Part shown: positions 1 to 38,311 of the stretch, piece after piece
How the letters are laid out: every line of letters starts with the position of its first letter
How positions within the stretch are numbered: the first letter of the stretch is position 1
Source: a virus
Taxonomy: Duplodnaviria; Heunggongvirae; Uroviricota; Caudoviricetes
Virus record (IMG/VR): IMGVR_UViG_2534681700_000007
Location: 1 to 38,311 of that record
DNA length: 38,311 nucleotides
Reading direction: 5' to 3' (one strand)
Program-made: the position numbers and the translations under genes
The notes under the pieces: generated by a model
Told to the model about the DNA's origin: nothing
Database searches by the model: none
What the model saw: the letters and a program-made list of their open reading frames with translations, nothing else

Positions 1-1236
1 CTACGATAACCGCGCATTCAACATGGCTATCTGTTCGTCGTTCATGTCATCAATCCACATACCGTAAATTTCATACACCATCTGCGCAGTTTCATGCCCC
101 ATTTGGCTGGCTATAAATGCCGGGTTCGCTCCTGCCGTCAACAGCCAGCAGGCAAAAGTATGCCGCGTATGGTACGGATTACGGCGGCGAATACCAGCAC
201 GTTTTACTGCTGCATTCCACCTTGCCCCCAAACTGCTTACCGAGTAATAAGGTTTTTGTTTTCCGTTACACACCCTGGGCATGAAAACAAAATGCAGTTT
301 TTGCTTTTCGGTTCTGCCGTACTCCCGATGATAAAAGGTGATTTCGCTTTTGCGATGATGCCCGGTCAGTTTGTATTGCTCCTTCAGTGCTTCAAGAGCA
401 GGCTGCAGTAGTGTTACTGTTCGGATCCCGGCATTTGTTTTTGGGGGACCGAACATATCAAGTATCGTCAGGTTTCTTCTGACATTCACTATTCCCTTTT
501 CGAGATCCACATCCTCCCACGCCAGAGCTGCCAGTTCCCCGTGACGAAGTCCTGAGTAAACGGCAAATTTCCACAAGTTCTGGCTCTGTCCTTTTTCACT
601 TTCCATTAATGCATTGAATTCTGTTTTAGATAACGGATCAGGCTTTATTCTGTTTCGCTGTAATTTTTTTACTCCTTCAAATGGTTTGGTTGATATAAAT
701 CCCGACTGATACGCAAAACGCAACAGCGAACAGAGCAGGGCGATATAGTTATCAACTGTGCGCACGGTTCTTCCTTTTTTGTTGGATCTTGGATTATCCA
801 GGTAAAGCGTTTCTCCATGCAGCAGTTCATTCCGGTAGTTTAAGATATCGCTATAACGAATATGTGATATCGGGGTACTTTCACAAATTATTATTCTGAG
901 TGTTTTTAATTGTGATTTCGTTTTCTTCATTGTGTTTGTTGTTAACTCTGTCTCTTTAATTTTTGTCCAGATATCACAAAGCTCTCCGAACGTTTTTATG
1001 ACTCTCGTTGTCACCATTTTTGCCCCAGTGCTGGACTGGGGAAAACGTCTTAAATACTCAAATTCACCGGAGTTTATTTCATGAACTATCAGCGCTCTTA
1101 AATTTCCGGCCTTTTTAATATTACTGTTTGTAATCTCCCAGCCTTTTAATGTTTCCCGACATCGTTTTCCTCGAAACATGAACCAGATGCGAATGTATCT
1201 ACCTCTAATCTCGACACCTGTTGGTAATTTAGACAT
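1..1236 (-). CDS. intR: Tyrosine-recombinase integrase (Rac-type), 411 aa; stop codon sits at window position 1-3
   Basis: Full ORF from the track; the translation beginning MSKLPTGVEIRGRYIRIWFMFRGKRCRETLKGW is recognised as Rac prophage integrase; the C-terminal part carries the R..HxxR..Y catalytic region typical of tyrosine recombinases. Confidence 0.9.
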   Translation of the reverse strand: MSKLPTGVEIRGRYIRIWFMFRGKRCRETLKGWEITNSNIKKAGNLRALIVHEINSGEFEYLRRFPQSSTGAKMVTTRVIKTFGELCDIWTKIKETELTTNTMKKTKSQLKTLRIIICESTPISHIRYSDILNYRNELLHGETLYLDNPRSNKKGRTVRTVDNYIALLCSLLRFAYQSGFISTKPFEGVKKLQRNRIKPDPLSKTEFNALMESEKGQSQNLWKFAVYSGLRHGELAALAWEDVDLEKGIVNVRRNLTILDMFGPPKTNAGIRTVTLLQPALEALKEQYKLTGHHRKSEITFYHREYGRTEKQKLHFVFMPRVCNGKQKPYYSVSSLGARWNAAVKRAGIRRRNPYHTRHTFACWLLTAGANPAFIASQMGHETAQMVYEIYGMWIDDMNDEQIAMLNARLS

Positions 1237-1237
1237 A

Positions 1238-1453
1238 TCATGAGTCTTTGATAAACTGATTTATCTTTGGATAGTTGTACCAGATAATCCCTCGTTTGCT
1301 GTCTGGCTTACCTAAAGGAGATACTCGTTTGAAGTGGAAGCCCTCCACCCAACAGTTCTGGCGGTATGCTTCAATTTGTCTGGCCCCCAGACCAGTGCGA
1401 AGCATCAGGCCGTATTCAACCATCCACTCTTCATTAAAGATTACTTGTGCCAT
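1238..1453 (-). CDS. xisR: Excisionase-like protein, 71 aa from internal Met [10 protein letters not shown]
   Basis: ORF 1238..1477 in the track; trimmed to the Met that gives the 71-aa YdaQ/XisR-like product; sits immediately upstream of int as in Rac. Confidence 0.7.
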
Positions 1454-1531
1454 CGCATCACCTCTGGCAGGCGCCAATGTTAGACTGAAATTGACGCCCG
1501 ATGTTGATTATTAATAATCAGCTATGAAGTT

Positions 1532-1741
1532 TTAATTTGAATACAATGCAATTCTCGAGGACTGAAGTTTCTCGCAATTAAAATTTATCAGTTTTACTTT
1601 CTGCTCTCTGGAAACGCCTGCTTCTTTTTTACCTGAGAGCATTTTTTCGCATTCTGATTTCGTTAGTTTAGATTTTGAATATCTTGTCCAGTTAGTAGGA
1701 GTGCCACCTTCCTTTTCAATAGTGGCGGTAATTTTATACAT
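1532..1741 (-). CDS. ydaC: Small Rac protein YdaC-like, 69 aa from MYKITATIEKEGG
   Basis: ORF 1532..1813; the internal start gives a 69-aa product and an 8-nt overlap with ralR; position between xis and ralR. Confidence 0.55.
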   Translation of the reverse strand: MYKITATIEKEGGTPTNWTRYSKSKLTKSECEKMLSGKKEAGVSREQKVKLINFNCEKLQSSRIALYSN

Positions 1742-1928
1742 GAACACCTCCATTATTATTTCCAGTGGTTCGTTTATTCCATCTTTCGAGTGCTTCTTTT
1801 TCACTTCCACCATAACCGGTTCGGGATTCGCATCCGTTACACTTCGCTCGGTAATATCCTGAAATGGCTTTCACCGTTACTGATGGACAACCACAAAATG
1901 GACATGGTTTAACATTGTCATATCTCAT
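1734..1928 (-). CDS. ralR: Restriction-alleviation protein (Lar/RalR), 64 aa
   Basis: Translation MRYDNVKPCPFCGCPSVTVKAISGYYRAKCNGCESRTGYGGSEKEALERWNKR with a CxxC...CxxC zinc-ribbon pattern, recognised as RalR; sits upstream of recT. Confidence 0.8.
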   Translation of the reverse strand: MRYDNVKPCPFCGCPSVTVKAISGYYRAKCNGCESRTGYGGSEKEALERWNKRTTGNNNGGVHV

Positions 1929-1984
1929 AATTTTTCTCATAAAAAATATTTCAAGTTGGCGGTGCATTACACCGCCAGGCTGAA

Positions 1985-2794
1985 TTATTCCTCTGAATTA
2001 TCGATTACACTGTATTCCCCGGTTAATACAGAGGAATCTGCAGGATCGATTGTCAGTGGTTCCTTTTCATCCATTGATACTGCACGCTGGATCTCAATTG
2101 ATACGGGCAAATATTTGAACAGGCGACGAATAGCCGTTTTCTTTGCCATTTCTTCCCAGTGAGTTACCCACGGCCCGTTATTACCAGCTTTACTCAGGCT
2201 GCGCACCAGCTCAATCTGTTTGCGCGTCATAACTTCAAACTGAGTACCTCCGTCTTTCAGTCTTGCGACAGCATAGACGTGGGTAACCGGGGCATCTTCG
2301 TTTTCTCCCGGGCGGTGTATTAACTTTTCATCAAGGCCAAATTCGAAGCTAAACTCGTCACCTTCACGGACAACACGGGCTGACAGGCTGGCGATTTGAC
2401 CAGAACGGCGAGCCAGATCAATCATGCCGCGATAGCCAATGATTAGCTGAACGTTCTTTTTACCGCTCTTTTCGTTTTTATTACCAAAAGGCAGTAAATA
2501 TGCATGACCGAGGGCGCTACCTGGCTCAAGTCCGAGCTGTGAACACTGTACGATCGCACTGACAAAACTCATAGTGTCACAGTTTCCTAACGCCGGAACT
2601 TTACGAATTTCTGTGGTGGCGATACGGATCATACGTTCAGCCGTCATATGGCGTGGAAGAGCTGCTGCCAGTTGCTCTTTCATTGATGGCTGGTTAATAA
2701 AACTAATCACGTCGCTATTTTTAACTGCTGCTGGTGCACGATTTCCCTGAGTTTTTTGCAGATCGGCTTTTGCGATTGGTGGTTGCTTAGTCAT
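1985..2794 (-). CDS. recT: Single-strand annealing recombinase RecT, 269 aa
   Basis: ORF 1985..2851 trimmed to [21 protein letters not shown] (the RecT N-terminus); its start overlaps the recE stop by 8 nt. Confidence 0.9.
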
Positions 2795-5387
2795 TTGCAT
2801 ATTCCTTAGCCCAGCGGGGCAGTGATAATGTCTTAATAGCTGGCCATTCATCGGTATTCAGGCAGTCAGACAGGGTTCGCAGATTGCGGTGATATTCCTG
2901 TTGACCTGCCAGTTTTGCTTCTTCGCCCATCATGAAAATTTCAACCGGATAACGTCCGCATTCAATAGTTGTGCTGGCAACCAGAAAAACGAAAGTTGGC
3001 TGCACTCCAAACTGTGCTTCATAACCGTCACTGTAGAATGCATCCTGAACGTGATAGCGGTAGTCGTAATAAGCGGTTTTGAATCGTTGAATATCCGCCG
3101 TAGTTTTCACGTCCATGATCCAGTGAAATTCAGGGATAATTTTGTCCGGACGGCACCGACACAAAATTCCTGTTTCAGGATCTTCCCAGTAAATTGATGA
3201 TTCAGCGTGTCCGGCGCTTTCAACAAGCCATTGCCCCAGCGGCAAAGCCATAACGCTTTGATACATGAGTTCAATTTTCCGGCCTTCTTCCGCAGTGATA
3301 ACCGTTTTTCCTGTGCTTGCGCATTCCATCAGAAACGCTTTCTCTTCTTCTTTTCCGGCGTTTGTACGGCGGTTAAATTCAGGTGCTACGATAAAGCGGT
3401 TACTGAATTCTTCCGGTTCAAGTACCCGGCAGTGGAAAGCAGTTCCTAAATCGAGCGTTTTTGTCTTTGTGGTGTCCACGGGGGCATTTTTACGCCACAA
3501 ATATAGTGCCGGAGTATCAGCAATGTCATCGAGCTGAGACTTACTGATACCGGGACCCGCGTGGTAATTCTCATTCGAAATTCCGTAATAAATACCTGGC
3601 TCTATGTCTTCTACGATTACGGGATCTGCGACTTCGCCAGTTTCATCACTGCAATCGCGATGCGGATCGCTGCCAGCATTCTCATTGTGCGGATGTTCAG
3701 CGCCTTCCATTTCCTCCGGATCATTTTCCTTAGCTTCAACCTGACTCTCTTCATCGAATGTTTCCTGGTATGTTGCGTCGCCCATCACCGCACCACAGTC
3801 AGGGCAGTTATCCCCGCCAGTCTGGCCGCAGGCATTGCAGGCTATTTCCGGTTCCTGTTGCACTACTGGCTCAGGTTGATTCATATCCGGGCTGGTTTTT
3901 TCCGTTTCTGGCTGGTTCTGGTACACACAATCGCGAGTCTGGATCCCCTTTACCCATTTCGGATCGTTCGGGTCGCTAATTCCGTCAACAAATTCATCAC
4001 GTGATGCAGCAAGCAATTTATCGGCATCGACAGGATTTTTTGATGGAATGTTTTTCCGGGCTTTATGGAGTTCTGCCCGCAGTTCCTGATATTTCGCATC
4101 AACAGAATTTACCTGTGACTGAGCATCCAGCGGCTGCGTGTCCTGATGATGTTCAGTTGCGTCCGGTTCCATTGTTTCAGCCTCTCCCTGTTCAACTGCC
4201 GTTGTTCCAGATGGTTGCGGTTTTTCTTCATCATCCTGTTTTCCTTCTTCTGTTACTCGCTGCGGCATCGGGGCAGAGGAGCGACCGCAGGCAATATCCA
4301 CGATTTCCGGATCAGGGTTGGCATGATCGGTTTCAGTCAGTACTTTGTTCAGATATTCAGTGACGTGCGCGGGGATGACCTCGATCCCAATTGGTGCTTC
4401 TTTTACGGACGCAACCACGATGGCGCGGGAATAATCCAGCCCGCCAGGCATGGTGATGAATTTGTCGCGGAAAACAGAAAAGGGCGGTTTATTTTCAGCG
4501 ATAATTTCCTCAATGCGTTTAGCGTGTGCCGGATGAAGGTTATAGATGTCCAGATCCATTGAACGGGCCAGTACGCCAGTGGCTACGTCGCGCGCCAGTG
4601 ACGTCAGATCGTGTACGAAACCTTCGCCGCGATCGGTGAGGTTTCCGCCGCCAGCATTAGCACCGGAAGCCGTGCGAGTGATGTGTGAAACACGATTACC
4701 CTTCATCCACTCTTTTGTCAGCAGTCCTCGATCGGTGTAGTCAGCGTTCAGGTATGCTTCGAAAAAAGCAGTTATCAGTCCCAGGTTTGAATTACCAGGA
4801 TTAGGGAAAACTTTGTCAGTGTCACGAACCAGTTTGTGGAGTTCGCGAATTTCCAGCGGGTCGAGCAGGCTGGTTTTGTGGGAAACAGCCAGGGCAGTAA
4901 CAGCCGGTAGTTCTTCAGCCCGAGCAATGTGTAATGCCTGGAGTCCGTCGCGTGAAACGTGCGTTACCGGTTTTTCGCTGCCGTGTTGAGCAAGCCAACG
5001 AATGGGCAGTTCCTGGCCAGAAATTGGGAGTAGCATATTCTCCTCAATCTCAGTCATGTCTTCGCCGTTGACGTTGGTATTGCCTTGATAGTGAGCGTTG
5101 TCTGGTGCTGCTCCCGGTTTTAGTTCCCATGTCATGGAGTCTTTGCTGAGTTGATAGCGTTCACTCCAGGTAAAATCGATCTCACCTTCAGCGGGCAGGT
5201 CATTAACGACAGGAAAATTCGTGGCAACAGCTTTAAAATAGCTGCTCAGTTTTTTACCTGACTTAACGATCAGGTAGTCCAGAGTGGCACAGGTCGATTC
5301 AAAATCGTTGCTTGCCCACAGGACGACGTCAGGTTCACCGGATGATTTTTTCGCTTTCCGTAACAGGAAGAGTGGTTTTGTGCTCAT
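2787..5387 (-). CDS. recE: Exodeoxyribonuclease VIII RecE, 866 aa
   Basis: 866-aa ORF immediately upstream of, and overlapping, recT; length and the C-terminal nuclease region match RecE of Rac. Confidence 0.9.
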
Positions 5388-5488
5388 TGTTTTTTAACCT
5401 CAACTCAGATTAAAATTCGTTTTGTTCAGTGAATGATCTTGCCGGATACACACTGTTCATAGCCTGCGCCATACGCAGGCTATTTCTT

Positions 5489-5764
5489 TCAGATTTCACC
5501 TTTTAATTTCATTGCAATTAGAGTTGCCAGAAATTCGGCTTTTTTTTCTGCGGGCAGATTCTTTCCGATATGCACCAGGCACATTTTTTTGACACCTTCA
5601 TCAAGTGTTTTTACGTTGCCTGATGGACCATCGATATCAACCACAGTGAATGGGGTTTCTTTATTTTCTGTTTTAATTACGTAGCCAATGCGCTTTCCTT
5701 CCAGATTCACCTCGTGAACAATGTCATCGGTAGTTACAACAGTGGCTTCATAATTGGTAATCAT
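5489..5764 (-). CDS. racC: RacC, 91 aa from MITNYEATVVTTDDIV
   Basis: ORF 5489..5812 trimmed to the internal Met; recognised as RacC. Confidence 0.75.
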   Translation of the reverse strand: MITNYEATVVTTDDIVHEVNLEGKRIGYVIKTENKETPFTVVDIDGPSGNVKTLDEGVKKMCLVHIGKNLPAEKKAEFLATLIAMKLKGEI

Positions 5765-5838
5765 GTTTTTCTCCTTAATTAAGGTTGAGCGAATACCTGC
5801 CATTTCTGGCATAAATTCAGTTTCGAATAGTCAATTAA

Positions 5839-6009
5839 TTAAAGTTCATGTGCCATCTGGTCTTTTTCGGCACAAGCTTCACTGCAATATTTTCTCGGTT
5901 CGTCTTTTGATAAAATCCCGTGCATGAAGTGAAGCATTCTTTCAATAGCTTTGCTTTCTTCAACGTCTTTTTTGCAAAGGTGGTAAGCACATTTTATTTT
6001 CTTAGTCAT
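5839..6009 (-). CDS. ydaE: Small Cys-rich protein YdaE-like, 56 aa ([56 protein letters not shown])
   Basis: Not in the ORF track (under 60 aa); translated by hand from the minus strand. Its start codon overlaps the kilR stop; four Cys in CxxxxC...CxxxC spacing. Confidence 0.55.
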   Translation of the reverse strand: MTKKIKCAYHLCKKDVEESKAIERMLHFMHGILSKDEPRKYCSEACAEKDQMAHEL

Positions 6010-6230
6010 CACCATGACTCCGCCTTTACAGGTAAACCATCACGACCGAGGAAGACTTTAATCATGCGGTCAGTAATGCATGTTTTTGTGGTCAGGTTAC
6101 GAATATATAGTTTTCGCTTTTTAATATTGTTTGCCGAGGCAATATATGTCCGGCCTTCATGAAGAACATAATCGCCAGGAGTCACACACTGACGTGGTAT
6201 TTCATCAGTTCCGAAGTGATGTGCAATCAT
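6009..6230 (-). CDS. kilR: Cell-division inhibitor KilR, 73 aa from [16 protein letters not shown]
   Basis: ORF 6009..6242 trimmed to the internal Met; recognised as KilR. Confidence 0.8.
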
Positions 6231-6671
6231 AATTATCTCCATTTTTACAAATGAACTTTGTTGATGCGGTGCCTGGTGCCTCCAGGTGACTGCAACCAGT
6301 TAACAATTACAGTCGGCTTTCCCACCCAAACCAATAAGGACTAACATGACTTTTAACTGTGCCACGTGCGCTTAGCCGCATTCACCGCATCACAAAATTC
6401 ACTTTAAAAAGGGCGGACATCAGCCGAACTTCAAGAAAAAAACTGATGCCGCCAGGACTACACACAGCAATGTCGTTATTTACAACCGGAGGCGCACTCC
6501 CACCATTTAAATTTAACAGACAAGACCGACTCTTTATGGATATCGGAAATGCGCCTTCGTGTTGTGCCCGGTTTTATTTCACCACCTCCGGGCTTCGGTG
6601 GTCTCGGCTATACCCCTACAGCGAGAGCTTGTGTTAACATTTCAATACCCTTACAGTTGAGAGTTATTGAT

Positions 6672-7160
6672 ATGTTGGATGTATTTACTCCATTGTTGAA
6701 ACTTTTTGCTAACGAGCCACTCGAAAGACTTATGTATACGATTATCATTTTTGGTCTCACTCTCTGGCTGATACCGAAAGAGTTTACTGTCGCATTCAAC
6801 GCTTATACTGAAATACCTTGGCTCTTTCAGATTATCGTTTTTGCCTTTTCTTTCGTGGTCGCCATTTCCTTCTCAAGATTGCGAGCACATATTCAAAAGC
6901 ATTATTCATTACTACCAGAGCAACGAGTATTGCTTCGTTTATCTGAGAAAGAAATCGCTGTATTTAAAGATTTCCTTAAAACAGGAAATCTTATTATCAC
7001 TTCTCCTTGCCGTAACCCGGTTATGAAAAAATTAGAACGGAAGGGCATCATTCAACATCAGAGTGATAGCGCAAACTGTTCTTATTATCTCGTCACCGAA
7101 AAATACTCCCATTTTATGAAGTTATTCTGGAACAGCAGGAGTAGACGTTTTAATCGTTAG
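6672..7160 (+). CDS. sieB: Superinfection exclusion protein SieB, 162 aa from MLDVFTPLLKLFANEP
   Basis: ORF 6549..7160 trimmed to the ATG at 6672; two predicted transmembrane helices near the N-terminus; recognised as SieB. Confidence 0.8.
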   Translation: MLDVFTPLLKLFANEPLERLMYTIIIFGLTLWLIPKEFTVAFNAYTEIPWLFQIIVFAFSFVVAISFSRLRAHIQKHYSLLPEQRVLLRLSEKEIAVFKDFLKTGNLIITSPCRNPVMKKLERKGIIQHQSDSANCSYYLVTEKYSHFMKLFWNSRSRRFNR

Positions 7161-7312
7161 CTTACTGTGTGCTTCTTCAACCATCGGCGCGCACCAGTTT
7201 CGGTTTTAAATGTTTTGCTTTTGGTATACGTCATGGCAGTGAACGTTCCATCCTGGTTGGGGAACACGCCGCACACCAGGGATTCGTTGTTGCCGAGGTC
7301 GATTTTTTGCAT
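7157..7312 (-). CDS. ydaF: Small protein YdaF-like, 51 aa (MQKIDLGNNESLVCGVFPNQDGTFTAMTYTKSKTFKTETGARRWLKKHTVS)
   Basis: Hand-translated small minus-strand ORF; its stop overlaps the sieB stop; position matches ydaF in Rac. Confidence 0.45.
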   Translation of the reverse strand: MQKIDLGNNESLVCGVFPNQDGTFTAMTYTKSKTFKTETGARRWLKKHTVS

Positions 7313-7322
7313 TTTGCGAATC

Positions 7323-7457
7323 TCACATCTTGTTGCTACGTATAGCGACTTCTGCCTGCCAGAGATCCCAGTCGTTGCTGCGTAAAGCCTGCACAGCCTG
7401 GTTGTAAGTGATACCGCAACAATCCATCAAATACTGAACTACTTCGTAATGCACCAT
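7323..7457 (-). CDS. ydaG: Small protein YdaG-like, 44 aa (MVHYEVVQYLMDCCGITYNQAVQALRSNDWDLWQAEVAIRSNKM)
   Basis: Hand-translated small minus-strand ORF directly downstream of the leftward promoter module at 7627-7655. Confidence 0.45.
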   Translation of the reverse strand: MVHYEVVQYLMDCCGITYNQAVQALRSNDWDLWQAEVAIRSNKM

Positions 7458-7626
7458 CTTATCTCTCCCCTTAACGCCGGGTGGCGGAACTAACTACTGC
7501 ACTGCAAAATTTGAATCCCGCCGTCATGTTCATACGCCTCGGGCTGGCTACTTAACCCCTTACCACTGCCTGGTAACTCGAAGTATTGCCCGGCGTTCTG
7601 TGGGGCGGGGTGGGTGGTATGCTGGA

Positions 7627-7672
7627 ACTATAGGTAATGCCTAATTGATTGTCAATAGGCTATGCCTAATGT
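7627..7672 (-). promoter_or_regulatory. Leftward (PL-like) promoter/operator module downstream of racR: minus-strand -35 TTGACA (7655..7650), 17-bp spacer, -10 TATAGT (7632..7627), with GCCTAAT/ATTAGGC repeats
   Basis: Read directly from the sequence. Its reverse complement (CATTAGGCATAGCCTATTGACAAT...) is nearly identical to the rightward module at 8291-8339. Confidence 0.45.
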
Positions 7673-7765
7673 TTTGAGCGTAACCTAATAGGTGATGGCG
7701 ACAGCAGAAAGTGATGGGGGGGTTAAATAACGGAATCCAGGAGTTTTCCGTCAGACCATATAAGT

Positions 7766-8242
7766 TTAAGTTCCAGTTTTTGTGATGTTCTGGCTTTTCC
7801 GTTCAGATTCTAGAGCTTTCAGATACTTACCCACTTTCATTTCCATCGCTGCTATATAGGCGCGAACATCGTGGTCAACCCAATCTGGTTCTGTAGCATT
7901 TCCAGATAACAGGAAAGCTACAATCGCTCTTATTTCATCAGAGGCTGCTTGATAAAGGTTGTTTATATCTAAAATTTCACTTTTTGTATCTGAATTGGTG
8001 GGGGTTGGTATGGGGTATTCGTTAAGCCCCCAATGCTCTGGACCAACAACATCAGAAAAGAAACGCCATAATTCTGGAAGTTTATCTTTACTTATAGAGC
8101 CTTTCTTAATCCAGTCATAAATTGATGGTGGTTGGACTTTGAAGTGGCGTGCGACCTCCGCCTTTGATTTGACGGATCCCGATGCGATTTTTTTGTTAAT
8201 GGCCTGCTCTATCGCTCGGCCTAAGTCTTTACCACTAAGCAT
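7766..8242 (-). CDS. racR: Prophage repressor RacR, 158 aa
   Basis: ORF in the track; N-terminal helix-turn-helix region (QPPSIYDWIKKGS); recognised as RacR; divergent from ydaS. Confidence 0.85.
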   Translation of the reverse strand: MLSGKDLGRAIEQAINKKIASGSVKSKAEVARHFKVQPPSIYDWIKKGSISKDKLPELWRFFSDVVGPEHWGLNEYPIPTPTNSDTKSEILDINNLYQAASDEIRAIVAFLLSGNATEPDWVDHDVRAYIAAMEMKVGKYLKALESERKSQNITKTGT

Positions 8243-8290
8243 TGCTTAATATTCTCCTATGCGCATTACATTAGGCAATCCCTACCCTTA

Positions 8291-8339
8291 CCGCATTAGG
8301 CACAGCCTATTGACAATTGCGTTAGGCGTCGCCTAATAT
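8291..8339 (+). promoter_or_regulatory. Rightward (PR-like) promoter/operator for ydaS: -35 TTGACA at 8310..8315, perfect 15-bp palindrome TTAGGCGTCGCCTAA at 8322..8336 across the spacer and -10
   Basis: Read directly from the sequence; the palindrome position is typical of a repressor operator overlapping the promoter. Confidence 0.45.
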
Positions 8340-8365
8340 TTCTGTGTGTTTTTGGAGTTCATTCG

Positions 8366-8662
8366 ATGAAAAAAGAGAACTATTCATTCAAGCAAGCTTG
8401 TGCTGTTGTCGGTGGGCAATCAGCAATGGCTAGGCTTTTAGGTGTATCACCTCCAAGCGTAAATCAATGGATCAAAGGGGTACGTCAATTGCCTGCCGAG
8501 AGATGTCCAGCAATTGAACGTGCAACAAGAGGTGAGGTTCTGTGCGAAGAACTTCGTCCTGATATTGACTGGTCATATTTACGACGTTCGGCATGTTGTT
8601 CGCAGAATATGTCAGTGAAGCAACTAAATGACAGTAACAAATCCTCATTTGATCATACCTGA
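8366..8662 (+). CDS. ydaS: Cro-like HTH protein YdaS, 98 aa
   Basis: ORF in the track; HTH signature (QSAMARLLGVSPPSVNQWIKG); first gene of the rightward operon divergent from racR. Confidence 0.8.
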   Translation: MKKENYSFKQACAVVGGQSAMARLLGVSPPSVNQWIKGVRQLPAERCPAIERATRGEVLCEELRPDIDWSYLRRSACCSQNMSVKQLNDSNKSSFDHT

Positions 8663-8684
8663 AACATCAAGAGGCAAATGATTC

Positions 8685-9107
8685 ATGAAAATCAAGCATG
8701 AGCACATCGAATCAGTGTTGTTAGCCCTGGCTGCTGAAAAAGGGCAGGCATGGGTAGCCAATGCCATTACTGAAGAATATCTGCGCCAGGGGGGCGGCGA
8801 ATTGCCCCTGGTACCAGGCAAGGACTGGAACAATCAGCAGAATATCTATCACCGTTGGTTGAAAGGTGAAACGAAAGCGCAAAGGGAAAAAATTCAGAAA
8901 CTGATCCCTGCGGTTCTGGCAATCCTTCCGCGCGAGCTGCGTCACCGACTCTGCATCTTCGATACCCTGGAACGCCGTGCATTACTGGCGGCGCAGGAAG
9001 CGTTAAGTACGGCAATTGATGCGCATGATGATGCAGTCCAGGCCGTTTACCGGAAAGCGCATTTCAGCGGCGGCGGGTCTTCCGACGATTCTGTCATTGT
9101 TCATTAA
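8685..9107 (+). CDS. ydaT: YdaT, 140 aa (toxic/CII-like partner of YdaS)
   Basis: ORF in the track, immediately downstream of ydaS; recognised as YdaT. Confidence 0.75.
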   Translation: MKIKHEHIESVLLALAAEKGQAWVANAITEEYLRQGGGELPLVPGKDWNNQQNIYHRWLKGETKAQREKIQKLIPAVLAILPRELRHRLCIFDTLERRALLAAQEALSTAIDAHDDAVQAVYRKAHFSGGGSSDDSVIVH

Positions 9108-9119
9108 GCAAAAGTTTCC

Positions 9120-9977
9120 ATGCTGTTTGTGCTTATTCTAAGCAACCGGGCAGCATCATACGGGGCAATTATGGCCGCATTACCATACATGCAACTGTAC
9201 ATAGCTGATTACCTGGCTGACACCATGCATTTGTCAGCAGAGGAGCATGGTGCGTATTTGTTGCTGATGTTCAATTACTGGCAAACAGGAAAGCCAATAC
9301 CTAAAAACAGGCTGGCAAAAATTGCCCGTCTGACTAACGAGCGATGGGCTGATGTTGAACCATCCTTGCAGGAGTTTTTTTGCGATAACGGCGAGGAATG
9401 GGTGCATCTTCGGATTGAGGAAGATCTGGCATCAGTCAGGGAAAAATTAACCAAAAAATCAGCCGCAGGAAAAGCATCTGTTCAGGCCAGAAGAAGCAGA
9501 AAGGAAGCAGATGTTCAAACAAAACAAGAGAGAAATTTAACAGGTGTTCAAACAGATGTTGAAGTGGTGTTTGAACATGATGTCAACACAAAGGCAACTA
9601 ATAAAGATACAGATAAAGATCTAAAAAAAGATCCCCCCCTAAATCCCCCCCGGGGGAATCGAGGTGTCAAAAAGTTTGACCCTCTGGATATTGCTTTGCC
9701 GAACTGGATTTCTGTCTCGCTTTGGCGTGAGTGGGTTGAATTTCGCCAGGCATTGCGTAAACCGATTCGAACGGAGCAGGGTGCTAACGGGGCGATACGG
9801 GAGCTGGAAAAATTCCGCCAGCAGGGTTTTTCACCTGAGCAGGTGATTCGACACAGCATCGCCAATGAATACCAGGGCTTGTTCGCGCCAAAAGGTGTTC
9901 GACCTGAGACGTTACTCCGACAGGTTAACACCGTCTCGTTACCGGATAGTGCGATCCCGCCAGGCTTCAGGGGGTAA
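9120..9977 (+). CDS. ydaU: Replication protein YdaU (DUF1376-type), 285 aa
   Basis: ORF in the track; sits upstream of the DnaC-like gene, the expected place for a replication initiator. Confidence 0.7.
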   Translation: MLFVLILSNRAASYGAIMAALPYMQLYIADYLADTMHLSAEEHGAYLLLMFNYWQTGKPIPKNRLAKIARLTNERWADVEPSLQEFFCDNGEEWVHLRIEEDLASVREKLTKKSAAGKASVQARRSRKEADVQTKQERNLTGVQTDVEVVFEHDVNTKATNKDTDKDLKKDPPLNPPRGNRGVKKFDPLDIALPNWISVSLWREWVEFRQALRKPIRTEQGANGAIRELEKFRQQGFSPEQVIRHSIANEYQGLFAPKGVRPETLLRQVNTVSLPDSAIPPGFRG

Positions 9978-9983
9978 CTGACC

Positions 9984-10730
9984 ATGAAAAATATTGCGGC
10001 AGGCGGCATTCTTGAACGTATCCGTAGACTGGCCCCGCCACATGTAACCGCCCCATTCAAAACGGTAGCGGAGTGGCGCGAGTGGCAACTTTCCGAAGGC
10101 CAGAAACGTTGTGAGGAGATCAACCGTCAGAATCGTCAGTTGCGGGTGGAAAAAATTCTGAATCGCTCTGGCATCCAGCCATTGCACCGCAAATGCTCGT
10201 TTTCGAATTACCAGGTGCAGAACGAAGGGCAGCGATACGCGTTGAGTCAGGCGAAATCCATCGCTGATGAACTGATGACCGGGTGTACAAATTTTGCGTT
10301 CAGCGGAAAACCTGGTACTGGGAAGAACCACTTAGCGGCAGCTATCGGGAATCACCTGCTGAAAGACGGTCAGACAGTGATTGTGGTTACCGTGGCTGAT
10401 GTTATGAGTGCCCTGCACGCCAGCTATGACGATGGGCAGTCAGGCGAAAAATTTTTGCGGGAACTGTGCGAAGTGGATCTGCTGGTTCTTGATGAAATTG
10501 GCATTCAGCGCGAGACGAAAAACGAGCAGGTGGTACTGCACCAGATTGTTGATCGCCGGACAGCGTCGATGCGCAGCGTGGGGATGCTGACAAACCTGAA
10601 CTATGAGGCCATGAAAACATTGCTCGGCGAGCGGATTATGGATCGCATGACCATGAACGGCGGGCGATGGGTGAATTTTAACTGGGAGAGCTGGCGTCCG
10701 AATGTCGTCCAGCCAGGAATTGCGAAGTAA
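9984..10730 (+). CDS. ydaV: DnaC-like helicase loader, 248 aa
   Basis: Walker [16 protein letters not shown] and Walker B LLVLDEIG motifs; recognised as YdaV. Confidence 0.85.
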
Positions 10731-10752
10731 TTTTTACCGGGAGAAAAATTTA

Positions 10753-11514
10753 ATGGAGACTGTTTTTGACGCACTGAAAGCAATGGGAAAAGCCACATCC
10801 ATAGAACTTGCTGCGCGACTTGATATCAGTCGTGAAGAAGTGCTGAACGAACTATGGGAACTGAAAAAGGCTGGTTTTGTTGATAAAAGCGCGTACACCT
10901 GGCGTGTGGCTGATAACAACGTTCAGCAGGAACAGCCAGCGCAGGCAGAACTGCCGGAAGAAACCACCACAGCAACAGTAGCGAAAATCTCAGAGTGCGA
11001 TTTAACCGCGACGATTGAACAACGCGGACCACAAACGGCTGATGAGTTGGCTACATTGTTCGGTACCACATCACGCAAAGTGGCTTCAACGCTGGCAATG
11101 GCTATCAGCAAAGGTCGTCTGATTCGCATTAATCAGAACGGTAAATTTCGTTACTGCATACCGGGTGATAATTTACCAGCAGAGCCGAAAGTTGAATCGG
11201 TAGCGGAAACCGATGGTAAAGCCTTTCCTCAGCCAGCAGGTGTTGCGTTACCAGTACAGGAAGCTGCAACACAGGAAGATATTAAAACAGAAACTGTGGC
11301 TGATATTGTGCAGTCGTTGCCATCGTTTACTGAAACGCGAGCGGATGACCTGGTTTTACCATCGCTGCATATGGCAAACCGCGAATTGCGTCGGGCGAAA
11401 AGTCATGTCCAGAAGTGGGAGCGAGTCTGCGCCGCGCTGCGGGAGCTGAACAAGCACCGGGATATTGTTCGACAGATTACGGATTCTTCCCGCCGTATTG
11501 TATCGGAAAAGTGA
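10753..11514 (+). CDS. Hypothetical protein, ~253 aa from [12 protein letters not shown], with two winged-helix-like repeats (possibly a full-length YdaW-type protein)
   Basis: ORF 10702..11514 in the track; the start is placed at the ATG preceded by GGGAG; two similar segments ([30 protein letters not shown] and [33 protein letters not shown]). Confidence 0.5.
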
Positions 11515-11529
11515 TTGCCGGAGGCGCTT

Positions 11530-11859
11530 ATGGCAAAAGTATTTACACAAGAAGGGCGGGAAAAAATTAAAGGGCAGGTTGTTGAACTCGTGCGCCAGAG
11601 TGGGCGCGAGACGTTACGACAACTGGAAGCTAAGACAGGTGCGACAAGATATCTGATGAACCTTCTTGCCAGAGAATTGGTTGCGAGCGGTGATGTATAC
11701 AACTCTGGTTACGGGTTATTTCCCTCAGAACAGGTTCGTAAAGACTGGCAAAACGCCCGCAAAAAACTATCAAGGGCAAAGGTGAAGAAACCGGTTGTGG
11801 TTGATCCTGACCTTATCTGGTCATTACCTGACGGAGAAATCCGTCGCCTTAGTCTTTGA
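11530..11859 (+). CDS. Hypothetical protein, 109 aa from MAKVFTQEGRE
   Basis: ORF 11515..11859; the ATG at 11530 is preceded by GGAGG; function unknown. Confidence 0.45.
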   Translation: MAKVFTQEGREKIKGQVVELVRQSGRETLRQLEAKTGATRYLMNLLARELVASGDVYNSGYGLFPSEQVRKDWQNARKKLSRAKVKKPVVVDPDLIWSLPDGEIRRLSL

Positions 11860-11894
11860 TAATAGGTTTATAATGTTGAAAAAGAGTCTAATAG

Positions 11895-11924
11895 TTGACA
11901 TTGTATGAAATATGATTGTTATAT
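11895..11924 (+). promoter_or_regulatory. Sigma70-like promoter for the NTPase gene: perfect -35 TTGACA at 11895..11900, -10-like TTATAT at about 11919..11924
   Basis: Read directly from the sequence, in the AT-rich tract upstream of the ATG at 11961. Confidence 0.4.
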
Positions 11925-12100
11925 AAAATGATTTTTTTGGATACTGTTTAAGGTAAACAAATGAAACCAGAATACTTAAGAAAAATAGAATCATTGCAAC
12001 GTGAGGTTGATGATTTCCATCCAGTGCTAAGAGCGCTTCTACCACGTTTGCCGACTGTTACACATGTTGAATATAAGCAAGGACCATCAGAAAAAGGTGC

Positions 12101-12108
12101 TGATTTTG
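12101..12108. repeat. IS1 target-site duplication, left copy (TGATTTTG)
   Basis: Identical 8-mer immediately flanks both ends of IS1 (12101..12108 and 12877..12884). Confidence 0.8.
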
Positions 12109-12163
12109 GGTGATGCTGCCAACTTACTGATTTAGTGTATGATGGTGTTTTTGAGGTGCTCCA

Positions 12164-12439
12164 GTGGCTTCTGTTTCTATCAGCTGTCCCTCCTGTTCAG
12201 CTACTGACGGGGTGGTGCGTAACGGCAAAAGCACTGCCGGACATCAGCGCTATCTCTGCTCTCACTGCCGTAAAACATGGCAACTGCAGTTCACTTACAC
12301 CGCTTCTCAACCCGGTACGCACCAGAAAATCATTGATATGGCCATGAATGGCGTTGGATGCCGGGCAACCGCCCGCATTATGGGCGTTGGCCTCAACACG
12401 ATTTTCCGCCATTTAAAAAACTCAGGCCGCAGTCGGTAA
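12164..12439 (+). CDS. insA: IS1 InsA, 91 aa
   Basis: Translation [43 protein letters not shown]... recognised as InsA; the A6C frameshift motif (AAAAAAC at 12415..12421) lies near its 3' end. Confidence 0.9.
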
Positions 12440-12861
12440 CCTCGCGCATACAGCCGGGCAGTGACGTCATCGTCTGCGCGGAAATGGACGAACAGTGGGG
12501 ATACGTCGGGGCTAAATCGCGCCAGCGCTGGCTGTTTTACGCGTATGACAGGCTCCGGAAGACGGTTGTTGCGCACGTATTCGGTGAACGCACTATGGCG
12601 ACGCTGGGGCGTCTTATGAGCCTGCTGTCACCCTTTGACGTGGTGATATGGATGACGGATGGCTGGCCGCTGTATGAATCCCGCCTGAAGGGAAAGCTGC
12701 ACGTAATCAGCAAGCGATATACGCAGCGAATTGAGCGGCATAACCTGAATCTGAGGCAGCACCTGGCACGGCTGGGACGGAAGTCGCTGTCGTTCTCAAA
12801 ATCGGTGGAGCTGCATGACAAAGTCATCGGGCATTATCTGAACATAAAACACTATCAATAA
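12358..12861 (+). CDS. insB: IS1 InsB frame, 167 aa (made as InsAB' by -1 frameshifting)
   Basis: Translation [51 protein letters not shown]... recognised as InsB. Confidence 0.85.
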
Positions 12862-12876
12862 GTTGGAGTCATTACC

Positions 12877-12884
12877 TGATTTTG
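12877..12884. repeat. IS1 target-site duplication, right copy (TGATTTTG)
   Basis: See left copy at 12101..12108. Confidence 0.8.
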
Positions 12885-15006
12885 TCATAATTAAACGAGA
12901 TGAGGCATTAGACGAGGAAATATATATTGGTGTTATTTGTAAAGTTGGAAAGATAATTCAGTCAAATAGTGAGGTTGAACGACAAATAGAAGAGTGTCAA
13001 TTATATCCACGCTTTATTTCTTCTGGCTCTAAGAACATACATTTGAATGAAATTTGGGTTATTACTAATTCATCGATCTCAAATAATGCTCAAGAAAAAA
13101 TTTACTTGAAATTCAAATCTACAAATATAAAATTTATAGAGGGTGAAAAAATATGTTCTTTAATCAGTAAATATTACCCAGAGTTTTGGGATTTCGAATC
13201 CATTAATTATGAACAATACTTAACAGATACATTGCAAACCATAAGTGATACACCTGAAAGCTCTTTTTTTGGTAGTGTTGGCATAAATAACCTTATTGAT
13301 AGATATGTAAGCAAGGAAGATCATAAAAAACGCAGACACAGGCCGTTAAAACTGTATAGTGTTGTGAGAGCCGAGAGATTTATTTTTTTAGAGGGAACCG
13401 TTGGCTCTGGGAAAAGTACTTTGCTGAAACAGTTAATTAGAAAAATAAAAGAAGAATATTCTTACGAAAAAGACTACATCCTTCCAGTATTTTGTCAATA
13501 CAAGGATGTTCTAGAAAAAAAACTTAATGTTGAAAATATAATACAAAGTGTGTTAAGTAAGTACAAAATACAACATGATGGGAATATTTTATTAATTGTT
13601 GATTCGGTGGATGAAGTAAAGGAATCACTTGAGGAAAGGCAAAACAATTTCAGGGACATTGTAGAGAAAGTATCCAGGAATGATAAAATTCGATTACTAG
13701 TTGCTTCAAGAATTATGGATTCTCTTCAGGACTATGAAGTTATCGATCAGATGTTTGCAAGATACTCGATAATACCACTTAGCACAGGTCAAATAATCGA
13801 CTTTGTAGATAAAATCTGCAATGACATTAAAATAACAAATAAACTTAAAAATGGTATAGAAAAAACACCACTATTTAAGTTCATTCCCAGGACTCCAGTG
13901 AGCGCTATTCTTCTGGCAAGAATACTCTCTGATGAGATTAAAGAATTACCATCTACAATGACAGAACTATACTCAAAATACAGTGAGATAGTATTGGGAC
14001 GATGGGATACATCTAAGGGATTATTATCGCAAACAGAATATGATGTAATAAGTAATATATTAGTAGAAATTGCGATATTTATGATGGATAACTCTCTAAA
14101 CTGCATATCAATTTCAGAAGTGCAGGACATGTTTTTAAATTATTTGGCCAAAAGAAACTTGAATGTTGATGAGGACAAACTTTTCAAAAGACTAATTTAT
14201 CGCAGTGAAGTAACAACAGTTAATGTTAGAAGTAATACGTTCTCATTTCTACACAGATCATTCATGGAGTATTTTTACGCTGAAGGACTTAGGAAGCGTG
14301 GCCTAATAGACATAAATGATAATATTTATGATATTTATTGGGCAAATAGTTATTTCTTCTATTTTGGTTTGTTAAGAGACAATGAATATCTTATTGATAA
14401 AATTAATGAACTTAAACCTAGTAACGATAAAACAAGATTTTTAAGGTTATTTTATAACGGTTCTTTTTATTTGGCTTCATATCTAACTCCGTATAAAAAA
14501 ATAACGAGGGGAGTCCTTTTATCATATATAGATGCAGGTAAATTATATGTTGATATTCTCAAGGGAAATACCGACATCCCGCTGAAGGAGTTTTCACCAG
14601 TAGCTCTTCTTTGTATTTTCACAAAGTGTTTAAGTAACAATTACGCATATGATTTTTTCAAATCTGCCTTGGAAGACTTGTCAGTTCAAATTGAACAATA
14701 TGAGGAAATTGGTGAACATATTGATTATGCACGTTTCTTCATAGCATCAACACTGAATGAGCTCGGGGATAAATCCGCATTTGATAGCTTAGTGGAAAAA
14801 AATAAATTAGGTGTTTTGATTAATTTAGGGATAACTCACGTTACAGACGACTCAGGGCTACTTAGCACTACGGTTGATAAGTACCTGAAAAAATTCAATA
14901 AAAAAGTACGAAGTAACCATGATATGTCTAATTATATATCTAAGTTATATGAGGAATCTACAGGTTCCTTACGTACAAACCTGCAAATTCAATAATAAAT
15001 AGATTG

Positions 15007-15041
15007 TCACATTGAAGGTAACGTATCGACCTTCAATGTGA
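15007..15041 (+). terminator. Strong stem-loop (13-bp stem TCACATTGAAGGT / ACCTTCAATGTGA, 9-nt loop) 12 nt after the NTPase stop; possible terminator
   Basis: Perfect inverted repeat read from the sequence; the downstream tract is only weakly T-rich, so terminator function is uncertain. Confidence 0.35.
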
Positions 15042-15363
15042 TGATTATCCTCTTGATAATATAGCTTAAGCTACTTTCGACTTTCTGAGACAAAGAGATT
15101 GCAGAATGTACCAATCATAGTGAAGCTATCGTAAATGTTCGCACGTCGCTCAAATCAGATAGTCATATTTGAGTGAACTGCTTACTCAAAATGCTGGTTG
15201 GGGCCTGACTTAATACATCTGAAGAAGTGTTGGTTATGTTTGGCTGTTGTGTTCCATTGCCAAAGAAAAAATAGATAAACTATACCCAATAGTTGTATTG
15301 AATCACTGACGAGACAGCCTCATATTTATCAGGACTGGTGTGCGTCCAATACAGGAGGTTGTC

Positions 15364-15453
15364 GTGCTGGTTCTCAAATGTGCGCTGGCTATTGCTGCTG
15401 TAATAGCAATTTATTGTCTTGCTGTTGTTCTTATGGATCGCCTTTCTGATTGA
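15364..15453 (+). CDS. Candidate small hydrophobic peptide, 29 aa (MLVLKCALAIAAVIAIYCLAVVLMDRLSD), GTG start
   Basis: AGGAGG Shine-Dalgarno 5 nt upstream of the GTG; a single predicted transmembrane helix with a charged C-terminus; not in the ORF track because of its size. Confidence 0.25.
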   Translation: MLVLKCALAIAAVIAIYCLAVVLMDRLSD

Positions 15454-15606
15454 TTTCATATTGGCGAAGTAAAGGGGGTTAAATAGTATGGCTGCGGGGG
15501 CTTGAGGCTATCTGCCTTGGGCATGAAAACCAAAGGCAGATAGAAAAAGTCCCAGTTGATATTACGCATCCGGCAAGAGGCTTAACATTAATCTGGGGCC
15601 CAATCT

Positions 15607-15819
15607 ATGCCTTACAAACGTAGGTTAGTCTCTTACGTGCTGAAAGGCAAGAAGAAGCGGGCTATGAAGCAGCAAAAGGCGATGTTAATCACCCTGATCG
15701 TCATCTGTTTAACCGTTATAGTGACGGTACTGGTAACGAGGAAAGACCTCTGCGAGGTACGAATCCGAACCGACCAGACGGAGGTCGCTGTCTTCACAGC
15801 TTACGAACTTGGGGAGTAA
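15607..15819 (+). CDS. mok: Mok (modulation of killing) reading frame, 70 aa, same frame as hok and N-terminally extended
   Basis: The 70-aa ORF contains the ...KRAMKQQKAM... junction typical of chromosomal mok/hok pairs. Confidence 0.65.
   Translation: MPYKRRLVSYVLKGKKKRAMKQQKAMLITLIVICLTVIVTVLVTRKDLCEVRIRTDQTEVAVFTAYELGE
15664..15819 (+). CDS. hok: Hok/Gef-family type I toxin, 51 aa (MKQQKAMLITLIVICLTVIVTVLVTRKDLCEVRIRTDQTEVAVFTAYELGE)
   Basis: Recognised Hok-family sequence, closest in my recollection to HokD/RelF and HokC/Gef; one transmembrane helix followed by the conserved RKDLCEV...EVAVF motif. Confidence 0.85.
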   Translation: MKQQKAMLITLIVICLTVIVTVLVTRKDLCEVRIRTDQTEVAVFTAYELGE

Positions 15820-15830
15820 GAGGACCAGCG

Positions 15831-15842
15831 GGGAGAAATCCC
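15831..15842. repeat. IS186 target-site duplication, left copy (GGGAGAAATCCC)
   Basis: The same 12-mer is repeated at 17179..17190 directly outside the IS186 ends; G-run...C-run target typical of IS186. Confidence 0.75.
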
Positions 15843-17178
15843 ATAAGCGCTAACTTAAGGGTTGAACCATCTGAAGAATGCGACGCCTCGGTGCCTCGTT
15901 AAGACGATGCCTCGCGTTCTTCAATTGCGTTTTGTAGGCTGTCAGGGATACTGTCCCACGAATGGCCACCTGTAAGCTCCAGATGACCATTTTTGTTATT
16001 CTCCACAACGAGTTAGTTCTTCTTTTCGGATCCGGCACTTCTGGGGGGGAAATCCAGCGATGGCTGGATTATGTCGTCAATTAAAAATGCGGCGAGTAGA
16101 TTAGCAAATATCCACGCTTTCGCGAGTTCAGGTTCCTTTGCACGCAAAGCATCCAGGTGCAGCAAACTTTTGAGCCGCTTAAAAGCCAGTTCAATTTGCC
16201 ATCGCAGACGGTAACAATCAGCCACTTGCTCTGCTGAATATTCATCTTCCGGTAATGATGTTAGCAATAGCACATGGCCCGCTGCTTCCAGCGTTTCCGC
16301 CTGAACTACTCGTCCTTTTCGACGATTCTCGCTGAGCAGTCGGGTTTTACTGATTAATGCTTTTTCGGGAGGAAGTGATACGGCAATGAGACGTGCCGGA
16401 AAGGGAGCTCCGGCTTTTTTATTACCTGAATTGCCTATCATTACAGTGGTTTCACCGTTCTTACCGCAATCCAGCCCGCGCAGAAAACCCATCATGTCAA
16501 AGCGCATTCCTTCTGCAGTTAACCAGCGCAATCCTCGCCAGTGAACCCGGACGATATAATCAGCTTCTCCAAAAGCAAGTGAGCGGATACATTCGGGACG
16601 CGAACCGAATCCCCGGTCTGCAATGCGTATCTCGTCTGCCGTTTGCGCAAATCGGTCCAGCCGTTCAGCGTCTCTGCTGTCGGTTAGCTCAAAATCAGTG
16701 AACTGACAGGTATGAGGATCATATCCCATATGTAGTCGCCATTCAGCGCTGCCGCCCCGGGCGCACTGATTGCTGTTCCATCGACAAGACGCAATCTCTT
16801 TCCGCTTGTACAACCCGTAACTGCGGCGCGTACAGCAAGTGTTTGTGCGGCAAGTATGCCAAACCAGTCGGCGGCATTCCGCAGCCGCTTCAGGAGAGCC
16901 ACGTCAGATAATGTTGCAACGTCATGGAGCTGAGCCCATGCAGTGACTTCACGTAATGACATCCCCCCGGGGCCGTAAGCCAGCCCCAGACGTAGCAGAG
17001 TTGCAGCATCACGAATTTCGCGGCGGCGGGTTAGAGCCCCGGCATTACGTGCCGAAGTATCCAGTTCTTCGGGCTTACCAATATGGGCCAGAATTGCTGA
17101 CCAGTTATCGTGAGAGTAATTCATCGGCACGTTAAATCATATCAGGCGTAATACCACAACCCTTAAGTTAGCGCTTAT
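15843..17178 (-). mobile_element. IS186 (IS4 family), about 1336 bp
   Basis: Terminal inverted repeats CATAAGCGCTAACTTAAGGGTTG (15843...) and CAACCCTTAAGTTAGCGCTTATG (...17178); internal transposase; 12-bp direct repeat flanks. Confidence 0.85.
16013..17124 (-). pseudogene. insL: IS186 transposase (InsL-like) split by a frameshift into two overlapping ORFs (16684..17130 and 16013..16813)
   Basis: The two minus-strand ORFs together span 1112 nt from the MNYSHDNWSAILAHIGK start; one extra nucleotide would give a single 370-aa ORF. Frames switch in the GCGCCCGGGGCGGC run (about 16755..16770). C-terminal ORF carries DRGF and YRLRWQIELAFKRLK (DDE/YREK) motifs. Confidence 0.7.
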
Positions 17179-17190
17179 GGGAGAAATCCC
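17179..17190. repeat. IS186 target-site duplication, right copy (GGGAGAAATCCC)
   Basis: See left copy at 15831..15842. Confidence 0.75.
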
Positions 17191-17630
17191 CGCAACCTCT
17201 GATGTATTATGCATCCTCAACGCAGCCACAGTTAACCTGATTGGCGGGTTTACTTCATCTGTAAATATTTTTATAAAAATAATGCCCACGCACAGCATAA
17301 AACAAAAAGTATTACAGATAAAAAAGGAACGTAATGTACAGATTTGTTGTTTTCCATATTTACTCACCTTAATATGATTAACCCTGATAGGGCTATTATT
17401 TCAGCGGTTTTCAAATGAGATATTATGGTGATCTGACAAATTTGCATAACATTAAAATTTAATTTGTTTAACCGCTTTTAATAATAAGCGTTGTTTGTAT
17501 CCCAGCAATCTGTTGTTTGGTTTTTATTCCATTAAGGTGGGGGCTTTACACTGGAACCAGTTTATTTATACTTTATACGTCAGCCTGAACAACTGGCATC
17601 TGCTGCACTGCGCCATCGAGAGATTGAGAA

Positions 17631-18230
17631 ATGGCGCATATACAACTGGTCAAACAAACTTCTTCTGGTTTACTTCTCCCGGCGACGCCGGAGAGTTGCG
17701 ATTTTCTGCATCAAATCAAAATAGGTGAGTGGATACACGCAGACTTTAAGCGTGTGCGTAACTACGCATTCCACAAGCGTTTTTTCAAACTCCTGCAACT
17801 GGGATTCGATTACTGGACTCCGGTCGGTGGGGCGATCACGCCTCGCGAACGAGAACTGCTGTCTGGTTTCGTTGATTACCTGTGCGAATCAGTTGGTCGG
17901 GAACACACGCCAGCCCTGAGTGATGCCGCAGAGCAATACCTTAACACCGTTGCGACTCGTAGAACCCGGGATACGGCGTTGCTAAAGTCGTTTGAGGCTT
18001 TCCGCGAGTGGGTAACCATTCAGGCCGGATTTTACACCGAGCATATTTATCCGGACGGTAGCCGTGGGCGTCGGGCAAAATCCATCGCTTTTGCGAATAT
18101 GGACGAAGTCGAGTTTCAGCAGGTTTATAAATCTGTACTGAATGTGCTGTGGAACTGGATTCTGTTCCGTAAATTCTCCTCTCAGGAGGAAGTTGAAAAT
18201 GTGGCCGCACAACTACTGGAGTTTGCGTAA
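17631..18230 (+). CDS. Hypothetical nin-region phage protein, 199 aa
   Basis: ORF in the track; located upstream of the candidate Q gene as in lambdoid nin regions; family not firmly recognised. Confidence 0.55.
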   Translation: MAHIQLVKQTSSGLLLPATPESCDFLHQIKIGEWIHADFKRVRNYAFHKRFFKLLQLGFDYWTPVGGAITPRERELLSGFVDYLCESVGREHTPALSDAAEQYLNTVATRRTRDTALLKSFEAFREWVTIQAGFYTEHIYPDGSRGRRAKSIAFANMDEVEFQQVYKSVLNVLWNWILFRKFSSQEEVENVAAQLLEFA

Positions 18231-18520
18231 TGGTGAATTTACGTAAAGCGGCTAAAGGCCAGATGTGCCAGATCAGAATCCCTGGCTACTGCAATCACAA
18301 TCCCGAAACCTCTGTGCTGGCGCATTACAGGCTGGCGGGGACGTGCGGAACAGCGACAAAACCACACGATATGCAGGCGGCGATAGCCTGTAGCTCATGC
18401 CACGATCTAATCGACGGGCGGGTAAAAACCAGCGATTACACCAAAGAAGAATTGCGCCTGATGCATGCTGAAGGGGTTTTTCGCACACAAGAAATCTGGA
18501 GAAAGAAAGGTCATTTATGA
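18230..18520 (+). CDS. DUF1364/YbcO-like Cys-rich protein (putative nuclease), 96 aa
   Basis: Translation MVNLRKAAKGQMCQIRIPGYCNHNPETSVLAHYR...CSSCHDLIDGR resembles YbcO-family prophage proteins; start overlaps the upstream stop (ATGA-type junction). Confidence 0.6.
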   Translation: MVNLRKAAKGQMCQIRIPGYCNHNPETSVLAHYRLAGTCGTATKPHDMQAAIACSSCHDLIDGRVKTSDYTKEELRLMHAEGVFRTQEIWRKKGHL

Positions 18521-19059
18521 TTTACCCAACGAATACAGGAAAAAGCGGAGAACACCTTCGCCTCACCACGCTGGAAAGTGTCTGGATTCAGGGAAAACTA
18601 CGTATGTGGGGGCGCTGGTCGTATATTGGCGGTGGCAGGTCAGGGAATATGTTCAATCAGTTGTTGGCATCCAAAAAACTGACGAAAACAGCCATTAATG
18701 AAGCCCTGCGCAGAATGAAAAAAGCGGGAATAGAGAAAGCTGAGCTGGAAGCGTTTTTGCGAGAGATGATCAACGGCAAGCAAAAGAGCTGGCTGGCGCA
18801 TTGTACTGATGCAGAGGCGTTATGTATTGATCGAGTCATAAGTGAGGTGCTGGCAGAGCATCCAGGATTGATTTGCATTCTCCGGCAACGCTATGAAGGG
18901 CGGGGGATGACTAAGCGCAAAATGGCTGAATTGCTAAATGATGCACACCCAGAGTGGTGTTTTAGCACATGCGAAAAACGGATTGCTAATTGGTTAGCTG
19001 TTGCTGAGTATGCCCTATATATTCCCATGCGTGAATCATTTGCTGAGAAAATGGCTTGA
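18517..19059 (+). CDS. Candidate late-gene antiterminator (Q-like), 180 aa
   Basis: Last gene before a short leader with an intrinsic terminator and the lysis cassette; family assignment is by position and general resemblance only. Confidence 0.5.
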   Translation: MIYPTNTGKSGEHLRLTTLESVWIQGKLRMWGRWSYIGGGRSGNMFNQLLASKKLTKTAINEALRRMKKAGIEKAELEAFLREMINGKQKSWLAHCTDAEALCIDRVISEVLAEHPGLICILRQRYEGRGMTKRKMAELLNDAHPEWCFSTCEKRIANWLAVAEYALYIPMRESFAEKMA

Positions 19060-19138
19060 TTTCTTACGTATAAACTGCTTCAATTTTGCTATGCTTCGCA
19101 AAGCTGTATCGCGAGGCGGATTGCAGACATGGACATCG

Positions 19139-19167
19139 TAAAAAAACCGCTTAATGCGGTTTTTTTA
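19139..19167 (+). terminator. Intrinsic terminator hairpin (AAAAAAACCGC-TTAA-TGCGGTTTTTTT), symmetric A/T tracts; candidate tR'
   Basis: Read from the sequence, ~80 nt after the Q-like stop. Confidence 0.6.
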
Positions 19168-19486
19168 CGTCAGGAAAGCAGGGGAGAATGCTGCTAGTTG
19201 GGCAACTGGTCTTTCTGCTCCAAATTATAACAGAGACCAGTTATAGTTTCGGTGCTGTGTTTTTTTTACAATATTGTGATAACACATTGCTGGCGGGAGT
19301 TTTGATATTTCTTGGCAGGGGCTGATGATGCGTTATCCTGATGTCGTCAACTCATATAAAATGAGATGAGAGATCATTGCAGGGTGGTTTGTAATTCGCT
19401 GTTTAGCGGGACAATATGTTGTCTGATACAAGACACCCGACGCCTCAGATTACTATAATAAAGACGAAGCATCCTTTGTATTGACC

Positions 19487-19512
19487 AACCGCCTGTTTAG
19501 GCGGTTCTTTTT
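19487..19512 (+). terminator. Intrinsic terminator (stem AACCGCC / GGCGGTT, 6-nt loop, then CTTTTT); closes a candidate ~50-nt transcript starting after the TATAAT at 19454..19459
   Basis: Read from the sequence; see finding on the candidate small RNA. Confidence 0.4.
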
Positions 19513-20044
19513 GGGCTGGTTTATTGTATGCCAAATGATTATTAAAAAGGTTGTGTTAATAACAAAATCCGAAATAATATGCCTGCATATTTTTATCTTG
19601 CTTATATTCTGCATATTGTGCATAGCAGGCTCATCCCTGCAATCAAAACTGTATGATGAGTATTTTTTGTTTTCCTTTTTTCCAGTCATCTGATGATGAC
19701 CTGCTTCTTTTTAATCCGGATCGACATCAGTTTTTTAAGATAATTCCTGCGAGTTATATGCATAAATACCACAAACTCCGCATTTTATGTGGTTGGGAGT
19801 TGCCGGGCGCGCAGTGAGTTTGCTAAGAAAACTCCTGCATGGTGAATCCCCCTGTGCGGTGGGGTGATACCATTAACCTTTTCTGTCGCCGACAGGTATC
19901 ACGAACATTTTGTTCACCGGGAGGCACCCGGCACCATGCACTTCAATAGATTCTCTCCACATTATGGATATTCTTTCAGAATATCCCACGCAGACTTTGT
20001 GTAAATGTTAACAAATGTGCGTTTTATTTGATCTGATTCGCTGT

Positions 20045-20074
20045 TTGAGCGTCCAAAACAACGGTATATATAAT
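20045..20074 (+). promoter_or_regulatory. Candidate sigma70 promoter of the lipoprotein moron (-35 TTGAGC 20045..20050; -10 TATAAT 20069..20074)
   Basis: Read from the sequence, ~30 nt upstream of the ATG at 20104, which has a GAGGA Shine-Dalgarno. Confidence 0.35.
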
Positions 20075-20103
20075 CCTTTACTATATGACATATGTGAGGA
20101 AAA

Positions 20104-20532
20104 ATGGGTTTTCGTAGCGCATCAATTCTTACGTTGATTATTAGTGGGATTATTATCGGGTGCACTGATGCTGTATCGACAAATTATCATGACCGTACAT
20201 CATATTACTCCGATAAAGCAATAGAGACACAGTATGTGAGTTCATCTGAACGTACTTCTGATGTTAGTGAGAATATCCGTCTGTATGCCCATCAAATCAA
20301 GAGCGCCATCGAAAAACAGTTCGGGGATGCGAGTAAGTATTCAGGAAAAGAGTGTACACTGAGAATGCATATGGCCCCGAATGGCCTTCTACTGGAGGTT
20401 AAAAGAGAAAGTGGAGACCTCGATTTATGTCGTGAAGCGATGAATGCGATAAAGAATGCTGATATACCTGCCCCCCCTTCGCCGGAAGTATATAAAGTAT
20501 TTCAAAATGGGGTGCTGGATTTTAAACCCTGA
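20104..20532 (+). CDS. Lipoprotein with C-terminal TolA domain III-like domain, 142 aa
   Basis: Signal peptide with lipobox IIG-C; the C-terminal ~85 aa (HQIKSAIEKQFGDASKYSGKECTLRMHMAPNGLLLEVKRESGDLDLCREAMNAIKNADIPAPPSPEVYKVFQNGVLDFKP) align with my recollection of E. coli TolA C-terminus (...QIKSAIESKFYDASSYAGKTCTLRIKLAPDGMLLDIKPEGGDPALCQAALAAAKLAKIPKPPSQAVYEVFKNAPLDFKP). Confidence 0.7.
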   Translation: MGFRSASILTLIISGIIIGCTDAVSTNYHDRTSYYSDKAIETQYVSSSERTSDVSENIRLYAHQIKSAIEKQFGDASKYSGKECTLRMHMAPNGLLLEVKRESGDLDLCREAMNAIKNADIPAPPSPEVYKVFQNGVLDFKP

Positions 20533-20682
20533 TATTTATTGTTTTGTAATAAACGGTTTCGGCTTAGGTTTGTTCTGACACAGCTACGGCACTGAGCTAA
20601 ATTTAGCGGATAGTCAGCTCTGAGCCAGTGGCGGACGTAACAACTACTATTGCTGAGATTTTAATGGATTGAGGAGCAAGAA

Positions 20683-21078
20683 GTGGGATTAAAGAAAATC
20701 GTTATGTTGACTTTTTGGGTCGGTTTTGTTGCGGGATGCACACCTTTACACCCTTCAGATTGCCACAAAACTACTGCTACAGGTAGTTGCAGTTCAGGAC
20801 GCTGGGATGATCAGGATGAATGGGGGGCGCAAGCGCGGGGAATCAGAGCTGCAATTAATGCCAAACTTGATGAGCCGCATAACTGGAAAGGGAAAAAATG
20901 CAGGTTGCATATGGAATTCTCTCAGGATGGCACGGCGTTAAAAATATCTACCAGTAACGGTGATAAAGCCTATTGCGAAGCGATAAAGTCCGCAGCTCAT
21001 AAAGCCAAATTTCCGGCCTTCAACAATCCGGAAGTCTACAGAGATTTTCAGAAATCTGGCTTTGACATGCGAGGTTAG
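20683..21078 (+). CDS. Second, more divergent lipoprotein with TolA domain III-like C-terminus, 131 aa, GTG start
   Basis: GAGGAG Shine-Dalgarno 6 nt upstream of the GTG; lipobox VAG-C; C-terminal region (GKKCRLHMEFSQDGTALKISTSNGDKAYCEAIKSAAHKAKFPAFNNPEVYRDFQKSGFDMRG) keeps the same conserved Cys pair and xPEVYxxFQ motif as the upstream paralog. Confidence 0.65.
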   Translation: MGLKKIVMLTFWVGFVAGCTPLHPSDCHKTTATGSCSSGRWDDQDEWGAQARGIRAAINAKLDEPHNWKGKKCRLHMEFSQDGTALKISTSNGDKAYCEAIKSAAHKAKFPAFNNPEVYRDFQKSGFDMRG

Positions 21079-21203
21079 CTCTTCAATTACTATATCTCAT
21101 TCATAGCAAACTGACAGATTTGATGATGTTCTATATACGAAACCTGTGATGTCAAGTCTGAGCTAATACAAATAAACATAATATCAGAGAAATACATTTT
21201 ATT

Positions 21204-21227
21204 AGCTCGCTACGGCGAGCTTTTTAT
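21204..21227 (+). terminator. Intrinsic terminator (AGCTCGC-TACG-GCGAGCT then TTTTTAT) closing the lipoprotein moron
   Basis: Read from the sequence, ~125 nt after the second lipoprotein stop and upstream of the holin gene. Confidence 0.5.
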
Positions 21228-21329
21228 ATTGCATCGTCTCCAGCATATATATCAATTAAGGCTCTGATTGATGTGTCTGAAAGCCTACACATAATAACTA
21301 TGCCATCCGTTCCGTGCGGAGGTGAGGCT

Positions 21330-21545
21330 ATGAAATCCATGGACAAAATTTCAACAGGCATTGCCTACGGCACCTCCGCAGGCAGTGCTGGCTACTGGTT
21401 TTTACAGTTGCTCGATAGAGTAACTCCGTCACAGTGGGCTGCAATCGGTGTGCTGGGTAGTCTGGTATTTGGCCTGCTGACGTACCTGACAAACCTTTAT
21501 TTCAAGATTAAAGAAGATAAGCGCAAGGCTGCGAGAGGTGAATAA
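21330..21545 (+). CDS. S: Phage-21-type pinholin (S21), 71 aa from [14 protein letters not shown] (dual-start MKSM.../MDKI...)
   Basis: Recognised S21 sequence; GGAGGTGA Shine-Dalgarno; its stop overlaps the endolysin start (TAATG). Confidence 0.85.
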
Positions 21546-22042
21546 TGCCTCCATCATTACGAAAAGTCGTTGCTGCTGCTATTGGTGGCGGAGCAATTGC
21601 TATAGCATCAGTGTTAATCACTGGCCCAAGTGGTAACGATGGTCTGGAAGGTGTCAGCTACATACCATACAAAGATATTGTTGGTGTATGGACTGTATGT
21701 CACGGGCATACAGGAAAAGACATCATGCTCGGTAAAACGTATACCAAAGCAGAATGCAAAACACTCTTGAATAAAGACCTTGCCACGGTCGCCAGACAAA
21801 TTAACCCGTACATCAAAGTCGATATACCGGAAACAACGCGCGGCGCTCTTTACTCATTCGTTTACAACGTGGGTGCTGGCAATTTCAGAACATCGACGCT
21901 TCTTCGCAAAATAAACCAGGGCGATATCAAAGGCGCATGTGATCAGCTACGTCGCTGGACATATGCTGGCGGTAAGCAATGGAAAGGTCTCATGACTCGT
22001 CGTGAGATTGAGCGTGAAATCTGTTTGTGGGGTCAGCAATGA
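21545..22042 (+). CDS. R: SAR endolysin (R21-type lysozyme), 165 aa
   Basis: N-terminal Gly/Ala-rich signal-anchor-release segment ([18 protein letters not shown]) followed by a lysozyme domain; recognised as R21. Confidence 0.85.
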
Positions 22043-22500
22043 ACAGAGTAACCGCGATTATCTCCGCTCTGGTTATCTGCATCATCGTCTGCCTGTCATG
22101 GGCTGTTAATCATTACCGTGATAACGCCATTACCTACAAAGCCCAGCGCGACAAAAATGCCAGAGAACTGAAGCTGGCGAACGCGGCAATTACTGACATG
22201 CAGATGCGCCAGCGTGATGTTGCTGCACTGGATGAAAAATACACGAAGGAGTTAGCTAATGCGAAAGCTGAAAATGATGCTCTGCGTGATGATGTTGCCG
22301 CTGGTCGTCGTCGGTTGCACATCAAAGCAGTCTGTCAGTCAGTGCGTGAAGCCACCACCGCCTCCGGCGTGGATAATGCAGCCTCCCCCCGACTGGCAGA
22401 CACCGCTGAACGGGATTATTTCACCCTCAGAGAGAGGCTGATCACTATGCAAAAACAACTGGAAGGAACCCAGAAGTATATTAATGAGCAGTGCAGATAG
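22039..22500 (+). CDS. Rz: i-spanin Rz, 153 aa
   Basis: Translation from [45 protein letters not shown] is nearly identical to lambda Rz. Confidence 0.9.
22259..22441 (+). CDS. Rz1: o-spanin Rz1, 60 aa lipoprotein embedded in the +1 frame of Rz
   Basis: Lipobox VVG-C and a proline-rich mature part ([20 protein letters not shown]), as in lambda Rz1. Confidence 0.85.
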
Positions 22501-22531
22501 AGCTGCCCATATCGATGGGCAACTCATGCAA

Positions 22532-22825
22532 TTATTGTGAGCAATACACACGCGCTTCCAGCGGAGTATAAATGCCTAAAGTAATAAAACCGAGCAATCC
22601 ATTTACGAATGTTTGCTGGGTTTCTGTTTTAACAACATTTTCTGCGCCGCCACAAATTTTGGCTGCATCAACAGTTTTCTCCTGTCCAATTCCCGAAACG
22701 AAGAAGTGATGGGTGATGGTTTCCTTTGGTGTTACTGCTGTCGGTTTGTTTCCAACAGTAAACGTCTGTTGAGCACATCCTGTAATAAGCATTGCCAGAG
22801 CGGCAGAAAACAACATTTTTTTCAT
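22532..22825 (-). CDS. bor: Bor lipoprotein (serum resistance), 97 aa from MKKMLFSAALAMLITGC
   Basis: Recognised lambda Bor sequence; lipobox ITG-C; antisense to the late operon as in lambda. Confidence 0.9.
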   Translation of the reverse strand: MKKMLFSAALAMLITGCAQQTFTVGNKPTAVTPKETITHHFFVSGIGQEKTVDAAKICGGAENVVKTETQQTFVNGLLGFITLGIYTPLEARVYCSQ

Positions 22826-23187
22826 CTTATTATCCTGCATTGTTAAAAACGGCGGAATCCTATGTGACAACAATTAAACGATAGTTAAATGGATTGATGA
22901 AAATTAAAACTATATAGGTGTACGCTCAGACTATTGGAGGAAGTTGGGGACACTCAGAATCCTGTGGAATGAAATAAACCGCTCTTTCTGTCTATTACCC
23001 TTTTAGCTGCGCTGTATCGTCGCCGTATTCCCGCATGAACCATGACCGTAGCCCGACGGGGAATTCCTTCTGCGTGAGTGTGCGGGAATAATCAAAAACG
23101 ATGCACACCGGGTTTTACTGTGCTGACAGACGCAGGGTTACCCTCATAGTTGCTTTTCCGGTGCGATGGTGGAAGAAACCGGGATGT

Positions 23188-23382
23188 TTATTCATCATCA
23201 CTTTGGATTGATGTATATGCTCTCTTTTCTGACGTTAGTCTCCGACGGCAGGCTTCAATGACCCAGGCTGAGAAATTCCCAGACCCTTTTTGATCAAGAG
23301 CGATGTTAATTTGTTCAATCATTGGGTTAGGAAAGCGGATGTTGCGGGTTGTTGTTCTGCGGGTTCTGTTCTTCGTTGACAT
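23188..23382 (-). CDS. Small ribbon-helix-helix-like protein, 64 aa
   Basis: ORF in the track; basic N-terminus and the segment NIRFPNPMIEQINIALDQKGSGNFSAWVIEACRRRL suggest a CopG/Arc-type fold; function unknown. Confidence 0.4.
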   Translation of the reverse strand: MSTKNRTRRTTTRNIRFPNPMIEQINIALDQKGSGNFSAWVIEACRRRLTSEKRAYTSIQSDDE

Positions 23383-23581
23383 GAGGTTGCCCTGTATTCA
23401 GTGTCACTGATTTGTATTGTCTGAAGTTGTTTTTACGTTAAGTTGATGCAGATCAATTAATACGATACCTGCGTCATAATTGATTATTTGACGTGGTTTG
23501 ATGGCGTAGATGCACGTTGTGACATGTAGATGATAATTATTATCATTTTGCGGGTCCTTTCCGGCGATCCGACAGGTTACG

Positions 23582-23593
23582 GGGCGGCGACCT
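23582..23593 (+). other. cosN cohesive-end sequence GGGCGGCGACCT, uncleaved in the prophage; lambda right-end sequence (...CCGACAGGTTACG) lies immediately upstream and cosB downstream
   Basis: Exact match to the lambda cohesive-end 12-mer, with the flanking sequence and nu1 190 nt downstream. Confidence 0.85.
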
Positions 23594-23770
23594 CGCGGGT
23601 TTTCGCTATTTATGAAAATTTTCCGGTTTAAGGCGTTTCCGTTCTTCTTCGCCGTAACTTAATGTTTTTATTTAAAACACCACCTGAAAAGAAAGGAAAC
23701 GACAGATGCTGAAAACGGGTTTTTTGGCCTCTGTCGTTTCCTTTCTCTGTTTTTGTCCGTGGAATGAACA

Positions 23771-24290
23771 ATGGAAGTCAACAAAAAGCAGCTGGCTGAC
23801 ATTTTCGGCGCGAGCATCCGTACCATTCAGAACTGGCAGGAGCAGGGAATGCCCGTTCTGCGAGGCGGTGGCAAGGGTAATGAGGTGCTTTATGATTCTG
23901 CCGCCGTCATAAAATGGTATGCCGAAAGGGATGCTGAAATTGAGAACGAAAAGCTGCGCCGGGAAGTTGAAGAACTGCTGCAGGCCAGCGAGACAGATCT
24001 CCAGCCAGGGACTATTGAGTACGAACGCCATCGACTTACGCGTGCGCAGGCCGACGCACAGGAGCTAAAAAATGCCAGAGACTCCGCTGAAGTGGTGGAA
24101 ACCGCATTCTGTACTTTCGTGCTGTCGCGGATCGCAGGTGAAATTGCCAGTATTCTCGACGGGATCCCCCTGTCGGTGCAGCGGCGTTTTCCGGAACTGG
24201 AAAACCGACATGTTGATTTCCTGAAACGGGATATCATCAAAGCCATGAACAAAGCAGCCGCGCTGGATGAACTGATACCGGGGTTGCTGA

Positions 24291-24316
<26 letters not shown>
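23771..24316 (+). CDS. nu1: Terminase small subunit Nu1, 181 aa
   Basis: Translation MEVNKKQLADIFGASIRTIQNWQEQGMPVLRGGGKGNEVLYDSAAVIKWY... essentially identical to lambda Nu1. Confidence 0.95.
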
Positions 24317-27997
<3,681 letters not shown>

Positions 27998-28017
<20 letters not shown>

Positions 28018-29317
28018 TCTCCCGCATATTGCCAGCATGGCCTTTAATGAGCCGCTGATGCTTGAACCCGCCTATGCGCGGGTTTTCTTTTGTGCGCTAG
28101 CAGGCCAGCTTGGGATCAGCCGCCTGACAGATGCGGTGTCCGGTGACAGCCTGACTGCCCCGGAGACACCCGCGACGCTGGCGTTATCCGGTGATGATGA
28201 CGGACCACGACAGGCCCGCAGTTATCAGGTCATGAACGGCATCGCCGTGCTGCCGGTTTCCGGCACGCTGGTCAACCGGACGCGGGCGCTGCAGCCGCAT
28301 TCGGGGATGACCGGTTACAACGGCATTATCGCCCGTCTGCAACAGGCTGCCAGCGATCCGATGGTGGACGGCATTCTGCTCGATATGGACACGCCCGGCG
28401 GGATGGTGGCGGGGGCATTTGACTGCGCTGACATCATCGCCCGTGTGCGTGACATAAAACCGGTATGGGCGCTGGCCAACGACATGAACTGCAGTGCAGG
28501 TCAGCTGCTTGCCAGTGCCGCCTCCCGGCGTCTGGTCACGCAGACCGCCCGGACAGGCTCCATCGGCGTCATGATGGCTCACAGTAATTACGGCGCTGCG
28601 CTGGAGAAACAGGGCGTGGAAATCACGCTGATTTACAGCGGCAGCCATAAGGTGGATGGCAACCCCTACAGCCATCTACCGGATGATGTCCGGGAAACAC
28701 TGCAGTCCCGGATGGATGCAACTCGCCGGATGTTTGCACAGAAGGTATCGGCATATACCGGCCTGTCCGTGCAGGCTGTGCTGGATACCGAGGCTGCAGT
28801 GTACAGCGGTCAGGAGGCCATTGATGCCGGACTGGCTGATGAACTTGTTAACAGTACCGATGCGATCACCGTCATGCGTGATGCACTGGATACACGTAAA
28901 TCCCGTCTCTCAGGAGGGCGAATGACCAAAGAGACTCAATCAACAACTGTTTCAGCCACTGCTTCGCAGGCTGACGTTACTGGCGTGGTGCAAGCGACGG
29001 AGGGCAAAAACGCCAGCGCGGCGCAGCCGGATGTGAACGCGCAGATCACCGCAGCGGTTGCGGCAGAAAACAGCCGCATTATGGGGATCCTCAACTGTGA
29101 GGAGGCTCACGGACGCGAAGAACAGGCACGCGTGCTGGCCGAACCCCCCGGTATGACCGTGGAAACGGCCCGCCGCATTCTGGCAGCTGCACCACAGAGT
29201 GCACAGGCGCGCAGTGACACTGCGCTGGATCGTCTGATGCAGGGGGCACCGGCACCGCTGGCTGCAGGTAACCCGTCATCTGATGCCGTTAACGATTTGC
29301 TGAACACACCAGTGTAA
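27998..29317 (+). CDS. C: Head maturation protease / scaffold C, 439 aa, GTG start
   Basis: ORF 27839..29317 in the track, trimmed to the GTG giving MTAELRNLPHIASMAFNEPLM as in lambda gpC; overlaps the end of B. Confidence 0.9.
28712..29317 (+). CDS. nu3: Scaffolding protein Nu3, nested in frame within the 3' end of C
   Basis: In-frame internal ATG at 28712 at the position equivalent to lambda Nu3. Confidence 0.75.
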   Translation: MDATRRMFAQKVSAYTGLSVQAVLDTEAAVYSGQEAIDAGLADELVNSTDAITVMRDALDTRKSRLSGGRMTKETQSTTVSATASQADVTGVVQATEGKNASAAQPDVNAQITAAVAAENSRIMGILNCEEAHGREEQARVLAEPPGMTVETARRILAAAPQSAQARSDTALDRLMQGAPAPLAAGNPSSDAVNDLLNTPV

Positions 29318-29326
29318 GGGATGTTT

Positions 29327-29659
29327 ATGACGAGCAAAGAAACCTTTACCCATTACCAGCCGCTGGGCAACAGTGACCCGGCACATACGGCAACCGCGCC
29401 CGGCGGATTGAGTGCGAAAGCGCCTGCAATGACCCCGCTGATGCTGGACACCTCCACCCGTAAGCTGGTTGTGTGGGATGGCACCACCGACGGTGCTGCC
29501 GTTGGCATTCTGGCGGTTGCTGCTGACCAGACCAGCACCACGCTGACGTTCTACAAGTCCGGCACGTTCCGTTATGAGGATGTGCTCTGGCCGGAGGCTG
29601 CCAGCGACGAGACGAAAAAACGGACCGCGTTTGCCGGAACGGCAATCAGCATCGTTTAA
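29327..29659 (+). CDS. D: Head decoration protein D, 110 aa
   Basis: Translation [41 protein letters not shown]... matches lambda gpD. Confidence 0.95.
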
Positions 29660-29714
29660 CCTTACCCTTCATCACTAAAGGCCGCCTGTGCGGCTTTTTT
29701 TACGGGATTTTTTT

Positions 29715-30740
29715 ATGTCGATGTACACAACCGCCCAGCTGCTGGCGGCAAATGAGAAGAAATTTAAGTTTGATCCGCTGTTTCTGCGTCTCTTTTTCCG
29801 TGAGAGCTATCCCTTCACCACGGAGAAAGTCTATCTCTCACAAATTCCGGGACTGGTAAACATGGCGCTGTACGTTTCGCCGATTGTTTCCGGTGAGGTT
29901 ATCCGCTCCCGTGGCGGCTCCACCTCTGAATTTACACCGGGATATGTCAAGCCGAAGCATGAGGTGAATCCGCAGATGACCCTGCGTCGCCTGCCGGATG
30001 AAGATCCACAGAATCTGGCGGACCCGGCTTACCGCCGCCGTCGCATCATCCTGCAGAACATGCGAGACGAAGAGCTGGCCATTGCTCAGGTCGAAGAGAT
30101 GCAGGCCGTTTCTGCCGTGCTTAAGGGCAAATATACCATGACCGGTGAAGCCTTCGATCCGGTTGAAGTGGATATGGGCCGCAGTGTGGCGAACAACATC
30201 ACGCAGTCCGGCGGTACGGAGTGGAGCAAGCGTGACAAGTCCACGTATGACCCGACCGACGATATCGAAGCCTACGCGCTGAACGCCAGCGGTGTGGTGA
30301 ATATCATCGTGTTTGATCCGAAAGGCTGGGCGCTGTTCCGTTCCTTCAAAGCCGTCAAGGAGAAGCTGGATACCCGTCGCGGCTCTAATTCCGAGCTGGA
30401 GACAGCGGTAAAAGACCTGGGCGAAGCGGTGTCCTATAAGGGGATGTATGGCGATACGGCGATCGTCGTGTATTCCGGACAGTACGTGGAAAACGACGTC
30501 AAAAAGAACTTCCTGCCGGACAACACGATGGTGCTGGGGAACACTCAGGCACGCGGTCTGCGCACCTATGGCTGCATTCAGGATGCGGACGCACAGCGCG
30601 AAGGTATTAACGCCTCTGCCCGCTACCCGAAAAACTGGGTGACTACCGGCGATCCGGCGCGTGAGTTCACCATGATTCAGTCAGCACCGCTGATGCTGCT
30701 GGCTGACCCTGATGCGTTCGTGTCCGTACAACTGGCGTAA
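29715..30740 (+). CDS. E: Major capsid protein E, 341 aa
   Basis: ORF 29688..30740 trimmed to MSMYTTAQLLAANEKKFKFDPLFLRLFFRESYPF, the lambda gpE N-terminus. Confidence 0.95.
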   Translation: MSMYTTAQLLAANEKKFKFDPLFLRLFFRESYPFTTEKVYLSQIPGLVNMALYVSPIVSGEVIRSRGGSTSEFTPGYVKPKHEVNPQMTLRRLPDEDPQNLADPAYRRRRIILQNMRDEELAIAQVEEMQAVSAVLKGKYTMTGEAFDPVEVDMGRSVANNITQSGGTEWSKRDKSTYDPTDDIEAYALNASGVVNIIVFDPKGWALFRSFKAVKEKLDTRRGSNSELETAVKDLGEAVSYKGMYGDTAIVVYSGQYVENDVKKNFLPDNTMVLGNTQARGLRTYGCIQDADAQREGINASARYPKNWVTTGDPAREFTMIQSAPLMLLADPDAFVSVQLA

Positions 30741-30781
30741 TCATGGCCCTTCGGGGCCATTTTCTCTCTGTGGAGGAGTCC

Positions 30782-31177
30782 ATGACGAAAGATGAACTGA
30801 TTGCCCGTCTTCAGGTGCTGGGTGAGCAACTGAACCGTGATGTCAGCCTGACGGGGACGAAAGAAGAACTGGCACTCCGTGTGGCAGAGCTGGAAGAGGA
30901 GCTTGATGACACGGATGACGCTGCTGGTCAGGACACATCTGTCAGCCCGGAAAATGCGCTGACCGGACATGAAAATGAGGTTGTATCAGCGCAGCCGGAT
31001 ACCGTGACTGATACGGCTGATCTGGTCACGGTTGTGGCACTGGTGACGCTGCATACTGATGCACTTCACGCCACGCGGGATGAGGCTGTGGCATTTGTGC
31101 TGCCGGGAACGGCGTTCCGTGTCTCTGCCGGTGTGGCAGCTGAAATGACAGAGCGCGGCCTGGCCAGAATGCAATAA
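30782..31177 (+). CDS. FI: DNA-packaging protein FI, 131 aa
   Basis: ORF 30743..31177 trimmed to MTKDELIARLQ...; matches lambda gpFI with a variable middle segment. Confidence 0.9.
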   Translation: MTKDELIARLQVLGEQLNRDVSLTGTKEELALRVAELEEELDDTDDAAGQDTSVSPENALTGHENEVVSAQPDTVTDTADLVTVVALVTLHTDALHATRDEAVAFVLPGTAFRVSAGVAAEMTERGLARMQ

Positions 31178-31188
31178 CGGGAGGCGCT

Positions 31189-31542
31189 GTGGCTGATTTC
31201 GATAACCTGTTCGATGCTGCCATTGTTCGCGCCGATGAAACGATACGCGGGTACATGGGAACGTCAGCCACCATGACATCCGGTGAGCAGTCCGGCGCAG
31301 TAATACGTGGTGTTTTTGATGACCCTGAAAATATCAGCTATGCCGGACAGGGCGTGCGCGTTGAAGGCTCCAGCCCGTCCCTGTTTGTCCGGACTGATGA
31401 TGTGCGGCAGCTGCGGCGTGGAGACACGCTGACCATCGGTGAGGAAAACTTCTGGATAGACCGGGTTTCGCCGGATGATGGTGGAAGCTGTCATCTCTGG
31501 CTTGGGCGGGGCGTACCGCCTGCCGTTAACCGTCGCCGCTGA
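31189..31542 (+). CDS. FII: Head-tail connector FII, 117 aa
   Basis: Translation MADFDNLFDAAIVRADETIRGYMGTSATMTSGEQSGAVIRGVFDDPENISYAGQG... matches lambda gpFII. Confidence 0.95.
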   Translation: MADFDNLFDAAIVRADETIRGYMGTSATMTSGEQSGAVIRGVFDDPENISYAGQGVRVEGSSPSLFVRTDDVRQLRRGDTLTIGEENFWIDRVSPDDGGSCHLWLGRGVPPAVNRRR

Positions 31543-31553
31543 AAGGGGGATGT

Positions 31554-32132
31554 ATGGCCATAAAAGGTCTTGAGCAGGCCATTGAAAACCTCAGCCGTAT
31601 CAGCAAAACGGCGGTGCCTGGTGCCGCCGCAATGGCCATTAACCGCGTTGCTTCATCCGCGATATCGCAGTCGGCGTCACAGGTTGCCCGTGAGACAAAG
31701 GTACGCCGGAAACTGGTAAAGGAAAGGGCCAGGCTGAAAAGGGCCACGGTCAAAAATCCGCAGGCCAGAATCAAAGTTAACCGGGGGGATTTGCCCGTAA
31801 TCAAGCTGGGTAATGCGCGGGTTGTCCTTTCGCGCCGCAGGCGTCGTAAAAAGGGGCAGCGTTCATCCCTGAAAGGTGGCGGCAGCGTGCTTGTGGTGGG
31901 TAACCGTCGTATTCCCGGCGCGTTTATTCAGCAACTGAAAAATGGCCGGTGGCATGTCATGCAGCGTGTGGCCGGGAAAAACCGTTACCCCATTGATGTG
32001 GTGAAAATCCCGATGGCGGTGCCGCTGACCACGGCGTTTAAACAAAATATTGAGCGGATACGGCGTGAACGTCTTCCGAAAGAGCTGGGCTATGCGCTGC
32101 AGCATCAACTGAGGATGGTAATAAAGCGATGA
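31554..32132 (+). CDS. Z: Tail completion protein Z, 192 aa
   Basis: ORF in the track; matches lambda gpZ. Confidence 0.95.
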   Translation: MAIKGLEQAIENLSRISKTAVPGAAAMAINRVASSAISQSASQVARETKVRRKLVKERARLKRATVKNPQARIKVNRGDLPVIKLGNARVVLSRRRRRKKGQRSSLKGGGSVLVVGNRRIPGAFIQQLKNGRWHVMQRVAGKNRYPIDVVKIPMAVPLTTAFKQNIERIRRERLPKELGYALQHQLRMVIKR

Positions 32133-32524
32133 AACATACTGAACTCCGTGCAGCCGTACTGGATGCACTGGAGAAGCATGACACCGGGGCGACGTTTTTT
32201 GATGGTCGCCCCGCTGTTTTTGATGAGGCGGATTTTCCGGCAGTTGCCGTTTATCTCACCGGCGCTGAATACACGGGCGAAGAGCTGGACAGCGATACCT
32301 GGCAGGCGGAGCTGCATATCGAAGTTTTCCTGCCTGCTCAGGTGCCGGATTCAGAGCTGGATGCGTGGATGGAGTCCCGGATTTATCCGGTGATGAGCGA
32401 TATCCCGGCACTGTCAGATTTGATCACCAGTATGGTGGCCAGCGGCTATGACTACCGGCGCGACGATGATGCGGGCCTGTGGAGTTCAGCCGATCTGACT
32501 TATGTCATTACCTATGAAATGTGA
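32129..32524 (+). CDS. U: Tail terminator protein U, 131 aa
   Basis: ORF in the track; matches lambda gpU. Confidence 0.95.
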
Positions 32525-32531
32525 GGACGCT

Positions 32532-33272
32532 ATGCCTGTACCAAATCCTACAATGCCGGTGAAAGGTGCCGGGACCACCCTGTGGGTTTATAAGGGGAGC
32601 GGTGACCCTTATGCGAATCCGCTTTCAGACGTTGACTGGTCGCGTCTGGCAAAAGTTAAAGACCTGACGCCCGGCGAACTGACCGCTGAGTCCTATGACG
32701 ACAGCTATCTCGATGATGAAGATGCAGACTGGACTGCGACCGGGCAGGGGCAGAAATCTGCCGGAGATACCAGCTTCACGCTGGCGTGGATACCCGGAGA
32801 GCAGGGGCAGCAGGCGCTGCTGGCGTGGTTTAATGAAGGCGATACCCGTGCCTATAAAATCCGCTTCCCGAACGGCACGGTCGATGTGTTCCGTGGCTGG
32901 GTCAGCAGTATCGGTAAGGCGGTGACGGCGAAGGAAGTGATCACCCGCACGGTGAAAGTCACCAATGTGGGACGTCCGTCGATGGCAGAAGATCGCAGCA
33001 CGGTAACAGCGGCAACCGGCATGACCGTGACGCCTGCCAGCACCTCGGTGGTGAAAGGGCAGAGCACCACGCTGACCGTGGCCTTCCAGCCGGAGGGCGT
33101 AACCGACAAGAGCTTTCGTGCGGTGTCTGCGGATAAAACAAAAGCCACCGTGTCGGTCAGTGGTATGACCATCACCGTGAACGGCGTTGCTGCAGGCAAG
33201 GTCAACATTCCGGTTGTATCCGGTAATGGTGAGTTTGCTGCGGTTGCAGAAATTACCGTCACCGCCAGTTAA
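32532..33272 (+). CDS. V: Major tail tube protein V, 246 aa
   Basis: ORF 32502..33272 trimmed to [22 protein letters not shown], the lambda gpV N-terminus; C-terminal Ig-like domain present. Confidence 0.95.
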
Positions 33273-33287
33273 TCCGGAGAGTCAGCG

Positions 33288-33710
33288 ATGTTCCTGAAAA
33301 CCGAATCATTTGAACATAACGGTGTGACCGTCACGCTTTCTGAACTGTCAGCCCTGCAGCGCATTGAGCATCTCGCCCTGATGAAACGGCAGGCAGAACA
33401 GGCGGAGTCAGACAGCAACCGGAAGTTTACTGTGGAAGACGCCATCAGAACCGGTGCTTTTGTGGTAGCGATGTCCCTGTGGCATAACCATCCGCAGAAG
33501 ACAAAGCAGCCTTCCATGAATGAAGCCGTTAAACAGATTGAGCAGGAAGTGCTTACCACCTGGCCTACAGAGGCAATTTCTCATGCTGAAAACGTGGTGT
33601 ACCGGCTGTCCGGTATGTATGAGTTTGTGGTGAATGATGCCCCTGAACAGGCAGAGGACGCCGGGCCTGCAGAGCCTGTTTCTGCGGGAAAGTGTTCGAC
33701 GGTGAGCTGA
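33288..33710 (+). CDS. G: Tail assembly chaperone G, 140 aa
   Basis: ORF in the track; matches lambda gpG; contains the slippery heptamer near its 3' end. Confidence 0.95.
   Translation: MFLKTESFEHNGVTVTLSELSALQRIEHLALMKRQAEQAESDSNRKFTVEDAIRTGAFVVAMSLWHNHPQKTKQPSMNEAVKQIEQEVLTTWPTEAISHAENVVYRLSGMYEFVVNDAPEQAEDAGPAEPVSAGKCSTVS
33686..33692 (+). other. Programmed -1 ribosomal frameshift site G GGA AAG producing the G-T fusion
   Basis: The heptamer is in the G frame (GGA at 33687, AAG at 33690); the T frame (33692..34126) lies in the -1 frame and has no independent start context. Confidence 0.85.
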
Positions 33711-34126
33711 CTTTTGCCCTGAAACTGGCGCGCGAGATGGGGCGACCCGACTGGCGTGCCATGCTTGCCGGGATGTCATCCACGGAGTATGCCGACTGGC
33801 ACCGCTTTTACAGTACCCATTATTTTCATGATGTTCTGCTGGATATGCACTTTTCCGGGCTGACGTACACCGTGCTCAGCCTGTTTTTCAGCGATCCGGA
33901 TATGCATCCGCTGGATTTCAGTCTGCTGAACCGGCGTGAGGCTGACGAAGAGCCTGAAGATGATGTGCTGATGCAGAAAGCGGCAGGGCTTGCCGGAGGC
34001 GTTCGTTTTGGCCCGGACGGGAATGAAGTTATCCCCGCTTCCCCGGATGTGGCGGACATGACGGAGGATGATGTAATGCTGATGACAGTATCAGAAGGGA
34101 TCGCAGGAGGAGTCCGGTATGGCTGA
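33692..34126 (+). CDS. T: Tail assembly protein T reading frame, expressed only as the G-T fusion
   Basis: ORF 33692..34126 in the -1 frame relative to G, overlapping the G 3' end; matches lambda gpT. Confidence 0.85.
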   Translation: MFDGELTFALKLAREMGRPDWRAMLAGMSSTEYADWHRFYSTHYFHDVLLDMHFSGLTYTVLSLFFSDPDMHPLDFSLLNRREADEEPEDDVLMQKAAGLAGGVRFGPDGNEVIPASPDVADMTEDDVMLMTVSEGIAGGVRYG

Positions 34127-36680
34127 ACCGGTAGGCGATCTGGTCGTTGATTTAAGTCTGGATGCGGCCAGATTTGACGAGCAGATGGCCAGAGTCAGGC
34201 GTCATTTTTCCGGTACGGAAAGTGATGCGAAAAAAACAGCGGCAGTCGTTGAACAGTCGATGAGCCGGCAGGCGCTGGCTGCACAGAAAGCGGGGATTTC
34301 CGTCGGGCAGTATAAAGCCGCCATGCGTATGCTGCCTGCGCAGTTCACCGACGTGGCCACGCAGCTTGCAGGCGGGCAGAGTCCGTGGCTGATCCTGCTG
34401 CAACAGGGGGGTCAGGTTAAGGACTCCTTCGGCGGGATGATCCCCATGTTCAGGGGGCTTGCCGGTGCGATCACCCTGCCGATGGTGGGGGCCACCTCGC
34501 TGGCGGTGGCGACCGGTGCGCTGGCGTATGCCTGGTATCAGGGCAACTCAACCCTGTCCGATTTCAACAAAACGCTGGTCCTTTCCGGCAATCAGGCGGG
34601 ACTGACGGCAGATCGTATGCTGGTCCTGTCCAGAGCCGGGCAGGCGGCAGGGCTGACGTTTAACCAGACCAGCGAGTCACTGACGGCGCTGGTGAATGCC
34701 GGTGTGCGTGGTGGTGAGCAGTTTGAGGCGATCAGCCAGAGTGTGGCGCGTTTCTCCTCTGCATCCGGCGTGGAGGTGGACAAGGTCGCTGAAGCCTTCG
34801 GGAAGCTGACCACAGACCCGACGTCGGGACTGACAGCGATGGCACGTCAGTTCCATAACGTGACGGCGGAGCAGATTGCGTATGTTGCTCAGTTGCAGCG
34901 TTCCGGCGATGAAGCCGGGGCATTGCAGGCGGCGAACGAGGCCGCAACGAAAGGGTTTGATGACCAGACCCGCCGCCTGAAAGAGAACATGGGCACGCTG
35001 GAGACCTGGGCAGACAGGACAGCGCGGGCATTCAAATCCATGTGGGATGCGGTGCTGGATATTGGTCGTCCTGATACCGCGCAGGAGATGTTGATTAAGG
35101 CAGAGGCTGCGTTTAAGAAAGCAGACGACATCTGGAATCTGCGCAAGGATGATTATTTTGTTAACGATGAAGCGCGGGCGCGTTACTGGGATGATCGTGA
35201 AAAGGCCCGTCTTGCGCTTGAAGCCGCCCGAAAGAAGGCTGAGCAGCAGAGTCAACAGGACAAAAATGCGCAGCAGCAGAGCGATACCGAAGCGTCACGG
35301 CTGAAATATACCGAAGAGGCACAGAAGGCTTACGAACGCCTGCAGACACCGCTGGAGAAATATACCGCCCGTCAGGAGGAACTGAATAAGGCACTGAAAG
35401 ACGGGAAAATCCTGCAGGCAGATTACAACACGCTGATGGCGGCGGCGAAAAAGGATTATGAAGCGACGCTGAAAAAGCCGAAACAGTCCGGCGTGAAGGT
35501 GTCTGCGGGCGATCGTCAGGAAGACAGTGCTCATGCTGCCCTGCTGACGCTTCAGGCTGAACTCCGGACGCTGGAGAAGCATGCCGGAGCAAATGAGAAA
35601 ATCAGCCAGCAGCGCCGGGATTTGTGGAAGGCGGAGAGTCAGTTCGCGGTACTGGAGGAGGCGGCGCAACGTCGCCAGCTGTCTGCACAGGAGAAATCCC
35701 TGCTGGCGCATAAAGATGATACGCTGGAGTACAAACGCCAGCTGGCTGCACTTGGCGACAAGGTTACGTATCAGGAGCGCCTGAACGCGCTGGCGCAGCA
35801 GGCGGATAAATTCGCACAGCAGCAACGGGCAAAACGGGCCGCCATTGATGCGAAAAGCCGGGGGCTGACTGACCGGCAGGCAGAACGGGAAGCCACAGAA
35901 CAGCGCCTGAAGGAACAGTATGGCGATAATCCGCTGGCGCTGAATAACGTCATGTCAGAGCAGAAAAAGACCTGGGCGGCTGAAGACCAGCTTCGCGGGA
36001 GCTGGATGGCAGGCCTGAAGTCCGGCTGGAGTGAGTGGGAAGAGAGCGCCACGGACAGTATGTCGCAGGTTAAAAGTGCAGCCACGCAGACCTTTGATGG
36101 TATTGCACAGAATATGGCGGCGATGCTGACCGGCAGTGAGCAGAACTGGCGCAGCTTTACCCGTTCCGTGCTGTCCATGATGACAGAAATTCTGCTTAAG
36201 CAGGCAATGGTGGGGATTGTCGGGAGTATCGGCAGCGCCATTGGCGGGGCTGTTGGTGGCGGCGCATCAGCGTCAGGCGGTACAGCCATTCAGGCAGCTG
36301 CTGCGAAATTCCATTTTGCGACCGGGGGATTTACGGGAACCGGCGGCAAATATGAGCCAGCGGGGATTGTTCACCGTGGTGAATTTGTCTTCACGAAGGA
36401 GGCAACCAGCCGGATTGGCGTGGGGAATCTCTACCGGCTGATGCGCGGCTATGCCACCGGTGGTTATGTCGGTACACCGGGCAGTCTGGCTGACAGCCGG
36501 TCGCAGGCGTCCGGGACGTTTGAGCAGAATAACCATGTGGTGATTAACAACGACGGCACGAACGGGCAGATAGGTCCGGCTGCTCTGAAGACGGTGTATG
36601 ACATGGCCCGCAAGGGTGCCCGTGATGAAATTCAGACACAGATGCGTGATGGTGGCCTGTTCTCCGGAGGTGGACGATGA
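34119..36680 (+). CDS. H: Tail tape-measure protein H, 853 aa
   Basis: ORF in the track; matches lambda gpH in length and sequence. Confidence 0.95.
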   Translation: MAEPVGDLVVDLSLDAARFDEQMARVRRHFSGTESDAKKTAAVVEQSMSRQALAAQKAGISVGQYKAAMRMLPAQFTDVATQLAGGQSPWLILLQQGGQVKDSFGGMIPMFRGLAGAITLPMVGATSLAVATGALAYAWYQGNSTLSDFNKTLVLSGNQAGLTADRMLVLSRAGQAAGLTFNQTSESLTALVNAGVRGGEQFEAISQSVARFSSASGVEVDKVAEAFGKLTTDPTSGLTAMARQFHNVTAEQIAYVAQLQRSGDEAGALQAANEAATKGFDDQTRRLKENMGTLETWADRTARAFKSMWDAVLDIGRPDTAQEMLIKAEAAFKKADDIWNLRKDDYFVNDEARARYWDDREKARLALEAARKKAEQQSQQDKNAQQQSDTEASRLKYTEEAQKAYERLQTPLEKYTARQEELNKALKDGKILQADYNTLMAAAKKDYEATLKKPKQSGVKVSAGDRQEDSAHAALLTLQAELRTLEKHAGANEKISQQRRDLWKAESQFAVLEEAAQRRQLSAQEKSLLAHKDDTLEYKRQLAALGDKVTYQERLNALAQQADKFAQQQRAKRAAIDAKSRGLTDRQAEREATEQRLKEQYGDNPLALNNVMSEQKKTWAAEDQLRGSWMAGLKSGWSEWEESATDSMSQVKSAATQTFDGIAQNMAAMLTGSEQNWRSFTRSVLSMMTEILLKQAMVGIVGSIGSAIGGAVGGGASASGGTAIQAAAAKFHFATGGFTGTGGKYEPAGIVHRGEFVFTKEATSRIGVGNLYRLMRGYATGGYVGTPGSLADSRSQASGTFEQNNHVVINNDGTNGQIGPAALKTVYDMARKGARDEIQTQMRDGGLFSGGGR

Positions 36681-37006
36681 AAACCTTCCGCTGGAAAGTG
36701 AAACCCGGTATGGATGTGGCTTCGGCCCCTTCTGTAAGAAAGGTGCGCTTTGGTGATGGCTATTCCCAGCGAGCGCCTGCCGGGCTGAATGCCAACCTGA
36801 AAACGTACAGCGTGACGCTTTCTGTCCCCCGTGAGGAGGCCACGGTACTGGAGTCGTTTCTGGAAGAGCACGGGGGCTGGAAAGCCTTTCTGTGGACACC
36901 GCCTTATGAGTGGCGGCAGATAAAGGTGACCTGCGCAAAATGGTCGTCGCGGGTCAGTATGCTGCGTGTTGAGTTCAGCGCAGAGTTTGAACAGGTGGTG
37001 AACTGA
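36677..37006 (+). CDS. M: Tail tip protein M, 109 aa
   Basis: ORF in the track; matches lambda gpM. Confidence 0.95.
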   Translation: MKTFRWKVKPGMDVASAPSVRKVRFGDGYSQRAPAGLNANLKTYSVTLSVPREEATVLESFLEEHGGWKAFLWTPPYEWRQIKVTCAKWSSRVSMLRVEFSAEFEQVVN

Positions 37007-37704
37007 TGCAGGATATCCGGCAGGAAACACTGAATGAATGCACCCGTGCGGAGCAGTCGGCCAGCGTGGTGCTATGGGAAATCGACCTGACAGAGGTCGG
37101 TGGAGAACGTTATTTTTTCTGTAATGAGCAGAACGAAAAAGGTGAGCCGGTCACCTGGCAGGGGCGACAGTATCAGGCGTATCCCATTCAGGGGAGTGGT
37201 TTTGAACTGAATGGCAAGGGCAGTGCTGCCCGTCCGACACTGACGGTTTCTAACCTGCACGGCATGGTCACCGGGATGGCGGAAGACCTGCAGAGTCTGG
37301 TCGGCGGAACGGTGGTCAGGCGTAAGGTTTACGCCCGTTTTCTGGATGCGGTGAACTTCGTCAACGGAAACAGTGACGCCGATCCGGAGCAGGAGGTGAT
37401 CAGCCGCTGGCGCATTGAGCAGTGCAGCGAACTGAGCGCGGTGAGTGCCTCTTTTGTACTGTCCACGCCGACGGAAACGGACGGCGCTGTTTTTCCGGGA
37501 CGTATCATGCTGGCCAACACCTGCACCTGGACCTATCGCGGTGATGAGTGCGGTTATCACGGTCCGGCTGTCGCGGATGAATATGACCAGCCGACGTCCG
37601 ATATCACGAAGGATAAATGCAGCAAATGCCTGAGTGGCTGTAAGTTTCGCAATAACGTCTGCAACTTTGGCGGCTTCCTTTCCATTAACAAACTTTCGCA
37701 GTAA
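37006..37704 (+). CDS. L: Tail tip protein L, 232 aa
   Basis: ORF in the track; matches lambda gpL; the Cys cluster near the C-terminus is conserved. Confidence 0.95.
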   Translation: MQDIRQETLNECTRAEQSASVVLWEIDLTEVGGERYFFCNEQNEKGEPVTWQGRQYQAYPIQGSGFELNGKGSAARPTLTVSNLHGMVTGMAEDLQSLVGGTVVRRKVYARFLDAVNFVNGNSDADPEQEVISRWRIEQCSELSAVSASFVLSTPTETDGAVFPGRIMLANTCTWTYRGDECGYHGPAVADEYDQPTSDITKDKCSKCLSGCKFRNNVCNFGGFLSINKLSQ

Positions 37705-37708
37705 TCCC

Positions 37709-38311
37709 ATGACAGAGACAGAATCAGCGATTCTGGCGCACGCCCGGCGATGTGCGCCAGCGGAGTCGTGCGGCTTCGTGGTGAGAACGCCGGAGGGGGA
37801 AAGATATTTTCCCTGCGTGAATATCTCCGGTGAGCCGGAGGATTATTTCCGGATGGCTCCGGAGGACTGGCTGCAGGCAGAAATGCAGGGTGAGATTGTG
37901 GCGCTGGTCCACAGTCATCCCGGTGGTCTGCCCTGGCTGAGTGATGCTGATCGGCGGCTGCAGGTGCAGAGTGATTTGCCGTGGTGGCTGGTCTGCCGGG
38001 GGGCGATTCATAAGTTCCGCTGTGTGCCGCATCTCACCGGGCGGCGCTTTGAGCACGGGTCGACGGACTGTTACACGCTGTTCCGGGATGCTTATCATCT
38101 GGCGGGGATTGAGATGCCGGATTTTCATCGCGGGTATGACTGGTGGCGTAACGGTCAGAATCTCTATCTTGACAATATGGAGGCAACGGGTTTTTACCGT
38201 GTCGCACTGACAGAGGCGCAGCCGGGCGATGTGCTGCTGTGCTGTTTTGGTTCATCGGTGCCGAATCATGCCGCCATTTACTGTGGTGATGGCGAGCTGC
38301 TGCACCATATT
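37709..38311 (+). CDS. K: Tail tip assembly protein K (JAMM/MPN plus NlpC/P60-type), 3' end truncated by the window; the conventional start is the in-frame ATG at 37853, with an open in-frame extension back to the ATG at 37709
   Basis: Frame is open from 37709 to the window end (not in the ORF track because no stop is reached). HSHPGGLPWLSDAD matches the JAMM HxHx7Sx2D motif; the 48-codon upstream extension contains a conserved-looking Glu (PAESCGFVV). Confidence 0.8.
   Translation, partial: MTETESAILAHARRCAPAESCGFVVRTPEGERYFPCVNISGEPEDYFRMAPEDWLQAEMQGEIVALVHSHPGGLPWLSDADRRLQVQSDLPWWLVCRGAIHKFRCVPHLTGRRFEHGSTDCYTLFRDAYHLAGIEMPDFHRGYDWWRNGQNLYLDNMEATGFYRVALTEAQPGDVLLCCFGSSVPNHAAIYCGDGELLHHI

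Follow-up and report, generated by a model that had tools for sequence, protein, structure and literature searches.

A Rac-family prophage arm joined to a lambda-type late arm in a draft Escherichia coli contig, a probable assembly chimera

The question raised by this locus is how many parents contributed to a prophage that carries Rac-type early genes, phage-21-type lysis genes and lambda-type morphogenesis genes, which the first-pass annotation had described as a three-way mosaic. The window, i.e., the whole stretch of 38,311 nt that was analysed (IMG/VR record IMGVR_UViG_2534681700_000007), represents the final 38.3 kb of contig AQEZ01000012.1 (GCA_000355275.2) from a short-read draft assembly, ending 1 nt short of the contig end within K. 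Alignment to the named references assigned 1-11202 to K-12 Rac, 21291-23116 to phage 21 and 22039 onwards to lambda, and because the similarity was module-wise, as annotated, uniform divergence from the references was not found. The window represents an ordinary lambdoid prophage of E. coli, composed of two known arms, a left arm of the full-length Rac-family type (1 to ~21.9 kb) and a right arm of ~16 kb comprising bor-cos-nu1 to K of a lambda-type prophage. Two parental blocks rather than three were recognised, as full-length Rac-family prophages at ttcA carry the 21-type lysis cassette as a native part.

Positions 1-11202, from intR into the 5' portion of ydaW, aligned to K-12 Rac as a single collinear HSP with 99.47% identity, bearing out the annotated Rac gene order from int to ydaV. 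The following features were identified, with early gene names taken from the K-12 annotation:

1-1236, minus strand, intR, 100% identical to K-12
1238-1453, minus strand, xisR, 100% identical to K-12
1532-1741, minus strand, rcbA
1557-1735, plus strand, ralA sRNA (RalA Rfam match, 225 bits)
1734-1928, minus strand, ralR
1985-2794, minus strand, recT
2787-5387, minus strand, recE
Within the Rac early region, minus strand, racC, ydaE, kilR, ydaF and ydaG
6672-7160, plus strand, sieB
7766-8242, minus strand, racR
8366-8662, plus strand, ydaS
8685-9107, plus strand, ydaT
9120-9977, plus strand, ydaU
9984-10730, plus strand, ydaV
Up to 11202, plus strand, 5' part of a DUF1627 gene (ydaW), from the K-12 Rac alignment

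The Rac-family early set from rcbA through ydaV was present in collinear order. The left arm carries intR/xisR, RecET, the immunity genes racR/ydaS/ydaT and the replication genes ydaU/ydaV. Among the matches listed, ttcA adjoined intR in 10 of the 10 contigs with an identical RecE, and attL and ttcA precede position 1 of the window.

Beyond the early region, the K-12 Rac alignment jumps from window position 11202 to 22059, with a TA microhomology at the joint, and K-12 Rac is devoid of the 21-type lysis cassette because K-12 lost the intervening segment, the content of which is as follows:

11203-22058, plus strand, segment without K-12 Rac counterpart, found in the full-length Rac-family prophages that other strains carry
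11961-14995, plus strand, NACHT-domain STAND NTPase cargo gene (Pfam NACHT and NCH1 matches)
12110-12877, IS1, 768 bp, 99.0% to K-12 IS1A (Pfam DDE_Tnp_IS1)
15496-15819, plus strand, hokD/mokD-sok type I toxin-antitoxin locus (Rfam sok, 92 bits at 15496-15669)
15842-17179, minus strand, IS186, 1338 bp, 99.85% to K-12 IS186A with one gap
17631-18230, plus strand, DUF1367 gene (Pfam)
18230-18520, plus strand, YbcO/DUF1364 gene (Pfam)
18517-19059, plus strand, DUF1133 Q-like antiterminator (Pfam)
19430-19512, plus strand, candidate late promoter AAGACA-18-TATAAT with terminator (consensus scan)

The NACHT cargo gene, with a GC content of 32%, is split by IS1 into two ORFs, an N-terminal stub of 50 aa and the remaining 710 aa, and is intact (752 aa) in CFSAN061771, where hokD is also annotated at the corresponding place. 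The ends and target duplications of both insertion elements were read directly: IS1 is flanked by a duplication of 8-9 bp, (C)TGATTTTG, and 10 bp, GGAGAAATCC, are duplicated around IS186, whose target is of the GGGG-N6-CCCC form and whose transposase is frameshifted by the loss of 1 bp from a C run. The IS elements, hok and lipoprotein moron that had been assigned to AT-rich tracts were all present, with IS186 and hok lying outside the tract at 11.9-15 kb. Further downstream, the DUF1367, DUF1364 and DUF1133 genes make up a Rac-type late-regulation module (17631-19059), and 18501-19500 showed 100% identity with the Rac prophages of 23AR1101 and CFSAN061771. A strong hairpin with a T-run terminator lies ~30 nt beyond the candidate late promoter, and the two may form a pR'/tR'-like arrangement, similar to phage 21, in which the annotated late promoter has a terminator immediately after it.

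The lysis genes lie in a block to which both Rac-type prophages and lambda-like prophages of the Qin locus align, and which acts, with its ~2.7 kb, as a repeat in the source lineage:

19816-22493, plus strand, block common to Rac-type and Qin-locus lambda-like prophages
19807-19993, plus strand, STnc100-like RNA
20104-20532, plus strand, first lipobox TolA-C-domain ORF (lipoprotein moron)
20683-21078, plus strand, second lipobox TolA-C-domain ORF (lipoprotein moron)
21330-21545, plus strand, phage-21-type pinholin, 71 aa, 90.1% aa identity to S21 and 21.5% to lambda S
21545-22042, plus strand, SAR endolysin, 165 aa, 98.2% aa identity to R21 and 22.4% to lambda R
22039-22500, plus strand, Rz, aa identity 98.0% to lambda and 96.7% to phage 21
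22259-22441, plus strand, Rz1, aa identity 98.3% to lambda and 100% to phage 21
22532-22825, minus strand, bor/iss lipoprotein, Bor aa identity 91.8% to lambda and 99.0% to phage 21

The pinholin starts with MKSMDK, providing a dual start (Met1, Met4), and aligned to S21 over its full length; judged by this alignment and Pfam, it is a class II holin of the 68/71-aa kind with a dual start and, presumably, two transmembrane domains (Phage_holin_2_1 on the identical sibling gene, and Phage_lysozyme on a sibling contig). In the endolysin, the catalytic triad E35/D44/T50 and the Gly/Ala-rich N-terminal segment are unchanged from R21, as expected of a SAR endolysin, so that the annotated phage-21-type pair was confirmed.

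The right arm aligned to lambda in three segments, 22039-22879 (94.2%), 23171-23581 (95.1%) and 23582-38311 (lambda 1-14734, 97.5%), and in place of lambda 46810-48091, which separates bor from cos, the window has 291 bp (22880-23170):

23171-23770, plus strand, lambda-type cos region, 95.2% to the lambda right end and left end
23771-38311, plus strand, morphogenesis genes nu1 to K (partial), 97.5% nt identity to lambda 1-14734

The cosN GGGCGGCGACCT at 23582-23593 is identical to that of lambda, with flanks identical except for one mismatch at 23565, and is accompanied by adjacent nu1/A terminase genes (aa identity to lambda 98.3% for Nu1 and 99.5% for A). The genes nu1, A, W, B, C/nu3, D, E, FI, FII, Z, U, V, G, T, H, M and L follow in this order and are all open, with their products 96-100% lambda-like except FI (87.9%), and the slippery GGGAAAG of G-T is kept at 33685. 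The late region annotated as complete is seen up to codon 201 of K, where the contig end cuts the gene; I, J and the tail fibre genes would fall beyond the window. The annotated near-identity to lambda from Rz onwards holds for cos and nu1 to K; Rz, Rz1 and bor are not specifically lambda-type, since they resemble phage 21 as much as lambda, and the segment between bor and cos is a replacement.

A closer relative of the right arm was found in the AR_452 prophage (NZ_CP030331.1, Qin site rspB/ydfJ), which matched 19816-38311 at 99.3%, with zero mismatches over 21875-36433 (~14.5 kb; Rz, iss/bor, ylcI, cos and nu1 to M) and one mismatch over 22084-37202. Within 21213-21874, 16 sites distinguish it from the window, and from 37203 onwards (L, K) the two part again. 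Its left arm, of the Qin/DicB type, has tRNA genes and an integrase, an immunity region and a Q unlike those of the window. The last AR_452 mismatch (21874) and the first Rac-type mismatch (22084) delimit the change of parent:

21875-22083, plus strand, 209-bp interval within which Rac-type gives way to AR_452-type sequence, the two parents being identical throughout it, spanning the 3' end of rrrD and the beginning of Rz

Since this junction lies in a repeat that sibling drafts resolve differently, the join may be an assembly artefact. In all sibling assemblies the NACHT gene is split by IS1 as in the window and IS186 occupies an identical position, and the split IS186 transposase was found in at least 8 of 9. 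The two lysis copies coexist in sibling genomes, and their joins are inconsistent: of the six assemblies crossing the repeat, four (AQEZ, AQBC, AQBF, AQBB) leave the lysis cassette into Rz-bor-nu1-A and two (AQAY, AQBE) into Rz-trkG-ParB. Where siblings differ from the window at 17 sites (20272-21874), the variant base is nearly always the AR_452 allele, the two exceptions, at 20684 and 20877, each being a lone T/G difference. The allele pattern is a patchwork that varies between assemblies, with AQBG switching allele type within Rz. Moreover, three of the four contigs ending inside the repeat stop 1-13 bp ahead of a discriminating SNP, the stops and SNPs being:

20260, stop before the SNP at 20272
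22071, stop before the SNP at 22084
22428, stop before the SNP at 22429

Considering both the trkG join and the allele patchwork among siblings, the repeat was not reliably resolved. In addition, the exact L protein occurred on one contig only in the whole collection, the source contig, which suggests consensus mixing near the contig end as well. Judged from sequence comparison, the join between the Rac and lambda arms is thus probably an assembly chimera from a lineage holding both lysis copies and both exit arms, in which the assembler would have passed from the Rac lysis copy into the other copy across the identical 209 bp. We infer that the join in AQEZ01000012.1 is the wrong one. Against this reading stand the clean single switch at 21875-22083 shared by AQEZ, AQBC and AQBF, as a real crossover would look, and the lambda arm taken by most of the repeat-crossing assemblies. 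The trkG arm was seen in the sibling contigs AQAY and AQBE, and a trkG-arm contig was not seen in the AQEZ assembly itself.

Junctions were also counted in 5426 complete genomes. Of these, 727 had the canonical lysis-Rz-trkG junction and 823 the lambda-type one, and none of the genomes in this set matched at least 80% of window 17191-26000. The Rac Q module was present in ~440 genomes and linked to lambda nu1/A in only 2. Among the matches listed, all 10 places with the exact RrrD protein lead on into trkG. In canonical full-length Rac, as in CFSAN061771, Rz is followed by trkG, ParB-like and TAGT genes and then by Terminase_2/Terminase_6, portal (DUF4055) and Mu-F-like head genes, whereas the window has Rz-bor-cos-nu1 instead of this late arm.

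Alternatively, though rather doubtfully, the join could be real, with a Rac-family prophage having recombined homologously within 21875-22083 with an AR_452-type lambda-like prophage or infecting phage and its late arm having been replaced at the ttcA/uspF locus. The clean switch common to the window, AQBC and AQBF, the 4:2 ratio of assemblies, the open nu1-L ORFs, intact cosN and kept G-T site, and the Rac-locus precedents in the finished genomes of A21 (intact) and 23AR1101 (remnant) are all consistent with such an event, and exchange between lambda and defective prophages across R-Rz-cos-nu1-A was frequent in experiments (PMC3945230). Nevertheless, same-lineage siblings also show the canonical trkG join and allele patchwork, the linkage is very rare among finished genomes carrying the Q module, and a chimeric path would likewise account for 14.5 kb without mismatch to a Qin-site prophage and for a second, co-resident lysis copy. 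A real join would give a lambdoid genome of ~48 kb that takes immunity, replication and Q from Rac and cos, terminase, head and tail functions from lambda, with lysis of the 21 type. A second route, a chromosomal inversion across the shared 21-type lysis cassette between oppositely oriented Rac-site and Qin-site prophages flanking the terminus, would yield two reciprocal hybrids and, if polymorphic among sibling isolates of one lineage, explain both joins; prophage-mediated inversions are on record in E. coli (PMC6379469), and this reciprocal exchange is nonetheless quite unlikely. Least credible by far is a three-way mosaic in which separate modules, from Rac, from phage 21 and from lambda, met at the AT-rich cargo tracts, since the module-wise identity that favours it appears if only K-12 Rac, phage 21 and lambda are compared, whereas the 21-type cassette is contiguous in full-length Rac prophages at ~99.9%, leaving no Rac/21 junction, the boundary at 11202 is an endpoint of the K-12 deletion, Rz, Rz1 and bor are equally near phage 21 and lambda, and the sole mapped switch lies within conserved lysis genes instead of AT-rich DNA.

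The probable chimera and its two parental arms can be placed among known systems as follows. Compared with lambda (NC_001416), the head proteins were 96.6-99.5% identical (FI as above) and the tail proteins 96-100%, whereas lambda S and R were unrelated to the window holin and endolysin (21-22% aa). Phage 21 (OL657228) matched S, R, Rz, Rz1 and bor at 95.1% nt over 21291-23116 and the tail genes at 95.5%, with just 27-65% aa identity in the head genes, and left of 21291 the alignment showed no similarity to lambda or phage 21. The CFSAN061771 Rac prophage (NZ_CP042896.1) matched window 1-7619, 8679-12108, 12876-15842 and 17179-22493 at 98.5-99.9%, sharing the NACHT cargo, hokD, DUF1367/DUF1364/DUF1133, TolA morons and an essD/rrrD-type lysis cassette, and together with that of 23AR1101 showed 4-5 differing positions in 18046-22083. 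The window has the extra IS1 and IS186 relative to full-length Rac-family prophages, and its racR/ydaS immunity region is of the K-12 type, unlike that of CFSAN061771. K-12 Rac represents the family poorly because it is missing ~10.9 kb, including the family's own Q module and 21-type lysis cassette, and taking it as the reference creates false module boundaries. Moreover, prophage "mosaics" from short reads can be chimeric paths through repeats common to co-resident prophages, and sibling assemblies or long reads are advisable before draft-contig mosaics are interpreted.

Lambdoid mosaicism through recombination in shared late-region homology is textbook knowledge. By such recombination arise the lambda reverse (lambda-rev) phages, laboratory recombinants of lambda and K-12 Rac that link Rac early functions, including recET, to lambda morphogenesis genes, the same concept as in the window. 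Lambda-rev is mentioned in PMC3945230, where lambdoid recombination in shared late-region homology was measured experimentally. A K-12-derived lambda-rev was ruled out for the window, which has 10.9 kb absent from K-12 Rac and 59 differing sites. A Rac-locus prophage with lambda-type late genes is already known from the finished genome of A21 (NZ_CP028754.1; attL ttcA, attR uspF), with the same overall architecture: ttcA-intR...recET...ydaU/V...DUF1367/1364/1133-essD-rrrD-rzpD-iss-ylcI-nohD, then lambda-type A to J. It is only ~90-99% identical to the window and differs in its immunity region and cargo (queH, sitABCD), in tRNA genes after Q, in the absence of TolA morons and in annotated frameshifts in V and G. 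If the join in the window is real, it would represent an ordinary prophage recombinant of small biological weight, with a natural precedent in A21.

Gene calls from the ORF listing, Pfam, Rfam and comparison with annotated genomes revealed that the overall gene order of the window is standard lambdoid, and no tRNA genes were found within it.

Features of the window, from left to right
Leftward genes: intR, xisR, rcbA, ralR (with the ralA sRNA), recT, recE, racC, ydaE, kilR, ydaF, ydaG and racR
Among the leftward genes, opposite strand: sieB
Rightward genes: ydaS, ydaT, ydaU, ydaV, DUF1627 (ydaW) and a DUF977 remnant
Cargo: a NACHT-domain gene (32% GC), then hokD/sok
12110-12877: IS1, interrupting the NACHT gene, with target duplication (C)TGATTTTG
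15842-17179: IS186 in the GGGG-N6-CCCC target GGGGAGAAATCCCC, flanked by a 10-bp duplication; its transposase is frameshifted by the loss of 1 bp in a C run
Late regulation: DUF1367, YbcO/DUF1364 and a DUF1133 Q-like protein
Morons: two lipoproteins with a TolA C-terminal domain
Lysis: holin, endolysin and Rz/Rz1, then bor (minus strand) and a ylcI-type ORF
Packaging and morphogenesis: cos, nu1 to L, and codons 1-201 of K

The similarities to Rac, phage 21 and lambda described in the first-pass annotation were borne out by blastn against K-12 Rac (the cryptic prophage of E. coli K-12), lambda and phage 21, by identity in 500-bp sliding windows, and by protein comparison. K-12 Rac matched positions 1-11202 in one HSP (99.47%), its next match lying only at 22059-22493 (92%). 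Phage 21 matched 21291-23116 at 95.1% and the tail genes (31414-38311) at 95.5%, with the head genes at only 65-69%, and lambda matched 22039-22879, 23171-23581 and 23582-38311 at 94.2%, 95.1% and 97.5%, respectively. The holin (90.1% amino acid identity to S21) keeps the dual start, and the endolysin (98.2% to R21) keeps the SAR segment and E35/D44/T50; in protein comparison, neither is related to lambda S or R. The further claim that the element is lambda-type from Rz onwards held for cosN, identical to that of lambda, and for Nu1-FII, with 96.6-99.5% amino acid identity to lambda (FI 87.9%) versus 27-65% to phage 21, but not for Rz (96.7% to phage 21 versus 98.0% to lambda), Rz1 (100% versus 98.3%) and Bor (99.0% versus 91.8%), which are about equally close to phage 21. 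The G-T slippery heptamer was retained. The bor-cos interval of lambda (46810-48091) is replaced by 291 bp (22880-23170), after which a ylcI/DUF3950 ORF lies on the minus strand (23188-23382); phage 21 similarity stops at 23116.

Among finished genomes, the Rac prophage of CFSAN061771 was collinear with window positions 1-22493, except for the immunity region (7620-8678) and the two IS elements, and the prophages of CFSAN061771 and 23AR1101 differed from the window at only 4-5 positions over 18046-22083. The middle missing from K-12 is present in natural full-length Rac-family prophages at ttcA. Because these carry them near-identically, sequence comparison places the 21-type lysis cassette, the Q module (found in 440 of 5426 finished genomes) and the TolA morons as native Rac-family DNA. 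The K-12 deletion corresponds to window positions 11203-22058 (10,856 bp, or 8,750 bp without the two IS elements) and lies at about 1423201 in NC_000913.3, with TA microhomology at the joint and the DUF1627 gene (ydaW) fused to the Rz remnant rzpR. The apparent boundary between Rac and cargo at about 11.2-11.9 kb arises from the K-12 reference and does not belong to the element itself. The racR/ydaS immunity region (7620-8678) is of K-12 type, with a different HTH pair in the otherwise near-identical Rac prophages of CFSAN061771 and A21, and is a small module swap in its own right.

The slot between DUF977 and hokD (11848-15221), whose contents are often defence-like and differ by strain, is a genuine variable site among Rac-family prophages. 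Alternative cargo at loci L006-L015 and L025-L034 included GmrSD with a TPR protein, BCCT/DUF2254, an AAA ATPase with an S8 peptidase, SIR2, methylases (one with AAA_15), and a GAPS4-like nuclease. The NACHT gene here is inactivated by IS1, and PADLOC returned only P-loop-level matches for its protein, with no specific model. GGGG-N6-CCCC is a known target preference of IS186, and another Rac prophage (CP024141.1) also has an IS186 adjoining DUF1367. Directly upstream of the holin, the two adjoining moron ORFs (20104-20532 and 20683-21078) encode lipobox signal peptides (IIGC and VAGC) and TolA C-terminal domains, a pair common across E. coli lambdoid prophages. A candidate pR'/tR' pair lies at 19430-19512, downstream of the DUF1133 gene and within the Q-specific region, where a promoter-like AAGACA-18-TATAAT precedes a terminator made up of a strong hairpin and a T-run. 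An STnc100 Rfam match (86.6 bits, 19807-19993) starts close to position 19816, where similarity to the lambda-like prophage at the Qin site (rspB/ydfJ) of strain AR_452 sets in, and marks the left boundary of the late block that the two have in common.

The window was 99.3% identical to this AR_452 prophage over 19816-38311, with no mismatches over 21875-36433. The last AR_452-type mismatch lies at 21874 and the first Rac-type mismatch at 22084; therefore the switch falls within a 209-bp identical stretch that spans the rrrD 3' end and the first part of Rz. This stretch belongs to a block of about 2.7 kb (19816-22493) common to Rac-type and Qin-site prophages. Relatedness changes a second time from 37203, in L, and over the last 1.1 kb (37203-38311; L and K) identity falls to about 95%, whether the comparison is with AR_452, lambda or phage 21. 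Contig AQEZ01000012.1 (78,724 bp) contains the window at 100% identity, at positions of about 40413-78723, so the window stops at the contig end, inside K. The exact L protein was found on no other contig in the collection, and this last 1.1 kb may be a mixed consensus drawn from several prophage copies beside the contig end.

The 50-aa stub and 710-aa ORF created by IS1 were confined to a small group of draft assemblies dating from about 2013 and so pointed to the source contig. RecE, RrrD and the N-terminal ORF of IS186 turned up mostly in unrelated or canonical settings and did not pinpoint it. Nine sibling contigs were compared with the window. All nine shared its IS1 insertion and had an IS186 at the corresponding position, the transposase being split in at least eight of them. 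After the lysis cassette, the source contig and three siblings (AQBC, AQBF and AQBB) continue into Rz-bor-nu1-A, two others (AQAY and AQBE) continue into Rz-trkG-ParB, the canonical Rac arm, and four end within the shared block or at its margin. Where siblings differ from the window over 20272-21874, the variant base is the AR_452-type allele at nearly every site, in combinations that vary between assemblies; AQBG changes type again inside Rz, and three contig ends sit 1-13 bp ahead of a discriminating SNP. This allele patchwork and these contig ends bear the signature of two co-resident copies of a repeat left unphased by the assembler. Both exit arms exist in the source lineage, and the pairing of arms within any single contig is not trustworthy. 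We consider it rather likely that the Rac/lambda join is an assembly chimera; this central junction is insecure and probably artefactual. A hand count of allele switches gave no discrimination (about 25 for the canonical arrangement and about 24 for the hybrid), and in CFSAN061771, the closest finished Rac relative, the rspB-ydfJ site, checked for a lambda-like prophage, is empty, so this genome is uninformative. Isolated differences, mostly T/G, in siblings L047-L054 at 16619, 17249, 18423, 18955, 19300, 20684 and 20877, outside the discriminating sites, resemble errors of base calling or of the consensus and point to drafts of modest quality.

A real recombinant, arising by module replacement or by a Rac-Qin inversion, is possible but doubtful. 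The finished A21 genome has the same architecture at the Rac locus, with attL at ttcA and attR at uspF, so such an architecture can be real; lambda and defective prophages exchange frequently in the R-Rz-cos-nu1-A region in experiments (PMC3945230), and prophage-mediated inversions are on record (PMC6379469). However, the siblings leave the shared block by either arm with patchwork alleles, and the Rac Q module was joined to lambda nu1/A in only 2 of 5426 finished genomes, A21 and 23AR1101, the latter a deleted remnant. The canonical lysis-Rz-trkG junction was found in 727 and the lambda-type lysis-Rz-iss-nohD junction in 823 of these genomes, and no genome among the 5426 complete E. coli genomes contained 80% or more of either 11000-26000 or 17191-26000. 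The IS1/NACHT joint had no match in an exact-pattern scan of GTDB species representatives, and a literature search for the WGS accessions of the draft assemblies found nothing. The three-way mosaic of Rac, phage 21 and lambda first proposed is highly improbable, because it comes from using K-12 Rac as the reference, and full-length Rac prophages already hold the 21-type cassette. A K-12 lambda-reverse derivative was ruled out, as the window holds DNA absent from K-12 Rac.

Should the join be real, RacR would maintain repression, IntR/XisR would excise the element, and YdaU/YdaV would drive replication, while the DUF1133 Q-like protein would act at the candidate late promoter/terminator. Cells would be lysed by the pinholin, SAR endolysin and spanins, and lambda terminase would cut the lambda-type cos; since cos, nu1 and A come from one block, packaging specificity would be self-consistent. 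The two insertions, IS1 and IS186, separate the replication genes from the Q-like gene and could exert polar effects on late expression. As a whole, the element is of an ordinary, already-known kind.

Follow-up and report, generated by a model that had tools for sequence, protein, structure and literature searches.

We analyzed a stretch of 38,311 nt (referred to below as the window), a full-length lambdoid prophage of the Rac type from E. coli, and focused on its immunity region. Over positions 7400..8700, the identity was 99.8% with strain FORC 064 and 99.5% with K-12 MC4100. The region contains the repressor gene racR (7766..8242, minus strand), which encodes a protein of 158 aa and is annotated as racR in RefSeq relatives. 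Divergently oriented to racR is ydaS (8366..8662, plus strand), and the two genes are separated by a short, operator-bearing intergenic region of 123 bp. The ydaS gene is the first gene of the rightward operon, and its Cro-like product matched the Pfam profiles YdaS_toxin (2.6e-31) and P22_Cro (3.4e-9). The second gene after the rightward promoter PR, ydaT (8685..9107, plus strand), is CII-like. On the other side of racR, the leftward operon begins with ydaG (7323..7457, minus strand; ATG at 7457), which is present in the ORF list and annotated in RefSeq as "phage protein," and continues with ydaF (7157..7312, minus strand). Left of ydaF, the genes kilR, ydaE, racC, recE, recT, ralR, rcbA, xisR, and intR are all located on the minus strand, and sieB is located on the strand opposite to the leftward ydaG-to-intR genes. 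The gene identities given in a preliminary description of this DNA agreed with the ORF list, the RefSeq annotation, and the family profile.

The racR-ydaS intergenic region harbors a regulatory module (hereafter, the right module), for which RacR binding, a mapped promoter, and repression have already been established experimentally. RacR was shown to bind the 123-bp region in EMSA and ChIP experiments and to repress a ydaS reporter (PMC5700373). DNase I footprints revealed the monomer motif ATTAGGC and operators of the form (T/A)TAGGC-N3-GCCTA(T/A), with the lowest RacR concentration protecting the ydaST promoter region first (PMC9638921). In the same study, primer extension detected a single ydaS promoter (PydaS) with the elements TTGACA/TAATAT, and replacement of TAATAT by CCCGGG abolished its activity (PMC9638921). 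RacR was found to be an octamer by size-exclusion chromatography, and its authors explained this by four dimers bound to four adjacent inverted repeats in the racR-ydaS intergenic region (PMC11014345). The published EMSA, ChIP, and footprints were all performed on the racR-ydaS intergenic fragment, and PMC5700373, PMC9638921, and PMC11014345 treat this region as the only RacR target in Rac.

In the window, PR (PydaS) corresponds to TTGACA-18-TAATAT on the plus strand (8310..8339). Its TTGACA at 8310..8315 is the assigned -35 of the mapped ydaS promoter (PMC9638921), and its -10 TAATAT at 8334..8339 was recovered in our promoter scan and agrees with the published -10 mutagenesis. The operator OR1 (8322..8336; O1 of PMC9638921) is the perfect palindrome TTAGGCGTCGCCTAA, which has no mismatches and lies across the spacer and the beginning of the -10. 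OR2, TTAGGCACAGCCTAT (8296..8310, 1 mismatch), adjoins the -35 of PR. Two further sites lie closer to racR. The extra operator TTAGGCAATCCCTAC in the racR promoter region (8271..8285, 2 mismatches) was present in Escherichia lineages only; by our mapping, it is presumably one of the four inverted repeats of PMC11014345. The operator over the racR start codon, CTAAGCATTGCTTAA (8235..8249, 3 mismatches), is O3 of PMC9638921 and lies within the published footprinted region. Its equivalent in more distant lineages had only 1-2 mismatches and was located at position -7 relative to the ATG.

A second module lies downstream of racR and appears to be an undescribed counterpart of the known right module; the principle itself is textbook. 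When the segment 7100..8700 was scanned for promoters, the best two sigma-70-like sites were PR (10/12) and a site on the minus strand that we designate PL (11/12). PL reads TTGACA-17-TATAGT (minus strand, 7655->7627), with a perfect -35 at 7650..7655 and a -10 at 7627..7632 that matches the consensus in five of six positions. Two putative operators accompany it, both given in minus-strand reading. The promoter-proximal OL1, TTAGGCATTACCTAT (7630..7644, 2 mismatches), spans the spacer and extends 3 nt into the -10, and the distal OL2, TTAGGCATAGCCTAT (7655..7669, 1 mismatch), ends with the first T of the -35 and is mirrored by OR2. Farther upstream, the sequence TTAGGTTACGCTCAA (7674..7688, minus-strand reading), with 3 mismatches and 19 bp from OL2, is a possible but weakly evidenced OL3. 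It had 2 mismatches in some E. coli lineages and was absent outside the Escherichia lineages.

No mention of RacR sites downstream of racR was found in the RacR papers, a 2025 YdaT paper, or a 2026 CRISPRi preprint, and the RacR operator papers, which name ydaG at most once each, never connect it with an operator. Likewise, full-text searches and the surveyed papers on RacR, KilR, and Rho yielded no account of a left operator in Rac; Conter et al. 1996, who reportedly named racR and kil, lie beyond this survey and may mention one. Genome-wide RacR binding data were not found in the literature.

The two modules are alike in sequence. According to the preliminary description, a segment left of racR read on the minus strand is almost the same as a segment right of racR read on the plus strand. 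Both strings were indeed found, although their true positions, 7633..7671 (minus) and 8294..8333 (plus), differ by 1-2 nt from those given there. When aligned over 39/40 nt, the strings agreed at 32 positions and required a single gap of 1 nt, and a repeat search also recovered the pair as a 35-nt inverted repeat with 83% complementarity. An ungapped core of 24 nt, CATTAGGCANAGCCTATTGACAAT, occurred exactly twice in the window, once per strand. With up to 3 mismatches allowed, no third copy of CATTAGGCANAGCCTATTGACAAT was detected in the window, and none was detected in 100 dinucleotide shuffles. The perfect TTGACA claimed for each copy was located at 7655->7650 (minus) and at 8310..8315 (plus), and the palindrome claimed for the right-hand copy is the one at 8322..8336, which overlaps the first 3 nt of the -10. 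The left copy faces the side of ydaG to int and the right copy faces ydaS-ydaT, as had been described, so that both promoters point away from racR.

When the window was scanned for the ATTAGGC repeat noted in the preliminary description, five of the six copies of this 7-mer were located in the two modules, but the total of 6 versus 4.2 expected was not significant, and we rejected a window-wide enrichment of the bare 7-mer. The discriminating motif is solely the 15-bp inverted repeat TTAGGC-N3-GCCTAA. With up to 2 mismatches, it was found at 5 sites in 38 kb (1.16 +/- 1.13 expected), a number reached in none of 100 shuffles. All five sites were inside the modules, at 7630 and 7655 (PL) and at 8271, 8296, and 8322 (PR and the racR promoter). 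One operator motif thus occurs at the two outward promoters and is practically missing from the rest of the phage.

The arrangement of operators and promoter elements is also shared. In both modules, the operators overlap the -35 and -10 of a sigma-70 promoter that points away from racR; the final base of the distal operator serves at the same time as the initial T of the -35, and the proximal operator shares the initial three bases of the -10. The spacing was 25 bp between the sites at 7630 and 7655, and 25 and 26 bp between those at 8271, 8296, and 8322. Such fixed, short distances are compatible with pairwise cooperative binding. In the E. coli lineages, both mismatches of OL1 fall into the half-site that doubles as the -10, and this half-site was ACCTAT or TCCTAT in the Escherichia lineages. 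With these bases, the -10 (TATAGT) is improved and the operator is poorer than OR1, and because of the two mismatches the affinity of OL1 may be lower than that of OR1. We speculate that PL may thereby be leakier than PR in the Escherichia lineages.

For the analysis of conservation, RacR relatives were collected from species-representative genomes, IMG/VR, and GenBank phages. The 39 distinct proteins obtained were grouped at 85% identity, which gave 14 clusters. In 13 of the 14 clusters, the sequence past the repressor gene contained, in the same orientation as that gene, an operator pair with a distance of exactly 25 bp, together with a TTGACA-type -35 (in the string GCCTATTGAC(A)) and, after a spacer of 17 nt, a -10. 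The 13 clusters span Escherichia, Mixta, Morganella, Proteus, Achromobacter, Pigmentiphaga, and metagenomic viral contigs, and thus two orders. The distance from the stop codon of the repressor gene to the start of the OL pair ranged from 61 to 2738 bp. The OL1-OL2 distance was exactly 25 bp in every lineage with the pair, and the OR1-OR2 distance was 24-26 bp. The -10 of PL was TATAGT in the E. coli lineages and TAATAT, TAATCT, or TACTAT elsewhere, and the 17-nt spacing was always kept. The only cluster without the module was that of Klebsiella sp. R390 (L009), in which no OL was detected within 2.45 kb and PR was also degenerate. In addition, the available 597 bp of downstream sequence of L174 contained no pair, which is present in L175 of the same cluster. 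The module was also found in isolated phages. Escherichia phage vB_EcoS-683R6 carries it with 97% identity, and Klebsiella phage KpF5, which was analyzed separately, harbors the same pair ~1.4 kb past the repressor gene, with a DUF450 gene in between.

Across 62 distinct PL modules, conservation of at least 90% was seen for the half-sites, the -35, and GCCTATTGAC, with ~1.8-2 bits at the half-sites and the -35. The information content was far lower in the N3 spacers, in the sequence separating the two operators, and in the flanks. This pattern, with half-sites and -35 kept and spacers and flanks diverged, argues for a protein-binding promoter under selection and against recent common descent.

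RacR itself matched the NCBIfam equivalog NF049929 with 244.1 bits (cut-off 200). A domain search of RacR yielded no S24 peptidase domain and only a sub-threshold match to HTH_17, and no detectable sequence relative of RacR was present in the PDB. Relatives from Burkholderiales are built differently: A RacR-type N-terminal domain, ~75% identical over the first 77 residues, is fused to Peptidase_S24 (PF00717 at 1e-13 and 4e-15). These chimeras carry RacR-type operators at both promoters. Since they keep the same operators, the operator specificity follows the DNA-binding domain.

From the position of the -10, transcription from PL is predicted to start at ~7619-7622. The predicted untranslated leader (7458..7621, minus strand) ends at the ydaG ATG at 7457. 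This leader of ~160 nt had a counterpart with ~87% identity in very many E. coli genomes. We considered a structured RNA in the leader and rejected it as unsupported by Rfam, folding, and covariation: Rfam gave no match to the leader even at E up to 5, the single-sequence fold had a z of -1.46, and RNAalifold on nine diverse leaders returned a covariation term of -0.16 with only one pair showing a double change. A small ORF was also rejected, because its first ATG is TAAG in many variants and indels of 4-8 nt shift the frame downstream. Finally, a second copy of the leader downstream of PR, as in a put-like pair, was rejected after a blastn search (word size 7) that gave nothing beyond chance.

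Two heteroimmune Qin-like prophages provided a comparison in which the repressor type is changed. In each of them, homology with the Rac leader starts 7-9 nt after the -10, which places a mosaic junction at the predicted transcript start. Upstream of this junction, each prophage has its own motif at its own PL and PR; this motif is ACC(C/T)(A/G)TGGGTA for one prophage and ATGTAC(T) for the other. In these two prophages, a different repressor type is thus accompanied by a different operator motif at PL as well as at PR, as an OL/OR model requires.

Published expression data indirectly support a repressor-controlled promoter on the left side. Upon RacR depletion, ydaG, ydaF, ydaE, and racC were increased ~40-fold (the value for ydaG is from PMC6765115), kilR, ydaC, and ralA more than 70-fold, and xisR and intR ~100-fold. 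In total, the set derepressed 40-100-fold comprises ydaG, ydaF, kilR, ydaE, racC, recET, ralR, xisR, and intR (PMC6765115, PMC11014345, bioRxiv 10.64898/2026.09.06.749655). RacR was lowered in two ways in these studies, either by blocking the beginning of racR with C protein or by CRISPRi on racR, and both cut racR transcription. Because both treatments lower racR transcription, we infer that read-through from the racR promoters is excluded as the source of the leftward transcripts and that a promoter downstream of racR is required.

Together, these data lead us to propose, with a probability of about 0.85, that racR lies between two outward early promoters, PL and PR, and that both are repressed by RacR through shared operators. 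The lambda OL/OR-style layout suggested in the preliminary description is thus supported, in its right half by published experiments and in its left half indirectly but consistently. In the proposed mechanism, PR drives ydaS-ydaT and the replication genes, and the unannotated PL, with its predicted start at ~7619-7622 on the minus strand, would drive ydaG, ydaF, kilR, ydaE, racC, recE, recT, ralR, rcbA, xisR, and intR, with sieB in the opposite orientation. Each promoter would be served by two 15-bp operators 25-26 bp apart, center to center. The proximal operator, centered at about -17, would occlude the spacer and the start of the -10, and the distal operator, centered at about -42, would abut the -35. 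RacR dimers on the operator pair, probably bound cooperatively, would exclude RNA polymerase, so that one repressor could silence both early operons and loss of RacR would open both. The anatomy and conservation of the modules were established here, and RacR action at PR and leftward derepression were established by the cited studies; RacR binding at OL, the activity and start site of PL, and cooperativity are steps that we infer.

The existing model of leftward silencing does not invoke PL. In this model, transcripts that start at the racR promoter are terminated by Rho within racR, and kil is thereby silenced (PMC4150792). As an alternative to a working PL, the left module could be a nonfunctional relic in a cryptic prophage, with the leftward genes silenced mainly by Rho/NusG termination of transcripts that come from the racR promoters and derepressed indirectly via YdaS, YdaT, or excision. 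The Rho-dependent terminator trac inside racR does limit expression of a downstream reporter (PMC4150792), Rho and NusG were reported to silence kilR, and YdaS overexpression alone promotes Rac excision, so that a part of the leftward response could be indirect. Still, we regard a relic as very improbable. The module is kept in 13 of 14 lineages, in two orders, and in isolated phages, and blocking racR transcription raises the leftward genes instead of lowering them. Moreover, a Rho layer and PL are not mutually exclusive. The predicted PL transcript opens with ~30 nt that are very rich in C and poor in G, and its leader comprises ~160 nt of untranslated sequence; Rho could therefore act on PL transcripts themselves, and Rho silencing of kil would be compatible with PL and not an alternative to it.

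It is similarly improbable that the left module binds RacR as an auxiliary site only, for example as a looping partner that tightens the repression of PR and the autoregulation of racR or as a roadblock for racR read-through, with the leftward genes driven from elsewhere. RacR is an octamer in solution (PMC11014345), and the start site at the left module is a prediction from the -10 position, both of which would fit such a role. Distant auxiliary operators are known for lambda CI. However, binding alone needs no promoter elements, and a -35 (TTGACA or a 1-nt variant) with a -10 at 17 nt is conserved in every lineage with the pair, PL matches the consensus in 11 of 12 positions, and the heteroimmune homology sets in 7-9 nt past the -10, where a transcript would be expected to start. 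In addition, ydfA is preceded by this leader in Qin-like prophages, at the place where transcription of dicBF from the experimentally studied promoter dicBp begins. A different question is which protein reads the shared motif. The Cro-like YdaS might do so, alongside RacR or, at the left module, instead of it, and the two could compete like Cro and CI. The match of ydaS to P22_Cro and the excision of Rac upon YdaS overexpression point in this direction, and in prophage CP-933P the footprints of YdaS and the repressor PaaR2 overlap and both proteins regulate the promoter PL933P (PMC8630535). Against this, YdaS was reported not to repress racR in Rac (PMC9638921), and the surveyed papers on RacR and YdaS reported no footprint of YdaS on Rac DNA. 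We therefore consider a role of YdaS possible but rather unlikely; it would complement repression of PL and PR by RacR and not replace it.

On a more tentative level, to which we give somewhat less than even odds, an RacR octamer could bridge OL1-OL2 and OR1-OR2 in a DNA loop, and the RacR DNA-binding domain together with the PL/PR cassettes could form a portable immunity unit. Instead of four dimers lined up on the racR-ydaS region, the octamer may close a loop of ~0.67 kb that encloses racR. If true, the repression of PL and PR and the autoregulation of racR would be linked through this loop. The OL-OR distance is ~0.67 kb here and ~0.6-3.9 kb across the family. Among the short-loop lineages (~616-667 bp), OL and OR shared no common helical phase, a result that is uninformative at this length. 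The portable unit would combine the DNA-binding domain with a noncleavable oligomerization domain in Enterobacterales or an SOS-cleavable S24 domain in Burkholderiales, with 0.06-2.7 kb of cargo separating the repressor gene from PL.

Rac is among the best-studied cryptic prophages, owing to recET recombineering, the division block by KilR, RalR/RalA, and the essentiality of RacR. In current models, the racR-ydaS interval contains every RacR operator, and kilR silencing is attributed to Rho. A defined PL/OL would provide a direct route from RacR to kilR, recET, xisR, and intR and would explain their silencing. It also predicts where mutations that switch on the leftward operon should map, and it offers a different reading of the RacR octamer. 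The old sbcA-type mutations, which activate recE, might be such switch-on mutations. Furthermore, the family-wide consensus helps to recognize RacR-type immunity regions in other bacteria.

The proposed left module has parallels in other prophages. In Qin of E. coli K-12, the promoter dicBp is repressed by DicA, as shown experimentally, and its operators resemble those in the dicA-dicC intergenic region (PMC10448788). Qin is like Rac in that a short, noncleavable repressor is followed by a PL-like promoter in the same orientation. In the Qin-like prophages, the leader precedes the ydfA (DUF1391)-dicB operon, and the leader together with the DUF1391 gene is ~87% identical to the Rac leader and ydaF; the repressor and the operator sequence differ. 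Since the homology stops at the transcript start, the Qin and Rac modules can be viewed as heteroimmune cassette alleles on a shared early-left operon. A second parallel is CP-933P, in which PL933P lies beyond the repressor operon, has a -35 and -10 identical to those of PR933P and similar operators, and was tested with reporters, and in which PaaR2 is octameric (PMC8630535). CP-933P and Rac share a YdaS/YdaT-type switch, an octameric repressor, and a second promoter past the repressor, which is a predicted one in Rac. Unlike RacR, PaaR2 belongs to a different repressor type with 18-bp palindromes (half-site consensus GTTTAGTAA), and a toxin-antitoxin pair is located between the repressor and PL in CP-933P.

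The closest textbook parallel is lambda, where cI lies between PL/OL and PR/OR and cro is divergent. In both phages, an early promoter on either side of the repressor gene points outward and has several copies of one palindromic operator, the operators overlap the -35 and -10, and neighboring operators are ~2.3-2.5 helical turns apart. A Cro-like gene is the first after PR, a CII-like gene (ydaT in Rac) is the second, and the repressor forms octamers. The two systems differ in their details. The Rac operator is a 15-bp TTAGGC-N3-GCCTAA whereas the lambda site has 17 bp, RacR is without the S24 autocleavage domain of the lambda repressor, and no N or nutL was recognized in the PL leader of Rac. 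The conserved OL core comprises two operators in Rac and three in lambda, and the OL-OR distance is ~0.67 kb in Rac, compared with ~2.3 kb in lambda.

The window does not hold the Rac prophage of K-12; its prophage is of the Rac type but longer, and resembles that of Escherichia coli strain FORC 064 most closely. The stretch to the right of ydaV was placed at approximately 11700..15200 by its correspondence with positions 12131..15790 of the compared locus L235. Right of ydaV, the closest relative of the window has genes for a DNA cytosine methyltransferase and for an ATP-dependent nuclease, as well as a Hok/Gef gene; none of these was found in the shorter Rac stretch of K-12 MC4100 that was compared. 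Matches at the Rfam gathering score were obtained for the RalA antitoxin sRNA (1557..1735), the sok antitoxin (15496..15669) and STnc100 (19807..19993). The Hok/Gef gene annotated in FORC 064 lies near the position of the sok match.

Within the operator region, the window differs from K-12 at position 8292 alone (C in the window, T in K-12), which falls within the spacer separating two operators; in all else the operators and both promoters match those of K-12 in sequence. Immediately upstream of OL2, the distal operator at the predicted leftward promoter PL, two half-sites are arranged tail-to-tail with a 1-base separation (7683..7693; ACCTATTAGGT on the minus strand). They overlap the weak OL3 site and are kept in Escherichia lineages, including the O157 type, but are missing elsewhere.

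Predicted PL is followed by an untranslated leader (7458..7621, minus strand), which shows about 87% conservation across thousands of E. coli genomes. A homologous leader is present 5' of ydfA-dicB in the heteroimmune Qin-like prophages, and the homology begins 7-9 nt past the -10 element of each prophage. The first ~30 nt of the leader are strongly C-rich and poor in G, resembling a Rho entry site. A search of the leader for Rfam matches, covariation and a conserved small ORF gave none of these.

The distance between the repressor stop codon and OL is variable, ranging from 61 bp to 2.7 kb (loci L171-L186, L012 and L239). Longer gaps are occupied by cargo genes, for example, one for a DUF450 protein in Klebsiella phage KpF5 (L239) and a lipoprotein-like ORF in L012. 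At several of these longer-gap loci, a GC-rich stretch and then a T run directly precede OL2, which looks like an intrinsic terminator. In Klebsiella sp. R390 (L009, 2400..2500), PR of the RacR homologue is degenerate, with TTTTAT replacing TTGACA and OR1 weakened, and the OL pair was not found within 2.45 kb. This RacR locus appears to be a remnant in decay.

In Achromobacter, Pigmentiphaga and related viral contigs, the RacR-type N-terminal domain (~75% identity over 77 residues) is joined to a Peptidase_S24 autocleavage domain (L011, 2501..3598; L012, 2501..3406; and L171-L186). The TTAGGC-N3-GCCTAA operators are retained at PL and PR alike in these loci, so the fusions are a case of domain swapping, in which repressors with a single specificity come in non-cleavable and SOS-cleavable versions.

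Follow-up and report, generated by a model that had tools for sequence, protein, structure and literature searches.

Organization of the locus

The window analyzed here is a stretch of 38,311 nucleotides from a Caudoviricetes record (IMG/VR IMGVR_UViG_2534681700_000007). At positions 11841..15221, it contains an AT-rich cargo cassette of a Rac-type prophage, with ends set by alignment with a sister Rac prophage. A strongly AT-rich island had been described here from the sequence, and a composition count agrees, giving a GC fraction of 0.29-0.34 across 13001-15000 versus ~0.50 in the flanks. The cassette lies between a DUF977 (ydaW-like) gene and hokD and, after subtraction of an IS1 element and its target-site duplication, measures 2605 bp at ~32% GC. 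The sister Rac prophage, from E. coli EcE.CRE.COL (L009), is collinear with the window to position 11840 and again from 15222, and carries DUF262 and TPR genes between the same boundaries. The finding of different cargo at identical boundaries upholds the earlier view of a prophage accessory slot; the host element is a Rac-type lambdoid prophage of E. coli, and the region, its variable cargo cassette, carries one gene.

This gene, on the forward strand like all coding features below, is split by IS1 at 12109..12876. The element is 768 bp long and has imperfect terminal inverted repeats, apparently intact insA (12164..12439) and insB' (12358..12861), and, at IS1 position 307, an A6C frameshift motif. 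Thousands of E. coli records contain annotated IS1A/IS1B copies to which it is 98-99% identical. The sequence reads as a target-site duplication of 8 bp, TGATTTTG, with its left copy at 12101..12108 and its right copy at 12877..12884; because the final base of IS1 is also C, the duplication can be read as 9 bp with the preceding C. Length, inverted repeats, insA/insB' with the A6C site, and an 8-9 bp duplication thus all match IS1, and the insertion after codon 49 with its flanking duplication is as first described.

The 5' fragment of the gene (11961..12108) comprises codons 1-49 plus one base and includes D48. As present in the window, it forms a 50-aa ORF (11961..12113) that ends at a TGA inside the left end of IS1. 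The 3' fragment (12885..14995) holds codons 50-752 and the stop codon. A mechanical ORF reading also starts at a TTG at 12863, within the right end of IS1, and enters the 3' fragment in frame to give a 710-aa product beginning MESLP-DFVIIK. To restore the gene, 12109..12884 was deleted and 11961..12108 was joined to 12885..14995. The resulting ORF of 2259 nt has 752 codons plus a stop, reads ...EKGADF-VIIKRDE... across the junction, and contains no further stop or frameshift, as had been anticipated for a single ORF of ~752 codons. With IS1 between codons 49 and 50, no continuous reading frame in the window joins the gene to its own start and upstream region. The insertion lies one codon past the catalytic D48, so we call this copy a pseudogene, presumably non-functional; since IS1 cuts off the remainder of the gene from its promoter, its start codon, and the codons for residues 1-49, function is almost certainly lost. 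The proposed inactivation is therefore secure as a physical interruption of the gene, from which we infer the loss of function.

Signals flanking the gene are less clear-cut. The preliminary description had placed a perfect TTGACA −35 element upstream, and the hexamer is indeed present at 11896..11901 as a candidate −35, but at a spacing of 16-18 bp downstream, a promoter consensus scan found no hexamer acceptable as a −10. A perfect 13-bp inverted repeat with a 9-nt loop, TCACATTGAAGGT ... ACCTTCAATGTGA, occupies 15007..15041 (+), 11 nt past the stop codon. It may form a transcript-end hairpin; no T-run follows it, and it was not called in a terminator scan.

Domain architecture of the restored protein

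The restored protein was modeled with AlphaFold2 (pLDDT 83.3, pTM 0.73) and searched against domain databases. Its N-terminal domain of ~170 residues, previously left as a domain of unknown type, is identified as a PD-(D/E)xK (Mrr-like) DNase effector containing D48; by sequence only, the Mrr_cat match falls below the Pfam cutoff. The part of this domain encoded beyond IS1 (residues 50-170, 12885..13246) includes the invariant residues K69, E105, and W107. The central region matches Pfam NACHT (PF05729; 36.7 bits, cutoff 26.7) over residues 214-331, encoded at 13376..13729. Walker A reads GTVGSGKS (residues 220-227, 13394..13417) and Walker B reads LLIVDSVDE, with the signature DSVDE spanning D289-E293 (13601..13615), in agreement with the P-loop NTPase originally recognized.

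The same description had assigned the last ~400 residues to a single C-terminal region. [quoted passage not shown] The NCH1 match scores 133 bits (E 1.2e-38), above the cutoff, and aligns to positions 1-168 of the 173-position profile; the AlphaFold2 model shows this region as entirely helical.

NACHT proteins are distinguished by the Walker B signature D[GAS]hDE (10.1101/2022.07.19.500537). The restored protein contains this signature together with Walker A GxxxxGK[ST] and H506/S508. Among 43 homologues with identity down to 31%, D48, K69, the Walker A lysine K226, D289, D292, E293, and H506 are invariant, as are G223 and G225 and, in the N-terminal domain, E15, P21, G41, E44, and G46. Structural comparison ranks NLRP3 and NOD2 as the best matches, which indicates a NACHT-type rather than another STAND-type fold. 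A sequence search of the PDB returned no solved relative at E ≤ 0.01. Scans with PADLOC-DB 2.0 and NCBIfam gave generic P-loop matches and no specific family, the best PADLOC-DB 2.0 match being a generic P-loop hit to HerA at 23.6 bits. The assignment therefore rests on Pfam, identity to a published accession, and structure. Housekeeping ATPases were considered and rejected, as such matches in Pfam and NCBIfam were all short Walker-A alignments far below cutoff.

Relation to bNACHT25 and intact alleles

In DNA sequence, the restored gene matches with 100% identity the one encoding WP_033801850.1, a 'NACHT domain-containing protein' of E. coli CFSAN061771. Identical intact DNA also occurs in ten other complete genomes, in line with the expectation that intact homologues would be found elsewhere. 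For the 3' fragment considered separately, 100% identity to the corresponding part of WP_033801850.1 is seen in 9 complete E. coli genomes. The gene order in CFSAN061771 is ydaU-ydaV-DUF1627-DUF977-NACHT-hokD, within a Rac prophage adjoining ttcA/intR.

At full length, the restored protein is 98.8% identical (743/752 residues, same length) to WP_001702659.1, which is bNACHT25 of E. coli ECOR11 (Kibby et al., 10.1101/2022.07.19.500537; Conte et al. 2025, PMC12169576). As the supplementary tables of PMC12169576 give partial protein sequences, the full bNACHT25 sequence was taken from the RefSeq record WP_001702659.1. Residues 3-97 of the restored protein match the published tagged bNACHT25 fragment exactly. 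The two proteins differ by nine substitutions (I109V, R235K, V265I, N315S, I318V, I447M, S499T, T590A, and K609H), two of which, T590A and K609H, fall in NCH1; these changes could alter specificity. At the DNA level, 50 differences separate the genes; they affect 48 codons, of which 39 are changed synonymously. WP_001702659.1 is annotated in the same Rac slot in strain LC-1302-2020. By near-identity to bNACHT25 and the published placement of bNACHT25/32-type proteins in clade 6 (PMC12169576), the window gene is assigned to NACHT clade 6 and not to Avs.

Our own results comprise the insertion, the restored ORF, the identity to intact alleles, the near-identity to bNACHT25, the domains, and the slot; what is said on defense, on the need for D48, and on dependence on DnaJ comes from the literature on the 98.8%-identical protein. 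bNACHT25 is an experimentally characterized anti-phage protein of bacteria, related to the NLR immune sensors of humans. Its N-terminal domain is a PD-(D/E)xK DNase, and the D48A mutation there eliminates defense (PMC12169576); NACHT forms the central module, and NCH1 the C-terminal domain. It defends against T2, T4, and MS2 and needs host DnaJ; published work further reports that the MS2 coat protein is sufficient to activate bNACHT25 but does not bind it. The wild-type protein is not toxic on expression, whereas hyperactive alleles are (10.1101/2022.07.19.500537).

We hold with high confidence that the window contains an IS1-broken allele of anti-phage bNACHT25 in a Rac cargo cassette, the intact form of which acts as published. 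Under this reading, the intact protein would rest as an inactive monomer, and infection by T2, T4, or MS2-like RNA phages would be sensed indirectly, in a process for which DnaJ, a chaperone of the host, is needed. Once the NACHT NTPase module had switched on, the N-terminal DNase would degrade cellular DNA, so that the infected cell would stop growing and making phage. The earlier proposal, an anti-phage protein of the STAND superfamily laid out as effector, NTPase, and sensor, is thus matched by PD-(D/E)xK, NACHT, and NCH1 domains and by 98.8% identity to bNACHT25. Because a near-identical bNACHT25 has been published, the intact homologue, named at the outset as the real object of study, has already been studied; the bNACHT25-type gene is already characterized, and the window copy is real but ordinary.

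Distribution of intact and disrupted alleles

The same IS1-broken allele is present in at least six draft assemblies, a pattern that suggests a single clonal lineage; the strain of GCA_000355275.2 is among the carriers. The left IS1/gene junction, searched for as an exact string in one genome per species, was not found, so this allele is not in a species-representative genome, and none of the complete E. coli genomes in the collection has IS1 at this site. The gene occurs in 18 complete E. coli genomes and looks intact in 12 and disrupted in six. The disruptions are four +/−1 frameshifts, all within A7/A8/T7 runs, an IS3-associated 5' truncation (GPEC1446), and an IS1X2-associated deletion (FLI21). 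The frameshifted genomes are M160133, LD67-1, FDAARGOS_1249, and 19KM1766N, with the changes at gene nt 646, 779, and 1758. The exact intact protein is found on 567 contigs. No match to the gene was returned by tblastn against 50,697 phage records; it is therefore absent from the sequenced free phages of that collection. A literature search retrieved no paper naming the Rac prophage together with NACHT. A modest point for specialists is that bNACHT25 and its alleles occupy a defined, exchangeable Rac-type slot extending from the DUF977 gene to hokD.

Alternative interpretations

The IS1 insertion itself might have been selected, if the gene is costly or auto-toxic and its loss repeatedly favored, for example through self-triggering by chaperone stress or by capsid that the prophage itself makes when induced. 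Disruption in 6/18 complete genomes in addition to the window locus, persistence of the IS1 allele in at least six drafts, and the toxicity of hyperactive bNACHT25 alleles (10.1101/2022.07.19.500537) are compatible with such a cost. We nevertheless regard it as unlikely, as the A7/A8/T7-run frameshifts may be long-read assembly errors, wild-type bNACHT25 expression is not toxic (same reference), and the gene remains intact in 12/18 genomes with its exact protein on those 567 contigs. A further consideration is base composition. IS1 prefers AT-rich targets, and a gene of 31.9% GC in a window whose remainder is 50.6% GC is therefore likely a neutral target. The broader idea that repeated loss by IS1, IS3, IS1X2, and possibly homopolymer frameshifts reflects a real conflict, in which a DnaJ-guarding NLR is set off by prophage capsid synthesis or host proteotoxic stress and the A7/A8 tracts even serve as on/off switches, is a long shot. 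That about one third of loci look disrupted still offers a starting point for work on the cost of a guard-type sensor.

The second question is whether the broken allele yields any product. Read-out transcription from IS1 and initiation at TTG 12863 could produce the 710-aa protein as an altered, weakened, or dominant-negative bNACHT25 in which the Asp48 equivalent is kept through the duplication. The reading frame at 12863..14995 stays open and in phase with the gene, the codons GAT TTT are re-formed by the duplication, and gene callers have annotated the 710-aa product in draft genomes. Since the in-frame TTG ORF re-creates Asp-Phe in this way, complete loss of product is something that we infer. 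A residual product is very improbable all the same: no Shine-Dalgarno-like sequence precedes TTG 12863, the native promoter region lies 0.9 kb upstream with IS1 in between, and ORF lists of this kind are purely mechanical. The 710-aa product would also lack residues 1-47 and hence the invariant E15, P21, G41, E44, and G46, along with two modeled elements of the nuclease core, a helix (15-29) and a strand (33-38). Turning from the presumed pseudogene to its family, the likeness to Avs drawn in the preliminary description captures the general STAND defense layout and fails at the level of the family. In Avs4-like proteins, a nuclease is combined with a STAND NTPase and a TPR sensor, with direct binding of a phage protein by the sensor. 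A tripartite layout with an N-terminal nuclease, a prophage location, and weak nSTAND matches in Pfam (nSTAND_NTPase5 at 25.2 bits versus a cutoff of 34; nSTAND3 and nSTAND1 also below cutoff) would fit an Avs/AVAST-type protein. Against these stand the above-cutoff NACHT and NCH1 matches, the NACHT-specific D[GAS]hDE Walker B, NLRP3 and NOD2 as best structural matches, no match to any Avs model in PADLOC-DB 2.0, and no TPR match in Pfam at E ≤ 1. Published bNACHT25 sensing is moreover DnaJ-dependent, and the activating MS2 coat protein is not bound. An Avs identity thus retains practically no probability.

Comparison with known systems

The locus is best annotated as an IS1-disrupted pseudogene of a bNACHT25-type, NLR-related defense protein instead of a hypothetical STAND protein, a change of little import beyond labeling. 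Its closest counterpart is the WP_033801850.1 gene of E. coli CFSAN061771, M8, MS1718, and others, which shares the DNA, protein, and prophage context of the restored ORF and, unlike the window copy, is intact without IS1. bNACHT25 itself has the PD-(D/E)xK-NACHT-NCH1 architecture, D48, Walker A/B, H506/S508, and Rac slot in common with the window gene, which differs in being split by IS1 and presumably inactive. bNACHT32 (WP_057688292, E. coli RU1 MA4), reported to be 81% identical to bNACHT25, belongs to the same clade 6 with the same architecture and a published requirement for D48, but several positions of its published N-terminal fragment do not match the window protein.

More distant systems share the logic rather than the family. 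Avs/AVAST proteins such as Avs4 follow the same effector-STAND NTPase-sensor scheme as the window protein, and in both the nuclease output is of the abortive-infection type and mobile elements are frequent carriers; the window protein belongs to a different NTPase clade and has no TPR sensor and no Avs HMM match. Avs binds a conserved phage protein directly, whereas the published sensing by bNACHT25 is indirect and DnaJ-dependent. The eukaryotic NACHT NLRs NLRP3, NOD2, and NLRC4 have only 13-15% sequence identity to the window protein, which lacks their LRRs and PYD/CARD and instead has a fused DNase as its effector and the helical NCH1 domain at its C-terminus.

The interrupted gene and its restoration

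GC content falls from ~0.50 to 0.29-0.34 across window positions 13001-15000, where a single long gene occupies most of an AT-rich cassette. The gene is split by a 768-bp IS1 (12109..12876) with imperfect terminal inverted repeats, an A6C frameshift motif, insA (12164..12439) and insB' (12358..12861); thousands of E. coli records contain annotated IS1A/IS1B copies with 98-99% identity to the element. Direct reading placed the target duplication TGATTTTG on both sides (12101-12108 and 12877-12884). Joining 11961..12108 to 12885..14995 yielded 2259 nt (752 codons and a stop) free of further stops or frameshifts, and the junction reads EKGADF-VIIKRDE. The restored gene has 31.9% GC versus 50.6% in the remainder of the window. 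IS1 sits at the codon 49/50 boundary, one residue past the catalytic D48. Since the element, its 8-bp duplication and clean restoration of the ORF were all confirmed, the structural statements of the preliminary description, including strong AT-richness and a single ~752-codon ORF, are correct with the exception of the promoter. The TTGACA described as a perfect -35 is present at 11896-11901, but a consensus scan found no usable -10 hexamer 16-18 bp from it.

The restored gene encodes a near-identical copy of bNACHT25

Intact homologues, proposed earlier as the real object of study, were recovered. Of 5,426 complete E. coli genomes, 18 matched the IS1-free 3' part in a megablast search; the gene is chromosomal in all of them and annotated as a NACHT domain-containing protein. 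The CFSAN061771 gene (WP_033801850.1) equals the restored ORF at every nucleotide, and the exact intact protein is recorded on 567 contigs. In LC-1302-2020, the same slot is occupied by WP_001702659.1, published as the anti-phage protein bNACHT25 from E. coli ECOR11 (PMC12169576; 10.1101/2022.07.19.500537). The restored protein is 98.8% identical to it, with 9 substitutions in 752 residues; the genes differ at 50 DNA positions, with 39 of 48 differing codons synonymous. Over residues 3-97, the protein agrees with the tagged bNACHT25 N-terminal fragment given in the strain table of PMC12169576; the related bNACHT32 differs from the window protein at several positions there.

Three relevant Pfam matches were obtained for the restored protein: NCH1 at residues 576-741 (133 bits), NACHT at residues 214-331 (36.7 bits, cutoff 26.7) and a sub-threshold Mrr_cat restriction-endonuclease domain at residues 23-143 (17 bits versus a cutoff of 21). 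PADLOC 2.0 and NCBIfam scans returned generic P-loop matches only. Both nucleotide-binding motifs described previously were found: Walker A as GTVGSGKS (residues 220-227) and Walker B as LLIVDSVDE, which contains the D[GAS]hDE signature that sets NACHT apart from other STAND NTPases (10.1101/2022.07.19.500537). The reading of the gene as a STAND defence gene was right in substance; membership of the Avs family is rejected on the Walker B signature and the above-cutoff NACHT match.

Homology searching gathered 175 full-length relatives (~750-790 aa, identity down to ~32%) from Escherichia, Citrobacter, Providencia, Serratia, Enterobacter, Aeromonas, Pseudomonas, Marinobacter and Stenotrophomonas. 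Across the 43 relatives that were aligned, E15, P21, G41, E44, G46, D48, F49, K69, E105 and W107 are invariant in the N-terminal domain; the NACHT module likewise has invariant Walker A K226, D289, D292, E293 and H506. Conservation is highest in the N-terminal domain and the helical/winged-helix part and lower in the NBD and NCH1 regions. An AlphaFold2 model built from the relatives' alignment (mean pLDDT 83.3, pTM 0.73) predicts the N-terminal order helix-strand-strand-strand-helix-strand, with D48 immediately preceding the second strand and K69 closing the third.

Disrupted alleles

In the window, the 5' part of the gene is cut down to a 50-aa ORF. A TTG in the right end of IS1 opens a 710-aa ORF (12863..14995, MESLP-DFVIIK...) through the 3' part; by accident, the target duplication gives this ORF back the Asp-Phe of the active-site motif. 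We infer that the window copy is a pseudogene because this ORF has no ribosome-binding sequence and is missing residues 1-47, among them five invariant positions of the alignment and two core secondary-structure elements of the AlphaFold2 model. Gene callers annotate the same ORF in draft genomes as a 710-aa NACHT protein, masking the disruption. Draft assembly GCA_000355275.2 carries the allele at 100% identity across 8.1 kb, both junctions included, and five more assemblies have contigs that stop within IS1 and are identical from there on; the insertion is therefore inherited within a lineage. The allele was not found in the complete-genome set or among species-representative genomes.

The gene also looks disrupted in 6 of the 18 complete genomes. 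Two copies are truncated: in GPEC1446 (locus L002, 4808..6003), IS3 stands in place of DUF977 and the first 85 nt of the gene, and in FLI21 (locus L006, 3248..4063), an IS1X2-linked deletion runs from recE-proximal genes through gene nt 1099. The other four carry +/-1 frameshifts, all inside T7, A8 or A7 runs (gene nt 646, 779, 779 and 1758 in loci L004, L005, L007 and L008, respectively); homopolymers of at least 7 bases occur five times in the gene. These frameshifts may be long-read homopolymer errors or slipped-strand inactivation, and the A8-to-A7 change at nt 779 occurs twice, in two different allele backgrounds. IS1 favours AT-rich DNA as a target. Because the frameshifts may be read errors and IS1 has this preference, a selective cost of the gene is no more than possible.

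Prophage context

The left part of this Rac-type prophage opens, at the start of the window, with intR, followed by xisR, recET, kilR, sieB, racR/ydaS, ydaT, ydaU, ydaV, DUF1627 and DUF977. To the right of the cassette lie hokD, DUF1367/1364/1133 and lysis genes, followed by lambda-like terminase, portal, protease, major head, major tail and tape-measure genes. Collinearity with the sister Rac prophage of EcE.CRE.COL extends as far as window 11840 and resumes at 15222; the interval (12197..15456 of its locus L009) has a DUF262-domain gene and a TPR gene in place of the NACHT gene. Because other genes lie between the same collinear boundaries, 11841..15221 is, judged by sequence comparison, an exchangeable cargo slot, and the cargo exchanged between DUF977 and hokD is probably defence-related. 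Genomes that carry the NACHT gene have the 3' end of DUF977 replaced. A tblastn search of 50,697 phage records found none that encodes the NACHT protein.

Adjoining the cassette on the right is the Hok/Gef toxin gene hokD (15664..15819, + strand; Pfam HOK_GEF, 73 bits). An IS421 (IS4-like; 15843..17178, - strand; target duplication GGGAGAAATCCC) lies 24 bp downstream, as in the EcE.CRE.COL prophage, and might alter the 3' fold-back region of hok mRNA. In the window, a C5-to-C4 deletion near 16754 splits its transposase into ORFs 16013..16813 and 16684..17130. The immunity region (7620..8678; racR 7766..8242, - strand; ydaS 8366..8662) matches EcE.CRE.COL and is wholly unlike CFSAN061771, which has another HTH pair, a mosaic repressor-module exchange between Rac prophages that are otherwise 99% identical. 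Beyond the lysis genes on the right, the match to both prophages ends, and 22429..38311 is a GC-rich (55-62%) lambda-like head/tail module (small and large terminase subunits, portal, protease/scaffold, major head, major tail, tape measure, minor tail) in which no trkG was seen. Because it carries this module, the prophage may be structurally more complete than K-12 Rac.

Relation to characterised NACHT proteins

Together, these findings identify an allele, which we infer to be IS1-inactivated, of a published and experimentally characterised defence protein; the gene is already known. bNACHT25 and bNACHT32, both of NACHT clade 6, carry an N-terminal PD-(D/E)xK DNase followed by the NACHT module and NCH1. 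They defend E. coli from DNA phages and MS2-like RNA phages, and the D48A mutation eliminates this defence together with the DNA degradation induced by infection (PMC12169576). MS2 coat protein suffices to activate bNACHT25 yet does not bind it, the host chaperone DnaJ is required for defence against MS2, T2 and T4, and the bNACHT25 authors propose a guard-type mechanism. Wild-type bNACHT25 is non-toxic, and mutation of the winged-helix His or S508 hyperactivates it, with D48-dependent toxicity (10.1101/2022.07.19.500537). In the window protein, D48, H506 and S508 occupy the same positions as in bNACHT25.

Follow-up and report, generated by a model that had tools for sequence, protein, structure and literature searches.

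Type I toxin-antitoxin loci of the Hok family are best introduced through hok/sok (parB) of plasmid R1, an uninterrupted and experimentally proven system. It combines a Hok-family toxin, an overlapping mok frame and the antisense RNA Sok with a switch formed by tac, ucb and the Shine-Dalgarno (SD) sequence, a 3′ fold-back element (fbi) and a protective 3′ stem-loop; this stem-loop closes off the processed, translatable message at its 3′ end and makes that end resistant to exonucleases. The tac/fbi switch of R1 hok has been described, and loss-of-function substitutions are known in its last 3′ stem-loop (PMC9841398). All of these elements have predicted counterparts in the window, by which we mean the whole 38,311-nt stretch of viral DNA analysed, although here the 3′ elements are split off by an insertion sequence.

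In the chromosome of Escherichia coli K-12, insertion elements near the reading frames have inactivated hok loci (PMC7337300, PMC7232551), and two of these loci anticipate the present case, a precedent to which the preliminary description of this DNA had pointed and which holds down to the homologous nucleotide. In hokC (gef)/mokC/sokC, IS186A lies at that nucleotide of the post-stop hairpin (GCGGGGAGTGATCCCCGC), with the same 23-bp distance to the stop codon, the same 12-bp duplication (GGGAGnnATCCC), a transposase gene antisense to hok, and both fbi and terminator beyond the IS. Unlike ours, this locus lies outside a prophage, at dnaJ-nhaA in the chromosome; it is also another hok paralogue, with a stronger tac/fbi helix (-18.3 kcal/mol) and an intact IS186 transposase. 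In hokE/sokE, IS186B occupies the same hairpin target (GCGGGGAGTAATCCCCGC) 22 bp past the stop, again with a 12-bp duplication, but the IS is reversed, the Hok sequence has diverged and the locus lies in the chromosome at ybdK-entD. One study takes IS186 beside gef/hokC to disrupt fbi as well as processing, and reports that a gef mRNA carrying IS186 in the orientation of the window, and ending inside it, is transcribed and remains under sof antisense control (PMC3562002). For the IS186 insertions of hokC and hokE, the conclusion drawn has been the same loss or strong deregulation of delayed-activation killing that is considered below.

A third K-12 gene, hokD (relF) of the Qin prophage, encodes the closest Hok protein among those compared and, as in the window, belongs to a lambdoid prophage and precedes the next gene of the early region. 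The relBE rearrangement has deprived it of its leader, mok and sok, and it carries no IS, whereas the window keeps the full 5′ regulatory region; the gene following Qin hokD (ydfU) is a DUF968 gene by related-genome annotation, where the window has DUF1367. As for IS186 itself, its published target preference is GGGG(N6/N7)CCCC (PMC6925257). In a case where the target is a promoter, insertion is likewise site-specific, in either orientation and at GGGG-N6/7-CCCC, but it abolishes transcription, whereas the target in the window is an mRNA 3′ hairpin. The locus reported here is a new instance of the event already known for two K-12 hok genes.

A hok/mok/sok module in a Rac-family prophage

The HokD-type module lies between replication genes and nin-region genes of an element that the closest genomes and the annotation identify as a Rac-family lambdoid prophage of E. 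coli. The prophage setting named in the preliminary description is borne out by the synteny in the closest genomes (intR-recET-racC-kilR-sieB-racR-ydaSTUV and, further on, nin-region genes and lysis genes). Downstream of the hok locus follow DUF1367/NinB-like and YbcO; no homologue of Rem (K-12 Qin) was found between hok and DUF1367, and PADLOC assigned neither Hok nor the upstream NACHT protein to a defence system.

The nesting of hok within a mok frame was confirmed as first described. The toxin matches Pfam PF01848 (HOK_GEF; E=5e-21, 74.4 bits against a cut-off of 22) and PHROG 251 (E=4e-30), and the leader matches Rfam RF01794 (92.4 bits, gathering score 59). The toxin differs from K-12 HokD at 5 of 51 positions, and the mok start lies 57 nt upstream of the hok start, an offset identical to that of K-12 mokC/hokC. 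No decay of the hok frame was found among the IS-bearing copies examined, and 42 of 45 Hok homologues assayed elsewhere were toxic (bioRxiv 10.1101/2025.08.07.668861). Related prophage copies carry the RefSeq name hokD.

The promoter hexamers of hok and Sok were identified by eye and by homology, and neither promoter reached the threshold of a promoter scan of the locus, in which the putative hok promoter scored 8/12. Its -10 box aligns with TAGAAT of more than 60 related hok loci, and the transcript is expected to start near 15496/15497. An alternative 5′ end at 15490, from which GGCUGCG would pair perfectly with CGCAGCC for a stronger closure, is unlikely because the -10 box itself sits at 15484-15489. 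On the minus strand, candidate boxes (-10 at 15622-15627, -35 at 15645-15650) precede a region that aligns with the annotated sokC and sokE of K-12 and that is predicted to form a terminator-type hairpin with a U-run behind it (-21.7 kcal/mol, with a z of only -1.8); from these features we infer a Sok antisense gene. The anti-SD carries a C-to-U change beside the changed mok SD, which looks like partial compensation. IS186 leaves untouched the promoter, tac, the anti-SD, the SD and start codon of mok, the Sok target and the putative Sok gene (Table 1).

Table 1. Coordinates of the hok/mok/sok module and of the IS186 copy in the window
Feature	Position	Strand	Remarks
Putative hok promoter	15461..15489	+	-35 TTGGCG (15461-15466), 17-nt spacer, -10 TAGTAT (15484-15489)
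hok mRNA leader	15496..15669	+	full-length Rfam RF01794 match
tac element	15497..15508	+	GGGGCUUGAGGC; hok mRNA 5′ end, start of RF01794 match
Sok-like antisense RNA	15541..15615	-	about 75 nt; covers mok SD and start codon
ucb/anti-SD box	15547..15554	+	from fold pairing
mok Shine-Dalgarno	15595..15598	+	GGGG here; GAGG in common alleles
mok reading frame	15607..15819	+	70 codons, hok in same frame
hok toxin gene	15664..15819	+	51 aa plus stop, HokD-like
Left part of split 3′ stem-loop	15828..15842	+	GCGGGG-AGAAAT-CCC; includes left duplication copy
Direct repeat	15831..15842 and 17179..17190		GGGAGAAATCCC; brackets IS186
IS186/IS421 (IS4 family)	15843..17178	-	1336 bp; near-identical to K-12 IS186
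IS186 inverted repeats	15843-15864 and 17157-17178		perfect, 22 bp
Transposase gene	16013-17124	-	antisense to hok
Homopolymer tract	16751..16758		C4G3; canonical IS186 has C5G3
Right duplication copy and 3′ stem half	17179..17194	+	CCCCGC
fbi element	17215..17227	+	CCUCAACGCAGCC; tac partner in reconstructed mRNA
Degenerate terminator-like hairpin	17236..17253	+	CCTGATTGGCGGGTTTAC; from alignment of 67 alleles

IS186 within the hok 3′ stem-loop

The insertion lies 23 bp past the hok stop codon, and the element differs from K-12 IS186A/B at two points, one substitution and one 1-bp deletion, in agreement with its first identification. In related genomes PGAP names the element IS421. The deletion, in the C4G3 tract, shifts the transposase reading frame and leaves two ORFs (148 and 266 aa) in place of an intact 370-aa DDE transposase; the 266-aa fragment matches DDE_Tnp_1 (E=3e-24). 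The same tract is present in an IMG/VR contig (L006) that is 100% identical to the window across 5153 bp, and the frameshift may be a homopolymer sequencing error. An assembly artefact was considered for the insertion as a whole and was ruled out, since the same junctions recur in three independent IMG/VR contigs and in 43 complete genomes of E. coli.

The flanking direct repeat, initially given as 12 bp, was found as described, and uninterrupted copies contain a single GGGGAGAAATCCCC instead. One of its nucleotides is assignable to the IS (termini CATAAGCGC...), and in a related insertion (L087) the extra C is part of the IS, because of which the true target duplication is put at 11-12 bp. 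The site fits the target GGGG-N6-CCCC, the G-run/C-run preference that the preliminary description had named. It also coincides with a G+C-rich stem-loop 9-26 nt past the hok stop codon, whose stem shows G-C/A-U/G-U covariation among 67 alleles. The original placement of the IS near the stop codon stands, and can be made more exact: IS186 lies inside the mRNA-stabilising 3′ stem-loop. The predicted energy of this structure falls from -18.3 kcal/mol when intact (z -5.2) to -9.2 (z -0.6) with IS186, a stable stem-loop being present in the progenitor allele and split by IS186 in the window.

The uninterrupted progenitor, with the same leader and one copy of the target, was found in E. coli NCTC9699 (L002) and in a second copy of the locus (L009), which supplies the comparison proposed at the outset. 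This IS-free form deviates from the common alleles by a weak tac/fbi pairing, the GGGG version of the mok SD and a degenerate terminator.

The predicted fold-back switch with and without IS186

Thermodynamic folding of the reconstructed full-length uninterrupted mRNA predicts a closed form, in which tac (15500-15507) pairs with fbi and ucb with the mok SD (p about 0.9), and in the truncated mRNA an open one, in which tac pairs with ucb (p 0.83-0.93) and the SD is freed. The 3′ fold-back to the 5′ end described for hok systems is found in the reconstructed and in the real uninterrupted allele. The fbi element corresponds by homology to CCUCAACGCACCC in hokC and in the common alleles, and the terminator-like hairpin is the counterpart of CCCGCTTCGGCGGGTTTTT in the latter. 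Both elements now lie past IS186, 1348 bp further from the hok frame, and the possibility raised earlier that all regulatory elements lie upstream of 15843 does not apply. In energy, the tac/fbi duplex reaches -12.8 kcal/mol in the present allele, with two mismatches, against -21.5 in the common one; among 67 alleles no compensatory tac/fbi changes were found, an uninformative result given a nearly invariant helix.

What the insertion does to toxin regulation we infer from these structures. We consider it probable, on balance, that a hit of IS186 on the 3′ stem-loop of this HokD-type module caused delayed toxin activation to be lost or strongly deregulated. IS186 has transposed into a preferred GGGG-N6-CCCC target that is at the same time the post-stop stem-loop of hok, splitting and weakening it and moving fbi and the terminator 1348 bp downstream. 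Transcripts of hok would then run into IS186, antisense to the transposase gene, and the stable, translationally inert full-length mRNA, slowly processed to its active form, would no longer be built. Delayed-activation killing, whether post-segregational or stress-triggered, would be lost or strongly deregulated, with Sok still being made. Within this scheme, the pool of inert full-length mRNA would most likely be lost, as would delayed activation of the toxin.

The outcome would depend on where in the IS the transcript ends. The preliminary description proposed folds with and without IS186 to look for loss of 5′/3′ pairing; the tac/fbi pairing without the IS was recovered, but plain loss with it was not, as IS sequence can substitute. 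A segment of IS186 at 15885-15897, 66-78 nt past the hok stop, forms a duplex with tac of -19.6 kcal/mol, better than the -12.8 of the native fbi; of 300 shuffles, just 2 did as well. When the folded transcript stops at 15900 or 16020, tac is paired with the IS (p 0.8-0.98) and the SD remains paired, and a second partner at 15969-15980 also keeps the SD sequestered in predicted read-through transcripts. The insertion could on this basis be neutral for regulation or rewire the switch, with a surrogate tac partner and IS-internal terminators yielding a closed, untranslatable mRNA under Sok control. The pairing of the hokC consensus tac with the same IS site (-16.8 kcal/mol) and the sof regulation of the gef mRNA that ends inside IS186 agree with such an outcome. 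We nevertheless regard it as unlikely. The closed state is tied to the 3′ end chosen: transcripts cut at 15842 or 16424 fold into the open form, with tac on ucb (p 0.96-1.0) and a raised probability of an unpaired SD, and a fold ending at 16130 is split about evenly; whether the chimeric mRNA is closed or open would accordingly follow from the position of the transcript end. A G-rich 12-mer is, besides, easily partnered in G+C-rich DNA (null mean -13.6, sd 2), and reverse insertions, equally common (50 genomes), lack the 15885-15897 site, their best tac partner elsewhere reaching -16.7. The tac variant is older than the IS and shows no sign of co-adaptation: compensatory evolution of tac (GGGUGC to GGGGGC) towards a pseudo-fbi in IS186 was rejected, as the IS-free NCTC9699 allele has an identical tac. 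Finally, the protective 3′ stem-loop is lost regardless.

The same open folds could be read in the opposite sense, as a de-repression of the toxin. An mRNA deprived of fbi would be born open, translatable and accessible to Sok, leaving a constitutively primed toxin that is checked by Sok only and is more sensitive to Sok loss, as suggested by tac lying on ucb with a freer SD in transcripts that end at 15842 or at the strong terminator-like site inside IS186 (16395-16424). This we hold to be very improbable, given that an mRNA without its 3′ stem-loop should be open to attack by 3′-5′ exonucleases and that such mutations are loss-of-function in R1, that shorter read-through transcripts are predicted to be closed, and that about 93 complete genomes carry this frequent insertion and seem to tolerate it well.

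The locus may not have worked before the insertion, since intact, IS-free chromosomal hok loci also failed at post-segregational killing in earlier work, as summarised in a preprint (bioRxiv 10.1101/2025.08.07.668861). The allele might already have been non-functional or differently regulated, and the insertion a neutral hit on a decaying locus: the progenitor has two mismatches in its tac/fbi helix and a weak terminator hairpin, and its GGGG mok SD is fully paired with the anti-SD, analogous to the loss-of-function substitution A106G of R1 (PMC9841398). Against such prior decay, the Hok frame, mok, leader structure and putative Sok gene show both conservation and integrity, partial compensation is suggested by the C-to-U change of the anti-SD, the uninterrupted mRNA still folds into a closed/open switch, and nearly all assayed Hok homologues are toxic, as cited above. 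We give it a small probability, and retain the disruption of a switch by IS186 as the preferred account.

Recurrence of the insertion and its significance

The event is recurrent. Among complete E. coli genomes with the present 3′-UTR allele, 43 carry IS186 in the same orientation as the window and 50 in reverse, and 117 are empty, so that the insertion is present in about 44% of them. Of 22 complete IS186 copies in IMG/VR contigs, 14 lie right next to a hok stop codon. Other hok alleles and one plasmid also carry IS186 insertions. The idea that only G4-N6-C4 alleles are hit was weakened by the L087 insertion, which lies in a GGGGG-AGAAT-CCC allele, a type in which no IS was found among about 65 loci of the first IMG/VR sample. 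A bolder proposal would take the conserved hok 3′ stem-loop as the main natural site at which IS186 lands on prophages and other mobile elements of E. coli. Insertion would repeatedly, and perhaps under selection, disarm or rewire the toxin, and in the present case the surrogate at 15885-15897 would keep the mRNA closed instead of regulation being simply destroyed; taken as a whole, we think the proposal unlikely.

On its own, one more insertion sequence that disables or rewires a type I toxin carries little weight. What is useful beyond the single case is quantitative: the IS186 target consensus falls on the hok 3′ stem-loop, and most complete IS186 copies in predicted prophage contigs sit behind a hok gene. 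Before a copy is called functional, whether in annotating hok genes or in testing what prophage hok loci do, for example for phage defence or for the upkeep of the prophage, the locus should be inspected for IS186.

The hok/mok locus and its IS186 copy

The identification of the toxin locus in the preliminary description was borne out: the Hok product matches Pfam HOK_GEF (E=5e-21) and PHROG 251 ('MokW-like host killing', E=4e-30), the leader corresponds to Rfam RF01794, and the mok start lies 57 nt 5' of the hok start, as in mokC/hokC of E. coli K-12. Close to its 3' end, hok carries the sequence UACG (15802-15805; Tyr47 codon UAC plus G), a motif at which TadA is reported to edit A to I in the hokC, hokD and hokE mRNAs, changing Tyr to Cys. 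On the opposite strand, a putative Sok RNA, with a hairpin and a U-run at its end, overlaps the Shine-Dalgarno (SD) sequence and start codon of mok; the antitoxin side is, as far as sequence can tell, left intact by the insertion.

Features of the hok locus, the inserted element and their neighbours
Feature	Position	Strand	Description
NACHT/STAND NTPase	12863-14995	+	710 aa; Pfam NACHT and NCH1 C-terminal domain; directly upstream of hok
Hydrophobic ORF	15364-15453	+	29 aa, VLVLKCALAIAAVIAIYCLAVVLMDRLSD; GTG start, AGGAGG Shine-Dalgarno; just upstream of hok promoter
hok leader	15496..15669	+	RF01794, full-length match, 92.4 bits (gathering score 59)
Sok-like RNA	~15615 to 15541	-	~75 nt; aligns with annotated sokC and sokE
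mok	15607..15819	+	70-codon frame, in frame with hok
Sok -35 / -10	15645-15650 / 15622-15627	-	putative hexamers
hok	15664..15819	+	51-aa ORF, product MKQQKAMLITLIVICLTVIVTVLVTRKDLCEVRIRTDQTEVAVFTAYELGE
IS186 target stem-loop			GCGGGG-AGAAAT-CCCCGC, 9-26 nt past hok stop codon
Direct repeat	15831..15842 and 17179..17190		GGGAGAAATCCC; flanks IS186
IS186 (IS421 by PGAP)	15843..17178	-	DDE transposase; perfect 22-bp terminal inverted repeats
Terminator-like site	16395-16424	+	strong, intrinsic type; GCCGGAAAGGGAGCTCCGGC then T6; inside IS186
fbi homologue	17215-17227		CCUCAACGCAGCC; right of IS186
Terminator-like hairpin	17236-17253		CCTGATTGGCGGGTTTAC; degenerate; right of IS186

IS186 begins 23 bp past the hok stop, as first described, and its inverted repeats, DDE transposase and near-identity to IS186A/B of K-12 confirm the assignment. 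Only two positions differ from these copies and that of strain D4: a T in place of A at 16619, and the run at 16751-16758, which is C4G3 instead of C5G3 and shifts the transposase frame, leaving ORFs of 148 and 266 aa. The shift could well reflect a homopolymer sequencing error, since the same run also deviates (C5G2) in L011, another IMG/VR copy. The flanking repeat had been taken as a 12-bp target duplication; it is present, with a true length of 11-12 bp and one nucleotide assignable to the IS end, because in L087, an IS186 insertion in the GGGGGAGAATCCC hok allele, an extra C cannot derive from the target.

The split hairpin and the uninterrupted progenitor

The target agrees with the published preference of IS186 for 5'-GGGG(N6/N7)CCCC (PMC6925257), as proposed from its G- and C-runs. 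Folded alone, the intact hairpin reaches -18.3 kcal/mol (z -5.2, 0/200 shuffles equal), against -9.2 kcal/mol (z -0.6) for the best local structure predicted with IS186 inserted. One stem pair is G-C, A-U or G-U across 67 distinct related hok loci, a variation that argues for a genuine RNA helix. The final 3' stem-loop of processed R1 hok mRNA is the site of 19 loss-of-function substitutions, which have been read as opening the mRNA to 3'-5' exonucleases (PMC9841398).

Strain NCTC9699 (L002) and an IMG/VR locus (L009) carry the window's hok allele without the IS: each has one copy of GGGGAGAAATCCCC, and what follows it matches exactly the window sequence right of IS186. The Hok protein of L009 is identical and its tac (the mRNA 5' end) differs by one base, while L002 is identical from promoter to tac and in the mok SD region. 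Deleting IS186 together with one of the two repeats therefore recreates a real progenitor.

In common prophage alleles, tac starts with GGGUGCUUGAGGC, and the 3' fold-back-inhibition element (fbi), CCUCAACGCACCC, lies ~46 nt past the stop, followed by the canonical terminator CCCGCTTCGGCGGGTTTTT. K-12 hokC and hokE have matching tac/fbi pairs, with fbi beyond the IS186 copy. In the window, fbi and the terminator-like hairpin both lie right of IS186, so the regulatory elements are not all upstream of 15843 and the insertion separates them. The 3'-UTR type with the G4-N6-C4 hairpin also has the degenerate terminator, versus CCCGCTTCGGCGGGTTTTT in most prophage hokD-type loci (L013-L085).

In the predicted fold of the reconstructed full-length mRNA, tac (15500-15507) pairs with 17215-17223 (p 0.7-0.9) and the mok SD with the anti-SD box at 15551-15554 (p ~0.9). 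In an mRNA ending just past the intact hairpin, tac is predicted to pair with the anti-SD (p 0.83-0.93), leaving the SD more accessible; as modelled, this is the classical hok switch. The allele was nevertheless already unusual before IS186 arrived. Its tac/fbi duplex has two mismatches and reaches -12.8 kcal/mol, where hokC has -18.3 and the common allele -21.5, and its terminator is weak. The mok SD (15595-15598) is GGGG, not GAGG, which turns an A-C mismatch with the anti-SD into full pairing and is analogous to A106G, a loss-of-function substitution in R1 hok (PMC9841398); a U for C at the adjoining anti-SD base (15550-15554), giving a G-U wobble, may compensate in part. As presented in bioRxiv 10.1101/2025.08.07.668861, IS-free chromosomal hok loci gave no post-segregational killing in earlier work, which weakens any presumption that this locus was functional before the insertion.

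Probable consequence for Hok regulation

Lacking fbi, the terminator and the 3' stem-loop, the locus would fail to build up the stable, inert full-length mRNA from which the active form is slowly trimmed, and hok transcripts would enter IS186 in antisense to its transposase gene. Most likely, therefore, Hok activation with a delay is lost, with Sok still made. The expectation that the insertion alters or abolishes toxin regulation is thus supported by the split stem-loop and the displaced fbi and terminator, with the refinement that read-through transcripts may still close by pairing tac with IS186 sequence. Two stretches complementary to tac, 15885-15897 (-19.6 kcal/mol, stronger than the native fbi at -12.8; 2/300 shuffles equal) and 15969-15980, sit approximately where fbi normally lies relative to the stop. 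The closed form predicted without the IS gives way to a predicted form that varies with the transcript end: closed for ends at 15900 or 16020, evenly split or nearly so at 16130, but open at 15842 or 16424. There is no sign of co-adaptation, since the tac variant is older than the IS. Loss of delayed activation remains the most likely outcome. The terminator-like site within IS186 lies on the hok strand, also that of the prophage early-right genes, and could end hok read-through and exert polarity on the downstream nin and Q genes.

Prophage setting and recurrence of the insertion

The prophage context was confirmed as a Rac-family lambdoid element (intR, recET, racC, kilR, sieB, racR, ydaSTUV), followed by a cargo slot, hok, DUF1367/NinB-like, YbcO, DUF1133, lysis and packaging genes. 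Among the complete E. coli genomes of the collection, none spans at least 80% of the window's first 25 kb in one place; an IMG/VR contig (IMGVR_UViG_2667527588_000006) is 100% identical over 13164..18316. Genomes sharing the NACHT cargo gene have an uninterrupted hok (94% identical), and in those with identical hok and IS186 the slot holds DUF262 and TPR genes, as it does in D4 and NCTC9699; the element is hence a mosaic. The NACHT/STAND NTPase has no system match in PADLOC and may be a phage-defence candidate. The 29-aa ORF has no match in Pfam or PHROG; its 8 nucleotide differences from D4 change no more than 2 amino acids, both conservatively, a pattern suggestive of a genuine small membrane protein.

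The K-12 precedent also held. In hokC, IS186 lies at the homologous nucleotide with a homologous 12-bp duplication, the same 23-bp gap and the same orientation, whereas in hokE it occupies this place in opposite orientation with a 22-bp gap. K-12 hok loci are described as inactivated by insertion elements near the reading frames (Pedersen & Gerdes 1999, as relayed in PMC7337300 and PMC7232551). IS186 beside gef/hokC is thought to disturb fbi and mRNA processing, and the gef mRNA is said to stop within the IS ~200 bp past the stop, with antisense control kept (PMC3562002).

In counts that take in clonal relatives, 43 of 5,426 complete genomes have the window's 3'-UTR allele with IS186 in the window's orientation, 50 have it with IS186 reversed at this site, and 117 the uninterrupted allele (96-nt 3' UTR); of 98 IS186 ends on IMG/VR viral contigs, at least 55 adjoin a hok hairpin, in at least 8 hok alleles, and 14 of the 22 complete copies on predicted viral contigs (L090-L167) abut a hok stop codon. 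The remaining insertion flanks of that set also agree with GGGG-N6-CCC(C). The reverse junction occurs in L011 and in a second locus, L086, and a 94.7-kb plasmid (p3, NZ_JBXRYZ010000004.1) has reverse-orientation IS186 beside a different hok allele with hairpin GGGGAGAGATCCCC. Because orientations and hok alleles differ, several independent insertions are required. The window holds a further instance of a known event, the insertion of IS186 into the post-stop hairpin of hok, and the sole mildly new element is the dominance of hok hairpins as IS186 targets on prophage DNA.

Follow-up and report, generated by a model that had tools for sequence, protein, structure and literature searches.

A structured non-coding element with a putative nested small RNA downstream of the Q-like antiterminator gene in a Rac-type Escherichia coli prophage

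The late leader, the Q-like gene and the flagged promoter-terminator unit

The DNA analyzed here, referred to as the window, is a stretch of 38,311 nt (38 kb) and constitutes a nearly complete Rac-type lambdoid prophage of Escherichia coli. Rfam searches located the RalA antitoxin RNA at window positions 1557-1735 (225 bits) and a sok-like antisense RNA at 15496-15669 (92 bits), which mark the RalR/RalA and hok/sok toxin-antitoxin loci of this prophage; in its relatives trkG is located past the lysis genes. Our subject is a small unit on the plus strand at 19430-19512. On its 5' side lie a DUF1367/NinB-like gene, ybcO and then the gene of a 180-aa DUF1133 protein, and on its 3' side two lipoprotein genes with TolA C-terminal domains and an S21-type holin gene. 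The lipoprotein genes (20104-20532 and 20683-21078) are inserted between Q and the holin in a layout resembling that of 'morons', and are preceded by a promoter with 10/12 consensus matches at 20045-20074 (TTGAGC, 18 bp, TATAAT).

The DUF1133 protein is encoded at 18517-19059 on the plus strand. It matched Pfam PF06576 at 2.5e-107, reached the threshold of PF06530 with 26.1 bits and matched PHROG 753, 'anti-termination protein Q-like', at 2e-79, and its N-terminal part showed weak similarity to Q21. An AF2 model of the protein was of moderate confidence (pLDDT 64), and the top ten PDB matches of this model in Foldseek were all Q21 (probability 1.0, TM 0.49-0.65). Profile matches and predicted fold together confirmed the assignment as a Q-type antiterminator of the Q21 fold. 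Among related Q proteins, that of phage vB_Apl-pPE4, with Actinobacillus as recorded host, was 88.6% identical to the window protein. A 100%-identical fragment was present on contig JARKOR010000130.1 of a 'Candidatus Nanosynbacter' (Saccharibacteria) MAG, which is probably due to binning contamination. One E. coli strain (NZ_AP021890.1) carried an IS1A insertion in the same intergenic spacer downstream of Q.

A sequence-only reading of the window had described the unit as a promoter and a terminator in an AT-rich spacer downstream of the Q-like gene, enclosing an RNA of about 50 nt. Reading of the sequence and a consensus scan recovered all of the described motifs in place: the -35-like AAGACA (4/6 matches) at 19430-19435, a perfect -10 TATAAT at 19454-19459 after an 18-bp spacer, a GC-rich hairpin and CTTTTT. 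The promoter thus had 10/12 matches in total, and its -35-like part was specific to the window variant. The unit begins 371 nt after the Q stop codon, and the GC content of the surrounding DNA is 34-42%. The intrinsic terminator (19487-19512) is formed by the stem-loop AACCGCC-TGTTTA-GGCGGTT at 19487-19506, with 8 pairs of which 5 are G-C, and a U-tract (CTTTTT) that is broken by a C. The terminator had been placed about 45 nt downstream of the promoter; this holds for the distance between the -10 and the U-run, whereas the hairpin itself already starts 27 nt after the -10.

According to the fold prediction, an RNA starting near 19466 would be 47 nt long and would consist of an open 5' end of 21 nt and the terminator hairpin (-13 kcal/mol, z = -2.7). 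The predicted single-stranded 5' region, GAAGCAUCCUUUGUAUUGACC at 19466-19486, is a candidate seed. When antisense targets of the 25-nt 5' region were searched inside the window, the best non-self interaction was -25.5 kcal/mol, and the values obtained with shuffled seeds (-22 to -30) enclosed it.

In the 3-kb neighborhood, both promoter-like sites (9 vs 6.5 +/- 2.9 expected) and terminator-like sites (3 vs 2.3 +/- 1.5 expected) were at background level. The flagged pair was the sole promoter with at least 10/12 matches that was followed by a terminator within 15-80 nt on either strand of the 38-kb window. Since a first-order Markov null model already predicts 0.2 such pairs per window, the pattern by itself is not significant; the significance of the unit derives from its conservation in relatives.

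The overlapping open reading frames of 70 and 78 aa had been taken for artefacts, and our data agree: PGAP called no gene here, no Pfam match was obtained, and relatives carried indels and stop codons. The 70-aa ORF (19481-19693, plus strand; a 52-aa form starts at the ATG at 19535) would encode a hydrophobic, membrane-like peptide and is not preceded by a Shine-Dalgarno sequence. Copies with at least 99% identity differed by 1- and 2-nt indels at 19663-19669, namely by the length of a T-run and by a 1-nt G deletion, and this region appears slippage-prone and non-coding. In a 79%-identical homolog every frame of the ORF region contained stop codons.

A conserved, structured RNA element of about 295 nt

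The notion of a self-contained unit of 83 bp did not survive the comparison with related loci. A profile built with nhmmer from 49 relatives, with the window row left out, matched the window at 19226-19520 (E 2.7e-39, 129 bits). The flagged 83 bp therefore form the 3' end of a conserved non-coding element of about 295 nt on the plus strand, which was also traced by BLAST and alignments and whose upstream part is a structured, covarying RNA.

In hundreds of E. coli genomes the 1-kb spacer was present at 100% identity and without annotation, strains APEC O2-211, HS30-1 and CP53 being examples. The exact window copy occurred in about 8% of complete assemblies and intact relatives in at least a further 5%; EAEC 042 (NC_017626, at about 1549939-1550220) is one of the strains with an intact copy. 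More than 440 genomes carried identical copies, which points to recent spread, and these copies are therefore uninformative with regard to selection. Diverged copies (65-77% identity) occurred in E. coli, in E. ruysiae and on many contigs of IMG/VR. When the spacer was compared by BLAST with loci fetched through the Q protein, 19431-19512 recurred in E. ruysiae at 76% identity amid otherwise unrelated sequence, and a sensitive search revealed copies in other E. coli prophages that were 65-77% identical over about 19261-19512.

Scanning viral contigs with two motifs yielded 76 unique relatives, which fall into about nine subfamilies. The first scan used the 14-mer ATTGACCAACCGCC; its matches were mostly due to chance and the conservation of that 14-mer is biased, and the scan was redone with an independent motif. 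Likewise, the conservation of CAUCCYUUGYAUUGACCAACC in the main cluster is partly forced by the pattern of the 14-mer search. The element motif was absent from the K-12 prophages DLP12 and Qin. Phage Rac-SA53, with a Q protein 76% identical to that of the window, has another downstream leader without the element and is uninformative.

The terminator was found in every subfamily, its stems covarying between CCGCC/GGCGG and CCACC/GGUGG, and the DNA 3' of it was unrelated between family members. Most copies are located after a phage tRNA-Thr/tRNA-Gly pair and before the holin gene, at 100-250 nt from the tRNA genes and without a clear promoter of their own. In some prophages the tRNA-Thr/tRNA-Gly pair is flanked by two diverged copies of the element (L149, 2189-2519 and 2963-3293; L102, 2134-2464 and 2900-3230), each with a TATAAT-like hexamer and a terminator.

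The RNA structure was analyzed with RNAalifold on an alignment of the element (A1), which yielded 43 consensus pairs in eight helices. In this alignment 95.9% of the cells were paired, compared to 39-59% if the partners were slid by one to three columns, and 23 pairs showed compensatory change versus 6-11 in the slid controls; the observed covariation score was reached in 0 of 500 shuffles. The upstream part of the element hence behaves, by its pattern of sequence change, as a structured, covarying RNA. Read from 5' to 3', intact relatives comprise a 5' hairpin, a multi-helix junction, an A/U-rich linker with a -10-like hexamer, a single strand of about 20 nt and a Rho-independent terminator with a long U-tail. 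The junction is closed by the long-range helix GAGGYG/CRCCUC (columns 170-175/285-290), which ends immediately 5' of the -10-like hexamer; here 99.3% of the cells were paired and U-A was replaced by C-G in 21 sequences.

These domains are unequally preserved in the window copy. Its 5' hairpin domain (19270-19345; helices 2 and 3, identified by RNAalifold and pair counts) is retained. Here GAUAACACAU pairs with AUGCGUUAUC, the corresponding pairing in relatives being GAAUGGUGCAU with AUGCAUCAUUC, and compensatory changes were seen in 9 of the 12 helix 2 pairs. The 3' module is intact and, together with the 5' hairpin, constitutes the best-preserved part. The central junction domain at 19363-19446 has decayed: in the closing helix, formed by GAGAUG (19363-19368) and CGCCUC (19441-19446), 5 of 6 pairs are kept, helices 5 and 6 are unpaired, and the UCGGG-AGGCA-CCCGA hairpin has lost its 5' arm to a deletion of 17 nt. 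In helices 5-7 only one cell of the alignment is unpaired, and it comes from the window row.

Searches against Rfam pointed to the STnc100 family (RF02076). Both element copies of L149 matched this model over its full length, with 36 bits (E 6.7e-6) and 29.9 bits (E 2.4e-4), values that are below its gathering score of 47 bits. The window element went undetected by the covariance model of STnc100, also when matches with E <= 10 were admitted. For 19430-19512 no Rfam family was obtained at the gathering threshold or at E <= 10, only noise such as Hrs13 with 12.7 bits, and no family reached its threshold on the elements of 14 related loci. A canonical STnc100 copy is present on the plus strand of the window at 19807-19993 (86.6 bits vs the gathering score of 47). 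Because this copy is situated 300 nt downstream of the flagged unit, the window leader contains two paralogous elements in tandem. No U-run follows the 3' hairpin of the canonical copy (GGATATTC/GAATATCC). In E. coli A39 (L259) two tandem STnc100-like copies (about 1000-1400) follow a truncated element (about 400-560), in which the 5' hairpin is joined straight to linker and terminator and the junction is missing.

By these sequence and structure comparisons, the elements are a distant, unannotated and tRNA-linked branch of the STnc100/PasD (EcOnc13) superfamily. PasD has already been connected with STnc100 in a 2026 preprint; for EcOnc13, nothing was found in the main texts of the literature. 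An identity of the element with PasA, PasB or PasC was rejected, as the E2348/69 loci gave no BLAST match. In addition, PasB is encoded on the other strand, within the tail region, and both PasA and PasC run antisense to the late operon.

Late promoter cassette and the -10-like hexamer

We then considered the flagged unit in relation to the Q-dependent late promoter. In the canonical arrangement the promoter PR' comes after the Q gene and leads into a pause element and then a terminator (10.1101/651190), and an sRNA can arise from such a PR'-tR' cassette, as exemplified by StxS (PMC7547250). Among 131 element-bearing loci, 90 included a Q gene, and in 90 of 90 cases it was located upstream on the same strand, 170-5000 nt away. 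These Q genes belonged to four unrelated types: DUF1133 (68 loci), a 222-aa type (15), a quuD-like type (6) and a 207-aa type (1), the last being the 'antitermination protein' of L252. Some of the loci carried the element in two copies. On the basis of this association test, with four Q families, variable distances and double copies, the flagged unit was rejected as PR'-tR'. Moreover, no -10-like pause hexamer (A2 + T6) was conserved at +1 to +25 in alignment A1.

A better candidate for the PR'-tR' cassette of the window is located right after the Q stop codon at 19087-19166 on the plus strand. Its extended -10 (TGcTATGCT, 19087-19095) is followed by a small hairpin and, at 19140-19166, by a strong terminator with A and T runs on its flanks; the predicted RNA of about 65 nt folds with -24 kcal/mol (z = -4.2). 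The arrangement of TAnGCT, often with TGn upstream, hairpin and terminator recurred within 60-110 nt of the Q stop codon in about 17 loci with a DUF1133-type Q from eight or more genera, including Escherichia, Citrobacter, Enterobacter, Klebsiella, Buttiauxella and Phytobacter, and the conservation of the cassette in BLAST tracked that of Q. The cassette at 19087-19166, and not the flagged site, is hence the likely window analogue of 6S RNA/StxS, judged by motif order and co-occurrence with Q. IsrK (RF01394) scored 21.6 bits (E 0.037) on 19093-19166, below its 50 bits and mostly due to similarity of the terminator. In three loci with Q proteins 84-89% identical to that of the window (L004, L005, L008) the post-Q cassette differs, consisting of TTGACT, 17-18 bp, CTATAT or TATATT and another terminator, which points to an exchange of promoter modules inside a single Q family.

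The two halves of the flagged promoter behaved differently across the family. At the aligned -35 position relatives have GAGGCA or GGCACC instead of AAGACA; the -35 was poor in all of them and not conserved, and in the window AAGACA was created by the 17-nt deletion. The -10-like hexamer, WAYAAT, was present in 9 of 9 clusters of the 3' module. It precedes the U-tract by 39-55 nt, with 39-48 nt in eight clusters and 51-55 nt in that of L161. The intact relative L003 has AACAAT (within 3850-3900). A perfect TATAAT occurred in five clusters and TACAAT, TATAAA, AATAAT or TAAAAT in the others, and the conservation of A2, A4, A5 and T6 with a variable position 3 corresponds to the pattern of a sigma-70 -10. 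Most relatives match the consensus at 4-5 of 6 positions, the window at all. The distance from the junction hairpin to the hexamer varied from 4 to 50 nt across clusters, and in the truncated A39 copy, which lacks the junction, TAAAAT is found 46 nt before the U-tract. The linkers are A/U-rich and the clusters share ancestry, and shuffled linkers reached 5/6 matches in 14-40% of the trials per cluster. The evidence for a conserved -10 from these alignments is therefore good but not decisive.

As the hexamer keeps a fixed distance to the U-tract across subfamilies, a nested sRNA of about 46 nt is plausible, and we give the production of a short transcript from this internal site even or slightly better prospects. 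The long form would be without an obvious source in a lysogen, because upstream of the window element no tRNA gene was found and the consensus scan detected no promoter with at least 9/12 matches between tR' and the element.

Interpretation and comparison with known small RNAs

The alignments demonstrate homology along the whole element, covariation in its upstream part, a conserved terminator and a conserved placement of the hexamer relative to that terminator. We infer that the hexamer would act as an internal sigma-70 promoter for a nested short sRNA. The flagged unit would then be the 3' module of an element of the STnc100/PasD branch that gives rise to a nested sigma-70-dependent sRNA of about 46 nt, an explanation that we regard as probable, with considerable room for doubt. 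The elements sit in the leader or 'moron' zone of the late operon, past Q and in the same orientation. In a lysogen, a weak-to-moderate sigma-70 promoter would yield an RNA from about 19466 to 19512 (about 46 nt), composed of a seed and a terminator hairpin with U-tail, a type of module that is bound by Hfq; it would be comparable with the AgvB/AsxR prophage sRNAs. The short form would probably be the only lysogen product of the window copy, since its junction has decayed and the deletion put AAGACA 18 bp from TATAAT. During lytic growth, Q-modified polymerase starting from PR' (about 19087-19102) would pass tR' (19140-19166) as well as the flagged terminator without stopping; the latter may also shield the lysis genes from stray upstream transcription. 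The proposal of a small RNA of about 50 nt made by the sequence-only reading thus stands insofar as the unit is non-coding, the terminator is genuine and conserved, an RNA ends here and a primary transcript of about 46 nt is plausible.

A broader version of this explanation, which we consider possible though doubtful, regards the whole element as an RNA gene with two outputs, a structured RNA of about 250-300 nt and the nested primary sRNA of about 46 nt, serving as a platform with a swappable seed; the Rac-type copy would represent a stage at which only the short output is left. The long RNA would stem from tRNA-operon or late transcription and the short one from the conserved internal -10. 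The 5' seed would vary by subfamily while the terminator module stays fixed, which would make the platform a counterpart of AgvB/AsxR in sense orientation.

The strongest challenge comes from the possibility that the hexamer is no promoter and that the element is made solely within longer transcripts, be it as trailer of a tRNA operon, by read-through or in late transcription. The hexamer might in this case work at the RNA level, as an A/U-rich site for Hfq or RNase E or a sigma-dependent pause. The role of the terminator would be to finish the long RNA and, in lysogens, to keep read-through out of the lysis genes. We hold all parts of this to be less probable, yet worth serious attention: the covariation shows that the sequence just 5' of the hexamer acts as RNA, the relatives have no usable -35, and the elements follow tRNA genes at 100-250 nt with no clear promoter of their own. 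Among known prophage RNAs, the 173-nt PasD starts upstream of its junction, and mature PasA is a cleavage product of a longer transcript. On the other hand, the conservation of the hexamer fits a sigma-70 -10 and not an ARN or RNase E motif, it is a perfect TATAAT in five of nine clusters with its distance tied to the terminator rather than to the RNA junction, and the long form of the window lacks a source in lysogens. The promoter-terminator match might, alternatively, be the chance outcome of the 17-nt deletion in a decaying, inert copy from which nothing functional is made. This would be in line with the broken helices 5-7, the copy being missed by the STnc100 model, the C that interrupts the U-tract, a pattern within chance expectation and more than 440 identical copies that give no evidence of selection; we nevertheless consider it unlikely, as precisely the 3' module and the 5' hairpin are best preserved and the -10 is at consensus, compared to 4-5 of 6 matches in most relatives.

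Two further explanations fared worse. The sequence of promoter and terminator past Q and ahead of the lysis genes is the canonical layout of a Q-dependent late cassette with PR', pause site and tR' (10.1101/651190; PMC7547250), and the short RNA would in that event be the analogue of lambda 6S RNA or StxS. The four unrelated Q families at distances of 170-5000 nt with occasional double copies, the other cassette right after the Q stop codon, which tracks the DUF1133-type Q, and the lack of a conserved -10-like pause element at +1 to +25 render this very unlikely. Least probable of all, to a degree that we would hardly defend, is a leader or attenuator of the small hydrophobic ORF in its 70-aa or 52-aa form. 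The ORF is present and encodes a membrane-like peptide, but it has neither a Shine-Dalgarno sequence nor a Pfam match or PGAP call, it is disrupted by frameshifting indels at 19663-19669 and by stop codons in the 79%-identical homolog, and past the terminator relatives continue into unrelated DNA.

Should the nested short RNA be produced, an unannotated prophage sRNA would be present in several hundred genomes of E. coli; prophage sRNAs of the same genome zone (AgvB, AsxR, StxS, PasD) are known to rewire host regulation. If it is not made, the flagged unit is an ordinary relic in a prophage leader. The analysis furthermore defines a structured RNA family beyond the reach of Rfam and locates the likely Q-utilization cassette of antiterminators of the DUF1133/Q21-fold type.

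With regard to known systems, the 3' external transcribed spacer RNAs of tRNA operons, such as 3'ETS-leuZ, resemble the element in that most relatives are positioned directly after tRNA genes of the same strand and end at the first strong terminator; the window copy differs by having no tRNA upstream. Lambda 6S RNA and StxS share with the flagged unit a constitutive-looking promoter, a terminator close behind, the location past Q and the predicted read-through by Q-modified polymerase, whereas the flagged unit is neither adjacent to Q nor specific for a Q type and shows no conserved -10-like pause element in alignment A1. Their counterpart in the window is more likely to be found at about 19102-19166.

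The closest likeness is to STnc100/PasD. PasD is an EPEC prophage sRNA of 173 nt, verified by Northern blot and supported by RIL-seq (PMC8550237). Both groups occupy late leaders of lambdoid prophages, where they follow Q on its strand and precede the lysis genes, and the better-preserved relatives of the element share the junction with a long-range helix, the GGGAGGCRCC hairpin, the open 3' stretch and the terminator. The branch described here is set apart by its closing helix, GAGGYG/CRCCUC instead of GCAUGGUG/CACCAUGC in STnc100, by an extra 5' hairpin domain, by its usual position after a tRNA-Thr/Gly pair and by the -10-like hexamer 39-55 nt before the U-tract.

No sequence similarity to AgvB and AsxR was seen. 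Their covariance models (RF02702, RF02703) had no match in the window, whether the gathering threshold or a limit of E <= 10 was applied, nor in the 14 related loci. These prophage sRNAs of 51-60 nt, which have a primary start and are located downstream of PR' in EHEC prophages (PMC4104026), are comparable with the putative short RNA of the window (46-47 nt predicted) in size. Their further features are a primary start of their own, a place in the moron zone past PR' and a conserved 3' terminator part joined to a variable 5' part. AsxR runs antisense to the late transcript (stx2AB); the window unit, in contrast, is in sense orientation and nested in a larger RNA element.

Follow-up and report, generated by a model that had tools for sequence, protein, structure and literature searches.

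The DNA analysed here (the window, 38,311 nucleotides) belongs to an Escherichia coli prophage that carries, at 20045..21227, a unit composed of a promoter-like site, two tandem genes, which we call A and B, and a terminator hairpin. A Q-like antiterminator gene lies on one side and a holin gene on the other, in the late operon of the prophage, and a match to the STnc100 sRNA family is found directly 5' of the cassette. The search for tRNA genes retrieved none in the window. The cassette occupies the slot held by stx in Stx phages. An earlier note on this DNA had described the unit as an AT-rich moron encoding two lipoproteins; its G+C content is indeed 41.6%, compared with 49.3% for the window, and both open reading frames were confirmed on the + strand, gene A at 20104..20532 (142 aa) and gene B at 20683..21078 (131 aa). 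Each combines a lipoprotein signal peptide with a C-terminal domain similar to domain III of TolA, separated by a disordered tether in A and by a Cys-containing peptide in B.

The same note had endowed the unit with its own candidate promoter and an intrinsic terminator. The predicted terminator is a strong one: at 21204..21227 (+ strand) a 7-bp GC-rich hairpin is followed by UUUUUAUAUU, and the hairpin (21204..21221) together with its U-run has a folding energy of −13 kcal/mol (z-score −3.81), a stability reached by 0 of 200 shuffled sequences. The promoter stands only as a consensus match. The sigma-70-type site at 20045..20074 (+ strand, TTGAGC-18 nt-TATAAT) agrees with the consensus at 10 of 12 positions, and such sites are frequent (a scan of the window found 11 against 6.6 expected), which makes this one weak evidence alone. 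Sequence comparison showed it to be unchanged in copies of the cassette whose upstream flank has diverged. Since the spacer between both genes (20533..20682, + strand) contains no terminator-like structure (fold z-score −0.83), A and B are probably co-transcribed as one transcript; the scan also retrieved a second, weak promoter-like site inside this spacer (20575..20603, 9/12).

The lipoboxes proposed for the two proteins (IIG-C20 in A and VAG-C19 in B) were borne out by their sequence features. Protein A begins with MGFRSASILTLIISGIIIG-C20 (Cys20 codon at 20161) and protein B with (GTG)MGLKKIVMLTFWVGFVAG-C19 (Cys19 codon at 20737), both with a basic n-region that leads into a hydrophobic core and with a fit, at the end of the signal peptide, to the lipobox pattern [LVI][ASTVI][GAS]C. 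Shine-Dalgarno sequences precede both genes, GAGG in the case of A and GAGGAG in that of B, the latter 7 nt 5' of the GTG codon. By these features, the GTG at 20683 is a better predicted start for B than the ATG at 20704 chosen in RefSeq, which lacks a Shine-Dalgarno sequence and cuts off the charged n-region. The +2 rule for lipoproteins is the basis for predicting outer-membrane sorting; residue +2 is Thr in both A and B, with no Asp at this position, and by that rule sorting to the outer membrane is predicted. We infer lipidation and outer-membrane sorting from these signals, and A and B are most likely outer-membrane lipoproteins.

TolA domain III in both proteins

The likeness of both C-termini to TolA domain III had first been recognised by eye, and a profile search and structure prediction with superposition on that domain had been proposed as checks; both were run and both were positive. 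Pfam profile PF06519 (curated gathering score, 25 bits) matched A with 82 bits (3.6e-23) and B with 54.6 bits (1.3e-14). In a phmmer search against the PDB, residues 56-142 of A aligned without gaps with E. coli TolA 335-421 (E 2e-27), and residues 50-129 of B also gave an alignment (E 5e-9). The AlphaFold models of A and B had pLDDT values of 80-95 across the domains, and Foldseek matched A with 2x9a_B (TM 0.96, rmsd 0.6 Å) and B with 3qdp (TM 0.92, rmsd 1.2 Å), that is, with the fold of E. coli TolA domain III (PDB 1TOL, 2X9A, 3QDP/3QDR, 1S62). In A, the disordered tether runs from residue 21 to about 52 and the domain occupies residues 53-142 (nt 20260..20529); in B, a conserved N-terminal peptide containing Cys (residues 20-48) leads into the domain at residues 45-131 (nt 20815..21075). 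Identity to E. coli TolA 335-421 amounts to 51 of 87 positions in A (59%) and 27 of 87 in B (31%). The disulfide cysteines of TolA (C363-C388), invariant across the family alignment, are kept as C84 and C109 in A and as C73 and C98 in B. The two genes had also been taken for paralogues; their products are only 29% identical to each other, and they are not recent paralogues but have separate histories.

The resemblance ends with this domain. Against the full-length TolA models (NCBIfam NF007065 and TIGR02794), A and B match only the last ~90 positions, with matches confined to model positions 265-387. Neither passes the NF007065 cut-off of 213 (scores of 106 for A and 54 for B), and A alone exceeds that of TIGR02794 (75 vs 59.45), which explains its RefSeq name 'tolA'. 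Proteins of 142 and 131 aa leave no room for the two other parts of TolA, and both lack them: domain I, which anchors TolA in the membrane and engages TolQR, and the long helical domain II. A and B are thus uncoupled from TolQR and the proton-motive force. Whereas TolA is anchored in the inner membrane, A and B bear a lipoprotein signal peptide, and they are encoded in a prophage cassette instead of the tolQRA-tolB-pal operon.

Several residues involved in ligand binding can be compared. Strand beta3 of TolA (A415-K420) is where g3p-N1, colicin N and TolB all bind; D418P or K420P alone abolishes binding, and these mutants, which have lost TolB binding, are leaky (PMC4339652). The equivalent edge strand, GVLDFK in A and SGFDMR in B, is proline-free and predicted as a strand in both, a form that could take up a partner strand. 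The C-terminus of A in this region reads GVLDFKP, as compared with APLDFKP in TolA, the last five residues (LDFKP) being identical, and that of B reads SGFDMRG, likewise proline-free. Protein A retains the residues relevant to g3p, colicin N and TolB (Y340, I344, I348, F412, D418, F419 and K420). The colicin A site of TolA, LLDIKP (PMC3365938), corresponds to LLEVKR in A and to ALKIST in B, which has lost all three cation-pi lysines, suggesting that A and B differ in ligand specificity. Across the exported short TolA-domain proteins, conservation of Y340 (0.90), D418 (0.64) and F419 (0.87) is no less than in full-length TolA.

A mobile cassette and its relatives

Blastn and pairwise alignments revealed a block at 19913..~21400, comprising the cassette with ~130 nt of upstream flank and the first part of the holin gene, that is at least 99.8% identical in phage mEp460_ev081 and in other lambdoid prophages with different Q and lysis genes. 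The comparison with mEp460 delimits it: there are merely 3 differences across 20045-21400, the 65 found in 19816..20044 all lie at or upstream of 19912, and the 14 in the holin gene all lie past 21400, placing the right recombination boundary inside this gene. The cassette is a mobile unit moving between phages, and the label of moron given to it earlier is strengthened. Of 5426 complete E. coli genomes, 774 carry it, and 786 of the E. coli records that match do so at 99% identity or more; single-gene versions occupy other slots. Among 50,697 phage records in GenBank, the genes were present in only 1, and no TolA-domain fold was retrieved from the BFVD viral structures at E ≤ 0.001.

The families of the two genes differ in distribution. 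That of A is restricted to Escherichia/Shigella sequences, and every copy whose context was examined is borne by a prophage. That of B comprises 370 clusters spread over many Enterobacteriaceae. A unit that includes B (20648..21080) shares 87% nucleotide identity with plasmid genes; relatives occur on pO157 and on IncI/IncK conjugative plasmids, adjoining nikB in the latter. Phage IF1 attaches to IncI pili. Its coreceptor is TolA domain III (PDB 2x9a). Genes of the B family are also found amid ordinary chromosomal neighbours in Enterobacter, Leclercia, Kluyvera and others: in 16 species genomes of other genera they lie among LysR, AraC, GNAT and btuE-type genes, without phage genes, and no conserved partner gene was seen beside them across genera. 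Among the best 150 cluster representatives, 71 are short (100-170 aa) and a strict lipobox is present in at least 41. Many database copies are truncated or frameshifted. Both genes are under purifying selection, with dN/dS values well below 1 (0.40 for A compared with an A variant, 0.08-0.14 for the domain of B).

A further group was found on 379 plasmids, mostly small ones from Klebsiella, in which a TolA-domain lipoprotein and an exported TonB_C domain are encoded in an overlapping operon. The Klebsiella plasmid type that carries it (e.g., NZ_CP031718, ColRNAI) also contains a bacteriocin-immunity-lysis operon and has its backbone in common with CloDF13. The CloDF13 genes K and L are linked with a phage-sensitivity phenotype; considered as possible TolA-like genes, they turned out to encode unrelated proteins, and no CloDF13 ORF matches the TolA-domain profile.

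Both genes are already annotated: RefSeq lists them as TolA or 'TolA C-terminal domain-containing protein' (gene A plainly as 'tolA') and PHROGs as phrog_5772, 'unknown function'. They had been proposed as the leading candidate for an undescribed prophage system. The PADLOC defence models match neither A nor B, and our search of the literature outside subscription journals found no description of exported or mobile-element TolA-domain proteins (the apparent TolA mentions in O157 papers refer to the chromosomal tolA). The B family, given its chromosomal genes, is not confined to mobile elements. The protein class is widespread.

Possible functions of the cassette

We see an even chance that A and B are TolA-domain decoys, uncoupled from the motor, that give tolerance to colicins and filamentous phages. 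In each protein a flexible tether of ~25–35 residues would join the lipid anchor to a complete TolA C-terminal domain, and the tethered domains would hang directly beneath the outer membrane. There they could serve as dead-end partners for ligands that need to dock on TolA domain III for import, namely the N1 domain of g3p of filamentous phages, the TolA-binding segments of group A colicins (such as N, A and K) and, in addition, the N-terminus of TolB once exposed by TolB-binding colicins. Ligands captured in this way would not be imported and the carrier cell would be tolerant. We infer here expression in the lysogen and ligand binding as well as the phenotype. Measured affinities for TolA domain III are 1 µM for colicin N and 1.3 µM for colicin A, 12–15 µM for g3p-N1 and, weakly, about 40 µM for TolB (PMC4339652, PMC3365938). 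With invaders binding at roughly micromolar Kd and TolB at about 40 µM, a modest amount of decoy could intercept the former without shutting down Tol-Pal. In favour of this reading speak the domain and fold matches, the binding residues kept above all in A, their conservation among short exported TolA-domain proteins, the purifying selection, the mobility of the cassette and the relatives on conjugative and bacteriocin plasmids.

Laboratory constructs provide a precedent. Levengood-Freyermuth, Click and Webster (J Bacteriol 1993) reportedly found that artificial export of TolA domain III left E. coli leaky and conferred tolerance to f1 phage and group A colicins. Conversely, g3p-N1 placed in the periplasm sequesters TolA and confers resistance to colicin A and phage, with phage uptake reduced by 4 log (PMC10424213). 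The proposed decoys would likewise be uncoupled copies of one partner, competing with the native TolA-ligand interaction, but they are natural, predicted to be lipid-anchored, preceded by their own promoter-like site, 59% and 31% identical to host TolA, and mobile. As candidate entry-exclusion lipoproteins, A and B may represent a variant of a known theme: Cor (phi80/N15), Llp (T5) and TraT (F) are also small outer-membrane lipoproteins of mobile elements, encoded by moron or accessory genes and expected to block entry. However, these plug an outer-membrane receptor (FhuA, OmpA) and are not copies of host proteins, whereas the target proposed for A and B is the periplasmic docking module of the invader; PHROGs and PADLOC indicate no sequence or family relationship with them.

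Several observations weigh against decoys. Neither protein matches a PADLOC defence model, and the promoter is a consensus match only. With 31% identity to TolA domain III and without Y340 and the colicin A lysines, B imitates the resident TolA poorly, and the chromosomal neighbourhoods of its family are compatible with an endogenous role no less than with a defensive one. An endogenous role in the envelope would imply a dedicated cellular partner for the short TolA-domain lipoproteins, above all for those of the B family, for instance a regulator or alternative acceptor in the TolB-Pal cycle, and would make the prophage and plasmid copies captured accessory genes that alter envelope physiology and do not serve to block invaders. 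The breadth of the B family (370 clusters across many Enterobacteriaceae), the LysR/AraC/GNAT/btuE-type neighbours in 16 species genomes, the strong purifying selection on B (omega about 0.1), its far divergence from TolA and its conserved N-terminal Cys-loop peptide all agree with it. Nevertheless, phages and plasmids have received B within one compact unit (20648..21080), the A family is known only from Escherichia/Shigella and from prophages where copies were examined, no neighbour partner gene is conserved across genera and E. coli K-12 is not known to have a B-family gene, and we regard this role as rather unlikely.

The position of the cassette by the lysis genes and the boundary inside the holin gene make late expression for the benefit of the phage possible, and a decoy that binds the N-terminus of TolB could itself harm Tol-Pal and make cells bile-sensitive. 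Taken further, strong transcription, driven by the late promoter or on a bacteriocin plasmid, might have interference with Tol-Pal as its very purpose: the tethered domains would titrate the N-terminus of TolB and loosen the outer membrane, leading to vesiculation, leakage, or release of phage or bacteriocin. The location with the Q-like gene on one side and the holin on the other, right after the STnc100 match and in the stx slot of Stx phages, a mobile block that reaches into the holin gene, the retained TolB-binding strand and the Klebsiella copy that adjoins a bacteriocin-immunity-lysis operon are compatible with this mechanism, as are the hypervesiculation of tol mutants and the leakiness of TolA D418P and K420P, which lack TolB binding (PMC4339652). 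Yet the prophage already possesses Rz and Rz1 for the disruption of the outer membrane, TolB binds TolA domain III weakly (about 40 µM), and the combination of an own promoter-like site with a strong terminator is typical of morons expressed in the lysogen. Moreover, plasmid and chromosomal copies lack a lysis context and the exported TonB_C partner in Klebsiella has no obvious envelope-loosening role, so that we find deliberate interference improbable. That the genes are non-functional debris, captured tolA fragments staying open by chance, as the RefSeq label of gene A and the numerous truncated or frameshifted database copies might evoke, is hardly credible for two genes that have each gained a full lipoprotein signal peptide and a Shine-Dalgarno sequence, show dN/dS well below 1, belong to a cassette at least 99% identical in 786 matching E. 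coli records and have the same architecture in dozens of diverged clusters.

The highly conserved N-terminal Cys-loop peptide of B (residues 20-48) has no explanation under the decoy model. This peptide (…GSCSSGRWDDQDEWG) was also considered as a colicin TolB box, published as DG(S/T)GWSSE within GASDGSGWSSENNPW (PMC2821528), and rejected: a Trp was the sole match and phmmer of the peptide against the PDB found no colicin.

The decoy interpretation can be extended, with a confidence that stays a little short of even, to a general class of defence genes that Enterobacteriaceae would carry on their mobile elements, from prophages to conjugative plasmids, virulence plasmids and small bacteriocin plasmids. 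In this class, exported C-terminal docking domains of TolA or TonB, the two energy transducers of the envelope, deprived of their motor, would act as periplasmic decoys. Cells would gain a broad tolerance that covers bacteriocins dependent on Tol or Ton as well as pilus-specific filamentous phages, and the cassette would be a double decoy with two specificities. The Klebsiella ColRNAI tolA(III)-tonB(C) operon (NZ_CP031718) likewise encodes a mobile lipoprotein with TolA domain III alone (lipobox LTAC), ~27% identical to B; it differs from the cassette by its pairing with an exported TonB C-terminal domain and its location beside a bacteriocin-immunity-lysis operon. If true, decoys of this kind would represent a new principle of entry exclusion, in which a periplasmic docking domain of the host is copied and displayed uncoupled from the motor, as opposed to receptors being blocked or altered. 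They would change the reading of colicin and filamentous-phage sensitivity in natural E. coli (774/5426 genomes, as well as pO157 and IncI/IncK plasmids) and would matter both for the ecology of bacteriocin plasmids in Klebsiella and for therapeutic bacteriocins or phages whose import requires Tol or Ton. The naming of these genes as 'tolA' would then be a systematic misannotation to correct. The C-terminal domains of TolA and TonB are the two hubs hijacked by bacteriocins.

A two-gene unit encoding TolA-domain lipoproteins

Between the Q-like antiterminator gene and the holin gene we located both open reading frames that the earlier note had placed there, gene A (20104..20532, 142 aa) and gene B (20683..21078, 131 aa). 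Each has a Shine-Dalgarno sequence and encodes a basic n-region, a hydrophobic core and a lipobox, and the lipobox-containing signal peptides claimed for the two products were indeed present (IIG-C20 in A, VAG-C19 in B). For B, the GTG at 20683 is a better start than the ATG at 20704 chosen in RefSeq, since the latter has no Shine-Dalgarno sequence and cuts off the charged n-region. The whole unit (20045..21227) is AT-rich, as had been stated (G+C content 41.6% vs 49.3% in the window), and ends in the proposed intrinsic terminator (21204..21227), for which we found a strong hairpin and a downstream U-run (hairpin at 21204..21221, -13 kcal/mol, z -3.8). The candidate promoter at 20045..20074 fared less well: its TTGAGC-18-TATAAT motif scores 10/12, but alone it is weak evidence because similar sites are common in this AT-rich stretch (11 found vs 6.6 ± 2.0 expected). 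No significant fold was found in the spacer between A and B (z -0.8), so the two genes are probably co-transcribed.

Both products had been said to end in a domain resembling domain III of TolA, and a profile search with the TolA C-terminal HMM (PF06519) recovered it at 82 bits in A and 54.6 bits in B, for a gathering cut-off of 25. Residues 56-142 of A align without gaps to residues 335-421 of E. coli TolA (E 2e-27), with the common C-terminus LDFKP, and residues 50-129 of B also align to TolA (E 5e-9); identities over the domain are 51/87 and 27/87, respectively, and both proteins have the TolA cysteine pair. AlphaFold predicted the two domains with pLDDT 80-95 and the tethers as disordered. 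The modelled domains superposed closely on TolA domain III, with a TM of 0.96 and an rmsd of 0.6 Å for A (against 2x9a_B, the TolA chain in complex with g3p of phage IF1) and a TM of 0.92 and an rmsd of 1.2 Å for B (against 3qdp). A and B have the fold of TolA domain III, yet they are not TolA, because they are too short for domains I and II and, of the full-length NCBIfam models, cover no more than the final ~90 positions. In the RefSeq annotation (PGAP), gene A is entered as 'tolA: cell envelope integrity protein TolA' (e.g., NC_011415 1495462..1496436) because the C-terminal domain alone passes the TIGR02794 cut-off; this name and the RefSeq start of B are likely annotation errors, spread over hundreds of genomes.

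The domain of A and B is recognised in RefSeq, and PHROGs groups the proteins in phrog_5772, 'unknown function'. Neither matched the PADLOC defence models, the TolA-domain fold was not found among the BFVD viral structures at E ≤ 0.001, and full-text searches of the non-subscription literature turned up no work on TolA-domain proteins that are exported or carried by mobile elements.

The mature N-terminus of B (residues 20-48, window 20740..20826; TPLHPSDCHKTTATGSCSSGRWDDQDEWG) is highly conserved across genera. It carries two extra cysteines, which probably form a disulfide loop, and adopts a low-confidence beta-hairpin in the model; a likeness to the colicin TolB-box was checked and not supported.

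Mobility, distribution and selection

The description of the cassette as a moron agrees with its near-identity in phages with different Q and lysis genes. It is 99.8% identical in phage mEp460_ev081, whose Q and lysis genes differ, and pairwise alignments delimit a near-identical block at 19913..~21400. Left of 19913, 65 positions differ from mEp460_ev081 within about 100 nt, and beyond 21400 the holin gene differs by about 7%. Since the block has diverged flanks on both sides, these alignments point to a unit that spreads between phages by recombination. Of 5426 complete E. coli genomes, 774 contain the cassette at ≥80% coverage, but only 1 of 50,697 GenBank phage records does.

A and B have had separate histories. 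The A family (46 clusters) contains Escherichia/Shigella sequences only; the B family (370 clusters) extends across Enterobacteriaceae. About 600 plasmids carry the B unit from Shine-Dalgarno sequence to stop codon (20648..21080), with 87% identity at the nucleotide level. A B-type unit follows psiB-psiA-hok and precedes toxB on pO157 and adjoins the nikB relaxase gene on IncI/IncK conjugative plasmids, and chromosomal B-type genes with ordinary neighbours occur in Kluyvera, Leclercia, Enterobacter, Klebsiella, Raoultella, Pantoea, Yokenella and Citrobacter. The dN/dS values (0.08-0.14 for the B domain, 0.40 for A) point to purifying selection on both genes.

A diverged variant of A stands alone in a Stx-phage-like IMG/VR prophage (L066, 1042..7873), in the slot taken by stx in Stx phages; the order there is Q, OmpC-like porin (reverse strand), DNA methylase, A variant, nanS-p esterase, DUF826 and holin. 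This variant has 80% nucleotide identity to A from codon 19 onward and a different signal peptide, and it adjoins another envelope-remodelling gene.

With the A domain as query, an exhaustive search that used no profile retrieved 304 cluster representatives at E ≤ 0.001. The best 150 of these include 71 proteins of 100-170 aa that end in the domain; a strict lipobox is present in at least 41 of the 71, and several others have an ordinary signal peptide. These short exported proteins, a set chosen by similarity to A, are no less conserved than full-length TolA at Y340, the cysteines, F412-N414, L417, D418 and F419. A tblastn search of the plasmid collection with B added ~690 plasmids, most of them from Klebsiella, whose TolA-domain genes are more distant; they include small ColRNAI plasmids (10-12 kb). 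On the one examined, NZ_CP031718, an overlapping two-gene operon (1512..2245, minus strand) lies divergently beside a bacteriocin-immunity-lysis operon and encodes a TolA-domain lipoprotein (lipobox LTAC) and a TonB C-terminal domain with a signal peptide (PF03544, 8.8e-11). TolA and TonB are docking hubs hijacked for import by bacteriocins and phages. Copies of the two-gene operon with ≥99% identity are present on 379 plasmids, and CloDF13, with the same backbone, has the unrelated genes K and L in its slot. On the conjugative plasmid NZ_CP050361 of Klebsiella pneumoniae (typing: IncFII, MPF_I), region 5217..6246 holds a thioredoxin-fold (DsbC/TraF-like) gene and, immediately downstream of it, a gene for another TolA-domain lipoprotein (lipobox ITAC).

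Binding surfaces and possible function

The C-terminal edge strand of TolA (A415-K420) is the common docking site of g3p-N1, colicin N and the TolB N-terminus; D418P or K420P singly abolishes all three interactions, for which Y340, I344, I348, F412 and F419 also matter (PMC4339652). All these residues are present in A (GVLDFKP vs APLDFKP in TolA); B has a proline-free edge strand (SGFDMRG) and has lost Y340. Colicin A binds the opposite face of TolA, at a site (LLDIKP plus three cation-pi lysines; PMC3365938) that A mostly retains (LLEVKR; H/K/K) and B has lost (ALKIST; E/S/H). Because binding-surface residues are kept in A and partly lost in B, the two proteins are unlikely to be redundant.

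The best-supported explanation, to which we give about an even chance, is that A and B are motor-less decoys. What the analysis establishes is the architecture and fold of the proteins, the residues they retain, the selection on them, and the mobility and context of their genes; we infer the steps of lipidation, sorting, lysogen expression, binding and phenotype. Residue +2 of a lipoprotein governs outer-membrane sorting and, as it is Thr, A and B are predicted to sort to the outer membrane. Tethers of 25-35 residues would suspend their domains in the part of the periplasm that colicin translocation domains and g3p-N1 enter first, and the domains would present a TolA-like edge strand there; as a decoy cannot transmit force, a captured ligand would go nowhere. 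The published TolA affinities (colicin N 1 µM, colicin A 1.3 µM, g3p-N1 12-15 µM, TolB about 40 µM; PMC3365938, PMC4339652) suggest that a decoy would be workable at no large cost. In the mirror case, periplasmic g3p-N1 sequesters TolA and cells are protected from colicin A and phage (PMC10424213). A decoy function would be a natural extension of such laboratory results. Exported TolA domain III reportedly gives the same protection, in work by Levengood-Freyermuth et al. from 1993. The cassette proteins can be likened to the entry-exclusion lipoproteins of mobile elements, whereas the target of the latter is the host receptor and the one proposed for A and B is the invader's docking module.

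An endogenous envelope role, for B above all, seems rather unlikely, even with the chromosomal copies, strong constraint and low identity to TolA in its favour, together with the conserved N-terminal Cys-loop peptide of B, which the decoy model leaves unexplained. Still less probable is deliberate interference with Tol-Pal, serving to loosen the outer membrane at lysis or to aid release: the unit's place in the late operon and its linkage to the holin gene would fit, but the prophage already has Rz/Rz1, the unit has its own promoter-like site and terminator, the Klebsiella operon has a TonB_C partner, and plasmid and chromosomal copies lie in non-lytic contexts. The selection data and the acquired signal peptides both contradict the reading of the genes as debris, which is very improbable. 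The TolA-domain cassette, of putative decoy function, is widespread, uncharacterised and directly testable.

The host prophage and its other genes

The window is a nearly complete Rac-like lambdoid E. coli prophage, with integrase, RecE, SieB, replication genes, the Q-like antiterminator (DUF1133, 18517..19059), P21-type holin, lysozyme, Rz/Rz1, Bor, and head and tail genes. On top of the TolA-domain cassette it carries other host-modifying accessory genes, for SieB (superinfection exclusion; 6549..7160, plus strand) and the Bor lipoprotein (22532..22873, minus strand).

Three RNAs on the plus strand matched Rfam: RalA, the antitoxin sRNA of the RalR/RalA system of Rac (1557..1735, 225 bits), sok, the hok/sok antitoxin RNA (15496..15669, 92 bits), and a member of the STnc100 sRNA family (19807..19993, 86.6 bits, gathering score 47). 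The last sits between the Q-like gene and the cassette, and it contains position 19913, where the near-identical block begins on its left side. In phages of this type, this RNA may serve as the leader of the late promoter, in which case the TolA-domain genes would come first on the late transcript, like stx in Stx phages.

Region 12358..14995 (plus strand) holds an IS1 transposase ORF and, directly adjoining it, an ORF for a 710-aa NACHT/STAND NTPase (PF05729 and PF22728) with a TTG start immediately after the IS; here IS1 has probably truncated or disrupted an antiphage NACHT gene. On the minus strand there is a second IS (DDE_Tnp_1), at 16013..17130.
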